Positions 1-64,000 of a stretch of 64,000 bases of DNA are shown here, piece after piece. The stretch is from Macrostomum lignano (taxonomy: Eukaryota), in NCBI GenBank assembly GCA_002269645.1, contig NIVC01000521.1:399876-463875 (forward strand), in the 5' to 3' direction. The notes below the pieces were generated by a model. It had not been told where the DNA came from. It was given only the letters and a program-made list of their open reading frames with translations, and ran no database searches. The translations under genes were made by a program, and so were the position numbers. How positions within the stretch are numbered: position 1 is the stretch's first letter; every line of letters begins with the position of its first letter.

Positions 1-402
1 CCTACTCAAGGCTTGCACCATCTCTGGTGAGCCTTTCACGTAGGCAGTAAAATGATCGGCGCCAAGTCGTCTGGCCACTACAGACATTCGCTGCAGGCTG
101 GAGCTAAACGGAAACTGACGGATGATGCCCAGCTGGTAGGGCAGCCGGTCAGGATCGATGCTGTCAATGTTGTCCACCGGTTCGGAGCCGGGCGGCCGGA
201 CAACTGTGGACACCAGCTGGTCGAATTTGCGATAGTCATCCTGCTCGGGCTCCTCCAGTACCCAACGGGTGCCTTGAAACATTTTCAAGTCCAGAGGATC
301 GCCGGATAGTTCGCCGCGTATTCTGGTGAGGGTGTGGCACACGGCCATGGCCTCCAGCAGAGGGGATGGAGACGGCAGACTGTGCGGCTCCGGGTTGGGG
401 CT
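1..402 (-). CDS. ATP13A3: ATP13A exon 10 (N domain), continues beyond window start
   Basis: Acceptor ccgccgcag at 403-404; [42 protein letters not shown]...[38 protein letters not shown]. Confidence 0.93.
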
Positions 403-3400
403 CTGCGGCGGCCAAGGGGTGAGGGAGATACGACAGATGTGATTGAGATCGTGGAGATGAAGGATAAGGGAGGTAGAGAAGTGAGAGGAGTGAGAGGAAA
501 AGTAAGAGGACATAAAATGGGGAGAGAGAGAAGAGACAGAACACACACTAGAGGCAGACACTGATAGAGAGAACAGACTGAAGGGATAGACCCTAATAGA
601 GAGGATAAACACTGAATGGAGAGACAGACAGGCAGACAGACAGACGGACAAGACAGACAAATAGACAGATACTAAGACAGACAAAAATGTATACAGACAG
701 ACAGACAGACAGGCGGGCAGACACTAAGACAGACAGACAGACAGATACAGACACACGCAGACAGACAGACAGACAGACAGACAGACACAGACACTAAGGC
801 AGACAGACAGACAATAGAGGACAAAACAAGCAGTCCTCACCTGGAATCTCCGCTCCTCAACGGGGACAACACCCCACAAGTCCAAGCCGTCCTCAGTCAG
901 GGTGCCAGTCTTGTCGAAGCACACGGCATTGAGGCCGCCAGAGATATTAATAGTATTCGGAGCGATGCAGAATATGTTAGCCTTGCGCAGTCGAGTCTGG
1001 GCAAACACAATGCCTACTGTCATAGCGGCTGGCAGAGCTGGCGGTACTATAATAGTGATCAGATCCAGCGCCCTGAGCATGATCTTTCCCACGGGATAAT
1101 CCCTGTGCAGCATGAGCACTATAGTATAGATGAACCCGGCCAAAGCGAACAGGCTGAGCACAATCAGATAATGCACAATGTCCTTATTGAATTTGAACTC
1201 AATCGGCTTAGGGAACAGAATCGATCTGACCATTTCGCCTTTGGCTGTGGCAAATCCTGTCCGAAGAACCACAGCGCGAACTCGGCCACTTTCTACGAAA
1301 CGCGTCTGAATGACGTGAGTGCCGCAGAACAGCACGTTCTTGTTGTGATCGCGGGTGCTGATGGGCCCGGACTCGGCCGCGCTCAGCGGAGTCTTCAGCA
1401 CCGGGACACTCTCGCCAGTGAGCATGCTCTCGTTCACGATGCAGTTGCCGGAGACCAGCACAGCGTCGCACTGCATCACGCAGCCGCCTTTGGGAATCTC
1501 GATTACATCTCCGGGTACGAGCAGGTCCGAGTTGATGGATACGTAGTCTGCGGGGATAGGGCTTGCGTTGCTATAATCTGCTACTGAATCTGCCTCTCCG
1601 CCTACAATCTGCTACTGAATCTGCCTCCCCGCCTACAATCTGCTACTGAATCTGCCTCCCCGCCTACAATCTGCTACTGAATCTGCCTCTCCGCTTGCAA
1701 TCTGCTACTGAATCTGCCTCCCCGCCTACAATCTGCTACTGAATCTGCCATTCCGCCTACAATCTGCTACTGAATCAGTGAATCTGCCTCTCCGCCTACA
1801 ATCTGCTACTGAATCTGCCTCTTCCGCCTACAATCTGCTACTGAATCTGCCTCTCCACTCACAATCTGCTACTGAATCTGCCTCTCCGCTCACAATCTGC
1901 TACTGAATCTGCCTCTCCGCTTGCAATCTGCTACTGAATCTGCCTCTCCGCTTGCAATCTGCTACTGAATCTGCCTCTCCGCTCCCCTACTTATTACAAT
2001 GAATCCTTCTTTCCGTCACACACAAGCCTAACTGCCTGAAAATGTTTTAAAAAGCATCTGGATCTGGGTCTTTCATTATTAAACATCCAATGAACTAGAC
2101 AAAGTGCAAGCCGCAGACTCTTTAATAAAAAATTGAACAGACAGTCCACTGCTTACTGTCTAAACCGCGGGCAACGCAGATCTCATTAGATGATACCAAC
2201 GTTTTGCGAAGATTGCGCTCGTTCTGCAAAATAAAGAGCCGAAAGGGTAAAAGACTGTATTGAGACACTGTAATACATTTGAGCCTTGGAAAGATTGCTA
2301 AAGCTTTGCTGATAACAGCTTTATCAGATAGTCACTTCTGATCAGCTGGCGAGTGGCTGCCTGAGGCTCGCTAATAACTTAAAACTTATATAACTAAGCA
2401 AATGTTTAACTTGCGCCAATAGCCTATATGACAGCAATGTATCGTTCTCTTGCGTCAGCAGGGCTTCCATTTAACTAATATTATACACTTGCGTTTGCAA
2501 TAACATACATTGTGCTCCGCTACGAGTATTCACTCTTCACTCTCCCAGTGAATAAGACACTCTCAGCCCCGTCTCATTCACTCTCAGCCCTGTCTCATTC
2601 ACTCTCAGCCCTGTCTCATTCACTCTCAGCCCTGTCTCATTTACTCTCACCTCCGTCTCATTCACTCTCACCTCCGTCTCATTCACTCTCAGCCCTGTCT
2701 CATTCACTCTCACCTCCGTCTCATTCACTCTCATCCCCGTCTCATTCACTCTCATCCCCGTCTCCTACACTCTCAGCCCCGTCTCATTCACTCTCAGCCG
2801 TCTCATTCACTCTCAGCCGTCTCATTCACTCTCAGCCATGTCTCATTCACTCTCAGCCCCGTCTCATTCACTCTCAGCCGTCTCATTCACTCTCACCTTC
2901 GTCTCATTAAGTCTCAGCCCCGCCTCATTCACTCTCACCTCCGTCTCATTAAGTCTCAGCCCTGTCTCATGCACTCTCAGCCCTGTCTCATTCACTCTCA
3001 CACCCGTCTCATTAATTTTCAGCCGTCTTATTCACTCTCACCTCCGTCTTATTCACTCTCACCTCCGTCTTATTCACTCTCAGCCGTCTCATTCACTCTC
3101 ACCTCCGTCTCATTAAGTCTCAGCCCCGTCTCATTCACTCTCACCTCCGTCTCATTAAGTCTCAGCCCTGTCTCATGCACTCTCAGCCCTGTCTCATTCA
3201 CTCTCACACCCGTCTCATTAATTTTCAGCCGTCTTATTCACTTTCACCTCCGTCTTATTCACTCTCAGCCCATCTCATTCACTCACCGCCCTGTCTATTA
3301 AAAGTACAAACCTAAAAGTACACAAACTAAAGAAGACGCGGTAACCTAATCCTGCTCAATAGAATTCATTAAATTCGATACCATGATAGACAACAGCCCC

Positions 3401-6400
3401 AGCCAGATCAATGCCTAATTAGCAAGCATTATATGAATGCAAATAAAGATTTCCTCACCCTAGCGGTCTCAAACACGGACAGAGACAGGGACAGCAGAGA
3501 GATGACCACAATGCAAGACGCGTACATCTCGTATTCATCGTTAAACCATAGGATAACGCTGAACAATTGAAACAGATAAAACGGATGCAAGGCCTGCAAT
3601 TTGTTTAAGGATGATTATCGCTTAAAAATCGCTTATATCCCCGAAAAGTTGGCAAAAACCAAGCAACTGGTGCTAACCTTGACGGCGAACAGTTTAGGTA
3701 TGGGGGTGAGCGGGATATTGACTCGATTCTCGCCGAATCTGACCCGGTGCCTGGCCGCGTCCGACTCCGTGAGGCCGGCCGTGTGGTGGAAGAACGAGCA
3801 GGGCGTGTCCACGAATACTCTGCGGGAGGGGGGTCAAGGGGTCATGCAATGTGAGGAGTGGACCTGAGCTGCTAGGTAGGCGTCCGAGGCGTCTGTAGGT
3901 TAGGCGGTGCAGCAACTGAGGATCTGGGAGGCTGGATCAGCAACTGGGGATCTGGGAGGCTGGCTTAGCAACTGAGGATCTGGGAGGCTGGATCAGCAAC
4001 TGAGGATCTGGAAGGCTGGTCCAGCAACTGAGGATCTGGGAGGCTGGCTTAGCAACTGAGGATCTGGGAGGCTGGCCCAGCAACTGAGGATCTGGGAGGC
4101 TGGATCAGCAACTGGGGATCTGGGAGGCTGGCTTAGCAACTGAGGATCTGGGATCTGGGAGGCTGGCCAGCAACTGAGGATCTGGGAGGCTGGCTTAGCA
4201 ACTGAGGATCTGGGAGGCTGGCCCAGCAACTGAGGATCTGGGAAGCTGGCCCAGCAACTGAGGATCTGGAAGAGAGGCTGGCCCAGCAACTGGGATCCCC
4301 AGCAACTGAGGATCTGAAAGAGTGGCACAGCAACTGAGGATCTGAAAGAGTGGCACAGCAACTGAGGATCTGAAAGAGTGGCACAGCAACTGAGGATCTG
4401 GAACGCTGGCCTAGCAACTGAGGATCTGGGAGGCTGGCCTAGCAACTGAGGATCTGGAACGCTGGCCCAGCAACTAAGGATCTGGGAGGCTACCAGTAAC
4501 CCAGAAACTGAGGATCTGGAGGGCGCCAATAGAAAGTACAACTCACTCAATCTTAACGAACAGCTGCTGGTCAGAGTTCCACACGTATTTGAGCTTCTTA
4601 TGAAAGAAGTAACGCGTCAGCGAGTCCTCCTGAGTAGGCAAATTCATCAGATCATCAGAGTTACTAGATGTAGACAGATAAGAATTAATTTTGTTTATCA
4701 TTGCTAATTTTGTTATGACATTGTAAGAGCTACAAAGTCTGGGATATGTACGGCTAGCTGCATCGATGAATTCTATAAAGCAAGAAACTCAGAAGACGCC
4801 AGACATCTTACACTGAACGGGTCCAGCAGGGGGGTGGCACTGCCGGTAGTTTCGTCGGTGGCGTGCTCATCGGGCAGGCACTGGTTGAGGCCGGCCCGAC
4901 TGCGCCTCAAAAGGCGGACCCTGCAGTGAGGCCGATTTTTAATTGGTGTTCAGCTTCACTAATTTACTGAGATTATAAGAGGAAGAGGAGAGGAGAGAGA
5001 AGAGGAGAGAGGAAGGAGAAGAGTAGAGAAGGAGAGGAAGAGGAGAGGAGAGGAGGAGAGGAGAGGAGAGGAGAGGAGAGAGGAGAGGAGAGAGAGGAGA
5101 GGAGAGGAGAAGGAGAGGAGAGGAGAGGAGAGGAGAGGAGAGGAGAGGAGAGGAGAGGAGAGGAGAGGAGAGGAGAGGAGAGGAGAGGAGAGGAGAGGAG
5201 AGAGAGGAGAGGAGAGAGGAGAGGAGAGGAGAGAGGAGAGGAGAGGAGAGGAGAGGAGAGGAGAGGAGAGGAGAGGAGAGAGAAGAGAGGAGAGAGGAGA
5301 GGGGGAGAGGAGAGGGGAGGAGAGGAGAGGAGAGGAGAGAGAAGAAAGAAGAGGAGAGAGGAGAGGGGAAGGAGAAGGGAGAGGAGAGAAGGGGGCTTTT
5401 TTGGCTATTTTGGTTATAGTGGAATTGAATCTATATTTTTGATACTAATTTACTACGCAATCATAACTATATTTATTACTAAAAAAACAAAATGCATTTG
5501 ATAACAAATAGTAGCACCGGTACTTGGTGCTTTCTCCAGCTGTGATTAAACACATACACAATCTATTCAGTACAAGCTTACACACATAGGGGCGCAAGCC
5601 TTCACTAAGCGTGAGAATTGAACAGCTAGAAAAAATTGAGTCAGTCAGCTCCTGAGTTTTTATGGATACAATAATGGGAATTGAGCCAGATTTTAAACTG
5701 CCCGAGAATAGCCTAAATCTATTTTGCATGCATACAATCAAGGAGAATTTAAAAAAGACTCGTGCTGAAGCGGTGGCAATGTGTACTTGATTGCAGGGTG
5801 ACAGAAGCCAGTTATAACTGGTATGAATTGTCACAGTAATGCTAGGATCTAGTATGATCCTTTGTAGAAAATTTAAATCAGATTAATCGTACACTAAATT
5901 AATTAAAGGCCTTACCTTGCTCCGCTCTTTGTCATCATTTGAACATCGTGAACAAAGAGCTGGCCATACTGGTCCTAAAATGTTGGGGAAAAAGTTAAAT
6001 AATTCGTCAGAGGAATCCCAGTCAGTGAAATCCCATCCAGAGGAATCCCAATCAGGGAAATCCGACCCAGAGGAATCCCAATCAGGGAAATCCCACCCAG
6101 AGGAATCCCAATCAGGGAAATCCGACCCAGAGGAATCCCAATCAGGGAAATCCCACCCAGAGGAATCCCAATCAGGGAAATCCCACCCAGAGGAATCCCA
6201 ATCAGGGAAATCCCACCCAGAGGAATCCCAGTCAGGGAAATCCCACCCAGAGGAATCCCAGTCAGTGAAATCCCACCCAGAGGAATCCCAATCAGGGAAA
6301 TCCCATCCAGAGGAATCCCAATCAGGGAAATCCCACCCAGAGGAATCCCAATCAGGGAAATCCCACCCAGAGGAATCCTAATCAGTGAAATCCCACCCAG

Positions 6401-7832
6401 AGGAATCCCAATCAGGGAAATCCCATCCAGAGGAATCCCAATCAGGGAAATCCCACCCAGAGGAATCCCAATCAGGGAAATCCCATCCAGAGGAATCCCA
6501 ATCAGGGAAATCCCACCCAGAGGAATCCCAATCAGGGAAATCCCATCCAGAGGAATCCCAATCAGGGAAATCCCACCCAGAGGAATCCCAATCAGGGAAA
6601 TCCCACCCAGAGGAATCCCAATCAGTGAAATCCCATCCAGAGGAATCCCAATCAGTGAAATCCCAACCAGAGGAATCCCAATCAGTGAAATCCCACCCAG
6701 AGGAATCCCAATCAGTGAAATCCCAACCAGAGGAATCCCAGTCAGTCAAAAAGGAACCAATATTAAGCTAAATGAACAGAAGATTAAGATTTGATATACC
6801 AAAGACAAGGTTTATTTAGATTTTCATTATTATATTATTATTAAGATCAATACCGGTTAGAAAACAAAAAATAAATACTCGCCTTGACAACAACTTTATC
6901 GGCCAGATCAAGGCTGCACCTGTCGTGAGTGCATCGTACGTGCAGCTCGGGCAGCCAGTGGAACAACAAGCGCAGCAGGAACGCACTAGTAACATAGCCA
7001 ATATAGACCAAAACAATTTTTGCTGGGTTTCGACGGTAGCCCAAAATTCTCTGCATTATAAAGCGGTTATTAGAAAACAGTTAATAACCAAAAAAGAGAA
7101 AAACTGTTTCTGCTACATTAGTAAATATTAAGAAATGATGTTTAATAAATAGGCAAAGAAATTCTTGGCATTGGTAACTGTACAGAGAATTTGTGCAGTC
7201 ACTTGTGTAATGATGGATCTAGATTGGAGGTCAATTGACCCCGCTTCAGCCAGTCACTACTGACATGATCTAGATTGGAGGTCAATTGACCCCACTTCAG
7301 CCAGTCACTACTGACATGATCTAGATTGGAGGTCAACTGACCCCCCTTGAGCCAGTCACTACTGACATGATCTAGATTGGAAGTCAACTGACCCCCCTTG
7401 AGCCAGTCACTAATGACGGATCTAGATTGGAGGTCAACAGACCCCCCTTGAGCCAGTCACTAATGACGGATCTAGATTGGAGGTCAACAGACCCCCCTTG
7501 AGCCGGTCACTAGTGACCAGAGCTAGATCCAAAGGAAGTTTCAAAAGGGTCAAGGGGTCAGCTATCCCCCCTCATAACCAAGGAAAAATTCCGGATTTGC
7601 AACTCCACCTGGCACATTGTGATAGGGTTTACAAGTCAATAATTCACTAGAGAGCTTGACACCAACTCTTGGCTTATTTTGTATCTATGAATCTAGCTAT
7701 AAAAAACTTAAATACTTATGCCACACTTACAGATTCATCGTCCTGGCCCTGGTTGAGTATCTCGGCCAGTTCAATGTCCTCCGCGTCATGGCGGATGCTG
7801 CCTACGCCATTCTCCACTTTTTTTAGTGTCAT
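1..7832 (-). CDS. ATP13A3: P5B-type ATPase (ATP13A2-5 family, polyamine/cation transporter), 3' partial; join(complement 7731..7832, 6883..7050, 5916..5974, 4812..4920, 4547..4629, 3678..3819, 3459..3593, 2157..2223, 841..1547, 1..402)
   Basis: Ten exons join in frame (1974 nt, 658 codons) with matching phases. Motifs: TGES (A domain), PPALP (P5B TM4), DKTGTLT (phospho-Asp), [21 protein letters not shown] and KGSPE. The symbol marks the family; the specific paralog cannot be assigned from sequence alone. Confidence 0.95.
622..812 (+). repeat. (AGAC)n microsatellite in ATP13A intron 9
   Basis: Direct reading of cagacagacagac runs with gacacta interruptions. Confidence 0.95.
841..1547 (-). CDS. 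ATP13A3: ATP13A exon 9 (A domain, TM3-4, phosphorylation site)
   Basis: Acceptor ccccgcag, donor GTGAGG; [40 protein letters not shown]. Confidence 0.97.
1575..1983 (+). repeat. 31-bp minisatellite AATCTGCTACTGAATCTGCCTCTCCGCCTAC, about 13 copies
   Basis: Direct reading; in ATP13A intron 8. Confidence 0.95.
2157..2223 (-). CDS. ATP13A3: ATP13A exon 8
   Basis: tttgcag|[22 protein letters not shown]|GTAAGC; phase 0 to 1 bridges exons 7 and 9. Confidence 0.88.
2560..3290 (+). repeat. about 21-bp minisatellite TCAGCCCCGTCTCATTCACTC
   Basis: Direct reading; 7-aa periodicity (SAPSHSL) in the spurious ORF; ATP13A intron 7. Confidence 0.95.
3459..3593 (-). CDS. ATP13A3: ATP13A exon 7 (TM1-TM2)
   Basis: [45 protein letters not shown]; attgcag acceptor, GTGAGG donor. 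Confidence 0.95.
3678..3819 (-). CDS. ATP13A3: ATP13A exon 6
   Basis: [47 protein letters not shown] (GL..R...FG.N motif of P-type ATPases); cccgcag / GTTAGC. Confidence 0.92.
3910..4519 (+). repeat. 28-bp minisatellite CAGCAACTGAGGATCTGGGAGGCTGGCC
   Basis: Direct reading; ATP13A intron 5; same unit recurs at 56640-57872. Confidence 0.96.
4547..4629 (-). CDS. ATP13A3: ATP13A exon 5
   Basis: [27 protein letters not shown] (P5 N-terminal RYF..KK.KY.W motif); actcag / GTGAGT. Confidence 0.92.
4812..4920 (-). CDS. ATP13A3: ATP13A exon 4
   Basis: [36 protein letters not shown]; ctgcag / GTAAGA; phases 2 to 0 fit neighbours. Confidence 0.82.
4979..5394 (+). repeat. (GGAGA)n polypurine microsatellite
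   Basis: Direct reading; ATP13A intron 3. Confidence 0.96.
5916..5974 (-). CDS. ATP13A3: ATP13A exon 3
   Basis: [19 protein letters not shown]; attttag / GTAAGG; phase 0 to 2. Confidence 0.85.
6008..6747 (+). repeat. 30-bp minisatellite CAGAGGAATCCCAATCAGGGAAATCCCACC, about 24 copies
   Basis: Direct reading; ATP13A intron 2. Confidence 0.97.
6883..7050 (-). CDS. ATP13A3: ATP13A exon 2 (membrane-associated N-terminal hairpin), GC donor
   Basis: [56 protein letters not shown]; acceptor atgcag, donor AAG|GCGAGT. Confidence 0.9.
7212..7520 (+). repeat. 50-51-bp tandem repeat, about 6 copies, abutting a MITE remnant at 7530-7610
   Basis: GATCTAGATTGG starts at 7216, 7267, 7318, 7369, 7419 and 7469. 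Confidence 0.92.
7731..7832 (-). CDS. ATP13A3: ATP13A first coding exon
   Basis: [34 protein letters not shown]|GTAAGT; LNQGQDDE resembles the N.G.EDE motif before the GY exon; in-frame TAA 8 codons upstream of the ATG. Confidence 0.85.
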
Positions 7833-10800
7833 ATCGGCAGCATAACAGGTTACTTAGGGCATTATTACCTGTGGGTAATGTTGAAAGTATAAAGAAAGTT
7901 TAACTTTTTTGATTTTGGAATCTAGCAATTTATAGCAGCAACAAAGCTTAAAGAATATAACCATAGCATCCTAGAGACCTACAAAGTTTGATCTCTATTC
8001 TTTGCATGCCAATGTTTTTATATTAAGAAAAGACAAATACCACCTAATCTCTACCACTAAATGTTGCCTAATACTGTTAAATATCTCTTAAACTGTTAAA
8101 GAAGAGCTTTGCTAGAAATCCTTATAAAACCCTTGTCTTTTAAATATTGTCTATTATTTAGAAGTAAAAAACTAGGTTTATAATTAAAAAAGTAAGTCTA
8201 ATTGATTCTTTTAATACTTTTAAGTACTATATTTACATTTTGTAAAGAAAAAATGACAAAATTTAGAATACTTTTAAGATTAAACCACTTTATTCTTATA
8301 ATAATTCTAATAATTTATATTATCATAGAGCCAAAAACTAAGACTTTCATTCTATTACATGCCTGCTATGATCCTGACTATGGTATAGCAAATTGGTTTT
8401 AATTGAAAAATTGCATTAATGCTAAAAGTAGTCTATTTATATAAATATTTTAATAATAATACTAATAGGGATGAATCCAAGAAAAGGGGGCCATGACCTT
8501 ACTGCAGTTATAGACAAAAATATTGCATTATACTTTCTTGTTTTGTAATTATGCAAGGTCTATTTTCCAATAATATTATTAGATTATAGTGTTTGGTATA
8601 GCTTGTTGGCACTTGTTATTTGCATGGTACTGTATAAATAATATGAGCCAAAAAAATGTTAAGCTATATAATAAATCACATCTAAACTCTATCTACTGAC
8701 TTTAGTTAATTAAAAAACTCATTATACAAAGAAAAGATCCAGGGATAAATATTCTGGTGTGCGGTCATTTTGTCTGCCGTCAGAGGAAACGACTTTTTAA
8801 GAAAAAAGTTAAGGTATAGCTTCATAGCTAGTAAAGCTAATTTTTTATATTTAAATACTGCGAGTTGTGCAAAAAAGATAAAGTGGAATGTCAGTTTTCT
8901 AAGCGTAATTTTGTTTATCACATTATTTCAAAGATTTATCAATTTTAAACATCCATTAAAAAAGAACTTTTATATAGGATGGAAGCTGCAATTACGAATA
9001 TTGAAGGTAGAGGCAGAGTTCATTGTTGAATACAATTGGCCAGCTGTTATAAGCATTGTTATGACCCCATCCAATGATGATGCATTTTCATTATGAACAA
9101 TTATTCAGCTTACAAAATTTATATAACAAACAAAAATTTAGTATACGTGTATATGGTGTATACTATGGGTCCCTTTGAGAAAATATTTTTTTAGATGCTT
9201 CTAACGTAATGAGTTTGTTATCTTCCCTATAAGAACTTTTAAGATATAGAGATATTTATCTTCAACATTATATGTACTGGCATTGTACTTAGTCTTAAGA
9301 AGACAAAAAGATTGCATTGTATTTTTGTAGACGAACTGGCGGCAGACGAAACAATGATAACCAATATTCTATAGTCCAGATCATGGCAGGCATACACTAG
9401 AATGAAAAAATGTTTTTTTCAATTTTACACTGATGTAAAATTAAAAAAATTTTACACCAAGCCCAAAATTGTTTATACACCACTTTTTTAAAGAATATAT
9501 ATTTTTAGGAATTTAAAAGTTTTACTCAACTTTAAAATGGCAGTTTTTGCTAAAAACTAATATTCTTTATTTTAATTTAGTTTATCTCGTGATTGCATTA
9601 ATATTTTTCTATTTTAGTTTCCAATTATTTTTAAAGAGCTTATTGATGTTGGTTGATAATAATATTTAACTACACAATTACATTAGCCTTGAACTTGACT
9701 ATTTTTGTATGCCAACTGTGTAGGCCTACACTTCATGTTGAACCTGAAAATTCTATACGCCAAGTGTAGGCAAAGATTGGCAGCAAGAGCAAAAATATGC
9801 CAGAAAATTCCTGCATAAAGGCCACATTTGGCTTTAGACTAGGCCTATGGTAAGTATTGAGTAGTTCCTAATATAAATAAGATAACTATTTATAAGGTAT
9901 TTTTCAGGTAGGCCTACTATGTAAATAACATGGGAAATATTTATATGGTGATGTGCAAATAACAACTGCCTAGCTTGCCCCCTCCCCCTAAAAAAATTTC
10001 TAGATCTGCCACTAATAAATATTGTATACAACTTATTTTTTATATAATTAACTTTAACATTATTAATATTATTAACATTATTAACATAATTAACATTAAC
10101 TTTATGAAAAAATACCATAAAAAATTTGTATCTTCAATTGAAATTTAAATACTTATTAGAACCAAAATAAATACTCTAGTCTATTCTATGCTGTTTATCA
10201 GAAAAAGACAAAATTGACTAAGACAAACTTGACTTTGTAAAAATTACATGATCCATAACTATATCTTCTCTCATAACACACAGAGCTACAAATAATTGTT
10301 TTAAATTAAATAACAAGAATTTAAGCCATATAAAGCAGTTTCACTTTTTAGGTCTACCTATTTTACTAAATCAATAGTACCCTACACTGACTGTAATTAT
10401 TTGTTTGTGCCACAAATGTCTGCTGTTGTTGTTAGGCTAATGCAGATTTTTTTGCCTTAATAACATTTCAATGTATTAAAAAACAAAGAACGAACCATTT
10501 GGTTTAAAATATTGATTTTGTAAACTTACAGCGAAAAATATTGGCGGTAAATATTAAACGACTGAATCATATTGGTGTTCGCTGGAAAAAATCGATGATG
10601 AGTCACGCGAGGAATTTTAACTGTTGCACTTCGCAGTTTAAATCCTAAGGTGTGTGCAAGAAAACACGATTTAACGAGCCCTTTATATTGCTTATACAGA
10701 GTAAAGAACATGTATACTTTTAGTATTTTTACTGTTTTTGTTTGCTAGCGAGTCTTTTTATTAGCATTTATGATAAAAATTCATATTGCTTTGTTAAAAT

Positions 10801-10891
10801 AGTAAAAAATACTTATAAAGTTTATGAAAACCGTTCAAATTCAAGACTAAAGCTTGTTCAGTTGGAGCAGCTATGTTAAATGTACACTCTT

Positions 10892-11263
10892 CAGTGGCGT
10901 AGCCAGGGGGCCAGGGGGCCGGGGGGCCGCAGCCCCCCCCAATCGCCTGGGGGGGGGGTGGGTTGGGCGCGGCGGGTACCAAAAACAATGAGGCAATTAT
11001 TGAGTGCCTGCGGCGCTAAAATGAGTGCCTGCGGCGCTAAAATGAGTGCCTGCGGCACCAAAATGAGTGTCTGCGGCGCCAAAATGAGTGCCTGCGACGC
11101 GAAAATGAGCTAGTGCCTGCGGCGCCAAAATGAGTGCCTGCGGTGCCAAAATATCTGAGGCGCCAAAATGAGTGCCGTGGCGCCAAAAGTGGCAATGGCA
11201 TAAGGCATGGCGCCAGCCAGGCCAACTCGGCCCCCCCAATTGAAATTCCTGGCTACGCCACTG
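10892..11263. mobile_element. hAT-type MITE (372 bp) with an internal 21-bp tandem repeat
   Basis: 16-bp TIR CAGTGGCGTAGCCAGG at both ends; perfect 8-bp TSD ACACTCTT (10884-10891 and 11264-11271); 8-bp TSD is characteristic of hAT. Confidence 0.92.
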
Positions 11264-11838
11264 ACACTCTTAGTCTTAAAAATAAGAAAATTTCTCACTG
11301 GTACTGTCTGGACTGTGTGTAACCGTTGTTAGAGGGCGTTTGGTCCGCCGCCATTGATCTTCTTAGTTCGTACACTACTAGTTCCGCACAATCTAGTGGG
11401 CATTGCAATACTGAGCTACATGTTTTTTGGTAGTGCAGAGTTTTTTTTCGAATACTTTCGGATAAAAAACTTGGTTCTGCAGCTAGAGAAAGACTGTTGA
11501 GAAATTTCACGATGTTAACAGAACGTTTGCTTTGGCGTCGTACAGTTGTCACATACAGTTTTAGTTGAGGTTATAGTTAATTAGGTGGTTGAAAGACGCC
11601 ATATGATCCAGGGATGATCCCTGATCCACATAAACACATGTAGATGTATATGTATTAATGCTGGGATCTTGATTGCGACGAACTCGCTCAAACAGAAAGT
11701 CAAAGTTCATTGTGCATGCTGCCTGCTGCACACCGCATTATTCAGGATCGGATTACCAGCAGGATATATTGACAGCCTACATAGCTATAAGGCTTGTTAT
11801 ATAACCGTAATGAACTTATATATACAGTACTTATAGAC

Positions 11839-12390
11839 AGTAGTACTTGTCGGCTATCAAGAACGTTTTTTAAAAACTGCAATTGGTACAGACAATATGC
11901 ATGTTTCACACGGCTTGTGCCAGGCCAGGATCATGTAAGTTAGAAAATCAATTTGCCATTTATCATGAAATTGCTCGCAAATGCACATGTTCCTACTAGT
12001 ATATGCATGTACAAGATAAAGATCTACAATATATTCCAGCGCCTTGCAATGCGCACATCTGATTGCTCAGACGGCGTTCTGCATGCCAGCAGTCCCCGGG
12101 GCGCAAGAGCTTATACCCTGCTGATAGTCTGCTTATCTCTACGTAGATTAAGTCGGTGAAAAAAATGTTTAAAAAGCAAAAATTAGATGAAAAAGTTAAC
12201 AAAGTTTGGAGACGAGCGGGGTATAGATGTGCACATACACATGTGCATTTGCGAGCAATTTCATGATTAATGGCAAATTGATATTCTAACTTACATGGTA
12301 CTGGCCTGGCAAAAGCTATGTGAAACATGCATATTGTCTGTACCAATTGCAGTTTTACAAAAACGTTCTTGATAGCCGACGAATACTACT
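11839..12390. mobile_element. Foldback/MITE-like element with about 152-bp inverted arms
   Basis: 11839-11990 is the reverse complement of 12239-12390 with roughly a dozen differences by manual alignment; no clear TSD. Confidence 0.8.
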
Positions 12391-13837
12391 ATCAGCTGCG
12401 TGATTTATGGTTTATATAAGTAAATTACAAAACGTACAATATTTTTTGTAAATTTTGTGTACCTAGCCGGAGCTGACAACTGCATTGTAAGCTGTCAATT
12501 TTGCAAATTTCTATTGTCACGGATAAGTTGAATCGCCAAGACACTTATTTGAGGCTTGTATACACAAAAAATTAGCCAAGACCATCCTGACGATGTGTAT
12601 GTACATTAGATCCTGTGATTAGCGGATGGTATAGAACCATGGATCCTCAAAGGTGTTGCTCCACAGCCCTTCTGAAAATATTGTTATTAATTAAGACGCA
12701 CTGTTGCATGCAACCGTAAAATCAAATATCATGTTTATCATTTTACTATACTACACGCCCATCGTGTACCTTTTATCTCTCTATACTACTCATAGCACGC
12801 GCGCGATATAATTATATGAAATATACCACTATTGTCAGCAACCAAGGCCAGTATACGTAGGTTTTAGCTCCGCTGTTTTCTACAGCTGACTGACCCTGTA
12901 AAAAAAAATCCCAACCGATGCTAAGCTCCATCAGGGGCGGAATCCCCATCGAGATGAAGATCGTGGCCTGGGCCCGTGTGCACGCATGGAAGCGGATGGG
13001 CTGATCCGAATACTTAACCAATACGAGATTATAAAACTTCTTATTTACAATCATCTCAATTGCGAACGTTTCAAAGCAGCAGGGAAGGAATTGGGATCCG
13101 AGTGGAAGTCTCGCGTAATTTTTTTAAACGCATTTTGTTTCTTGGATTTAGCTGGAGTCCTTATAGTCATATCTGTGGTATCTATTGAGCAGAATGCTAG
13201 GAGATACAAGGGAAAAGGGGGGTAGAGGCGATGAAGATGGCTCGCATGACTGGTGAGGTATGGAGAGAAGCTGCACCCCCACTGTGCGCGCTAGCTGCTA
13301 ATCTCCAACCGATTCCAACCGATAAAAACCCGGTTGCGCTTCGATAGTTCGGAGAGTCTTGGGTACCCCGGATGCCTCTCCGTTCCCGATTTCCTCTCAG
13401 CAACTCCTCAGCTTCCTTTTTGTGTAAAACTTGTCAGCTAAGCGCTTAGTCAAAGCAGCTTCTTATAGTTTTCCCAATTGCCATCCAACAGTGAATCGCA
13501 GGGCCTGGTGACTGATGAAGCCTGAACGAGAGATGCAGCTTCTCCTACCCTGGTACTGCAGTCTTAAGCCATGCGAGCTACGGCTGGGGGAGTCTTCACA
13601 GTTTCTCAAGCAAGCTGTGCATTCCTATACGTGTTCTGCCGTCTTGACACGCTTTCACGACCTCCGATGCCTGAGCTAGACACCATGTCCGGGATCTTGG
13701 TTAGGGATCCTGATCGATGCTGGATGAATTCTCAACGAAAGATTTTATCTAGAAGGCACTCTATTGTACTAAAGATTCGGACTGATACGAACTGTCTGAT
13801 TATTTTGTGTCTTTCAGTCACCCAGCAATCAATCACC

Positions 13838-14215
13838 TATGAACTCACTCATGAACTCACTCATGAACTCACTCATGAACTCATTCATGAACTCACTCAT
13901 GAACTCACCCATGAACTCACTCATGAACTCACTCATGAACTCACTCATGAACTCACTCATGAACTCACCCATGAACTCACCCATGAACTCATTCATGAAC
14001 TCACTCATGAACTCACTAATCAATTCACTCATGAACTCACTCATGAACTCACTCATGAACTCACTCATGAACTCACTCATGAACTCACTCATGAACTCAC
14101 TCATGAACTCACCCATGAACTCACTCATGAACTCATTCATGAACTCATTCATGAACTCACTCATGAACTCACTCATCAATTCACTCATCAACTCACTCAT
14201 GAACTCTCTCGTGAA
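13838..14215 (+). repeat. 12-bp minisatellite CATGAACTCACT
   Basis: Direct reading; produces stop-free ELTH/MNSL/MSEF ORFs in three frames. Confidence 0.96.
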
Positions 14216-14824
14216 CTCATTGATAGACTCATTCTTGAACATTACAAAAAATACATTGATTTATTCACTGCCAATACTTGCTGGCCAGACCGCATGTGGA
14301 TTGAAAGCTCATTAGAAACCAACAGGTATCATGCAGGGTCGCTCTTGAACGATGTCATTGAGAAGCCCAATAACAAGAAAACAATCTTCTTTAAAAAGTC
14401 ATGCGGGAAGCCAAAAAGCAAGCACTTATTTGCTCATCTTGTTGCCTGCAAGATTTCGGCTAAGAAAATATGGGAGCTCCGCTTCTATCCAACCCTGCTT
14501 TAACCTTCTCAATCATTTCTTGATACGAGTTTTTTCAGCCCCAGTTTCCAACGCCTGGGGGGGAGGCGACCGCAGATCATTTTTTGTCTCCAAGGCGAGG
14601 GGGCCGGCGGGCTTCATCCTATTTTAGGCCTACGAGCTACACGGAAGGCAGAATAGGCAGTTATATATTATAAATAAATTTGCGCATGAATTGCATTCCG
14701 CTTCAGGTAACCCTGCTATATTGTGTTCATTCAAGGAGGTCTGAGAACCGGAGCCTGGCTTGCCAACTCCTCACACATTTTCAGACAGCTTGCAGTCTGA
14801 CTAAAGTACATATTTTACTTATGT

Positions 14825-15560
14825 TCCGTTTTCTCTCATCTACTTACTCGTATCTCTCATCCTATTTCTGATCTCATCTTGGATCTCTTCTCATCTCTTC
14901 TCTCATCCTATCTCTGATCTCATCTTGCATCTCTTTTCATCTCTTCTCTCATCCTATCTCAGATCTCATCTTGGATATTTTCTCATCTCTTCTCTCATCC
15001 TATCGCTGATCTCATCTTGCATCTCTTTTCATCTCTTCTCTCATCCTATCTCAGATCTCATCTTGGATATTTTCTCATCTCTTCTCTCATCCTATCTCTG
15101 ATCTCATCTTGCATCTCTTTTCATCTCTTCTCTCATCCTATCTCAGATCTCATCTTGGATATTTTCTCATCTCTTCTCTCATCCTATCTCTGATCTCATC
15201 TTGCATCTCTTTTCATCTCTTCTCTCATCCTATCTCAGATCTCATCTTGGATATTTTCTCATCTCTTCTCTCATCCTATCTCAGATCTCATCTTGGATAT
15301 TTTCTCATCTCTTCTCTCATCCTATCTCTGATCTCATCTTGCATCTCTTTTCATCTCTTCTCTCATCCTATCTCAGATCTCATCTTGGATATTTTCTCAT
15401 CTCTTCTCTCATCCTATCTCTGATCTCATCTTGCATCTCTTTTCATCTCTTCTCTCATCCTATCTCTGATCTCATCATGCATCTCATCCCACCTCATCTC
15501 TTATCCCGGTCAAGGGTCGTGTCTCTTCTCCCATCTTTTCTCTCATCCCATCTCTGATCT
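14825..15560 (+). repeat. 46-bp pyrimidine-rich repeat organised as a 92-bp higher-order dimer
   Basis: Alternating TTGCATCTCTTTTC and TTGGATATTTTCTC variants; identical ORF text at 15109 and 15201. Confidence 0.9.
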
Positions 15561-15841
15561 CGTCTCTTATCGCTAATCCCATCTCATCTTTCATCCCGCT
15601 CAAGCTTTGTGTCTCTTCTCTCTTTTCTCCTCTCTCCAATCATTGTCTCTCTTCTCACCTCCTATCGCTTCTACTCCCTCTTCTTTCCTGTCTCATCTGG
15701 ATCTCACATCTCATCAAGAGGGGGTCAAGGGGGGTCAGCTGACTCCCCTTAAAAGATCAAGGGGGGCGTCATGTCCTCTCTGGAAATTTAACTGTTTTCC
15801 ATCTCACTAAGCTGGAGGGAGAGAGAGAGAAGAACTTAACT

Positions 15842-15924
15842 CAATGGCGTGGCCGAACCAGATGGGGTCAAGGGGGTCAGCTGACCCCCCGCCTCTCCCA
15901 GGAAAAAATCTAGATCTGCCCCTG
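15842..15924. mobile_element. Tiny hAT-like MITE remnant
   Basis: Left end CAATGGCGTGGCC resembles the 10892 TIR; right end reads CAGGGGCAGATCTAG in reverse complement; internal GGGGTCAAGGGGGTCAGCTGACCCCC is shared with 7545-7570 and 15720-15745; TSD only partial. Confidence 0.5.
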
Positions 15925-16496
15925 CTTAAAAATGCGACAAAAATTAGTTAAACGAAAGTCATTGAGAAAGAACTGGCGCTACTCCAGATTCTGGCTCTTG
16001 GTCTCCTTCTTCTTTCCTCATCAGACACGGCTTTTATCCGCGTAAATTTCCTCAGAGCGAGAGAGAGAGAGTAACCACCTGACACTTCTTTGTTTGGCGG
16101 CGTCTCAAATTCTCCGGTGAGACAAAAGGGCCATCATCGATCAGGCCGCGCCTGTTAGAGTGGGAATTCTCCCCCCATACCGCTACACTAAATTAGCGGC
16201 TTACAATAATTTGTCAGGTGGAAGGCGCGACAAAAGCCGGCAAAGGCAAAGTAGCATGCAGTTGCTTTCCAGCTAGCAACCAGTTTTTTCCTGAGCTTTT
16301 TCATCGCCGAGTCGCAGCCGTTGATGAATACTGGGCGACGTTTAGCAGTCTATAAGTCTGCAAATTCGATTTAAAGGCTTCACTGCCTTTTGTTCTTTGC
16401 CGCCGATTTTTACGCTTCACTGCGCACAATTAGGGAGCCTTTTGACTGACAGCCTACTGATAGTAGGCGGCCCGCTGCCATCAATTATCTGTGTGC

Positions 16497-16926
<430 letters not shown>

Positions 16927-18799
16927 CACTTTCAAATGCTTGACAGACGTCAATTAGCTGCTAATATGCCATGGCATTGAATTTTTGTCAGTTTTTTGCA
17001 CATTCCTGTTGTCAACGATGAGCAAATAAGCAATACTCACTGACCTGAGCAGTCCGTGACTGCACTGACCAGCACTTACTGTTTGCTACAATATTATCAC
17101 AATTACCTCAATACAGCTAATTGAGCTGAAGTTACCTGTTTAGTAATTAGTTTGCTGCTTATCGCATAGCTACCAACTCGCTGCATTGTGCTGCAGATCC
17201 AAGAAATGCTAAAAACTCAAGAGACAGGTGACAACAGCACCTTTCTTTCGATAGACCTGTGCCATACCAATTCAGTTTATAGAAGATTGTGATAAAAGGG
17301 TGCAACTATCATTCCATCAAGACTAGTTAATTACCATTCATTATTCATATTGCACTTGAAACTGGATGTGCGGAATTGCACTTTCACCTCGCTCATGTAC
17401 TGCAATGTCATGCTAGATTCAGCCAGTCAGTAATGCATGGGGACACTGAGACCCTGTATACGGCAGAAGAACGACAGAGAAGTGTTAGAGAAGTGTTAGA
17501 GAAGTAGGTGTTGGGCAAACATGCTGCTCTTCTCAAATACAAACTTCGATGCTCAGCAGAGTCTGAGATTTTTATAGAGAAGCTTCGATCGTATAGGACT
17601 GGGCATGCTTATTGAGGTAGAGAGAAGACGCCCTGCACAATGCTTTGAATCTGATTCAGTGGGTGTTGGTCGTCAGTTCGGGTTCCAGTGAGCAGTTGAG
17701 CTATATCAGAGCAAATATTTGACCGAATGGAGCATTTCAAGGCGAATGCGCTAGCTGCATGCTTTATGTGCCAAGGTGCTGTTTTGCTTGCCTAATAATG
17801 GGGATTCTAAATCATTTAAGATTATTTAGCCCGAATGTGCTATCTCAACTGCATGGTCGTCACAGTTGTTCATTGCTCAACTTATTATGTAGCTTCTCAA
17901 AACATAACATAGTTTTCTTCCCCTTTTTAGTTTGACACCTTTTTGAGTCATCATCACAACCAACGCTTTGCTTCCTAAAATTCTCTCTCAGTCTTTCGTG
18001 GCGTGACTTTTTGACTTTAATACCTTTTGTCCAAAACCTATATATCACTACGTATAAAGTATATACGGTAATTATAGTGGCATTTGAGTATGCTCCGCGT
18101 GTTCTACAGTTAAATTACTGAAAATGAGGTGAAAATAGGGATAAAAGAGACAAAGTATTGATGCTCATTCGAATATAGGATAAGTCGTTCAATCTTCTAA
18201 TCCCTCAAAGCTCTTAACACCTAATCTAGTATGGAATCCATATAGCATACACACAATGCTCCCGTTTACATTATAGGTCAAAGTAGTTTGCAATAGCGGC
18301 AGATTCTTTGATGTTTCAACTTTGCACGGCTATAAAACCGCAGCGCATCGGCACCGTTTGTGTCCGTTTAATAATAAATAATAGATATTGCTTTGATGTC
18401 TCGACCGACATAAGTTCCTGATCCGTGCACACAGACAGACACAGAGTCGCTAGCATTGTGTACCAGGGCAAAGAGTCTCATTGCGCAATACAGCCCCATG
18501 CAAGCATTGCAATCCGTTAGGTGTTCTTATATATGCATGTACGAGCCTATATATTGTATTCATATGCTTCGACTATTACGAGCGTATGTAAGTTCATGAG
18601 GCGCTGCGGGGAGCATAATATCGATTCTTTTTGGTCCCTTCGTCGCATATTTTCAGCTTCCTCAATCCTGAACCGACTGACACTCTCTCTTCATCTTGTG
18701 CTCAGCTTAAACTGGCTGAACAAACACCAACGCTGTCTGTGAGGGAGCATTGAGATTCGGTCGGTCCCAGTTTGGTTGCAGGCTCTTGGACTCCCACTC

Positions 18800-19424
18800 C
18801 AATATTAGCTTGGGAAGAATTAATACGCACTGCACAACTTGCATTTGGCCTTCCCTGAGCTCCCCTCCCTCTTGCTTCTTACCAACCAATCGGGGGGCAA
18901 GTCTGGATTCTCGGAGGAGAAAATGCTTCCCACATCCTCTAGACAGGGCCCGGGGAATCTCCCGGAGCCCCCGGTCCAATCCGTGCCGGAGTCCCCGATC
19001 TGATTGGTCGGATTGCGGCCACGCACTGGTTGGGGGGTGGTGAGGGGGGGTCGGCGGCCCTCGCTCTGCCCCTCACTCGCTCTCTCAATCCGAGAGGCGG
19101 GCGGGGGTGGGGGGCTGTCGGGGTTGGGAGGGTCCTCCTTGCAACCAAAATTTTATAAGTTTGGCCTAACTTGATTGTCACCTCCCATGCATATATATAC
19201 AGCAAATCTTATTTCTCCGAGCTTGTGCAACTCCCGCAGTGCTACTCTCTGTCTCTCCTGCTGCTAAAAGAAGTCTTCTGAGGATCCAGCAGCGACGAAG
19301 TATTTTCTCTTCTCCGTTCTCGAACACGAGCCCCAGTTGAGTAAGGCAGCTCCCCCTTGTGCGGACAAGGCCACACTTCACACTTGACTCTTCAAATTCT
19401 ATATTATAGCTGAAGACTTGAGTT
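18800..19424 (+). promoter_or_regulatory. Candidate promoter/5' UTR of the Gfi gene
   Basis: GC-rich block with CCAAT/ATTGG boxes at 18886, 18976 and 19003 and AT-rich TATA-like stretches at 19151-19200; TSS not determinable. Confidence 0.45.
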
Positions 19425-19512
19425 ATGAACAGCCCAAGCAATCGGCAGAATCTGCAACAGCAGCAGCAACAGCAGCCCCTCCAGCTGACAGTCAACGATA
19501 AGAGGATCAAAG
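19425..19512 (+). CDS. GFI1: Gfi exon 1 (predicted)
   Basis: [29 protein letters not shown] + G; donor AAG|GTGAGT, phase 1 matches exon 2; in-frame TGA at 19419. Confidence 0.7.
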
Positions 19513-22500
19513 GTGAGTATCTAGCCCCATATAACTTTCGATGTCTTCGATATATAGAAGCTCAGTAGTTGCCGAATCAGGGAGAGGGGGGACTTAAGAT
19601 TCCGCAAGTGTGTGCAGATTTTTTTTACGTTGCCAGGCAGTCAGACAGGCGAATATTAGACTTGACTGTAGGATTTGAGAAGAATCTCCATTGAACAGCT
19701 GCTAAAGCCGACTCAATACTCGTTAAAGGAGTGCCTCTCCTAGGAATCGTTTGCTTCTTTTTTGAAACGTCGGAAAAATTGCAGGGGGAAGTTATTGATA
19801 GGCGGAAGAGCTATGGAGGCCATGAGCATTTTTAGAGTCTATGTGTAGTTAATCTAGTTAATTTACAAGTTTCAACTGATGAAGTTGCTCAGCAGCACGC
19901 ATGGCAGTTTCTCAAAAGCCATCGTGCCCGTCCCCCGTGCCAACTTATAAAATGTTCAACTCATTAATGTTTTGTATAAAAACTTCGATGCCATAAATAT
20001 ATGGAAGGCTCCAGGTGGTCATAAAAATGCAGTTCCCCGTGCCTGTATAGAAACAAGATATACAAGAAAACTTTTGTCTCTTTAAAAACATTCGACAGGC
20101 GAGCCACCGACAGCGACTCCAGGGCAGGAGTCTTCGGCCGCCTCAGGGCACCAGCCGATGTCGATGTCGCTACCGCCGATGCCGTTCCCGGCTGCCGCAG
20201 CTGCCGCAGCCGCCGCCGCAGCAGCCGCCGCGGCCGCCGCAGTGACCACAAACACTTCTCAGTCTCAGCAGCAGCAGCAGCAGACGACTCCGCCGCACTG
20301 CAAGCCGGTGTCCAGCGGCAACTCCTCCGCTGCCTCGCTGCCGACACTGCCGGGCCTGCCGGCTCCCTGGTTCTGCTGGCCGAACTATGCCGCCGCAGCT
20401 GCCGCCGCCGCCGCCCTGTTCGGCGGCACTGCAGCTGCAGGTCACGGCAAGCCCAATGGAATCGGTGAGCATTTCTACGAATTTCATATAGAAGACATGA
20501 AAACATGAAACAAACATACGGGGACATGAAACGTGAAAGACAGGGCGTCAGTATTCTCTTTAATATACTGCAGTTTTGTTTCAAAGTAAATCGTTTTACC
20601 AAATTGAAGCAAAAGATGCGCAATTGCAAAAAAGCTTCTATATCTTAGAAATTGTTTATGTATACACACACCCCGAATGAAGGCTGGCGCTCTGTGTAGG
20701 AATCGTATATACACAAAACTTTGTCCTGAAATGCACCCTATAATATGGGATCCTTTTCTCTGCAGCATGGTTGGACGGGGGGCGGAGACCGATTAGGATT
20801 GTTTTCGGCGTAATCAAATTTATTATCCCTTCAATAATGTGCGCAAATTTCTTGATTGTTTTGCCCGTCCAGCCCCCGAGGTCCTGAAGTCCTGAACAAA
20901 AAAGTGGCCCACCAAGAATATATAGCCAAGGTTAACAAGAACCTGGGGATCGCACAGGCCCAACATACAGACACACTTGACTTCCCAGCCGATCCCAACC
21001 ATGATGCCATTTCAATTTTCCCCGCATGGTTTTAAACAGCATTTACAACAATTTCTGTGCTGTGTAGAGAAAGCTTTCTTAGATTGAGTTTTCCGCAGCA
21101 ATATGCAGCTGGTTGTATCGTCACTCAACAGCGAAATTGAAGGAGTTGAAGATTCGATTGTAGCGAGCGGGGGAGGTGTTGCCATAGCCAACCAACCGAA
21201 CTGCAGGTTCAAAATTTCGAAAAAAGCAGCAATCGATGCAGCCAGCTTGGGATTTTTCGAGGTTGCGAGCTTTGATAGGGAATGAAATGAAATGACGCAA
21301 ATCTCCCCCCCCCCAAGCCCTAGCTGCTGTTGCTGGGCAAAATTCGCCACTTCAAGAACTGCGTGTGCGCCCTGTGTGTTAAGTTAGTTTTTGCTTTGCA
21401 AACAATTTTTCTACCGCAATTCATAGTTTTGTAATAATTCTCCCCTCATGCCTGCTCCCAGTTGGAAATATAGATGGAAGTACCGTTGGCATAGCAACCG
21501 TAACTATACAATAATAACAAAAAGAGATGCACGTCCGCCCAATTCGCTAAATCTCCACGCTTTGGTTCTTAAAAAAATTCGCTAAAATAAAGCTTCTTCA
21601 GTCTTCCAATGATAAATTTGTTAAACTGTCAGTGCACCGGCTCGGGTTTAATGAGCTTAAGACTAAGATCCCCGATTAAAATCTGGGAAGAAACGAAATT
21701 GGGGAAGGCCGACAGCGGGTGGCGCGAACGAAGAAGCAACTCAAACGAGGCGGCATTGCGGCACCGCGGGGGGTGGGTTGCTTGCGGCACATTATAGCGG
21801 CTATTTCATCAAGGCAACAGTTTGTGTTTTTCGATGCATGCCAGCTTAATACCCCATGATGCTGTTCACCGATTTTTTCCATCGAATCCTGTCCACCCCC
21901 ACCTCCCACATGCGGGCTCCCCTCCGAGAGGTCTTTAAGTCGGCGATCTTTCGATCTGCCAAAGAGCAACCCGACCGTGGCGCAGCATGCAGGTTCAATT
22001 GGGAATCTCCGATTTCAAAGACTGGGAGCATGCAGCTATATTTATATCTATATATATATGGAATATGCGGGCCCCTCGCCTTAGAGATTGAGGACACACA
22101 GAGATCGGCGGCGCCTGAGCACCGCTGCTGGGTGCCGCGCCCGCCTAATTGAAGAAACTCAGATACTCAGAAACTCAGATCACTCAGAAAGTCTTTAGCC
22201 TGAGTAGGATCCACGAGACGTAGAAGCATGAAATTTGTCTATGGTAAAGACCAACTTTTAAAAGTATCGCAGCAAAAATTTTAAACAGAAGCAGCCACTT
22301 TTGAGTCCACTGCAGCGAGTTAAAGTCAGTTCACCCCCTGAGTTCTTCAATTCAACAATGAAGCTGGAAAATCGCGACTTCAGAGCAATGATGTACCTGC
22401 ACTTCAAGCAAGGCAAGTCGCCGGCCGAATCGTATCAAACTTTACAGAACGTTTTCACCCATGTATGTCCTTCATACGCAACCGTCAAAAACTGGTTCGC

Positions 22501-25500
22501 TGAGTTTCGCCGAGGTCGAGAAAGCCTCGAAGATGAACATCGATCCGGGAGACCCTGTGACGCAGTGACTCCAGAAAATATCTGCGCTGTGTCCAGCATG
22601 ATTGCCGCTGACCGGCGAGTGACCTACCAGCAGATCCAGCAGGAGATCGGTATTGGATCGGGGAGTGTGCACGCCATTATGCACGAACACCTTGGAGTGC
22701 GGAAGCTGGCTTCCCGGTGGATCCCCCATCAGCTGTCGGACGTGCAGAAGGACACCAGGGTGGCTTGGTGCCGATTCATGCTGCAGAAATTCGAATCCGG
22801 GACCAGCCGGCGTATCTGGGACATCCTCACGGGCGATGAGACCTGGATTTATCAATACGACCCCGAAAGCAAGCGCCAGTCAGCCATGTGGACCTTTGGA
22901 GACGAGGACAGCCCCACAAAGTTTCGACGCAGCCGGAGTGTCGGCAAGCAGATGGTGGCCTGTTTCTTCATGCGCACTGGGCATGTGGCTTCCGTTTCAC
23001 TTGAAGATCGCCAGACAGTCACCGCTGACTGGTACACAACGGTTTGCCTGCCCAAGGTCTTTTCTGCTGTGAGCCAGAGGCGCCCAAGGTGCGGAATGCG
23101 TGGGGTGCTTCTGCACCACGACAACGCCAGCGCGCACACGGCGGCTCAAACTCTGGAGTTTCTGGCTGACTGTGGGGTCCAGCTGATGACTCACCCTGCT
23201 TACAGTCCAGACCTGGCACCGTGCGACTTTTTTCTGTTTCCGAAGTGCAAGGAGATTCTGAAGGGCCAGGTTTTTTCTTCACCGGAAGAAGCTGTAAATG
23301 AGTTCAAAAACATCATCGAGGAGCTCCGGGATGAGGATTGGCGGCATTGCTTCGACAGCTGGTTTCACAGGATGCAAGCCTGTATCAATGCCGGTGGAGA
23401 GTATTTTGAGCACTTGTAGTCGTTTTTTAGTTCATTTGTTGCTGTTTTCTTGTTCAGGCTAAGAACTTTCTGAGTGACCCTCGTACATGGAGATGTCTCC
23501 GAATGATTTCTAAACCGATTTTTTTGTGTGTGTGTCGCCAAACACTGCGCTGCCTACCTAATTAACCGATTGCGACTTCTATACAGCATTCCTATAGTCA
23601 ACATTTAACCTCCCCCCCCCCCTAACCCGCAGCTCCGCCGCTACCTCCCGTGACGTCATCAGCTGCCGCCGAGCTGCACGACGCTGCGGCTCAGCAGATG
23701 CGCGGCCTGCTGGAGTACCAGGCAGCTCTGCGGCACATGCTCGGAGTCGCCAGCCTGGCTGCCGCTGGCGGCGCGCCGCCTCCGCCGCCTCCGCCGCCCG
23801 CGCCACCAGCTCTGCCGACGCACCTGTCGATGCTGCAGCACAGCGGCAACAATCATCATCATCAACACCATCAGCAGAGTCAGCAGCGGATGACTGCCGC
23901 CCAGCATCCCAGCTTCAGCTGGTTCCCGACTCCGGCTGGCTCAATGCCGTTGCCGTCGGCTGGGCCGCTGCCGCCGCCTCTTCCGCCGCCGCCCCATCGG
24001 CCATCGTCATCGTCAGCAGCAGCCGCCGCCTTCCCCAGGCATCAGCAGGCGGCTGGCATGGCCGCATTCTGCGATCATCACCCACATTCGCCCTCGATCC
24101 TGGCCTCCAGGGAGACGGACTCGCTCAGCCCGGCCGATCACAAGGACCATGAGAACAGCAACGAGGACAGTCTGAGCAGCTGCGCGTCAACCAACGGCGG
24201 CGGTGTCGGCAACTTCCAGTGCGTCAAGTGCAGCAAGCTGTTTTCAACGCCGCACGGACTGGAGGTTCACGTTAGACGGTCAGTGCTGAGAAGCCGAAAC
24301 TGGTTCTAAAGTTTCTGTCATTATTGAAGACAATTAAGGGCAAGATTTAAAAGTCCCCCATAAAATGGTTTTGTTTCACTCCAGGTCTCACTCCGGCAAG
24401 AGGCCCTACGAGTGCGAAGTCTGCCAGAAGACGTTCGGCCATTCGATCTCGCTGTCGCAGCATCGGGCCGTGCACTCGCAGGAGAAAGTGTTCGAGTGCA
24501 AAGAGTGCGGCAAGACGTTCAAGCGGTCCAGCACGCTGAGCACCCACCTGCTCATCCACAGCGACACCCGGCCCTACCCGTGCCAGTACTGCGGCAAGCG
24601 CTTCCACCAGAAGTCGGACATGAAGAAGCACACCTATATTCACACAGGTGAGAACAGTTCCCCATGAGCCGTCAATTGCGCTAAATACATGTATGCTGAG
24701 CTATAGGCCAGGTGCCCGCGGCCCAACACCTAAAACGATTTTTTTACACCGTCATCGTCTAAAAACCCTAAATTGCCCAGCATCAGCGATCAAAAACCAC
24801 GTGTCACCCCCGAGCACCGCGTGCAGGAGTCTGGAGGTCGCTATTTATAGCTCTGATAGGGGCAGGGGGCGACCGAAGAACCGATTCAGCTTCTCTGAAA
24901 ACCGTCTGATTTCCGCTACGCCTACCAGAGCGTAGACGTGCAATTAATTAGCTTTACGCCTCCAAATTCTCTCCGCGACCCGCATTGAAACTCGACCACG
25001 GTCCTCCGGGTCTCGCTGATTGCCTCCTTAACCTGTGACCGCCATGCGGTTTAGCTCCTCCTCAGCTTCCACGCCCACCGATTCTTCTCCATCTCTATCT
25101 CGCCTCTGTCTAAGCACAGCTGTCTAATGCTACGAGTTGCACACGACCACGGCGTGCGGACAAGCGCCAACACATCACACCTATAAATGCTTGGCCCCCA
25201 TTGTAACCCTATACGCATCTGTCTCTTACATACATGCATGCATTTAGTTGCATCGCTTAGCTAGATATTTCTATATATATCAAACATCACTATGCTTTAT
25301 GGGGCCCGCATACTCTGTGCACACACTTCATCTGACCTACCAGTCTCACCCTAGCCCCCCCCCCCAGCCTGACCAAGCAGAAGCACATGTGTGTCTCAGA
25401 ATTATAGTGAAAGGCACTTCCCATTTTTATAAATCCTGCACACAAATCCCGATTGATATAAATATATAGATGCATGAAAATCCAGCGGCGTGAAAGCACT

Positions 25501-26252
25501 CGAAAAATCCCCCCCTCCTCCCCGTCAATTAGGGAGACCGCGCGAGACCCGTCCGTCTCTTCCCTGATCCCCACCCGCTGCTGCTCCAGCGGCTCTGATT
25601 CCTCCCTCATTGAGGCATCATCACACCAGCAAACAAATGGAGAGTTGGGAGAATCAACAGGCTTTCCCCGGCTGCGTGATCCCAGATTTTTTTCACTGAA
25701 GAGTTTTTAGTCCGATTTCAGTATAAAAATTCAATCCCATGACATTAAAATCGCAGACAGGAAAATTTTGGGAAAGTACACCTTACCCGGTTCAAAATCT
25801 ATAAGATGATGCTCCGTCTCTTACTTTTCTCAGGTGAGAAGCCCTACAAATGCGTGCAGTGCGGCAAGGCCTTCAGCCAGTCGTCCAACCTGATCACGCA
25901 CAGCCGGAAGCACACCGGCTACAAGCCGTTCACCTGCAACCAGTGCGGTCGCAGCTTCCAGCGCAAGGTGGACCTGCGCAGGCACACGGAGACTCAGCAC
26001 GCCTGTCCCGCCGCAGCTGCCACCGCCGTGGCTGCCGCCGGCTCCCTTGACACTCGCAGCCCGTCGCCAATGCAACTGATCCCCACTGCCTCGACGGTCA
26101 GCAGGCAGCAGCAGCAGCAGCAGCAGCAGTTGTCATACTCCGTAGACAGCATTCTAAGCAGAAGTGACAGCTCAGGCGGTGCTCAATCCGCAGCAGCAGG
26201 CAGCATCGCCGAGACGATGGCCGGTTCAACAACAATGGAAGCCATGGCTTAG
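19425..26252 (+). CDS. GFI1: Gfi1/Senseless/PAG-3 family C2H2 zinc-finger transcription factor, 593 aa; join(19425..19512, 20099..20464, 23633..24278, 24385..24647, 25834..26252)
   Basis: Six fingers carry the Gfi-diagnostic sequences [66 protein letters not shown] and [14 protein letters not shown]. All junctions are GT-AG and in phase (1782 nt). Exons 1-2 are less certain than the finger exons. Confidence 0.93.
20099..20464 (+). CDS. GFI1: Gfi exon 2 (Ala/Gln-rich)
   Basis: cgacag acceptor, GTGAGC donor, phase 1 to 1; poly-Ala/poly-Gln typical of transcription factors. Confidence 0.8.
22180..23483 (+). mobile_element. Mariner (DD34D) DNA transposon in Gfi intron 2, left TIR truncated
   Basis: Right TIR (reverse complement TACGAGGGTCACTCAGAAAGTTCTTAGCCTGA) at 23454-23485 ends in TA; left copy 22180-22203 matches the inner 24 bp (2 mismatches) but lacks the outer 8 bp. 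Confidence 0.93.
22358..23419 (+). CDS. Mariner transposase, intact, 353 aa
   Basis: N-terminal HTH region, WIPHQL linker, [20 protein letters not shown]; 34 residues between the second and third catalytic Asp. Confidence 0.96.
   Translation: MKLENRDFRAMMYLHFKQGKSPAESYQTLQNVFTHVCPSYATVKNWFAEFRRGRESLEDEHRSGRPCDAVTPENICAVSSMIAADRRVTYQQIQQEIGIGSGSVHAIMHEHLGVRKLASRWIPHQLSDVQKDTRVAWCRFMLQKFESGTSRRIWDILTGDETWIYQYDPESKRQSAMWTFGDEDSPTKFRRSRSVGKQMVACFFMRTGHVASVSLEDRQTVTADWYTTVCLPKVFSAVSQRRPRCGMRGVLLHHDNASAHTAAQTLEFLADCGVQLMTHPAYSPDLAPCDFFLFPKCKEILKGQVFSSPEEAVNEFKNIIEELRDEDWRHCFDSWFHRMQACINAGGEYFEHL
23633..24278 (+). CDS. GFI1: Gfi exon 3 (Pro/His-rich region and ZF1)
   Basis: cctaacccgcag acceptor with CTAAC branch point; [21 protein letters not shown]; donor GTCAGT. 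Confidence 0.93.
24385..24647 (+). CDS. GFI1: Gfi exon 4 (ZF2-ZF4)
   Basis: ctccag / GTGAGA; [19 protein letters not shown]...HTYIHT. Confidence 0.97.
25834..26252 (+). CDS. GFI1: Gfi exon 5 (ZF5-ZF6 and C-terminal tail)
   Basis: ttttctcag acceptor; [55 protein letters not shown]; stop TAG. Confidence 0.96.
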
Positions 26253-26508
26253 GCATGGGCTTGAATCAATCCATTGGAAACTGCGTATATAAGATGTACT
26301 GTAGCCAACCTGGAATTCATGCGCGAGTAGCCAGCCCCAATGAGTCCCCCCCTCATGTTCACGCGGCCGTATAAAGTCTCATTAAGTTTCTCTCTGCTGA
26401 CAGCTCCCGCGGGTGGATGGAGAGCGAACAAAGAGCTTCTATGCAATCAATGGGACCCAGCTGGACAAAGACTCAGCTTATAGAGTAGCGCTGATAGTGG
26501 GTGATATC

Positions 26509-26514
26509 AATAAA
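26509..26514 (+). terminator. Candidate polyadenylation signal of Gfi
   Basis: AATAAA 257 nt after the stop codon. Confidence 0.5.
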
Positions 26515-27409
26515 AACATGCAGAGAATTATGGAAGAACTGATCAGTTTTTATGGGCAAAAAATTGAAATTGCTCCCTCAAGTGCAACAGATGCTCGCGG
26601 TGACCTCGCGACAATTTATTGACCAACTTATGTTAGAAAGCCCGCGCAGGTCCGCTTGAAGCTCTATGCATAGCTGTCTCTAAATGTATTTCTACATAAA
26701 TTAATCTTTTTTCGTTTTGCTTTTTTGTTTTGCTTTTTTTCACCGGATACTTCATGTGCAGCCCCAGGCTCCATTGTAACTGCAATCCAGGAGGAGCCAC
26801 TGAAGCACCTGCAGAGTTCTGCTGCACCTTTGCGTGAATTATTTCCGCCACTGACATATTTCCTTTTGCTTTCAATACTTTTTGTTTGTTTCTTTGTGAG
26901 TGTCTTCTTTTGCGCTGCATATTTTGCTAATTCTGTGCACCTTTCATATTACGAGGGACAAGAAGACTCTTCATCACCCCCAAAACATTGTTGAATAATT
27001 ATGAATTCTGCTGTTCAGAATCCTCTATTCTAAGTTTTGTTTTTGTGAAACTGTCGTGTTCATTCACTCAAAAAGTTATCGTATAATATATTTATATATT
27101 ATTATTACTACTAATACCGCGAATAATATATAAAAGTTCGACTGCAATTGCACAAAGTACTCACACACACTTGAATACAAATATAAATAGACTAAAACAT
27201 GTGACTGCGTTGATTAAAAAAATAATATAAAAATTACAAAATCTAAAAAAACAACTGACTTTATCTTTGGTATTCTTTTTGCCTAAGATGGTCTGCTCTT
27301 AGTGCACAGTTTACCAGACAATATGGGTATGCATGAGTTTTTGTATGAGCTGCGGGCTGCCGTTTTCAATTTTCATTTGCGATGTGCAACCTGATTGTAT
27401 ATTTTACCT

Positions 27410-28113
27410 AGTACTGGCTAACTCATTAGCTCAGGTATTGGCTAACTCATTAGCTAAGGTCTTGGCTAACTCATTAGCTCAGGTATTGGCTAACTCATTA
27501 GCTCAGGTCTTGGCTAACTTATTAGCTCAGGTCTTGGCTAACTCATTAGCTCAGGTCCTGGCTAACTCATTAGCTCAGGTCTTGGCTAACTCATTAGCTC
27601 AGGTCTTGGCTAACTCATTAGCTCAGGTCTTGGCTAACTCATTAGCTCAGGTCTTGGCTAACTCATTAGCTCAGGTCTTGGCTAACTCATTAGCTCAGGT
27701 CTTGGCTAACTCATTAGCTCAGGTCTTGGCTAACTCATTAGCTCAGGTCTTGGCTAACTCATTAGCTCAGGTCTTGGCTAACTCATTAGCTCAGGTCTTG
27801 GCTAACTCATTAGCTCAGGTCTTGGCTAACTCATTAGCTCAGGTCTTGGCTAACTCATTAGCTCAAAATCTTGGCTAACTCATTAGCTCAGGTCTTGGCT
27901 AACTCATTAGCTCAAAATCTTGGCTAACTCATTAGCTCAGGTCTTGGCTAACTCATTAGCTCAGGTCTTGGCTAACTCATTAGCTCAGGTCTTGGCTAAC
28001 TCATTAGCTCAGGTCTTGGCTAACTCATTAGCTCAGGTCTTGGCTAACTCATTAGCTCAGGTCTTGGCTAACTCATTAGCTCAGGTATTGGCTAACTCAT
28101 TAACTCAAGTCTT
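27410..28113 (+). repeat. 24-bp minisatellite TTGGCTAACTCATTAGCTCAGGTC, about 29 copies
   Basis: Direct reading; highly homogeneous. Confidence 0.97.
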
Positions 28114-29694
28114 GGATAGACATTAGCATAAGTTTTACAACGTCTGCAACTTAACTACTTAAATTTGCTTCGAACTCAGCCAACCCCTTCGAATGGATCA
28201 ATTTAAATCCTACCAAATCCCGAAAGTCATTCGCGGCGAGGAACATAAAAAATTGAAGTCAAAATCGAAGGCAGCGCATCTGGGCCACAAAAGCACAAAC
28301 TCACTCTGCCAGTTTGGGAGATTCCCCAGTTTCAATAACTCGATAAAAAGCTCGGAAAACTTCGAGTCCCCAGATTCGGCAGAACGGTACACCCGAAGCT
28401 CATTGCTGCTGGCCCGGTTAAATTCCCTGAATTATGCATGCGGCCTTGTAATCCGAGCAGATTAGCGGCCACTTATCCGGGTGCAGGCTAATGGCCTCAT
28501 CCGCAACCCCACGGGATCGCCTCATACCACTCGCGGCTTGGACACCAACCGCTGAGAAGTCGATTTGGGGGATCTGGGAGGTGATGCGGCAGAGAGGAGA
28601 GAGAGAGAGGCTGGAAACCAGTGAACTGCGCGCCGCGGATTAAACAGGATGAAGCAAAACTCTTTCCAGACTCGCTATGCCTGTGCCAGCCTGACCGGGA
28701 GTGCAGAGAAAAGTTGCCAGACTTGATGAAGCTCCCCCCCCCGGATCCAGCTTAAAAACAACGGTAGATTATACTGTCCGAAAGTGAGGCTCCTGAGGTC
28801 TTATAGCTCGTAATAACCATATCGAAAATTCAATTCGACCGCTCCGCCCCCAAGTCTTGAAAAGTTTCCAGTGAATTTCTAGTAATAATCAGATTGGTGA
28901 AAACTGTGGGATCATGAGCGAGTGAATGACAAGAAGAGAGTATAGTTGGGGACGTTTAGCACCTGGGGAAGTCTCACGCGGAGTCCTTGTCAAGGTTTTC
29001 CCATTAATAAAGTTGAAGAGAGGGACGGAGCGAGAGTGAAGTTATACATATACACACGCATGAAAGAGGAAAATTTACAATTTTGATGAAATTTGATGAA
29101 ATAAGCTCAGCGAATGAACCAAATGGAAAAGTGGAGCGATCCGGGATGGAGAGTCTGCATCAGTTTTTTAGTAGACTTGCTCACAGTCTCAGCTCAGGGA
29201 ATCTGTTTAAGCATTACCCATGGGCAGTTATTTCACTCCTCTAATGGCACTTCGCTTCCTGCAATGCTCAGAGGTAGATAAGGGGAATATAGCTTAGGCC
29301 ATTCCAACAGGTGTTGTCGGGCAGGATGCAGCAGTGACGGCTGGGAGTTCAAACTTGCTAACCACTATCTGATGCAAGGATTATAAAGTATCCCGTTGAT
29401 AGCTTTAGGCTATAGTGTTTGTGCAGACTCCCGGACACTGAGTGGTGATGGGGCTTTAGGATTGTTAAACTTGCTGTTAACTCCCGGCTTTGGACTCGTG
29501 AAGTCTCACTACAATATGTATGAGTTTGTTTGTCTCTGAAATGCTGGGATAATTACAATATTTGCCGATCCCATCAGCTGCCTGCTGAGATAATCTATTA
29601 TAATCTATTAATCAGGCTACATCACACTGCTTCTCAGTTCGTGTCCTCTCATTATGAAACCAAGACTTAGTCTCCATCTCCATCTCCCTCTGAT

Positions 29695-30470
29695 TCTCAG
29701 TCTCAGTTTCACTCAATCTCAATCTCACTTAATCTCAGTCCCACTCAAGCTCAATCTCACTCAATCTCAGTCTCACTCAATCTCAGTCTCACTCAATCTC
29801 ACTCAATCTCAATCTCAGTCTCACTCAATCTCAGTCTCACTCAATCTCAACCTAAGTCTCACTCAATCTCAATCTCAGTCTCACACAATCTCAACCTAAG
29901 TCTCACTCAATCTCAACCTAAGTCTCACTCAATCTCAATCTCAGTCTCACACAATCTCAACCTAAGTCTCACTCAATCTCAATCTCAGTCTCACACAATC
30001 TCAGTCTGAATTTCAATCTCAGTCTCACTCAATCTCAGTCTCACTCAATCTCAGTCTCACTCAATCTCAGTCTCACTCAATCTCAGTCTCACTCAATCTC
30101 AGTCTCACTCAATCTCAGTCTCACTCAATCTCAGTCTCACTCAATCTCAGTCTCACTCAATCTCAGTCTCACTCAATCTCAGTCTCACTCAATCTCAGTC
30201 TCACTCAATCTCAGTCTCACTCAATCTCAGTCTCACTCAATCTTAGTCTCACTCAATCTCAGTCTGAATCTCAATCTCAGTCTCACTCAATCTCAGTCTC
30301 ACTCAATCTCAATCTCAGTCTCACTCAATCTCAGTCTGAATCTCAATCTCAGTCTCACTCAATCTCAGTCTCACTCAATCTCAGTCTCACTCAAGCTCAG
30401 TATCACTCAATCTCAGTCTCATCAAACCTGAGTCTCAGTCGCATTCAACCTCAGAATCTCAGAGTCTCAG
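29695..30470 (+). repeat. 16-bp minisatellite TCTCACTCAATCTCAG
   Basis: Direct reading. Confidence 0.96.
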
Positions 30471-30828
30471 GAGTCTCAGAGAGACAGCTCACTGCTGCCG
30501 CCCAGTTTCAGTCAGCTTAGCGGCCCCTGAACAGGCAGCTCAGCAGCTGCCAGGCAATGGCGGGAGGCGGTCAGGCAGGAAATCATCGCTTAGGCGACAC
30601 CGCAGCTCAGATGGACCAGTGCGGCCGCTTAATCCGTTTAAAAAATCCGCCGACCGAACCCTCGCATCGGTGCTGAATTAAAGATGAATCCGAGCTGCGC
30701 ATGCGGGAGAGGGGAGTCTGAGGGCGGGCAGGGAAATTCTTCCCAGTATATAGTTGTGATTCGCGCCCAACTCCGCGCGGGGGGGGGGGGTAGAAGCCGA
30801 TATATACTCTCCAGGGGATTTTACTGGA

Positions 30829-30866
<38 letters not shown>

Positions 30867-32267
30867 TTCTCTCTCTGAAAAATAGCAGATTAAGGATTTG
30901 GGATTATTTCATAATTATTTCATCCTTGTTCCCAACCGACAACCCCATCTCCTACAGTTCGCAACGCAGTCAAACAGCACGGGGAACCTGAGACAACAGG
31001 CCGCAGTCTCCTCATCTCTCGCTCCCCAGTCTCTTGTGATAAATGGCACAGTGGGCAATCATCAGTGGACAGGCTTGTAGAACAGTCGGGAAAGCGGGAA
31101 AAAGAGGGCAGATGTGGGGGGGGCCTTCTCGTTTGCTGTTGCTTGCTTCTGCTGCTCCTAGAAGAGGGAGAGAGAAAGGGGCAAACCAAGCGCTCGCGCG
31201 CGCGCGCTTTATCAGGGCGAGGCAATTTCTGCAAAAGACTCCGAGAGCACAGAGATTATATCAGCTAATGAATTTCCCGAGAGACAGAGACAGAGGCAGA
31301 GAGGGGTGTTTTGGAGCGGGGCTGGCGGAAGGCTTGAGGTGACTCCAGTCCCTTGGGCCTTCTCCCTCACGTTGTCTCTGCCGCACTGGCCACTGGGCTA
31401 AATCTGCAGCGGACCAGCCCTGCCCGTGGACTCTCCGCTCACCATGCAGTCCCGTCCGCCTGTCTGCAGATAACTCGATTTCTCAGCCCCGGACTGGCCC
31501 TCAGCAACAGAATAAGAGGGGAAAAGGGAGATTTGTGCAAAAAAACTGAAATCCCCTCTCATTGAGGATGTGTTAGCCCGAGGGTGCACGCTAGCCCGCC
31601 TTTGTGGGGCTGATTATATTCGTTAATTTTTGGGTATTCGCTCAAATCGCAACCGGATAGATGAAAGGCGGCCCCAGCTATGATTACGAGTTTATCCCTT
31701 TTTTCCCTATCGACCCTATAATCCCAACCAATAATTCAGCCCCATCGTAGAGGGAAATCCATGCAGGCGGAGCGCAGTCTAAAAATAGAAACGAGGGATT
31801 CCCCCGCAAACTAGCAAACGAAGCCGTCAGAGCTAACGTAGAAAGGATCTCATTGAAGTGAGGAAAAGCTGTTCAAGACTCGAGTGGGTCAAGAGAACTA
31901 TTCCCAGTTCTCATCCCGCGGACGAAAATTCCCAAAGAAGGATTAAGCAATTCTGGGATTAAAATTTCGGCGACTTGGGTGGGGGTTGGAGAAACTTCGC
32001 TACACCAAGCAAATTACTTCGAATTTCATCTTCACCCTAGTTTGTTGGGATAAAAAATTAACGGTAGGGTTCAGCAGCAGGGTTTTAGAAAGCCGGGCAG
32101 ATGGTCCTCCAACTGACGAGCTCGTCAATCAGAATGCGAGAGCTGAGCACAGTGTCCACACTTCAGGGTGGACATTCATCTGGCTCCCGTTGGACTCGCT
32201 GTCTGAAAAATAATTTCTTTTATTTGGGCGCCTTCCAAAGCATTTTTAGCCTCTCTAATTTCTGCTT

Positions 32268-32538
32268 GCAGCCGTCAGATTGCAGTTTAAAGCCGTCAGA
32301 TTGCAGTTTAAAGCCGTCTGATTGCAGTTTAAAGCCGTCTGATTGCAGTTTAGAGCCCTCTGATTGCAGTTTAGAGCTCTCTGATTGCAGTTTAGCGCTA
32401 TCTGATTGCAGTTTAGCGTTATCTGATTGCAGTTTAGCGTTATCTGATTGCAGTTTAGCGTTATCTGATTGCAGTTTAGCGCTATCTGATTGCAGTTTAG
32501 CGCTTTCTGATTGCAGTTTAAAGCCCTCTGATTGCAGA
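32268..32538 (+). repeat. 21-bp minisatellite TCTGATTGCAGTTTAGCGCTA, about 13 copies
   Basis: Direct reading. Confidence 0.95.
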
Positions 32539-33197
32539 TAATTTCCTCGCTCTGAGGTCGCATTTCTGAGAGTCGAAATGCCAAACCAGACGGCACCATC
32601 TCGCTCCAGCAGTTTGTGGCGCGGTGATTTACCTGGGAGGCGGGACCGCTGCCGCCCCCCCCCCTACCCTCCGAGGTGAGCTGCTCTGCTTTTTTTAACA
32701 CACTCAAGAAATTTCCTCGCACAAGAGAATTAAACAATAGCTGAATAAAGGCTTCTTAACAGCTTGTTCTATTCTAAAGATGGACATTCAACGATGGTCG
32801 GCCTTTCTGGAGAGGCTGAACTTCGCGCGAAATAAATTAGTGAAGAGAAAATGCCGAAGAAACAAAGGAAAGAAGCAAGTGGAATAGAGGAGAGGACAAT
32901 GCACAGAAAGAGGCAAAAAACCTGTACGAGTCGCTTAAAGTTCCTTCAGAGATGCATGAATGCTGCCCGCTGCCACTGGAGTCGCGAGGGTGTCAAGGTT
33001 TTTCTAACACCTCAAGCCACGGGATGCTGCATTCTTTGTGAGGGCGTCCTGTTGGACACCCGCTGTCTTTTAGCGCTTCATCAATGCGCCCAGCTTCTTC
33101 TTTCTTTGGCCCGGAGTCTCGGCTTTCCTTTTTTGGCCTCAGAGTTCTTTGGGTGGAGAACCCAGCGGGGGTTGAAATGAAAGGCGGCAGGGGTGTG

Positions 33198-33983
33198 GGA
33201 ATTCTATTCCTTCCATATTGGCTAGATTAGCAATCAATTCTATTCCTTCCATATTGGCTAGATTAGCAATCCATTCTATTCCTTCCATATTGGCTAGATT
33301 AGCAATCCATTCTATTCCTTCCATATTGGCTAGATTAGCAATCCATTCTATTCCTTCCATATTGGCTAGATTAGCAATCAATTCTATTCCTTCCATATTG
33401 GCTAGATTAGCAATCCATTCTATTCCTTCCATATTGGCTAGACTAGCAATCCATTGTATCCCTTCCATATTGGATAGACTAGCAATCCATTATATCCATT
33501 CCATATTGGATAGACTAGCAATCCATTGTATCCCTTCCATATTGGATAGACTAGCAATCCATTATATCCATTCCATATTGGATAGACTAGCAATCCATTA
33601 GATTCATTCCATATTGGATGGACTAGCAATCCATTATATTCATTCCATATTGGATAGACTAGCAATCCATTCTATTCCTACCATATTGGCTAGATTAGCA
33701 ATCCATTCTATTCCTACCATATTGGCTAGATTAGCAATCCATTCTATTCCTTCCATATTGGCTAGATTAGCAATCCATTCTATTCCTACCATATTGGCTA
33801 GATTAGCAATCCATTCTATTCCTTCCATATTGGCTAGATTAGCAATCCATTCTATTCCTTCCATATTGGCTAGATTAGCAATCCATTCTATTCCTTCCAT
33901 ATTGGCTAGATTAGCAATCCATTATATCCCTTCCATATTGGATAGACTAGCAATCCATTATATCCCTTCCATATTGGCTAGAT
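33198..33983 (+). repeat. 36-bp minisatellite TTCCATATTGGCTAGATTAGCAATCCATTCTATTCC, about 22 copies
   Basis: CCATATTGG at 33213, 33249 and onward. Confidence 0.97.
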
Positions 33984-34696
33984 TAGCAATCCAGTTTTTA
34001 GCGCTCAGCATTAGCCAAGAACCAGCATCTCAGCTGTTGTTAGCTACCATTTATTCAAAAAAGACAATTTAAACACAACCGAGTCGAAAAAAGAGCCACA
34101 GAAACACTCGAGTTGTGTCCATCGCAACACAGTCAGCTTCTGCATGGCTGTCAGTCAGAATCCACTTGTTAAGCAATAGAAAAACTTGTCAGCAAGTCCT
34201 GTTGTGTCAGTTCCACTGGGTAGAATTAGAAAAAACGAACAACAACAGGGATATTGCGGACTGGACAGAGATTGGCGTGACACCTTTGACAGTACACAGG
34301 TGAAACACCCAGCGAAACGCCTGTAAAGTTGATATAACGTTTGCTTGCTTCAAGCAAGTGGATTGATTGCCTTCAATTTGTTTGTTAAGAGCAAACGTCT
34401 GTCAAGTAATGCTAACTTCACGCCCGGCTCCTTGTGTTAACCAGGGCTTTTTCTATTGCACAAACACAATTCACTTAATAGGCAAAGGTGAGAGTGAGAG
34501 TGGAAAGAAGCGCACAGGAGGCTGGTTTAAGAAGCTACATCAGCCAAACGCTGAAGCCATGGATACCAAGCTGAGCTGAAGTTCGATATTAATTTTAGGA
34601 TACGGCCAATAGGCAGTGCAGGTGTAATTGCGGCCGGAATTTATTTAGTGTGACGCTTCACCCCGTTAAAAAAAGTTTCCTATTTTAATAACTATT

Positions 34697-34965
34697 ATTT
34701 TGGCGCCTTAAAGTCTCATTTTAGCGCCGCAACAACTCATTTTGGCGCCTCACACAACTCACTCATTTTGGCGCCTCACACAACTCACTCATTTTAGTGC
34801 CTCACACAACTCACTCATTTTAGCGCCTCACACAACTCACTCATTTTAGTGCCTCACACAACTCACTCATTTTAGTGCCTCACACAACTCACTCATTTTA
34901 GTGCCTCACACAACTCACTCATTTTAGCGCCTCACACAATTCGCTCATTTTAGCGCCTCACACAA
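34697..34965 (+). repeat. 26-bp minisatellite CTCATTTTAGTGCCTCACACAACTCA, related to the interior of the 10892 MITE
   Basis: First unit AGCGCCGCAACAACTCATTTT versus MITE unit reverse complement AGCGCCGCAGGCACTCATTTT. Confidence 0.85.
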
Positions 34966-35679
34966 CTTAGCCCCTCAGCCGATCACTAATTGACCTCATA
35001 ATGCTTAGTTGCTCAAATACATAATTATTCCCATATCAGGACTCGAAGAACTCGTGAAGGAAGTTCTGGTCTCCCTTCCTCCCCAAAGTCGAAAAATTGA
35101 AAGTTTTTGCATCAACGCTACAAAAATCTACAACACAGAGAAGCTGCCGCGGCTCCTTGCCCAAACCCCCGGGGCCGGTGAAGCTGATGAAGATTAGAGA
35201 GGGGCGGACAGTTTTGTAGGCTCATCTAAACTCTCAACTCGTGCAACAGTTTACAAATTAGCAGGCAGAAATTGGGGCCGCCTCATTAATAATTCATGCA
35301 GCTCAACCCCCGGCCCGCAGGCGAATAAGGGAATTGATGATGTTAAACTGCTTTTCACTTCTTCTTCTTCTTCTTCTTCAATTTTCCGCTTCTCAATCCG
35401 CTACATTGCGGCAGCGCATTGGGATAAACACAAAAATAATATACCTTGTAGTAGCAGAAGTTTTTCAGCTAAAATACTCCTAATAAGCCGTCTTGAATTG
35501 GGCAGGCACGAATATTGCAATGCGGTTGCTGGGGAGACAACTGGGGTGTTATTGGAATGCAACCATAGGATTCGAATCTAGTGAGAAAGTCTTTGTGCAT
35601 TTTTCTGCTCCTTGTAGCATTTATAGAGCGAAAACTAGTATTGAATGTAGTAGCTTATGGCAGATAGTAGAGTGCCTAT

Positions 35680-36300
35680 GAAGGAAGCAGAGTGGGTAGA
35701 AGTAGAGTGGGTAGAATAAGTGTGGGTAAGAAGCAGAGTGGGTAGAAGTAGAATGGGTAGAAGTTGATTGGGTAGAAGTAGAGTGGGTAGAAGTTGATTG
35801 GGTTGGAGTAGAGTGGGTAGAAGTTGATTGTGTAGAAGTAGAGTGGGTAGAAGTTGATTGTGTAGAAGTAGAGTGGATAGAAGTTGATTGGGTAGAAGCA
35901 GAGTGGGTAGAAGCAGAGTGGGTAGAAGCAGAGTGGGTAGAAGCAGAGTGGGTAGAAGTAGAGTGGGTAGAATAAGTGTGGGTAAGAAGCAGAGTCGGTA
36001 GAAGTAGAGTGGGTAGAAGTTGATTGGGTAGAATAAGTGTGGGTAAGAAGCAGAGTCGGTAGAAGCAGAGTGGGTAGAAGTAGAGTGGGTAGAATAAGTG
36101 TGAGTAAGAAGCAGAGTCGGTAGAAGCAGAGTGGGTAGAAGTAGAGTGGGTAGAATAAGTGTGGGTAAGAAGCAGAGTCGGTAGAAGTAGAGTGGGTAGA
36201 AGTTGATTGGGTAGAAGTAGAGTGGGTAGAAGTTGATTGTGTAGAAGTAGAGTGGGTAGAAGTTGATTGGGTAGAAGCAGAGCGGGTAGAAGCAGAGTCG
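35680..36300 (+). repeat. about 15-bp minisatellite GTGGGTAGAAGTAGA with variants
   Basis: Direct reading. Confidence 0.93.
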
Positions 36301-36574
36301 AATAGAGCAGTGTCGAGCCGTTCGTAAAGCACCTGAGAAGCAGACGGGGTGAAAACTCATAGTCGGAATGCTGTATGAAAGCCACAATGGTGGGGGAAAT
36401 GCAGAAGACAAGGCAAGGAGGCGGAGATGAGCAGCAGCAGCAAGCGGGTCTTAATTCCCCAAAATGGACAGCTGCATTGGACCCTGTTAGAATCTGTTAG
36501 AAACCCAGCAGCGAGGCCAGCACAGTCTCCAGTTCATGGGGGAGGGGACCAGTCAAGTCAATCTGCTTGTGCTT

Positions 36575-38231
36575 TTTTCTTTCTTTCTTCTTCAGCGCTC
36601 GTCAGCGGCGCGGCGGCGCCGAAATAGACGGGGGCCAACGCCCCATGTTCCGGAGGAGCGAGAGGGCCAAGCCCGGTTCGGTAAGGAGGCGCTCCACTTC
36701 AGTGCCGACCAGGCGAGTGCGGTGCGCGTCCCCCCTCGGGCAGCTGTAGATCGCGTGCAGGCTCGAGTCCGGTGCCCCGCAGTCCTGGCAGAGCGGGGAG
36801 TCCGTCAGGCCGAAACGGTGTCGGACCTCGGCGGCGAGCATTGAGGCACCGGCTCGGAGTTGGCAGACCGCCGTGTGCTCGGTCCGGCTTCTAGCGTGGA
36901 AGGTTGGCCAGGCCGGGGGCATAGCGCTGTCGTCCAGCGCACGGCGGTCACGGCGGATGGCAGCCTTGGCAGCGCCCAGCGAAATGGCAGCCGTGGTTTG
37001 CGGCAAGCGGGCTGCGGCGTTCGCAGCTCTGTCCGCGGCTTCGTTAGCGGGTATGCCGCAGTGGGCAGGGACCCAGGCGAGGTCAATATCATTGAGGTCG
37101 CAGGTGCCCAGGCTGATGAGGAAACGCCAGCAGGAGAGGCCACTCTCGGTGCGCTGATCTAGGGGGCCCGCTTGCAGGGCCGTGAGCGACGATAGCGAGT
37201 CGCTGCACAGCCGGATGCGGGCTGCGCGAGGGGCGATCTTCTCCGCGACAAAGGTGAGGGCGTCTTTGATAGCGCGCATCTCAGCGTCGAATGAGCTGCA
37301 GAAGCGGCCAGCTGGGCTCTTCCGGACGAAGGTCACCAGGTTAGTACCGATGATGGCGGCGCTGCCTCCTGGCCCTGTGCCGTCGGCAACGGAGCCGTCC
37401 GTCCAAATGTTGATGTCTGCTTCAGGTAGGTCCTCCAGGGTGTCGCGGGCGGCTGCGTTCCGGTCGGCGGACGGGTCCGATTTGCTGCACCTCGAGGCTG
37501 CCTCCAGACAGAACCGGATTCTGTCCGTGTGTGCCTCCCAGGGAGCGATACCGGGACTACATATGTCGTCTCTGATGTACTGGTCGAGATCGACGCTGGC
37601 TGGCATCTCTAGTGCCGCTCGGCGCCAGCAGTTGCGGAAAGGGCGCCTAGTGTCTCTGAGGTCGATGTGGGGCGTGTCAATTTGGGCGTCCGTTGTCGTT
37701 GGTCTCCTCTGCCCAGCCTCGTAGGTGCGGTTCTTCAGCCTCGGGCGCGTGCTCCTGGTAGCAGGTTCGTGTGCTGCTGCGCCTGGGCCCAATCTCAGGA
37801 TCCTTTCCCGGAGGCGGGCGGCTCTTTCGGAGGCGACGTGGCTGACCGGTGGGAGCTCGGCAAGACGGAGAACGCTTCGCGTGTCCGAAGGTAGGATGCA
37901 GCCTGTGATGATCCTGGCACAGGCAGCCTGTTGACGCTCGATGGAGTGCCTTGTTGAGGGGGCTGCCCCGCAGAGCCAGGTGCCCGCGGCGTAGTCGGCG
38001 ACAGCCCTGACAGTGCTGACGTAGGCGGCTCTCAGCGTATGGTGGTCGGCTCCGGTGCTGCGGTTGGCTAGCGCCGCAAGCGGACGGCGCCGAGCGCACA
38101 TACGAGCGCGGACGTCGGCCCCCTGTTTGTTGAATGCGAGCTGGTCGTCGAGGCGCACTCCCAGGTAGCGTGGCGCTGGGTCATGGGCCAGCGGTTGGCC
38201 ACCGATGGTGAGGCTGACCTTCTTCTTTCCG
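36575..38231 (-). mobile_element. 5'-truncated non-LTR retrotransposon (I group, Ingi-like) with RT thumb, RNase H and C-terminal CCHC
   Basis: RYLGVRLDDQLAF (RT end); RNase H residues IWTDGS, FDAEMRAI, CSDSLS, WVPAHCGIPANEAAD; CQDC..H..C knuckle; GAA/GAAA tail at 36575-36593; 12-bp TSD CTGCTTGTGCTT at 36563-36574 and 38232-38243. Confidence 0.93.
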
Positions 38232-38889
38232 CTGCTTGTGCTTGCTGCTGCAATGCTTGCAATGCTGCAGCAATGCTTGTGCTTGCTGCTGCTGCTGCTA
38301 CATGTGCAACAGAAACCCAACAAGCTCATAAATAAAACAGCTGTCCCTGTAGTCAGAGATCCCCCTCCCCCAGTCTTTCTTTCTCAGATGGGGGGTTGAC
38401 TGCAGACTAAGCTTATAGCATTCTCTTATTGTCAGATCTGCAAACTCTCTCCCCACCCTTCCCTCAGAATGCGCAGAAGAGAGTTGCCTGCCTGTCTTTA
38501 GTTTTGAAGCTATAATGGTAATGGCTAGTTAAAGCAATGAGTGGAGTGGCCCAAGGCTCGCAAGTGATAGCCCTCTTGGAGCTGGGGAGCTGCTGCTGCT
38601 GCTGGTGGTAGCGGTGGGCAGCAGGCAGCTAGCTAAGTGATTTCCCAGCTCACCAGCTCATGCTGTGTGTTTGAAGCCACTCACAAAACCGGCTCCTCCA
38701 CCGCCTCAAGCTGCAATCTAAAATCTAGGAAACTTTCAGCTGCCTCATTTTACCGCTGAGGTTTTCTCCCCACCCCCCAAACTGGTTGAGTGAGTGAGTG
38801 GGAGTTCTCAATTGTTTTTCCTCTGCTGGACAGTGTGGGCGTTGTGTTTCTATTTCAGAAATGGGACAATTTTTCTGCAAGCATGAGAA

Positions 38890-39204
38890 GGCGCCAGAGT
38901 TAGGGAGGCGCCAGAGTTAGGGAGGCGCCAGAGTTAGGGAGGCGCCAGAGTTAGGGAGGCGCCAGAGTTAGGGAGGCGCCAGAGTTAGGGAGGCGCCAGA
39001 GTTAGGGAGGCGCCAGAGTTAGGGAGGCGCCAGAGTTAGGGAGGCGCCAGAGTTAGGGAGGCGCCAGAGTTAGGGAGGCGCCAGAGTTAGGGAGGCGCCA
39101 GAGTTAGGGAGGCGCCAGAGTTAGGGAGGCGCCAGAGTTAGGGAGGCGCCAGAGTTAGGGAGGCGCCAGAGTTAGGGAGGCGCCAGAATTAGGGAGGCGC
39201 CAGA
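38890..39204 (+). repeat. 17-bp minisatellite GGCGCCAGAGTTAGGGA, 18 copies plus a partial
   Basis: Direct reading; each unit contains TTAGGG. Confidence 0.97.
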
Positions 39205-41933
39205 TACTATCCGAGCACAGTTCATGAATTGCGTGTGCTGAGCAGGGCACAATAAAACAAGGCCAAGAGCACGATAATAAGAGTTTGGTAGCACGCTGCA
39301 ACGGTCGGCCATGCAGAGGGGTTGGCCGGGAGCATCTGGCTGTCGCGTGAGAAATCGTTGCCCGGGGAGGTCAAGATCTGCCTAAATAATGTCTCCCACG
39401 TGGATCTCCCGAGGGGATCCCCAGGCGTCGATAAAAGAATGTTACCGCCGGACCCTCCTCCGATTCGAGCTCAACCCTCTCTCGAAACCGCTTGGTGGAC
39501 ATTTGGCTCGTAGAACTCTCACCTTTGTGAGGCGGGGCGAGATAACCTTGAGACCTCAGCCTTTAAAAACTATCCAAGCCTTGAGTTGTTGGCAAGCAAT
39601 TAGCCAAGGACGGTTCCACAGACACGCGGAGAGTACAAGGCCTTTTTTTATTGCGGAATTCTTGAACAAAGAACGGGAGGAGGAATTACGGACGGAAGGA
39701 AGGAAGGAAGGAGTTTGAGACGCCAGAGACTGAGAAGGTGGGCGGGACAAAAGATGCCGTTTTGTTGATGCGGCGGCGGCGGCGGCGGCAGGAGGCCCTG
39801 TCTGTTGCGCCGCTGCTCTATCACTAAACACAAAAGCATTGCTTTTCATCGTCTGCGCCTGCTCTTGGAGACTTGCGCGACTCAGCAACTTAATGAGCAG
39901 AGCAGTTAGCGTCTCAGCAGGGGGTCGGGGGGGGGTTCGTCTATAGTCTGAAAAATCTTCCCTACACTGCTTGCCATGCTGTTTGGGGATATCTGAAAAA
40001 CTCTAATAAAACCAATGCCTGCAGTTTGGCTTTGTCAAACATGCAATTAGCGGATGATGATGAATTTAAAAAACATCCCCATTAGCGTCATCTCCAATAA
40101 GAATGCTCAATTCTTCACGGCTAGAATTGGGGGCAAGCTGGAGCTGGATGATGGAGACGGCGGCACCTGCCGCATGCGGATGCTGCCAGGATGTGGAATC
40201 TGAAGGGGCCCCGCACTTGTCACACCGTCCAGGGGATTTGGGAAACTTATTTTTTCCCCAACTTTCATAATAGTTGCTCTGTAGGAATCTGTTTGCTGCA
40301 TCGCTTTGTTGACTGATTTCAAAGCAGACAGGAAGACAGGGGGAAGCGGAATCGGGGGAGTCTTTCGGTTGCCGTGACCCTCCATCACTCTCGTACACAG
40401 ACAGTATTTTTGATTCAATATTTGCTGCAGGAAACTTACAGCGGAACTTGCCAACCTAATCCCCTGCCCCGGGTGTGTTTGATCGGCTCCGGGAGGGAGA
40501 GCGACTCTCCAGGAAAACACTGAAGATTTCTCCGGCAGATTTTTCGCATTCCAAATATACTGGCTTCTTATCCTCGAAGATGGAGAAGTTTTAGTTGCTA
40601 TGATGCCGGATCTCGGTCTCCAGACTCCCCAGTCTCGCTCCAAGAATGCGGGGAAAATAAGGAGCGCGAGTCCCAGGTTAGTATAATAAAAATCTCCCAA
40701 CAAGCATCGGCAGAGCAGAAGGCTCACAATTGACAAAAGCAGAAGACAAAGCAAGCAAAGAGTAAGGATCGCAGAGAGAGTCGACTCGACCTAACAAGTT
40801 TTAGTTACATAACAAGCGCCTGAACGCCTCTACACGGGTGGGGGCGCCTCTTCAGACGGCGAATGCACGAGAGGAATCGAATCCCGCCCTCTTGGAGACT
40901 AAAACACCAACCTCAAAAAAGAGACTTCCAACACACACATATCTGTGAACACAAGCTATAGAGCAACAAGCAGTCAGAAAAAAGAAGCATATTTGCAGAA
41001 TCTGGGCAATACCACGCGCACAGAAAGGGAGAAATGATAAAGAGCTAAACTTGCCAACACAAAGCAAGACAACTCTCACTGCAAGCCTGCTCAGATCTGT
41101 CTGGGCCAGCAGGGCAGATAGGGGAATTAACGATCAACATCCGGATAATTCTTCACTGCGAACTGTCCGATTTTTGTGTCCGAACCGAATGCGCGGAACT
41201 GAGCGTCATTAATATCATGGTGGTATCAATTTACCCCCCCCTCCCTGCAAAGCTGACTTTTGTCGGCGAACGGAATTAGACTGCATGGCCCCTGCAACTT
41301 CAGCGTTATTTAAACATAATCTTCCACTTTCTTTAATTATTAATTATTAAACAGGTGGAATTCCGTATTGTTAGTAAGCAGACCCGAGTGGGCGTGTCAG
41401 CAGATCTTGTCAGTCAGGTATATCTTCTTGTTGTTGTTGTATCGACGTTTTCTATATTAGCCGGCATTGACTTCCTCAATGGTCTCTAGGGGGGGGGGGT
41501 TCTGGAGTTGCATTACATGCGAGCTCAGATAAATAGATTACTCCGGAGAGTAGCCGCTATAGTCGAAAGAAAACACCAGTGGGCGACGCGCAACTTTTGA
41601 GTCTGTGATTAACCAATTAGATAACACCGCCACGTTGGTGGGCTTTAGGGACAGAGACGATTTTCTTATCAATATTCGCCTCCAATGTTTGTTTCTCGCC
41701 TCGATTCACACGGGACCGAACACTGTTTCACAGCCACCTTAATTATCTGGCTTACATATGCTAACATATGAGATCTTGGCGTCCGTTCTGATGGCATGAT
41801 GTACAGTGCGCATGCTAATCTATACAGCTAGACTGTGGTGCGAGAAAACTTCTCTCAATTTTGGGATAGACATTTTTAATAGCCTAAATCCATACGGGCC
41901 AAGACTTTAATCGAGAAAGTGATCTAGTAGTTG

Positions 41934-42330
41934 CATCTGGGAGGGTGGCCGAGGCCCCGCCTGGAGATCTGGGAGGGTGACGGTAGAGCTTGGGGATCTG
42001 GGAGGGTGACGGTAGAGCTTGGGGATCTGGGAGGGTGACGGTAGAGCTTGGGGATCTGGGAGGGTGACGGTAGAGCTTGGGGATCTGGGAGGGTGACGGT
42101 AGAGCTTGGGGATCTGGGAGGGTGACGGTAGAGCTTGGGGATCTGGGAGGGTGACGGTAGAGCTTGGGGATCTGGGAGGGTGCCGGTAGAGCTTGGGGAT
42201 CTGGGAGGGTGCCGGTAGAGCTTGGGGATCTGGGAGGGTGACGGTAGAGCTTGGGGATCTGGGAGGGTGACGGTAGAGCTTGGGGATCTGGGAGGGTGAC
42301 GGTAGAGCCTGGGGATCTGGGAGGGTGGTG
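41934..42330 (+). repeat. 29-bp minisatellite GGGGATCTGGGAGGGTGACGGTAGAGCTT
   Basis: Direct reading; shares GGATCTGGGAGG with the 28-bp family. Confidence 0.96.
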
Positions 42331-43819
42331 GCGGTCAAGCAACAAACGATCTGGAAGGTGTCTGGTAGGTAAAAGGTATCACAGACACCTTTAACTTGCG
42401 TTAACGCTACAAGAAGTGGGCTCTAGTCGCACAGAGCAGGAAATTTAATTTAGCTTCTGTTTGCCATTTTTGCAAGAATCAGTAGCAGCCCTCAAACCCA
42501 GCCAGGTAGAAAAACGCAACTGAGAAATCATCTTGTTGAGCAGGTGAGTTTGATGAGCGACCAAACACTCTGGGGGGGGAGGCAGGGGAAGAGATAGACA
42601 GACTACAACTGAAGCCAATCGCGGTAGTGATTATTGGCACATGGCAGTCATTAAATGGGATTTAGCAATGGGGATGATTTTTTTGGGGGGGGGGGTTGGT
42701 GGAGCTGTCAGCAGCAGGCAGGGCTTCCTACCAAGGCCAACCTGTTTGAATAATTGAGTCTCGCAAGGGCAGCTGCGGGGCAAATCGCAATTAGAGTTCT
42801 GTTATTATCATGATTATGATTATTATTGTTGATGGAGGAGGCGACCACTTGACGTCCGCGGCCTACCTGTCACGCGCTTGTCATTCAAGGCCGGAGCTGA
42901 GAGAGAGAGAAAAAAACTACCTTTAGGGTAGTGGGCTGGTGCAGGGGTTGCTCTGAGAGAGCCTCACCTGTAGGATTTTGGACTGATGATGCTGCTGCAG
43001 CTCATCCCAGCTGACTCAATTGGAAAGTTGGCTATTTTTTCCCTAATCAGAAGCACTTATCAGTCAAAGAATGATAGCTGTAGGGGCATGGGCAAACTGC
43101 CCTCCCCCATGGCTTTAAGAGCCAGAAAAGCTTTGCAAAAAAGCAATTGCAAGCAAAACTCCCTCCAGAAACGTCAATGGCAAGGAGGGTGGGCTGCAGT
43201 GGCGATTGCAGCTGTCCTCTATCAGGACTAGAAACCAGCTTAATAGATATCATTTTTGTAGCGAGCCTGTCCAATGCATTCATTGATTAAATTGTCCACC
43301 ACACGGCTGTCATTAAATGAGTAACTACTGAGCAATGCCTTCCTTACTCAGTCTGGCCAACTTTTTTACAACTCTTCATACAACAACCCCCCTCCCCCGA
43401 CTTCATGCAGCTATAATCCTTCCACCCCAAAGAAATGTCTGTTGAGCAATAATCAAAAGTTTCTAAATTTTGCCCAATTTATTCCTTCCGTCGAGCACCC
43501 CGGGCCCAATAACCTCTTGACTCCGGAGAGGTTGGATCTCTGTCTCAGAGGTCTGGCTTTTTCTGAAATATTGTCAAGCTGTCAAAAATTCTATATTGTT
43601 GAGCCTGGCGATTAGTGAAGGTTTTGGAGCACTATTTATTCTCCAGACAGATGACACTGATGAGGCCTGATGCAATCCTCACGAAACCTTTCTAGGAAAC
43701 CGCTATCTACTAATTTGCTTATCTACTTCTCTCTCCACTCTGTTTTACTGTGTCTACCTCTCTAAAAATTTGACATTGTCTACCTTGTCTGATTACTTCT
43801 TTGCTTACCTATCAAAACT

Positions 43820-44420
43820 TCCTGTCTAGCAAACTCAAACCTCTCTACCCGGACTACTCTTATGTCTACCCTAGCTACTTCTATATCTACCCTAACTACT
43901 TCCATGCCTACTCTAACTACTTCTATGTCTACCCTAGCTACTTCAATATCTACCCTAACTTCTATGTCTATCCTAGGTGCTCCCACATGTCTACTCTAAC
44001 TACTTCTATGTCTACCCTAGCTACTTCAATATCTACCCTAACTTATATGTCTATCCTAGGTGCTCCCATGTCTACTCTAACTACTTCCATGTCTACCCTA
44101 GCTACTTCTATATCTACCCCAATTATTTCCATGTCTATCCTAGGTGCTCCCATGTCTACTCTAACTACTTCCATGTCTACCCTAGCTACTTCTATATCTA
44201 CCCCAATTACTTCCATGTCTATCCTAGGTGCTCCCATGTCTACTCTAACTACTTCCATGTCTACCCTAGCTACTTCTATATCCACCCCAATTACTTCCAT
44301 GTCTACCCTAACTACTTCTATGTCTACCCTAGCTACTTCAATATCTACCCTAACTTCTATGTCTATCCTAGGTGCTCCCATGTCTACCTGAACTACTTCG
44401 ATGCCTACCCCAAATAATTT
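43820..44420 (+). repeat. Degenerate about 21-bp repeat (CTACCCTAGCTACTTCTATAT) with higher-order structure
   Basis: Direct reading. Confidence 0.88.
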
Positions 44421-44707
44421 TCTACCTATTCGAGACTGTTTTCTATGTCCACTCCTCAACTCTGTATTTCCTTTATTTACTATTCTGTCTGTCCTGCTTG
44501 TTGCATTATCTCTAAACCTCTTTTCTCCCTCTTTTTCTTCTGTCGGTTGCCATTCACTTTAAGCATCGACAATTTCACATTTCAAGCGCGTCATCATTCT
44601 CCATTACGATTCCATTGTTGTAATAAAAATCAAATTAGAAAGCTGCATGCAATATCAGATATAATAATGAACAGCATTCAAGTTTGCAAATGACAAATAA
44701 ACAATTT

Positions 44708-44720
44708 TTTATTGTTTATT
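44708..44720 (-). terminator. Tandem polyadenylation signals, candidate RPAP2 3' end
   Basis: Two AATAAA on the minus strand (TTTATT at 44708 and 44715), the first such signals found beyond the RPAP2 stop and the adjacent repeat. Confidence 0.5.
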
Positions 44721-44849
44721 GAATTCGAAGGCAAGCATCACTTTACAAAAAATGTTTAATGCAGATAAGTAAAAGTTTGCTTTTGGCAATGCGGACAAAC
44801 ATTTAGGAAAATGCCCTTGGGTAAGAAATGGATGCATGTTAGGCGGAGA

Positions 44850-45772
44850 TAGAGAAGTAGATAGTTGGGGAAGAGAAGTAGACAGTGGGAGGGAGAGTAG
44901 ACAGAGTGGGAAGAAAAGTAGACTGAGGGGAGAGAGAAGTAGACTGAGGGGAGAGAGAAGTAGACAGTAGGGAGAGAGAAGTAGACAGAAGGGAGAGAGA
45001 AATAGACAGTGGGGAGAGAGAAGTAGACAGTGGGGTAGAGAAGTAGACAGTGGGGAGAGAGAAGTAGACAGTGGGGTAGAGAAGTAGACAGTGGGGAGAG
45101 AGAAGTAGACAGTGGAGGAGACAGAGAAGTAGACAGTGGGGAGAGAGAAGTAGACAGTGAGGAGAGAGAAATAGACAGTGGAGGAGAAAGAGAAGTAGAC
45201 AGTGGGGAGAGAGAAGTAGACAGTGGGGAGAGAGAAGTAGACAGTGAGGAGAGAGAAATAGACAGTGGAGGAGAAAGAGAAGTAGACAGTGGGGAGAGAG
45301 AAGTAGACAGTGGGGGAGAGAAGTAGACAGTGGGGGAGAGAAATAGACAGTGGAGGAGACAGAGAAGTAGACAGTGGGGAGAGAGAAGTAGACAGTGAGG
45401 AGAGAGAAATAGACAGTGGAGGAGAAAGAGAAGTAGACAGTGGGAGAGAGAAGTAGACAGTGGGGGAGAGAAGTAGACAGTGGGGGAGAGAGTAGACAGT
45501 GTGGAGAGAGAGAAGTAGACAGTGGAGGAGAAAAAGAAGTAGACAGTGGGGAGAGAGTAGACAGTGGGGAGAGAGAGAAGTAGACAGTGGAGGAGAAAGA
45601 GAATTAGACAGTGAGGAGAGAGAAGTAGACAGTGGAGGAGAAAGAGAATTAGACAGTGGGGAGAGAGAAGTAGACAGTGGGGGAGAGAGTAGACAGTGTG
45701 GAGAGAGAGAAGTAGACAGTGGAGGAGAAAAAGAAGTAGACAGTGGGGAGAGAGAAGTAGACAGTGGAGGAG
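44850..45772 (+). repeat. about 21-bp purine-rich minisatellite GTAGACAGTGGGGAGAGAGAA
   Basis: Direct reading; begins about 40 nt past the RPAP2 stop. Confidence 0.95.
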
Positions 45773-45809
45773 TCGATATCGATAAAGTCAGAGTCAGTAC
45801 TCAACACGC

Positions 45810-45960
45810 TCAAGAATCTGCGCCATCAAGCAGCAGCCGGTCAGTCTCGTCCAACAGTCTGGCCAATGAGCTGCCGCGTCGGTCAAGGCAGGCCCGAGCC
45901 TGAGCTGCCAGGCCTTCAGCGTCCACCGCCGATCGAAGTTCCTTCCTCCGCCTGAGCAGT
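45810..45960 (-). CDS. RPAP2: RPAP2 distal terminal exon
   Basis: Strong acceptor tttttgtcccttttattgttgcag; phase 2 matches exon 5; amphipathic [49 protein letters not shown], similar in length to the remaining C-terminal tail of RPAP2 homologs as recalled. Confidence 0.72.
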
Positions 45961-47211
45961 CTGCAACAATAAAAGGGACAAAAACTGCAGAGAGCGAAAA
46001 AGAGAGGCACCAGAAAGTGCAAAAAAGAAGCACTAGACAGTCAGTTTAACTCCCGGGGCTTCTCTCAATTAATTCGTTCGGCGGGATTCCGGTCGGTGCG
46101 GTGACAAGTTAATACTCGATGGTGGTTTCGGATTATTATAGATTGGTTAAGCGCTGCCGAGCGCAACACAGTGGGGAGAGGGCAGATGAGCTCAAATGAT
46201 TGAGAAATCGAAGCTGAGCCAGCAGCATCAGCAGCTGCAGTTTGCCACATAATTGCCACCCTCTCTGTCCCCTCCCAACCCCAAATTGAACCCCAGCAGC
46301 CACCGAGCGCCTGTGTCCCGTCCTGTCTGCCCCGCATGTGTAAATATATGAACCCCCGCCGGAATTAAATCATTTCCTGCACTCGTCATTACCTCATTAA
46401 ACAGCAGCCGCAGCAGCAGCAGCGCAATCGGTCTGGGGGGGGCTTCGGCTGTAGGGGGGGGGGGAAAGTCACTGGAGATCCCGGCCAGTGTCAGATTTCT
46501 CTCTCCCCTACTCGGCCAGGCGAGCTGGCGGCCGGCGACGGGACCTCGCGATGTCGGAGTCCCGCCATCTAATTCAATCAGTGAAAACCTGACAGAGGGA
46601 CTGCCCGACCGGCAAATCCCAGAGGATCGGCGGTGGGGGGGGGAGGAGAGTCCGGGGAGTGTCAGATGCTGCTGGGGCTCAAATCTCTCTGCCCCAGCCT
46701 CTTCGTCAGAAGCTTCTCGCGGACCCGCCGCTCTGCTGCTGTTGCCAGATTTTCAGCTCCTGCCTTTCCCGCCAATTTCTGGAGACTCTTCTCGGGAAAG
46801 CAGAAAAAACACACAGACACACAGAGATACAGGAAGAGACAGCATTTAATTAAACTGGATCGAGGGAGCGGAGATGTGCCAAAAGGAATGCGAAAACAGA
46901 TTAAAGCGGCCCCCGGCTAGGATGGATGTAGCCAAGGGAAATCCCTGGGACAGCTGGACTCTGGCCAGCTGAGGGTGGGCTGCATGGTCAGCTGCTGTTG
47001 AGAATTCGAGCTGAGGAAGATACCAAAACATGGCCGCAAAGGAATGGCTTGGATGGGGAGACAGGGAAATAACTGAAACTGCTGACAACTGGGCGCTGCC
47101 GACTGGAAAGGTGCGACATGCAGACAGGCAGACAAAAAAACAGACAGACAGACAGAGAGACAGACAGAGACAGACAGGCAGACAGACACGCAGACAGACA
47201 GATAGACAGAA

Positions 47212-47272
<61 letters not shown>

Positions 47273-50200
47273 GGCAGACAAAAAAAACAGACAGACAGAC
47301 ACACAGACAGACGGACACTAACAGACAGGCAGACACTAACAGACAGGCAGACACTAACAGACAGGCAGACACTAACAGACAGGCAGACACTAACAGACAG
47401 GCAGACACTAACAGACAGACAGACAGACACTAACAGACAGGCAGACACTAACAGACAGACAGACAGACACTAACAGACAGACAGACAGACACTAACAGAC
47501 AGGCAGACACTAACAGACAGGCAGACACTAACAGACAGGCAGACACTAACAGACAGGCAGACACTAACAGACAGACAGACACTAAGACACAGGCAGACAC
47601 TAACAGACAGGCAGACACTAACAGACAGGCAGACACTAACAGACAGGCAGACACTAACAGACAGGCAGACACTAACAGACAGGCAGACACTAACAGACAG
47701 GCAGACACTAAGACACAGGCCAATAGAGACAGCTCAAAGCTTTGTTGTCAGCTGGCAATGAACAAGCGATTCCCCTCATTGAACGTTCAGCGCACAAAGA
47801 ATTGGGAACAATTTCCAAGCAGCAAGTTGACGTTATAAATCTATGGCTATAATCGTATACACAAGCAACCCCGAATTGATATATTAATGCGCCTTAATAA
47901 GACATAAAAACTCAGCACGGCCAGACAGAAGCGCTGGTGGCGGTGGTAGGCGGTGGTTGGGTCGGGTGATCAGCTTTAATTTAGCACCGGCGCCAACAAT
48001 CCACCCATGGGAGTTCGACAAGCTCCCAAGCAAAACCCGATGCCAATTATCAGATAAAGACTAAAGGGTTGGCGACCCCTTGCTTCCTTCTGTCAACTGG
48101 CCACCCCAACCCCTTGGCCAGTCCCCCCCGAAGGCTCGAATAGAAATCGACATTGGGGCGAGTCACCAAGGCCAGTGGACTTGAAGAGCTAGATCATGCA
48201 TAATATCATTATTGTATACGATTTAGATCTTGCTGTAAGATCACTTGTTGAGACTACTGCTATTTAGAGCTTGCCAATAATAATAAAAACCATATAGGGT
48301 TGCTCATAAATTTGGGGGGAAATTTTTTTAGAGAATTCCCTGGGGCTAATCGGAGCCGAAGAAATTCGATGGCCGATGGCCTAAATTGTTTTTATCTCGT
48401 AAATAGCCATTGAAACACTCGTTTCCAATCTTCTGCTTCTAGAAGGAGGACCCTCCAGGAGGCGCAAAATAGATCCGCGTCACGCAGGCCAACTACGCGG
48501 GCGCGGTTTGGGCCGTTTTATTCTTGTCACCGCAGCCATGCTTTTGTAGGCGATTTTGGGCTCTGTAGCTGACCGCCTGCCCGCGTCTCTTCCCTCTCCT
48601 TCCTCCCTGTCAGCCTCTCCCTCTTAGCCTCTCCCTTTCCCTCTCAGCCTCTCCCTTTCCCTCTCAGTCTCTCCCTTTCCCTCTCAGCCTCTCCCTCTCT
48701 CTCTCAGCCTCTCCCTTTCCCTTTCCCTCTCAGCCTCTCCCATTCCCTCTCTCTCTCAGCTTCTCCCTTTCCCTCAGCCTCTCCCTTTCCTTTTCCCTCT
48801 CGCCTCTCCCTTTCCCTCTCAGCCTCTCCCTCTCTCTCTCTCTCAGCTTCTCCCTTTCCCTCTCAGCCTCTCCCTTTCCCTCTCAGCCTCTCCCTCTTAA
48901 CCTCTCCATTTCCTTTTCCCTCTCGCCTCTCCCTTTCCCTCTTAGCCTCTCCATTTCCTTTTCCCTCTCGCCTCTCCCTTTCCCTCTTAGCCTCTCCCTT
49001 TCCTTTTCCATCTCGCCTCTCCCTTTCCCTCTCAGCCTCTCCCTCTCCCTCTTAACCTCTCCATTTCCTTTTCCCTCTCGCCTCTCCCTTTCCCTCTCAG
49101 CCTCTACCTCTCCCTCTTAACCTCTCCATTTCCCTTTCCCTCTCGCCTCTCCCTTTCCCTCTCAGCCTCTCCCTCTCCCTCTTAACCTCTCCATTTCCTT
49201 TTCCCTCTCAGCCTCTCCCTTTCCTTTTCCCTCTCGCCTCTCCCTTTCCATCTCAGCCTCTCCCTTTCCATCTCAGCCTCTCCCTTTCCATCTCAGCCTC
49301 TCCCTTTCCCTTTCCCTCTCAGCCTCTCCCTTTCCCTCTCAGCCTCTCCCTTTCCATCTCAGCCTCTCCCTTTCCATCTCAGCCTCTCTCTTTCCCTTTC
49401 CCTCTCAGCCTCTCCCTTTCCCTTTCCCTCTCCCTCTCAGCCTCTCCCTTTCCCTTTCCCTCTCAGCGTCTCCCTCTCAGAATCTCCCTTTCCCTCAGCG
49501 CCTCTCCCTCTCAGCCTCTCCCTTTCCCTTTCCCTCTCAGCGTCTCCCTCTCGGAATCTCCCTTTCCCTCAGCGCCTCTCCCTCTCCCTCTCAGCCTCTC
49601 CCTTTCCCTTTCCCTCTCAGCGTCTCCCTTTCCCTTTCCCTCTCAGCGTCTCCCTTTCCCTTTCCCTCTCAGCATCTCCCTCTCAGAATCTCCCTTTCCC
49701 TCAGCGCCTCTCCTTTTCCCTCTCAGCCTCTCCTTTACCCTCTCAGCCTCTCCTTTTCCCTCTCAGCCTCTCCTTTTCCCTCTCAGCCTCTCCTTTTCCC
49801 TCTCAGCCTCTCCTTTTCCCTCTCAGCCTCTCCTTTTCCCTCTCAGCCTCTCCTTTACCCTCTCAGCCTCTCCTTTACCCTCTCAGCCTCTCCTTTTCCC
49901 TCTCAGCCTCTCCTTTTCCCTCTCAGCCTCTCCTTTTCCCTCTCAGCCTCTCCTTTTCCCTCTCAGCCTCTCCTTTTCCCTCTCAGCCTCTCCCTTTTCA
50001 TCTCAGAATCTTTCTTTCCCTTAGCCTCTCCCTCTTAGCCTCTCCCTCTCAGCCTCTCCTTTCCATCTCAGAATCTTTTTTCCCTCTTAGTCTCTCCCTT
50101 TCCCTCAGCCTCTCCCTCTTAGCCTCTCCCTTTCCCTCAGCCTCTCCCTCTTAGTCTCTCCCTTTCCCTCTCAGAATCTCCCTTTCCCTCAGCGCCTCTC

Positions 50201-53200
50201 CCTCTCCCTCTCAGCCTCTCCCTTTCCCTCTCAGCGTCTCCCTCTCAGAATCTCCCTTTCCCTCAGCGCCTCTCCCTCTCCCTCTCAGCCTCTCCCTTTC
50301 CCTTTCCCTCTCAGCGTCTCCCTTTCCCTTTCCCTCTCAGCGTCTCCCTCTCAGAATCTCCCTTTCCCTCAGCGCCTCTCCTTTTCCCTCTCAGCCTCTC
50401 CTTTACCCTCTCAGCCTCTCCTTTTCCCTCTCAGCCTCTCCTTTTCCCTCTCAGCCTCTCCTTTTCCCTCTCAGCCTCTCCTTTTCCCTCTCAGCCTCTC
50501 CTTTTCCCTCTCAGCCTCTCCTTTTCCCTCTCAGCCTCTCCTTTACCCTCTCAGCCTCTCCCTTTCCCTCTCAGCCTCTCCTTTTCCCTCTCAGCCTCTC
50601 CTTTTCCCTCTCAGCCTCTCCCTTTCCCTCTCAGCCTCTCCTTTTCCCTCTCAGCCTCTCCTTTTCCCTCTCAGCCTCTCCCTTTCCCTCTCAGCCTCTC
50701 CCTTTTCATCTCAGAATCTTTCTTTCCCTTAGCCTCTCCCTCTTAGCCTCTCCCTCTCAGCCTCTCCTTTCCATCTCAGAATCTTTTTTTCCCTCTTAGT
50801 CTCTCCCTTTCCCTCAGCCTCTCCCTCTTAGCCTCTCCCTTTCCCTCAGCCTCTCCCTCTTAGTCTCTCCCTTTCCCTCTCAGCATCTCCCTCTCAGAAT
50901 CTCCCTTTCCCTCAGCGCCTCTCCCTCTCAGCCGCTCCTTTTCCCTCTCAGCCGCTCCTTTTCCCTCTCAGCCTCTCCTTTACCCTCTCAGCCTCTCCTT
51001 TTCCCTCTCAGCCTCTCCCTCTCCCCCTCAGCTGTCCATTCTCATTTGCAGCCGCAAACGTCTCAGCAAATTTTTCATGGTTCTACAGGCAGACACAGCG
51101 CCTTAAACACAGGTGCCGAAAGTGTCGTTCTATTGTATGTATAGTTACGAGTATATATACGAGTAGGCCTCGACAACATAACGAGAAGACTTCTAAGACT
51201 TCTACTATCAATATTCAAGCAGGCATTTAGGCTATTTTAATGGATACAGTAGCTATCGAATCACATAACAGGCGTCCCATCTGGGATGTCAAGGTGTGGG
51301 TTTTATTAGGTTAGGTGAAAAATCAGAAATAAGCGCAGACACACACACAGCTAGACAGCAGACGCTGCAGCAAGATACCCTGAAGAGCTCTAAGAGACGC
51401 CGGTCCAAGCCATCTGGTTGATGAGACGCCGGCAGTCAGTCCCGGAAGGCCTTAGCGACACTTTCAAGCGATAACACTTCAACACGATCACCCGAGAAGG
51501 AGGCGATAGAACAATAATAAAAAATACTTCAACACGGCAGCCAGGAGACCCTCTTGTTCTCTTTTCTATAAGTTTTCGAGCGGAGAATTACAGAATTGAA
51601 GTGGCGTTTCAGTTATCCGCAACCACCAAACTAACCCACTTGAAGGCCGACTTGTAACCCCGGCTAATATATACAGTGGCGCATATATTACACAGACTGC
51701 TCTTGGCTTCTGTAGCAACTGAGCATAAGGCCAATTCAACTCATAGAGTGAGCATGCAGCCATTGTGTTTGTCTGCCTGCTGCCATTGATTCCTATTGAT
51801 ACAAATTATATGAAATTATCATTCTGCTTCGTATTGCGACTTGAAAAATAACTTAACTAATTATGACCAGAATATATTGACAGTTCCCATGATTGACAGG
51901 GCAGCGAGATTGGCTTCTCAGCCTCTACCTCTCCCTGCCTCTCTCCCTGCATCTCTTCCTCTCTCCCTGCATCTCTTCCTCTCCCGCTGCATCTCTTCCT
52001 CTCCCTGCATCTCTGCCTCTCTCCCTGCATCTTCCTCTCTCCATGCATCTCTTCCACTCTGCCTGCATCTCTTCCTCTCTCCCTGCATCTCTTCCTCTCT
52101 CCCTGCATCTCTTCCTCTCTCCCTGCATCTCTTCCTCTCTCCCTGCATCTCTTCCTCTCTCCCTGCATCTCTTCCTCTCTCCTTGCATCTCTTCTCTCTC
52201 CCTGCATATTTTCCCCTCTCCCTGCATCTCCGCCTCTCTACCTGCATCTCTGCCTCTCTCCCTGCATCTCCGTCTCTCTCCTTGCATCTCTTCCACTCTG
52301 CCTGCATCTCTCCCTCTCTCCCTGCATCTCTGCTTCTCTCCCTGCATCTCTTCCTCTCTCCCTGCATATCTCCTCTCTCCCTTCATCTCTGCTTCTCTCC
52401 CTGCATCTTCCTCTCTCCCTGCATCTCTGCCTCTCTCCCTGCATCTCTGCCTCTCTCCCTGCATCTCTTCCTCTCTCCCTGTATCTCTTCCACTCTGCCT
52501 GCATCTCTGCCTCTCTCCTTGCATCTCTTCCACTCTGCCTGCATCTCTTCCTCTCTCCCTGCATCTCTGCCTCTCTCCTTGCATCTCTGCCTCTCCCTGC
52601 ATCTCTGCCTCTCTCCCTGCATCTCTGCCTCTCTCCCTGCATCTCTGCCTCTCTTCTTGCATCTCTTCCACTCTGCCTGCATCTCTGCCTCTCTCCCTGC
52701 ATCTCTGCCTCTCTCCTTGCATCTCTTCCACTCTGCCTGCATCTCTGCCTCTCTCCCTTTCTCTCTACATGCCTCCATTTCTCCTTGTCGCCCTGCATCT
52801 CACCATCTCCCCTTCATTTCCCCCTGATCAATAAATTTCTCTCCCTGCATCGCCCTCCCATTCCCACACCCAAGTTATAAAATCGCAAACCAAAGGACAG
52901 CAAAGCCGCATTAGAACCTCGGCAGATGAAACATTTCTGAAGAAAATAAGGATTATCACCCGAGAATTATCTGACTCAATTTCCCAAACCTCCCACACTC
53001 CCAAAATTTGAGTCGCGGGCCAGTCGTATCCCAGACGTTTCCACAGTTTTAAACCGAACTGGAATTCATATTTGCCTGCAAAAGATTGAGAAAGACACAG
53101 ACTTACACTCGCATACATACACATACAAATTTATATAGAGACAACACAGGAAGCCTGGACCTTCCACAACGAATTTTAGGGGAAAGCGGGGGTGATACAG

Positions 53201-56200
53201 GCAGTAGCTTATATTTGATTGAGAAAGGTATTAGGAATCTAAGCGGCAAAAATGAGACAGGAAATGGAGATGGGAATCGGGAGCTAAAAAGCATCTGCAG
53301 GCGGGGTTTGATGGTCCGTATTTGTTCAAAATTGGTCTAGCAAAACACACACACACACATACACAGAGACACGCGCAAACCGCCCCTATTTCTCCTAACA
53401 ATGCATAATCTGTGTGCGCGGCTTAGGTTGGTTTTTAACCCCTCTTCTCACTTCCGTCAAGGAGACGCTGCTGCTGCTGCTGCTGCTTCTAGAAGGAATA
53501 GCAACAAGGATTAGAAATCAGAGAATCAACTGCTGGGAATCTAGAAGCAGAAAGAAAGCAAGGACAAGAGAGGAAATCGGGGCAGGGGGACGCAGCACCT
53601 GATTCTGTCGGGAGGTTCCGCGATCGATTTTGTTTTTGTTTCACAAAACACACGCAGCAACAGCAAAAGCAGAAACGATTCCCACTCTATCCGGCTTGAA
53701 GAGATGCGAAAGCAGCAACAGACGCAGCAAAAATCTGCAGAAGCATTGCCTGAAGTGGACACGCACAATGCACAAGGGCGATGCTCCCCCCGTCCCGCAA
53801 TGACCTCTTAAGATTCCGATTCGCGCTGCACTGCTTAGCTGATTGTCTGCAAAAAATCAAGGTTAACAATCAAGATAATGGCAACCCCCCTCCCTCCAGA
53901 AGGGCAGAAGCGCAAAAGCAAACACCTTGCTAATCGCTCAGGCTTGCAGGAATATAAAAAACTGCTTTAAAAATGTGTCAACAGCAAGCATATGGGGACA
54001 CTTCAGGATTGTCTGTCGGGCCTGAAGCAGAAGGACCCTTTTTTGCAAACTTGAGCGCTCTTACAGATTGGTCTTAGTAGTGATATATCCTTCCCAATTT
54101 ATGGGAATTGCATGCAGCTAAATATTACACTATTATAAAGAAGACTTTGAGGCCCTCCCGTCCGTCTCTGTCCCCCAATGCAAACAGGCTGCTCATTCAG
54201 CGAAAAAACTAGCGAACATATGCGCTGCTTCAGCCTGTCGTCTGCTGCTACAAGAAGAAGCGAAATCAAGTAGAGCAGAGAAAAGGGATTTATCCTAAAC
54301 GAAAAAAGTTGGCAAACAGAGGCCTCTGTCCGAAATGGTCTTGCATGTTCTTAATCTGCAAAGTGAGATTAACAGGCTGGGAGGCAGATTGAAAGAATGT
54401 CAGACTGGACTGGGGACTGGGGACTGGGGACTGAAGGACTGGGGACTGGGGACTGAAGGACTGGGGACTGGGGACTGAAGGACTGGGACTGGGGACTGAA
54501 GGACTGGGGACTGGGGACTGAAGGACTGGGGACTGAAGGACTGAAGGACTGGGGACTGAAGGAATGGGGACTGGGGACTGAAGGAATGGGGACTGGGGAC
54601 TGAAGGACTGAAGGACTGGGGACTGAAGGACTGGGGACTGGGGACTGAAGGACTGAAGGACTGGGGACTGAAGGACTGAAGGACTGGGGACTGAAGGAAT
54701 GGGGACTGGGGACTGAAGGACTGAAGGACTGGGGAGTGAAGGACTGAAGGACTGGGGACTGAAGGACTGGGGACTGGGGACTGAAGGAATGGGGACTGGA
54801 GACTGAAGGACTGGGGACTGGGGACTGAAGGAATGGGGACTGGAGACTGAAGGAATGGGGACTGGGGACTGAAGGAATGGTCCCTTAGTCCCTTAGTCCC
54901 TTAGAATGGGGACTGGGGATTGAAGGACTGGGGACTGAAGGAATGGGGACTGGGGACTGGGGACTGAATGAATGGGGACTGGAGACTGAAGGAATGGGGA
55001 CTGGAGACTGAAGGACTGAAGGACTGGGGACTGAAGTAATGGGGAATGGGGATTGAAGGACTGGGGACTGAAAGACTTGGGTCTGAGGACTGAAGGACTG
55101 AGGACTGAAGGACTGGGGACTGGGGACTGAAGGAATGGGGACTGGAGACTGAAGGAATGGGGACTGGGGATTGAAGGACTGGGGACTGAAGGACTGGGGA
55201 CTGGGGAGTGAAGGAATGGGGACTGGAGACTGAAAGAATGGGGACTGGGGACTGAAGGAATGGGGACTGGGGGCTGAAGGAATGGGGAATGGGGATTGAA
55301 GGACTGGGGACTGAAAGACTGGGGTCTGAAGGACTGATGACTGAAGGACTGGGGTCTGAAGGACAGAGGACTGAATGACTGAAGGACTGAGGACTGAAGG
55401 ACTGGGGTCTGAATGACAGAGGACTAAATGACTGAAGGACTGAGGTCTGAAGGACTGAGAACTGAAGGACTGAAGGACTGGGGTCTGAGGACTAAGGGAC
55501 ATAATAAAATGTTTCGAATAAAACAATTTGTACTTATCAGTAAAAAGAAAAGTAACGAAAAGTATAATGCAAAAGATAAAGAAGCAAGAATCCACGCGCC
55601 ATCAGGCCTATCAAATGTCCAGTATTGAGACTGAACGCAAACTCCTTCAGCGGAACAGAACAAGATATTACAGCATGGGAGTATATAGATAGGCCCAGGT
55701 GCCAGCTCAAACACATCTTGAACACGCGCACAGCGTCATAGCAGGGACACGCGCTCAAGGTACACTATTATTGCGTGTGCCAGACAGCCCAGCCCCTCTT
55801 CTAATCAAACATACAGTAGAGGGGCAAAGCTGCCAGACTGAAAGCGAAAGCAGGTGCGATTGCGCCAATAGAAGATCTCACTTTCTTCCCACTTGACACA
55901 ATCGGGCCCTTCTAGCTTTTGGGAAGAATGAGAAATTAAGGGAAAACGTTCTCACTCGATTTTGGAACAGGAAAGCACATATCCAAGCAATTCTTTCAGA
56001 TCTGCCGCTTAGACTAAAGAATATACACATATGAATTGAGCAACACAAACACACGCACAATACTATTATAGGTTTAAGTGAACTGTTGGGATAAGTTAAC
56101 AAGACAGCATTGACACCTTTAACTGCACACCCAACCAACCCCCCACTCCCCGCGTCGAAGGCCTGCCAGGGTAAACAGCAGGCCGACACGAATGAGAAGT

Positions 56201-58687
56201 TAGAAGAATAACTCATGTTGACCCAGGGGGGCTGTGACTGCGGTATTGAGCTTGAGAATAGATTGAAAAAAAGAGAGGAAAACGGTAGAGCCTGAGCCTC
56301 CCTACTTCGGGCGGGTGTTTGTCTTCATAAACAGACTCTTCTAATTTCAGGTTTTTAACAGAGCTTTTCTCACACTTTCCCTGTGCTCAGCTAGTTGAGC
56401 ACGAGCATTTGTATTTACCCCGAATGTTAACAGTTTTTTTTGACACTGGGCCAGCGCTTCGAGTAGATCTTGCACCTGGTTGATATAGAGGAAGCCGCAG
56501 GGATACGATATTATAGCTGGATTCTTAATTCGGAGAATAGCATAACAGTTTCATAGATGAGCTGAGAATTCAATTGTTGAATGGTTGGCTTGGTTTGGCT
56601 CCGACTAAGTGCATGGTATGGACCAGGATGAAGATTTGAGAGGCTGGCCCAGCAACTGAGGATCTGGGAGTCTGGCCCAGCAACTGAGGATCTGGGAGGC
56701 TGGCCCAGCAACTGAGGATCTGAGAGGCTGGCCCAGCAACTGAGGATCTGGGATGGTGGTCCTGCAACTGAGGATCTGGGAGGCTGGCCCAGCAACTGAG
56801 GATCTGGGAGGCTGGCCCAGTAACTGAGGATCTGGGATGCTGGCCCAGTAACTGAGGATCTGGGAGTCTGGCCCAGCAACTGAGGATCTGGGAGGCTGGT
56901 CCTGCAACTGAGGATCTGGGAGGCTGGCCCAGCAACTGAAGATCTGGGAGGCTAGCCCAGCAACTGAGGATCTTGGAGGCTGGCCCAGCAACTGAGGATC
57001 TTGGAGGCTGGCCCAGCAACTGAGGATCTGGGAGGCTGGTCCAGCAACTGATGATCTGGGAGGCTGGTCCAGCAACTGAGGATCTGGGAAGGTGATCCTG
57101 CAACTGAGGATCTGGGAGGCTGGTCCTGCAACTGAGGATCTGGGAGGCTGGATCAGCAACTGAGGATCTTGGAGGCTGGCCCAGCAACTGAGGATCTGGG
57201 AGGCTGGCCCAGCAACTGAGGATCTTGGAGGCTGGCCCAGCAACTGAGGATCTGGGAGGCTGGCCCAGCAACTGAGGATCTGGGAGGCTGGTCCAGCAAC
57301 TGAGGATCTGGGAGGCTGATCCAGCAACTGACACTCTGGGAAGCTGGCCCAGCAACTGAGGATCTGGGAGGCTGGTCCTGCAACTGAGGATCTGGGAGGC
57401 TGGATCAGCAACTGAGGATCTTGGAGGCTGGCCCAGCAACTGAGGATCTTGGAGGCTGGTCCTGCAACTGAGGATCTGGGAGGCTGGCCCAGCAACTGAG
57501 GATCTGGGAGGCTGGTCCAGCAACTGAGGATCTGGGAGGCTGGATCAGCAACTGAGGATCTTGGAGGCTGGCCCAGCAACTGAGGATCTTGGAGGCTGGC
57601 CCAGCAACTGAGGATCTTGGAGGCTGGCCCAGCAACTGAGGATCTGGGAGGCTGGTCCAGTAACTGAGGATCTGGGAGGCTGGTCCTGCAACTGAGGATC
57701 TGGGAGGCTGGTCCTGCAACTGAGGATCTGGGAGGCTGGATCAGCAACTGAGGATCTTGGAGGCTGGCCCAGCAACTGAGGATCTTGGAGGCTGGCCCAG
57801 CAACTGAGGATCTTGGAGGCTGGTCCAGCAACTGAGGATCTGTGAGGCTGGCCCAGCAACTGAGGATCTGGGGCAACAGCAAGCAAAACAAAACACAGAT
57901 TAAGAAAGATTTAGGACTCTAAAAAGCAGCAACAGCAAGCCGTGATCAGATTGCGCAATGCAATTCTCAATAGCTGAAGAATCCCTCCGATCCCAGCAGT
58001 GCCGCCAGCTCAAGTATGAAATTAAGCGAGCAACAAGTGGCCGCAAAGAGAGCACAGGTGCCTTCCGAGCTATTCGGTTTGAGGCTAAGAGAGCTTGAAG
58101 AAGTTCAGAGAAGTGAGATATTTATTAAAAACAGATGGATAGAGAGGCCAGGTGCTCTCTCGCTAGGCCACTTGTATATCGAGCTATTTAAGCTACTCAC
58201 AGCATGAGTACGAGCCAGCCAAGGATCTCCCACACAGGCGTGGCCAAAGCAATGTTGCCGCTTGTCAGCCTGTGAAGGAATTGTTCAAACAGATCGGACT
58301 AAGCTTATACACTTATTAAAACAGCGCTGGAGTTAAACACACTCAGCGAGGACACAATTAAAAGCACGCACTTGAACGTGTCAACAAGCTGCCTGAGATC
58401 GTCCGCGATGCAATTTAAGCCGTCGAGTTTAACAGCGGCGGCGCCGACAAAAGCGGCCAATTTTTCTTGGACGACGCGACGACGCAGGGTCGCCTGGCTG
58501 GCCGAGTCCACCGGCGGCATGCGGCGCTGCTCCCTGGCGGCCGTTTCTTTTTCTAAAATAGAATAGAACACAGCTGCTAATCATGCTACTGTCAGTTTGA
58601 TGTTAGTAGGCAAGCTGCGAATTTTAACGTATTTTATGCTAAAACGAACTAAGTAACTAACTGACGAATAAACTACGAGCGTATTGA

Positions 58688-58724
<37 letters not shown>

Positions 58725-58725
58725 G

Positions 58726-58764
<39 letters not shown>

Positions 58765-58789
58765 GACTAACTAACTAACTAACTAACTG

Positions 58790-58856
<67 letters not shown>

Positions 58857-58895
58857 GACTAATTAACTAAATAACTAACTAACTGACTGACTAAT

Positions 58896-58940
<45 letters not shown>

Positions 58941-58961
58941 GACTAACTAACTAACTAACTG

Positions 58962-59012
<51 letters not shown>

Positions 59013-59045
59013 GACTAATTAACTAACTAACTAACTAACTAACTG

Positions 59046-59076
<31 letters not shown>

Positions 59077-59115
59077 CACTAATTAACTAAAAAACTAACT
59101 AACTAACTAACTAAG

Positions 59116-59164
<49 letters not shown>

Positions 59165-59203
59165 GACTAATTAACTAACTAACTAACTGACTAATTAACT
59201 AAA

Positions 59204-59284
<81 letters not shown>

Positions 59285-59602
59285 GACTAATTAACTAAAT
59301 AACTAACTAACTAACTAACTCACTAATTAACTAAAAAACTAACTAACTAACTAACTAACTAACTCACTAATTAACTAAATAACTAACAAACTAACTAACT
59401 AACTCACTAATTAACTAAATAACTAACAAACTAACTAACTAACTCACTAATTAACTAAATAACTAACTAACTAACTAACTCACTAATTAACTAAATAACT
59501 AACTAACTAGCTAACTAACTAGCTAACTAACAAACAAACAAACTAACTAACTGACAACTAACTGAATAAAACTAACTAGCTAACTAACTGACTAACTAAC
59601 TG

Positions 59603-59645
<43 letters not shown>

Positions 59646-59646
59646 G

Positions 59647-59686
<40 letters not shown>

Positions 59687-59763
59687 GCTAACTAACAAAC
59701 AAACTAACTAACTGACAACTAACTGAATAAAACTAACTAGCTAACTAACTGACTAACTAACTG

Positions 59764-59802
<39 letters not shown>

Positions 59803-59871
59803 GACTGACTAACTAACCAACTAACTAACTAACTAACTAACTAACTAATTAACTAACTAACTAACTAACTG

Positions 59872-59904
<33 letters not shown>

Positions 59905-59905
59905 T

Positions 59906-59968
<63 letters not shown>

Positions 59969-59969
59969 T

Positions 59970-60032
<63 letters not shown>

Positions 60033-60033
60033 T

Positions 60034-60079
<46 letters not shown>

Positions 60080-60191
60080 GCTAACTAACTAACTAACTAA
60101 CTAACTAATTAACTAACTAACTAACTAACTGACTAACTAACTAACTAACTAACTGACTAACTAACTCACTAACTAACTGACTAACTAACTC

Positions 60192-60226
<35 letters not shown>

Positions 60227-62354
60227 GACTAACTAACTAACTAACTAACTAACTGACTAACTAACTCACTAACTAACTGACTAACTAACTCACTAAGTAA
60301 CTAACTAACTAACTAACTAACTAGCTAACTAACTGACTAACTAGCAAACAAACAAACAAACTAATTAACTAACTAAGTAACTAACTAATTAATTAAATAC
60401 CTAACTACCTACTTACCTATGAATCTACCTAACTAACTCACTAAGGCTGATAGCCAAAAAGGCTCGAACACAGTTACTTGCCAGCAGAGGACGAGGGAAA
60501 TCGTTCAACAATTTTCACGGAGTTCGAATTGGACGAGCTTTTAACAGCGGAAGGAACATTTCTTTTGGTTGCCAACGGGGTCGCTACTTCGTTGCTTAGC
60601 AACCGAACGGTAGCCTTAGCGACGCTGTCAGCAGCGGTGCCAGCTGACGCCATGGGTCTGCTCCGATTAGTCAGAAAGTCCCTGGTGGCCCGGGTAAACC
60701 AATCGGACGCGATGGCGAACGCTGCAGTCTCCGGATCGGCCCGCATACTCGCTGTGGACGTCGCAAACGGCGCCGAGTCGGTAGCCGTCGATGTCGACTG
60801 GACGAGCCGGTCCAGCCAGGCCAGACTCGGCCGCTGGGCCGGCGTCTCCGTCGATAACTTTGGCGCCTCCTTGACTTCCGACGCCTGCGGCTTGTCGCTG
60901 ATTTTGAGCAGCCGGTCCAAATCTTCGGCCACGGCGTCCAGGACCACCGGGTCGCCAGGCCGCGGCTCCACTGCGGCGAGTGTCTCCGTCAGGGCGTCGG
61001 CGGTGAGCGGCGGCGGATCGACGCAGGAGGCGGAAGCATCGGCGCCGACGCGAAGCCACAGCGGAGTCTCCGGGATGAGTTTATCGTGTACGTAGGCCGA
61101 TTGGGCGAAGCAGGCATCGGAGCAGTAGCACTGAGCGATGGCATTGAGAAGTTCACCTCGCGATAGCTGACACCTGACATTTGACTACCTGACATTTGAC
61201 TACCTGACAATTGGCTACCTGATATTTGACTACCTGACATTTGACTACCTGACATTTGACTACCTGACATTTGACTACCTGACATTTGACTACCTGACAT
61301 TTGACTACCTGACATTTGACTACCTGACATTTGACTACCTGACATTTGGCTAACTGACATTTGACTACCTGATATTTGGCTACCTGACATTTGGCTACCT
61401 GACACCTGACATCTGGCTACCTGACATCCGATACCCGGCAATAAGACACCCGAGTTTAGCCAGATCCATCTGTCACCTTTCGCCGAGTGACATCGTACAC
61501 CCGCCTAGTAGACGCAATGATCCGGTAGCGCTGCTGTTGCGCTCTGTCGCTAGTGGGGCTCAGCGGCTCAGGGCACAGCGGGAAGCCGCAAGAGTTGGTC
61601 AAGTTGCGCTCAGTAACTGCGTCCAGGTAGTGCTGCCGGCTGAGGTAGATCAGCTGCGGATGGGAGAGACGGGGAAAACCGCTATGCTGAGCTTTGAATC
61701 CACCCTACCATTCTACCATCGTTCTATCCCTAATCTATTTCGTCTTCTATTCCGCCCTAATTTATATGCTCCTATATATCTACTAAAACATATTTTATTT
61801 TATCTTTAATTTTCACTACTGAATCTACTAAAAATATGATTTTCTACCCTTTATTTCTACTTCTGAATACATTGAAAAAATACTCTACTCCTCATTTCTA
61901 CCCCTGAATCTACTAAAATAGACTATATTCTGCCCCTATATTCTACTCCCGAATCTACTATAAATCTAGTCTATTCTACCCTAAATTTCTACCCCTGAAA
62001 TCTAATAAAAGTATACTCTGCTCTACCCTTATATTCTACTTCCGAATCTACTGACAATGTACTCTATTCTACCCTTAAATTCTACCACATTTAACTCAGC
62101 AACAAAACTGAGCACCCCGAACTCACAACTCTCGAAAAGTACACCATGCCGACGCTGCCCTGGCCGGCCAGCTGTTCAACAATGCCAACAGCCCTAGAGG
62201 TGCACATTCGCTGACGCCTGGCGGTGGCTTGAAACGCCCGACTGTTCGGGCCGCTGCCTGCTGCATTGGCAGCCGCGGCAGCCGCTGCGGCAACTTTCGG
62301 CGGTATGACGTCATCTTTATCCGCTGCTAATTGTTGGCGCAACTTTGACGACAT
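45810..62354 (-). CDS. RPAP2: RPAP2/Rtr1 (putative RNA polymerase II CTD phosphatase), 484 aa; join(complement 62127..62354, 61477..61653, 60482..61130, 58372..58552, 58201..58269, 45810..45960)
   Basis: Rtr1-type Zn finger: [29 protein letters not shown]|[21 protein letters not shown]-terminal domain: [32 protein letters not shown]....WEILG. Phases are consistent (1455 nt) if intron 3 uses a GC donor. Confidence 0.9.
47130..47722 (+). repeat. (AGAC)n microsatellite grading into an 18-bp unit ACAGACAGGCAGACACTA
   Basis: Direct reading. Confidence 0.95.
48590..51030 (+). repeat. 2.4-kb polypyrimidine minisatellite (CCTCTCCTTTTCCCTCTCAG-like) with an internal higher-order duplication of about 710 bp
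   Basis: Direct reading; CCTTTTCATCTCAGAATCTTTC at 49993 and 50701. Confidence 0.96.
51920..52800 (+). repeat. 20-bp pyrimidine-rich minisatellite CCTGCATCTCTTCCTCTCTC
   Basis: Direct reading. Confidence 0.95.
54405..55500 (+). repeat. G-rich (GGGGACT / GAAGGACT)n array
   Basis: Direct reading. Confidence 0.95.
56640..57872 (+). repeat. 28-bp minisatellite CAGCAACTGAGGATCTGGGAGGCTGGCC, about 44 copies
   Basis: Direct reading; same unit as 3910-4519. Confidence 0.97.
58201..58269 (-). CDS. RPAP2: RPAP2 exon 5
   Basis: ccttcacag / GTGAGT; [22 protein letters not shown]. Confidence 0.88.
58372..58552 (-). CDS. RPAP2: RPAP2 exon 4
   Basis: ctattctattttag / GTGCGT; [31 protein letters not shown]...LRQLVDTF. 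Confidence 0.9.
58655..60440 (+). repeat. (CTAA)n = (TTAG)n microsatellite, about 1.8 kb, in RPAP2 intron 3
   Basis: Direct reading. Confidence 0.98.
60482..61130 (-). CDS. RPAP2: RPAP2 exon 3
   Basis: atcgctcag|[27 protein letters not shown]...; inferred GC donor G|GCAAGT. Confidence 0.88.
61168..61432 (+). repeat. 15-bp minisatellite CTACCTGACATTTGA, about 17 copies, RPAP2 intron 2
   Basis: Direct reading. Confidence 0.96.
61477..61653 (-). CDS. RPAP2: RPAP2 exon 2
   Basis: ctctcccatccgcag / GTGACA; [27 protein letters not shown]...RVYDVTRRK. Confidence 0.93.
61770..62085 (+). repeat. Degenerate repeat (TTCTACCCCTGAATCTACTAAAAT-like), RPAP2 intron 1
   Basis: Recurrent TTCTACC and GAATCTACT. 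Confidence 0.7.
62127..62354 (-). CDS. RPAP2: RPAP2 exon 1
   Basis: MSSKLRQQL...[25 protein letters not shown]|GTGAGT; RAVGIVEQL resembles the A..IVE.L helix of RPAP2. Confidence 0.85.
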
Positions 62355-62588
62355 TAAGAATAAAATAAAATAATATCTATATGATTTTTTAGTGCTCTGT
62401 ATGACAGCTTCTTCAAGCAGTAGACTCAACTTTGTCTTGTTGCAGCAAAGATTAATTAAGAAAAATGCTAATTGAGTTATTAATTTTCACTCAAGCGACG
62501 ACACCATTGATAAAAAACTTCTGAGTCTTATAGAGCTAAAAAATCGGAATCAATTCAATAGAAAATCGAATTCCAAGCCGCGAATTTT

Positions 62589-63004
62589 CCCGTATAAAGA
62601 AGGGACGGTCGCAAATTTTTTTGGTGACAGTAAAAAATGTGACACTGCTTATCATACTTGTGACCGTGATGTGACCGTCAGTTAATGTGACCTCGCAATT
62701 CGACTGTCTTATTTGACACGTCCTTCACGTGAACATCAATATGACCCGTCAATGTGACCGTCATTGTGATCGCCAATGTGACCGCCAATGTGATCCACAA
62801 ATGTGACTGTCAGAAGATGAAAAGACCGTCTTTGTGAGCCTCGTGTGTTGGGTTAATTCAAGAAAAATATAAACGTCAAAAAAGCGAACATGCAACTTGG
62901 CATGACTGGCCGTTTTACCTATTTGTTGGTCACATTCGAGGTTCACATTGACGGTCACAAAATGGTCACATAGTTAAAATGTGACCGCCTCAATTTTATA
63001 GGGG
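62589..63004. mobile_element. MITE-like element with imperfect TIRs and subterminal TGTGACCG motifs
   Basis: Left CCCGTATAAAGAAGGGACGGTCGCAAATTT versus right reverse complement CCCCTATAAAATTGAGGCGGTCACATTTT; TGTGACCG repeated directly on the left and inverted on the right; no clean TSD. Confidence 0.5.
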
Positions 63005-63489
63005 TTTAAATCCCAATTTTTATTTCGAATGAAATGAGGAATAGATAATAGAAAACTAATTATAGGCTTATTAGCAAGCACTTCTAAACTCAGTTAAAAC
63101 AATCTAAATAATAGTACATTGCCAATATAAACTTGGCCCGGCGAAGTCGGTTTGTACTTTGTACTTTCAATAATTAGAAAAAGCAATTTACCACTAATTA
63201 AAAGCTGAATGCATGCATTGTGTACTTTAAAAGTACAAAGGCAATAAAAGTACATCACATCAAAATGTGGAGACAGGACGGAACGGAAAAGTACACAATA
63301 TAGATAAATCAGCGCCAGATTTAAATAAAGCCAGCAAAACACAGGCATAAGATGATGGAAGAAATTGAGATTAATTATACAACCACAAAAACTGTGCGTC
63401 CAAAAGACGAAACTTGATTTTTGCAAAAAGCAGAGTGGGTTGGCAACACTTCTAAGTACTAAATCTATTAAAATATAATAAATGGGGGC

Positions 63490-64000
63490 AGAAAAACAAA
63501 CTTCCAGTCCTTAATAGTGGCGGATACTCAAACTTCCGGTCATTAATAAGGGCGGATACTCAATCTTTCTGTTCTTAATAGGGGCGGATACTCAAACTTC
63601 CGGTTCTTAATAGGGGCGGATACTCAAACTTTCTGTTCTTAATATGGGCGGATACTCAAACTTCCGGTCATTAATAGGGGCGGACACTCAAACTTCCGGT
63701 TCTTAATAGTGGCGGATACTCAAACTTCCGGTCATTAATAGTGGCGGACACTCAAACTTCCGGTCATTAATAGGGCGGATACTCAAACTTCCGGTCATTA
63801 ATAGGGGCGGATACTCAAACTTCCGGTCATTAATAGTGGCGGATACTCAAACTTCCGGCCCTTAATGTGGCGGATACTCAAACTTCCGGTCCTTAATGGT
63901 GATGGATACTCAAACTTCCGGTCATTAATAGTGGCGGATACTCAAACTTCCGGTCATTAATAGTGGCGGATACTCAAACTTCCGGTCATTAATAGTGGCG
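63490..64000 (+). repeat. 32-bp minisatellite TAATAGTGGCGGATACTCAAACTTCCGGTCAT, runs off the window end
   Basis: Direct reading. Confidence 0.96.

Follow-up and report, generated by a model that had tools for sequence, protein, structure and literature searches.

Tail-to-tail Gfi and RPAP2 genes in the flatworm Macrostomum lignano, a plausible old microsyntenic pair

The genomes of flatworms are generally seen as strongly rearranged. The locus analysed here, a stretch of 64,000 nucleotides of Macrostomum lignano DNA (the window), raises the question of why a developmental transcription factor gene and an unrelated housekeeping gene face each other by their 3' ends in a flatworm as they do in mammals. 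The sequence-only reading of this DNA proposed that Gfi and RPAP2 have been kept together since the bilaterian ancestor by Gfi enhancers lying in or around RPAP2. We establish the identity of the two genes, compare their neighbourhood with that found in other animals, and weigh how the adjacency arose and persisted.

The two genes and the DNA that separates them

Zinc-finger factors of the Gfi/Senseless/PAG-3 family have six C-terminal C2H2 fingers, of which fingers 3 to 5 are almost invariant among animals. The Gfi/Senseless gene on the + strand of the window also encodes six C2H2 fingers, distributed over three coding exons, the last ones of the gene, that were mapped by ORF and peptide mapping and are separated by GT-AG introns. 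Zinc finger 1 is encoded in an internal exon at about 23632-24278, whose 5' edge is approximate (a polypyrimidine tract followed by a CAG acceptor near 23631) and whose GT donor at 24279 gives back the Gfi consensus HVRRSHSG. Fingers 2 to 4 are found in exon 24385-24647 (AG acceptor 24383-24384, GT donor 24648), and fingers 5 and 6 with the C-terminal tail in the last coding exon, 25834-26252, closed by a TAG stop at 26250-26252. The finger region shares 72-84% identity with publicly named GFI1 and GFI1B proteins, its named best matches are nearly all GFI1 or GFI1B, and it scores 165 bits against structure 2KMK, which comprises fingers 3-5 of Gfi-1 (82 residues). A 20-sequence alignment has 65 invariant columns. 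The SNAG repressor motif (MPRSFLVK) is N-terminal in vertebrate Gfi and missing in fly Senseless; no SNAG-like peptide is found in the + strand frames of the window, where the first mapped Gfi exon opens at the acceptor near 23631. About 150 bp upstream of this exon lies an apparently intact mariner/Tc1 transposon (22180-23477, + strand), with 24-nt terminal inverted repeats at 22180-22203 and 23454-23477 and a 385-codon transposase frame that matches Pfam HTH_48, Transposase_1 and DDE_3. The element presumably sits inside a Gfi intron.

RPAP2 is encoded on the - strand by six exons for a protein of 484 aa. Exon 1 (62127-62354) starts at the ATG at 62352-62354, and exon 2 (61477-61653) carries the CGFPLC zinc-finger core of the Rtr1 domain, recognized with E=1.3e-17 by an HMM made from 42 orthologues and matching human RPAP2. 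Exon 3 (60482-61130) encodes the rest of the Rtr1 domain, including CYCSDAC, and a variable region; its 3' boundary is tentative and requires a GC donor. The arrangement CG[YF]P[LIV]C plus downstream cysteines of the RPAP2/Rtr1 family (Pfam PF04181) is present, and the domain gives E=1.6e-17 with human RPAP2 and E=2e-6 with Kluyveromyces lactis Rtr1; it was also recovered in an exhaustive library search. The conserved C-terminal region of metazoan RPAP2 (LP.VDS..Q..IRR.IV.EKL...) is encoded in exon 4 (58372-58552; E=6e-8 with an HMM made from 76 full-length RPAP2 orthologues), followed by exon 5 (58201-58269). A last intron of 12.2 kb (45961-58200), where no other RPAP2 intron reaches 2 kb, comes closest to Gfi apart from the last coding exon (45810-45960), which ends with a TGA stop at 45810-45812 and encodes a C-terminus identical to that of M. 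lignano model P0001. The nearest proteins to the window RPAP2 are M. lignano RPAP2 models, among which P0002 carries PF04181. The Gfi (+) and RPAP2 (-) genes that had been read as ending at 26.3 kb and 45.8 kb are thus borne out by their fingers and 2KMK match, by the Rtr1 and C-terminal matches, and by the two stop codons. Both are orthologues of the human genes.

The stop codons of the convergent genes are separated by 19,557 bp (26253-45809). Ten tandem-repeat arrays, 5.5 kb in total, occupy 28% of this intergenic region; the repeat share is 31% in the whole window and 51% in the last intron of RPAP2. On the - strand, at 36605-38383, a 5'-truncated non-LTR retrotransposon has a 593-codon frame with the end of a reverse transcriptase and a Pfam RNase_H domain (E=1e-9); window positions 36574-38273 are absent from a second M. 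lignano copy of the locus. No other Pfam domain is found in the intergenic ORFs, nor any Rfam family or tRNA between Gfi and RPAP2. The proposal that the genes converge with no host gene between them therefore agrees with the ORF, Pfam, Rfam and tRNA scans, and the interval has no other detectable host gene.

The second copy, on the independent M. lignano contig NIVC01001691.1 (L005), bears on whether the pair could result from a misassembly between 27 and 45 kb, a possibility raised when the locus was first read. L005 and the window are collinear between 64000 and about 33200, a span that includes RPAP2 and 12.6 kb of intergenic DNA and at whose lower end L005 reaches its 10-kb flank limit; identity is 97-98% in unique DNA and 98.9% in exons, and no gene is called in L005 within 10 kb past RPAP2. 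Misassembly is contradicted from 33.2 kb upward, while 26.3-33.2 kb is represented by one contig, that of the window. A misjoin of Gfi and RPAP2 within this repeat-rich stretch is very improbable in view of the collinearity of L005 and of the absence of N runs in the window, even if the tandem repeats and the single contig over its first kilobases leave it some room. The Gfi-RPAP2 adjacency is real in the Macrostomum sequence.

Gene neighbourhoods in vertebrates and invertebrates

Human GFI1, a gene of the minus strand, had been described as adjacent to and convergent with RPAP2. The published loci agree with this. The gene order in cattle is RPL5-EVI5-GFI1-RPAP2-GLMN (PMC12075139), and in human 12 bp separate the start sites of RPAP2 and GLMN, which are 183 kb away from a CpG of GFI1 (PMC5674007), indicating that RPAP2 is transcribed toward GFI1. 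The mammalian EVI5-GFI1-RPAP2-GLMN region of 1p22.1 resembles the flatworm locus in that the orthologous genes adjoin, with 3' ends facing and no gene between. It differs in spacing (19.6 kb in the flatworm versus roughly 70 kb in human) and in the outer neighbours, EVI5 and GLMN in human, whereas the flatworm has a P5-type ATPase exon at a large distance upstream of Gfi and, upstream of RPAP2, an exon for a succinyl-CoA ligase.

Paralogy from the 2R duplications links human 1p22 with 9q34, which share the pairs BRDT/BRD3, TGFBR3/ENG, BARHL2/BARHL1 and GFI1/GFI1B. In chicken and other species GFI1B adjoins GTF3C5 (PMC7035288). The oyster RPAP2 gene (EKC18756) also adjoins GTF3C5 (EKC18757), and squid has both genes in one block (PMC8851819). 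Both belong to block 928 ('Bilateria novel'), which Robert et al. 2022 (BMC Genomics) place in the bilaterian ancestor and which comprises RPAP2, GTF3C5 and an intermediate-filament gene, with POLE3 and CXorf56 in oyster (PMC8851819). The combination of GFI1-RPAP2 in mammals, GFI1B-GTF3C5 in amniotes and RPAP2-GTF3C5 in molluscs points to a single Gfi-RPAP2-GTF3C5 neighbourhood before the vertebrate duplications, of which GFI1-RPAP2 and GFI1B-GTF3C5 would be reciprocal remnants.

Block 928 and the flatworm pair have RPAP2 in common, and the tie of the block to Gfi passes through the vertebrate GFI1B-GTF3C5 pair. In the accessible part of the block 928 data of Robert et al. 2022 there is no gene named GFI1 (PMC8851819), and the listed neighbours of oyster RPAP2 are GTF3C5 and an unknown gene, none named GFI1. 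Conversely, block 928 has RPAP2 at most five genes from GTF3C5 and the intermediate-filament gene, an arrangement that does not appear within the ~10 kb readable in the flatworm: the main ORFs (109-212 aa) that L005 has over 9 kb upstream of RPAP2 contain no Tau95 (GTF3C5) or filament domain, and neither gene lies between RPAP2 and Gfi. The block thus holds RPAP2-GTF3C5, whereas the flatworm holds Gfi-RPAP2 and shows no GTF3C5 over those 9 kb.

RPAP2 does not lie beside Gfi in Drosophila ananassae, Aphis gossypii and the mite Halotydeus, a result that tblastn upheld in the fly and the mite. The next gene after Gfi is RPLP0 in the rotifer Rotaria, and at a Gfi-like locus of mussel it codes for a cyclophilin. 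In compact metagenomic eukaryote contigs, ORF translations indicate that Gfi is followed either by apparent RPL27A and RuvB-like genes or by different ones, and HMM matches to the RPAP2 N- or C-terminus occur in none of 80 metagenomic Gfi loci. The coral, tick, trematode and fish loci have 10 kb of readable flank each and are uninformative on adjacency; amphioxus, echinoderms, annelids and others lay outside the survey. Absence from most intermediate lineages, which was to speak against an old pair, is therefore observed in part (fly, aphid, mite, rotifer, mussel, oyster RPAP2, metagenomic contigs), and the adjacency is present in two lineages, vertebrates and Macrostomum. The idea of a pair kept since the bilaterian ancestor gains indirectly from GFI1B-GTF3C5 and from the mollusc RPAP2-GTF3C5, but no other invertebrate locus read has the pair.

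Origin and persistence of the adjacency

It is plausible that Gfi-RPAP2 is an old microsyntenic pair, and we consider its common descent fairly probable; the flatworm pair would then descend from the same neighbourhood as the vertebrate arrangements. The two genes could instead have met separately in the Macrostomum and vertebrate lineages, with no historical or functional meaning. This is rather unlikely, since in a genome with over 10^4 genes the chance that one given gene sits directly beside another would be about 10^-4, and less when orientation has to match, and since GFI1-RPAP2, GFI1B-GTF3C5 and the mollusc RPAP2-GTF3C5 independently place Gfi by RPAP2 before the duplications. Chance coincidences with human adjacencies, few in number, would nevertheless be expected when a whole genome is scanned against remembered human neighbours. 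The adjacency is seen in no further readable lineage, and over 9 kb upstream of RPAP2 the flatworm shows no GTF3C5, whose pairing with RPAP2 is the mark of the published block; however, the negative lineages are mainly fast-rearranging or readable over 10-kb flanks only.

A pair of common descent may also have been kept passively, unbroken so far in two lineages with no sharing of enhancers and no constraint. We regard this as possible, at clearly less than an even chance. Loss of the adjacency in many lineages at no obvious cost would fit it, as would the oyster arrangement, where RPAP2 has kept GTF3C5 and no GFI1-named gene is among its listed neighbours, and the window bears no direct sign of constraint. 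On the other side, the pair and its orientation persist at a locus heavily remodelled by repeats and transposons, and pairs of a developmental regulator with a bystander are an enriched class among deeply conserved pairs (Irimia et al. 2012, PMC3514665). The flatworm pair is of this type, a developmental transcription factor gene next to an unrelated housekeeping gene with one long intron, RPAP2 being a Pol II CTD phosphatase. The conserved pairs of that study are adjacent, with no more than 4 genes between them, in 4 or more of 11 major metazoan lineages and are enriched in the 5'-5' orientation, not the convergent one (PMC3514665), whereas Gfi-RPAP2 is found here in two lineages and is 3'-3'.

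We favour, at a little better than an even chance, the explanation that the pair was inherited from an old animal neighbourhood, reconstructed as Gfi-> <-RPAP2 GTF3C5->. Its survival may further follow the regulatory-block model. Under this model regulatory elements that act in cis on Gfi would be located past its 3' end, both between the genes and in the adjoining 12-kb final intron of RPAP2; a break separating the two genes would sever Gfi from its regulation, and RPAP2 would be an indifferent bystander. As the cause of the adjacency this putative mechanism is tentative, at clearly less than an even chance. Genomic regulatory blocks are marked by long introns in the bystander, by conserved non-coding elements in or around it, and by enhancers in it that act on the developmental gene; of these the window offers one long intron. 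The length of the RPAP2 intron says little because tandem repeats make up half of it and repeats inflate the genome throughout, and conserved non-coding elements are not detectable because L005, the sole comparison sequence, is too close to the window in unique DNA to offer contrast. The known haematopoietic Gfi1 enhancers lie on the EVI5 side, which speaks against the model. In the human 1p22 gene order, the CDC7-TGFBR3 interval lies past RPAP2. In favour of the model, one study reports that this interval contains an element silencing GFI1 from ~800 kb away (PMC7583307). A doubtful extension of the model is that Gfi, RPAP2 and GTF3C5 formed one bilaterian regulatory block with putative Gfi enhancers in and past RPAP2, split reciprocally after the two vertebrate genome duplications into GFI1-RPAP2 at 1p22 and GFI1B-GTF3C5 at 9q34; the macrostomid would still have Gfi-RPAP2, orientation included, at a locus much altered by repeats and transposons.

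What the pair would mean

The main comparative evidence for long-range regulation constraining gene order comes from deeply conserved pairs in which a developmental regulator adjoins an unrelated gene. If the adjacency arose by chance, the finding amounts to the correct annotation of two genes. If it is ancestral, it would tie Gfi to the published RPAP2-GTF3C5 block of the bilaterian ancestor and trace the human neighbours of GFI1 and of GFI1B back to a single locus, of which they would be reciprocal remnants. The DNA 3' of GFI1, RPAP2 included, would then be a candidate place for regulatory elements of GFI1, a gene relevant to blood, inner-ear and sensory-cell development. Should the bilaterian regulatory block be true, Gfi-RPAP2 would be among the few transcription-factor/bystander pairs common to humans and flatworms, and since transgenesis is possible in Macrostomum lignano, the regulatory claim could be tested in the flatworm itself.

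Structure of the two genes

Gfi occupies three mapped exons on the forward strand, at 23632?-24278 (5' limit uncertain), 24385-24647 and 25834-26252, separated by GT-AG introns and closed by a TAG stop codon at 26250-26252. They encode six C2H2 fingers, the exon junction restoring the family consensus HVRRSHSG. The named best matches of the finger region are almost all GFI1 or GFI1B (72-84% identity), and the region scores 165 bits against the 82-residue structure of Gfi-1 fingers 3-5. A motif search of the window found no SNAG motif; the mapped part of the gene begins at 23632?, downstream of its 5' exons. An apparently intact mariner/Tc1 transposon (22180-23477, +) with HTH_48, Transposase_1 and DDE_3 domains, whose 24-nt terminal inverted repeats (92% complementary) enclose an unbroken 385-codon transposase frame, lies about 150 bp upstream of the Gfi coding exon and thus probably within an intron of Gfi. 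Apart from Gfi and RPAP2, a single host gene was seen, a P5-type (ATP13A-like) cation ATPase; an exon of it at 724-1479 (-), some 22 kb upstream of the mapped part of Gfi, has an E1-E2_ATPase match (E=2e-29) and a 13-letter protein motif.

RPAP2 is encoded on the reverse strand by six exons, from the ATG at 62352-62354 to the TGA at 45810-45812, as a protein of 484 aa. The exon translations match Macrostomum lignano proteins, among which the RPAP2 model P0003 has the same variant residues as the window. The Rtr1 zinc-finger domain aligns to that of human RPAP2 with E=1.6e-17 and also matches the yeast-type Rtr1, the metazoan C-terminal motif is found, and an exhaustive protein search returned 613 RPAP2 relatives. 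The positions 26252 and 45810 proposed by the sequence-only reading coincide exactly with the two coding-sequence ends, and its convergent arrangement of Gfi (+) and RPAP2 (-) is borne out by the exon maps, the stop codons and the matches to GFI1/GFI1B and RPAP2.

The RPAP2 intron facing Gfi is the single long one of the gene (12.2 kb). Intron 3 consists almost entirely of a (TAAC)n microsatellite with some 440 copies (58688-60444), and the exon preceding it apparently requires a GC, not GT, splice donor around 60481. In P0001, another M. lignano RPAP2 model, MSGSQ repeats annotated as 'pentapeptide repeat' domains make up the first 130 or so residues; they are the translation of a 15-bp minisatellite of RPAP2 intron 2 (61168-61404). 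The model also lacks the first two exons, where the core of the Rtr1 domain lies, and is likely a mis-annotation.

The interval between the genes and its second copy

The two stop codons are separated by 19,557 bp that include ten tandem arrays (5.5 kb in total); the 64-kb window is minisatellite-rich, with 31% of its length in such arrays. The only intergenic ORF with a Pfam domain is a frame of 593 codons that includes an RNase H domain and stems from a non-LTR retrotransposon truncated at its 5' end. The element at 36.6-38.4 kb was rejected as a host gene because it is this RNase H-bearing fragment and because 1.7 kb of it is absent from the second M. lignano copy described below. No Rfam family or tRNA was found between Gfi and RPAP2, and the M. 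lignano annotation of L005, a second sequence of the species (NIVC01001691.1, GCA_002269645.1), leaves the 10 kb past RPAP2 free of gene models. The claim that no other host gene lies between the two is upheld by these searches, which returned the retrotransposon fragment only.

The window and L005 run collinearly, and their unique DNA is 97-98% identical; L005 represents a second copy, whether allelic or from a recent duplication. Misassembly between 27 and 45 kb had been named as a possible flaw; between 64 and 33.2 kb the assembly is borne out by L005, and the stretch nearer Gfi lies beyond this comparison, which stops about 7 kb short of the gene. L005 lacks, at about 31815-31824, the portion of the retrotransposon fragment that bears RNase H (36574-38273), the flank 38274-38744 being 98.9% identical. 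The two copies, otherwise nearly the same, differ here by an insertion or deletion of 1.7 kb. Comparison of the two for conserved non-coding blocks yielded exact runs of 100-460 bp everywhere, because unique DNA differs by only 2-3%, a divergence too low for picking out conserved non-coding elements.

A 28-bp minisatellite unit, CAGCAACTGAGGATCTGGGAGGCTGGC[CT], forms same-strand arrays at 3910-4491 and 56629-57872, 52 kb apart, and has a diverged 29-bp relative in the intergenic region (41962-42327), which suggests a dispersed satellite or a transposon-borne repeat family. L005 carries, at 479-1990 (-) and upstream of a succinyl-CoA ligase exon, three neighbouring open frames, each 147-212 codons long, with no significant Pfam match and one weak, sub-threshold match to an adenovirus core protein.

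Neighbours of Gfi and RPAP2 in other animals

A cattle GWAS table gives the order RPL5, EVI5, GFI1, RPAP2, GLMN (PMC12075139), and a human CpG inside GFI1 is separated from the start sites of RPAP2 and GLMN by 183,066 bp and 183,054 bp, respectively (PMC5674007). These distances place RPAP2 and GLMN head-to-head and, since RPAP2 lies between GLMN and GFI1, RPAP2 is transcribed towards GFI1. The statement of the sequence-only reading that the human genes are adjacent and convergent therefore stands for the order and for the direction of RPAP2; we take GFI1 to be encoded on the other strand and EVI5 to lie upstream of GFI1.

Direct tests used contig neighbourhoods with 10-kb flanks, those on the RPAP2 side coming only from short RPAP2 proteins of Diptera, Hemiptera and mites. 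Within these flanks, RPAP2 is bordered not by Gfi but by Cript and an FKBP/TPR gene in Drosophila ananassae, is followed downstream by a furin-like protease in Aphis gossypii, and has no Gfi-like neighbour in the mite Halotydeus. Gfi is followed by RPLP0, not RPAP2, in the rotifer Rotaria, and in the mussel Potamilus a cyclophilin gene comes after the gene at a Gfi-like locus. The coral Oculina patagonica (L001, 10001-24594) has after its Gfi-like gene a second multi-finger C2H2 gene on the same strand, possibly a tandem pair; Gfi-type fingers are found in the first gene only (tblastn E<=1e-8). This coral locus, Paragonimus, the fish Seriola, a tick and an ENA contig have no informative neighbour inside the flank. 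The adjacency expected of intermediate lineages is thus absent at every other invertebrate locus that gave a readable neighbour.

HMMs of the RPAP2 N and C termini, which do pick up the window's own RPAP2 exons, have no match in 80 metagenome Gfi loci, about a dozen of which extend at least 4 kb downstream. ORF reading of compact metagenome contigs with several kb downstream shows a WD-repeat protein or a large unrelated ORF after Gfi. In two related compact eukaryotic genomes (contig pairs L041/L042 and L043/L044, GC 57-60%), the gene after Gfi is convergent with it and reads as RPL27A, with a RuvB-like gene beyond, both named from ORF translations. Gfi there sits in another neighbourhood, one that is locally conserved.

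An indirect line passes through GTF3C5. Human 1p22 and 9q34 are members of one set of 2R paralogous regions. The run TSC1, GFI1B, GTF3C5, CEL is conserved in chicken and other species (PMC7035288), and cattle have the same gene set. The two vertebrate Gfi paralogues thus differ in their neighbour, RPAP2 for GFI1 and GTF3C5 for GFI1B. Block 928 of Robert et al. 2022, which its authors class as a novelty of the bilaterian ancestor, unites RPAP2, GTF3C5 and an intermediate-filament gene; it is found in squid and in oyster, where the run is EKC18754 (POLE3), EKC18755 (unknown), EKC18756 (RPAP2), EKC18757 (GTF3C5), EKC18758 (filament) and then EKC18760 (CXorf56) (PMC8851819). The adjacency of RPAP2 and GTF3C5 in molluscs, together with the split neighbours of vertebrate Gfi, is read most simply as one neighbourhood that predates the duplications, Gfi-> <-RPAP2 GTF3C5->, and that then underwent reciprocal loss. 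GTF3C5, which we take to lie downstream of GFI1B and in the same direction, fits this order.

Origin and persistence of the pair

We lean towards common descent as the source of the Gfi-RPAP2 adjacency in flatworm and vertebrates. That a particular gene is the next neighbour of a given gene has, by our estimate, a chance of about 10^-4 in a genome of >10^4 genes, which makes coincidence unlikely. Across a whole genome, a few matches to human adjacencies should arise by chance. Coincidence also draws on the absence of the pair from every other readable invertebrate, on the oyster list, where no gene named GFI1 is among the RPAP2 neighbours, and on the flatworm, where GTF3C5 was not found within 9 kb of RPAP2. 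These negatives come mostly from fast-rearranging lineages, and the readable set did not reach slow-evolving ones; they make the case for common descent weaker and do not remove it. Conservation since the bilaterian ancestor, as first proposed, thus has mammals and the GTF3C5 links on its side, and fly, aphid, mite, rotifer, the mussel locus and the oyster list against it.

A regulatory block might be the reason for the persistence of the pair, a somewhat doubtful mechanism with which the composition of the pair is consistent. The human CDC7-TGFBR3 interval presumably lies beyond RPAP2. An element in this interval is reported to act on GFI1 from about 800 kb (PMC7583307) and would fit such a block. 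Long introns were tied to bystander genes by Irimia et al. 2012 (PMC3514665), so that the long RPAP2 intron facing Gfi fits as well; half of this intron, however, is tandem repeat, and its length carries little weight.

Our literature search, whose scope excludes the supplementary list of Irimia et al. 2012, found no work linking GFI1 and RPAP2 by synteny, and none joining Gfi1 and Evi5 with microsynteny or gfi1aa with rpap2. RPAP2 is not mentioned in the best-ranked papers on microsynteny or regulatory blocks, and neither gene in the supplements of Schmidbaur 2022. The pair is best filed as a candidate addition to a known class, that of conserved microsyntenic pairs or genomic regulatory blocks. 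Given a single pre-duplication neighbourhood, the flatworm pair, with its same orientation, would extend the Gfi-RPAP2 part of that ancestral arrangement to protostomes.

Follow-up and report, generated by a model that had tools for sequence, protein, structure and literature searches.

A candidate eh1-type Groucho-binding motif in the C-terminal tail of a SNAG-less Gfi family protein from the flatworm Macrostomum lignano

How might a Gfi-type zinc-finger protein without a SNAG peptide repress its target genes? Gfi1 and Gfi1b recruit LSD1/CoREST through SNAG, and it is by this SNAG-LSD1 route that their repression is explained; for the SNAG-less invertebrate members of the family (Senseless, Senseless-2, PAG-3 and their relatives), no motif on record explains repression. 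In the 64,000-nucleotide stretch of M. lignano DNA analysed here (the window), an initial annotation had pointed out a SNAG-less Gfi gene whose predicted C-terminal tail contains the heptapeptide YSVDSIL, had read this peptide as eh1-like, the class of motif that recruits Groucho/TLE, and had proposed a co-repressor switch from LSD1 to Groucho. If true, eh1 in SNAG-less members would offer a concrete and testable repression mechanism, and would illustrate how a conserved DNA-binding scaffold can exchange its co-repressor modules; if the match is due to chance, all that is left is an unremarkable tail of low complexity.

A six-frame C2H2 scan placed three fingers at 24413-24643 and two at 25851-26000, on the plus strand only, with finger 1 lying at the end of the upstream open frame. 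Five exons, joined in frame by canonical splice sites, give a product of 593 residues that is predicted to start with MNSPSN:

19425-19512, plus strand: exon 1, putative first coding exon (tentative), with an ATG, an in-frame TGA 6 nt upstream, a GTGAGT donor and an in-frame join to exon 2; no homologue support.
20099-20464, plus strand: exon 2, putative (tentative), encoding an Ala/Gln/Pro-rich low-complexity N-terminal region, with an AG acceptor, a GTGAGC donor and a phase that fits exon 3; no homologue coverage.
23633-24278, plus strand: exon 3, encoding a Pro/Ala/His-rich disordered region and finger 1 with its Gfi-specific signature; the donor follows HVRR, as does its counterpart in the trematode Echinostoma caproni.
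24385-24647, plus strand: exon 4, encoding fingers 2-4 (C2H2 scan, splice sites, Pfam zf-C2H2 and zf-H2C2_2).
25834-26252, plus strand: exon 5, the last, a single open frame behind a pyrimidine tract and AG acceptor (25832-25833), encoding fingers 5-6 and an 83-residue tail, with the TAG stop at 26250-26252.

Exons 3-5 are secure, and exons 1-2 are tentative, being modelled purely on splice signals and open frames. Pfam recognises C2H2 fingers only in the protein (zf-C2H2, zf-H2C2_2), six of them in tandem and with the signatures of the family: STPHGLEVH in finger 1, HQKSDMKKH...SQSSNLITH among fingers 3-5, and QRKVDLRRH in finger 6. Over the finger region, identity to proteins annotated as Gfi-1, Gfi-1b and Senseless-2 is 80-87%, with matches from nemerteans, annelids, molluscs, priapulids, hemichordates, echinoderms, insects and fish. 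Judged by these fingers, the gene is a member of the Gfi/PAG-3/Senseless (GPS) family of an animal, as had been proposed at the outset. The fingers are almost unchanged, and from what is known of the family the protein is expected to recognise the DNA site typical of Gfi proteins. Introns fall after finger 1 (between HVRR and S) and after finger 4 (between HTG and EKP), leaving fingers 5-6 and the tail in the last exon, a layout common to the one comparison locus, that of E. caproni (L001).

Repressors with a SNAG domain (Gfi1/Gfi1b, Snail, Scratch) begin with MPRSFLVK or MPKSFLVK, the usual repression module of the family, which the Macrostomum protein lacks. Neither a strict nor a loosened search for a P(R/K)SF(L/M)(V/I)(K/R)-type peptide found one in the six frames of the 64 kb, so that the premise of a SNAG-less gene holds. 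The 'SAFxVVTPK' box, which in most Gfi proteins comes after SNAG and which SNAG-less arthropod members have too, was likewise absent from all six frames of the window. A statement from 2010 limited SNAG to vertebrates (PMC2889900); it is outdated, since nemertean, annelid, mollusc, priapulid, echinoderm and hemichordate proteins carry SNAG. The simplest reading of its absence from the Macrostomum gene is a secondary loss or a state particular to this paralogue.

This absence could be an artefact of the gene model, if a SNAG-encoding exon had been missed or if the tail were spliced out, in which case there would be no switch. The way in which exons 1 and 2 were modelled leaves room for such an error, but no frame of the 64 kb encodes a SNAG-like peptide even under loose patterns, and the exon that encodes the motif runs on unbroken from fingers 5-6. 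In addition, the upstream interval ends at a divergently transcribed neighbour, a P5-ATPase gene arranged head to head with the Gfi gene:

About 280-360, 817-1608, 3426-3830, 4546-4629 and 6868-7050, minus strand: exons of a P5-ATPase (ATP13A-like) gene, of which 6868-7050 encodes the N-terminus.

Because the first exons of this gene (about 6.9-7.05 kb) bound the interval, the room for a missed 5' exon is limited, and we regard an artefact of this kind as very improbable. The best database matches of a P5-ATPase exon, from bivalves, are just 63% identical.

The second half of the proposal concerns the tail, whose features are as follows:

26001-26249, plus strand: C-terminal tail after finger 6, residues 511-593, compositionally biased and predicted to be disordered (composition, AlphaFold2 pLDDT).
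26106-26129, plus strand: poly-Gln run of 8 Q, directly N-terminal to the motif (translation).
26127-26156, plus strand: eh1-like 10-mer, residues 553-562, with the core YSVDSIL at 26136-26156 (matrix score, unique ELM match, shuffles).

In translation, the tail runs from Ala-rich sequence through the eight Gln to the motif and then into Ser/Gly/Ala-rich sequence, so that the original description of an ordered-looking heptapeptide between poly-Gln and Ser/Ala low-complexity sequence was accurate. YSVDSIL lies 45 residues beyond the last His of finger 6, and the minus strand across the same positions reads as a stop followed by NAVYGV. Since one stop-free exon (25834-26252) encodes fingers 5 and 6 and YSVDSIL together, the peptide is translated whenever the last exon is used. 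The low-complexity flanks would fit a disordered region, as would the pLDDT of below 50 almost throughout the tail in a single-sequence AlphaFold2 model of the last-exon peptide; that model, which has no helix at the motif, is too poor (mean pLDDT 57, fingers mis-folded) to weigh for or against.

We scored the protein with the EH1 matrix and the ELM eh1 regular expression of Klaus et al. 2022 (Datasets EV6 and EV7, PMC9890238), the matrix holding MEME log-odds for 38 sites, all taken from Drosophila domains that repress in experiments (consensus KLSFSIESIL). On this matrix of fly sites, applied here to a flatworm protein, the 10-mer at residues 553-562 reached 17.41 bits, and the runner-up in the whole protein 0.33 bits. 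The corresponding probability per position is 5e-6 against a SwissProt background and 2e-7 against the protein's own non-finger composition, with at most 0.002 hits of such quality expected in its 423 non-finger residues; shuffling the non-finger residues reproduced the score in 1 of 20,000 trials, and shuffling the tail in none of 20,000. The regular expression (LIG_EH1_1) has a sole match in the protein, SYSVDSILS at residues 555-563, and 384 of 20,000 shuffles (1.9%) gave any match to it. Compared with KLSFSIESIL, the 10-mer has 6 identities and 4 conservative changes, and every residue but the Tyr ranks among the most used at its matrix position. Tyr at the key Phe position is a minority state: it is permitted by the ELM pattern ([FYH]), occurs in 2 of the 38 matrix sites and accounts for just 0.74 of the 17.4 bits. 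With the 22-26 bits that this matrix gives to the validated fly sites inv, slou, erm and CG15269 as the yardstick, the 10-mer is, by its score, a good but not a top-class EH1 match. By these values, YSVDSIL is a plausible eh1 candidate with solid statistics behind it.

The other co-repressor motifs of the protein come down to a weak CtBP-type PMSMS in exon 2, itself tentative; the YKPF of a finger linker was discarded as a false match to the WRPW expression. Might the peptide be functional with another partner, as a hydrophobic patch regulated by Ser phosphorylation, a degron or an intramolecular contact, without Groucho? Its Ser-rich context could be phosphorylated, and short hydrophobic helices are promiscuous. 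However, each of the ten positions is what EH1 sites prefer, down to the upstream L-S and the S/D/S spacer, and no further ELM co-repressor pattern fits at the motif. A partner other than Groucho accordingly strikes us as improbable.

The features of the candidate can be set against those of known eh1 proteins. The eh1 motifs of Engrailed, Invected, Goosecoid, Slouch and Erm/Fez show a like pattern and, as is predicted here, sit in disordered sequence of a DNA-binding repressor; they usually carry Phe, and fly EH1 domains are N-terminally biased, whereas the Macrostomum motif carries Tyr and lies C-terminal to the DNA-binding domain. The eh1 variant by which Pax proteins bind Groucho, the octapeptide (H/Y)S(I/V)xx(I/L)L, has Tyr or His first and S-(I/V)-x-x-I-L after it, as in YSVDSIL, although its Pax hosts are paired-domain and not zinc-finger proteins. 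Among C2H2 regulators, Odd-skipped and Bowl have C-terminal eh1-like motifs and CES-1 an N-terminal eh1 (Copley 2005, PMC1310626); they resemble the Macrostomum Gfi in this respect but belong to other zinc-finger families. In the fly EH1 domains, repression is lost on mutation of the motif and depends specifically on Gro (PMC9890238). For Drosophila Sens, a repressive domain has been mapped to residues 98-284, without a stringent EH1 call, a point against the eh1 reading.

Most likely, the tail motif would fold into a short amphipathic helix, of which Tyr556, Val558, Ile561 and Leu562 would insert into the central pore of the Groucho/TLE WD40 propeller, in the manner of the eh1 motifs of Engrailed and Goosecoid; Jennings and colleagues reportedly found in 2006 that such peptides occupy the pore of the TLE1 WD40 propeller as a short helix. 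A Groucho/HDAC co-repressor would thereby be tethered at Gfi target genes, and the SNAG-less Gfi would gain a repression module, supplying the function that SNAG gives elsewhere. On motif match, on family pattern and on context, a nuclear DNA-binding protein with a biased and apparently disordered tail, we judge the prospect that YSVDSIL is a working Groucho-binding motif to be evenly balanced.

The same data have to be weighed against a chance match: the peptide would then serve no function, having arisen in a tail of biased composition and fast evolution, and the protein would repress or activate by other means. Conservation lends the motif no support: neither 5.8 billion clustered proteins, nor 1.84 billion representatives, nor exact look-ups, nor a metagenome scan yielded a relative sharing the tail. 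With low-complexity sequence masked, the non-finger parts matched just finger 1 of other Gfi proteins, and the N-terminal half had no detectable similarity to any family member. When finger 6 and the tail were searched against the 1.84 billion representatives, nothing aligned across the motif; the gene model, the last-exon ORF, the mariner ORF and an ATPase ORF had no exact match, and the metagenome scan returned generic multi-finger genes only. The tail 'SSYSSIIES' of one family protein (P0347) was considered as a degenerate homologue and set aside, its fingers being 73% identical and the tails not aligning.

Several further points favour chance. A probability of 5e-6 per position implies tens of such matches per proteome, any of several co-repressor motifs could have caught the eye, and some 2% of shuffles give an ELM eh1 match of some kind; the tail itself is of low complexity and probably fast-evolving, a setting in which chance motifs come and go. 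Against this stand the expectation of at most 0.002 hits of this quality in the protein and two results from the family described below, namely that SNAG-bearing members have eh1-like motifs at chance-level counts while SNAG-less members exceed chance more than tenfold, and that a trematode uses the same tail position. Back on the side of chance, eh1 is absent from many SNAG-less Gfi proteins. On balance, a chance match appears unlikely, though it keeps appreciable weight.

For the family-wide comparison, we collected 203 proteins with the Gfi finger-6 signature, 114 SNAG-bearing and 89 SNAG-less, and scanned their non-finger regions, deriving expected counts from composition and shuffles. The 114 members that start with MP(R/K)SFLVK include nemertean, annelid, mollusc, priapulid, echinoderm, hemichordate, amphioxus and vertebrate proteins. 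The following counts of proteins with a match are phylogenetically non-independent and come from about three lineages (arthropods, a trematode and M. lignano):

ELM regular expression match: SNAG-bearing 0/114 (expected 3.0); SNAG-less 35/89 (expected 2.9).
Matrix score of at least 12 bits: SNAG-bearing 1/114 (expected 0.77); SNAG-less 27/89 (expected 0.69).
Matrix score of at least 14 bits: SNAG-bearing 0/114 (expected 0.28); SNAG-less 20/89 (expected 0.26).
Matrix score of at least 17 bits: SNAG-bearing 0/114 (expected 0.06); SNAG-less 7/89 (expected 0.05).

The anticorrelation of SNAG and eh1 that the initial annotation predicted thus extends over 203 members. The matches are distributed as follows:

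Insects: two motifs, KFGINRLV and AFSVSALLRPD, N-terminal to the fingers.
Decapods: SFTISSLVG, N-terminal to the fingers.
Artemia franciscana: KSDFSVDSIL (DFSVDSILK), 23.9 bits, N-terminal, with a core identical to that of Macrostomum save for F/Y.
Tigriopus: SFGIHRLM and LFSVSSLLG, N-terminal to the fingers.
Mites and a chelicerate-like protein: DYSIEQLLK, KYTIEELLK and DYSIEALLG, N-terminal to the fingers.
Echinostoma caproni (trematode): PLPYSVELLLGPSK, including PYSVELLLG, in the tail after finger 6.

The insect AFSVSALLRPD recalls the ILRPD flank of vertebrate Engrailed. Spiders, the horseshoe crab, second bivalve and gastropod paralogues, a bryozoan and Dimorphilus have SNAG-less Gfi proteins without any eh1-like motif, which makes the rule one-directional: eh1-like motifs occur only where SNAG is absent. 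On sequence grounds, the pattern suggests that Groucho recruitment has come into use repeatedly, wherever the family lacks SNAG.

The arthropod eh1-like motifs are N-terminal to the fingers and the Macrostomum motif is C-terminal; only the trematode matches its position in the tail. At the E. caproni locus, one uninterrupted exon (11004-11507) encodes residues 122-289 of the protein, comprising fingers 5-6, a 96-residue spacer and YSVELLL, placed 12 residues from the stop. This rules out a gene-fusion artefact as the source of the C-terminal motif, since fingers 5-6, tail and motif form one exon. The finger-1 exon ends with HVRR, as in the Macrostomum gene, and no SNAG is encoded in the 7 kb of available upstream sequence. 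Both proteins therefore carry a Tyr-type eh1 candidate in a last-exon tail behind fingers 5-6. Neither the arthropod nor the trematode proteins show similarity to the Macrostomum tail beyond the motif, and the last-exon layout, seen twice with tails that are otherwise unlike, would fit either common descent or convergence. Another protein (P0434, 'DYSIEALLGPSK') was examined as a flatworm link to Echinostoma and dismissed, its fingers being closest to those of chelicerates.

What, then, becomes of the proposed switch? It is supported in part. The absence of SNAG, the strong eh1 match and the anticorrelation across the family speak for it; many SNAG-less Gfi proteins without eh1, and the association of GFI1B with TLE through another motif, qualify it. 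A protein lacking SNAG and bearing an eh1 candidate is thus upheld, while 'swapped' implies an order of events that the data cannot give. In its wider form, the proposal would be that Gfi factors have repeatedly exchanged their repression handle, the ancestral SNAG/LSD1 module having been lost in several bilaterian lineages and eh1/Groucho being used instead in at least three (N-terminal and often with two motifs in arthropods, C-terminal and with Tyr in the trematode and Macrostomum), SNAG and eh1 being mutually exclusive. If so, it would account for repression by SNAG-less Senseless-2/Gfi-type proteins. We put this wider proposal forward tentatively, as a possibility that falls somewhat short of an even chance. 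The pattern of 0/114 against 35/89 makes the idea testable in the sens-2 gene of Drosophila or Tribolium, or in Artemia.

A connection between Gfi proteins and Groucho is not new as such, since vertebrate GFI1B is published to associate with TLE1/TLE3, via a six-residue N-terminal 'WRD' motif (Shooshtarizadeh et al. 2019, PMC6426870). That motif has been likened to the Groucho-binding region of LEF-1 and lies at the N-terminus of a SNAG-bearing protein; it is neither eh1 nor C-terminal. The survey of Copley (PMC1310626) makes no mention of Gfi, Senseless or PAG-3, and the searchable literature contains no description of eh1 in Gfi, Sens or PAG-3 proteins, in line with the remark made at the outset that eh1 was not a described Gfi feature. 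An eh1 motif in the Gfi family therefore appears to be new. As to further features of the window, Rfam and tRNA scans were empty, and a mariner ORF is present.

Among the related proteins collected, many invertebrate Gfi proteins bear a SNAG peptide; it is widespread, occurring in nemertean, annelid, mollusc, priapulid, echinoderm, hemichordate and amphioxus sequences, and this distribution contradicts the 2010 statement that SNAG is restricted to vertebrates (PMC2889900). MPCSLVIKK of Octopus and MDKTAFFMKNLI of the bryozoan Watersipora look like degenerate versions of the peptide. Insect and copepod proteins of the Gfi/Senseless-2 type (P0043, P0050, P0058, P0062, P0065, P0077, P0078, P0085, P0105, P0108 and P0413) carry two conserved eh1-like motifs, (K/S)FGI(N/H)RL(V/M) and (A/L)FSVS(A/S)LL, both N-terminal of the fingers; a description of these two motifs was not found in the searchable literature. 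Within the M. lignano Gfi itself, PMSMS (residues 49-53; window 20157-20171, plus strand) fits the loose ELM regular expression for CtBP binding (PxDLS class), a weak match in tentative exon 2 that is probably due to chance.

The public Gfi model of the trematode Echinostoma caproni (P0411) seems to be incomplete. Inspection of its locus (L001, UZAN01044302.1) at 7345-7395 and 9092-9532 placed a finger-1 exon upstream of the annotated start, and the 19 residues that P0411 holds between fingers 4 and 5 look like intron read-through.

Beyond the Gfi coding exons, the following features were mapped in the window.

Features of the window outside the Gfi coding exons
1-7050, minus strand: ATP13A-like gene for a P5-type cation/polyamine ATPase, in head-to-head orientation to Gfi; exons at ~280-360, 727-1611, 3426-3830, 4546-4629 and 6868-7050
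22180-23477, plus strand: mariner-type DNA transposon of ~1.3 kb, within Gfi intron 2
22358-23419, plus strand: mariner transposase ORF of 353 codons, no interruption
60477-61184, minus strand: 236-codon open frame of ordinary, non-repetitive composition
2558-3296, 6008-6745, 16497-16925, 27415-28115, 33201-33993, 48591-51032, 56629-57872 and 58688-60444: tandem arrays (examples)

The mariner element is apparently intact; the 24 nt at each of its ends (22180-22203 and 23454-23477) form terminal inverted repeats with 92% complementarity. Its transposase ORF matches HTH_48 (Mos1 type) above the Pfam cut-off, with Transposase_1 and DDE_3 matches slightly under theirs. The top database matches of the P5-type ATPase are bivalve proteins at only ~63% identity, so the source organism seems to be poorly covered in public protein sets. 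A Pfam search with the 236-codon frame returned no match; this frame may represent one exon from a gene not yet recognised.

Micro- and minisatellites are extremely abundant across the whole window, where ~27 high-scoring tandem arrays together occupy ~19 kb (29%). One 28-bp minisatellite unit (CAGCAACTGAGGATCTGGGAGGCTGGC) recurs in two places, at 3910-4491 and in the array at 56629-57872. With a related 29-bp unit at 41962-42327, this pattern points to a minisatellite family that is dispersed.
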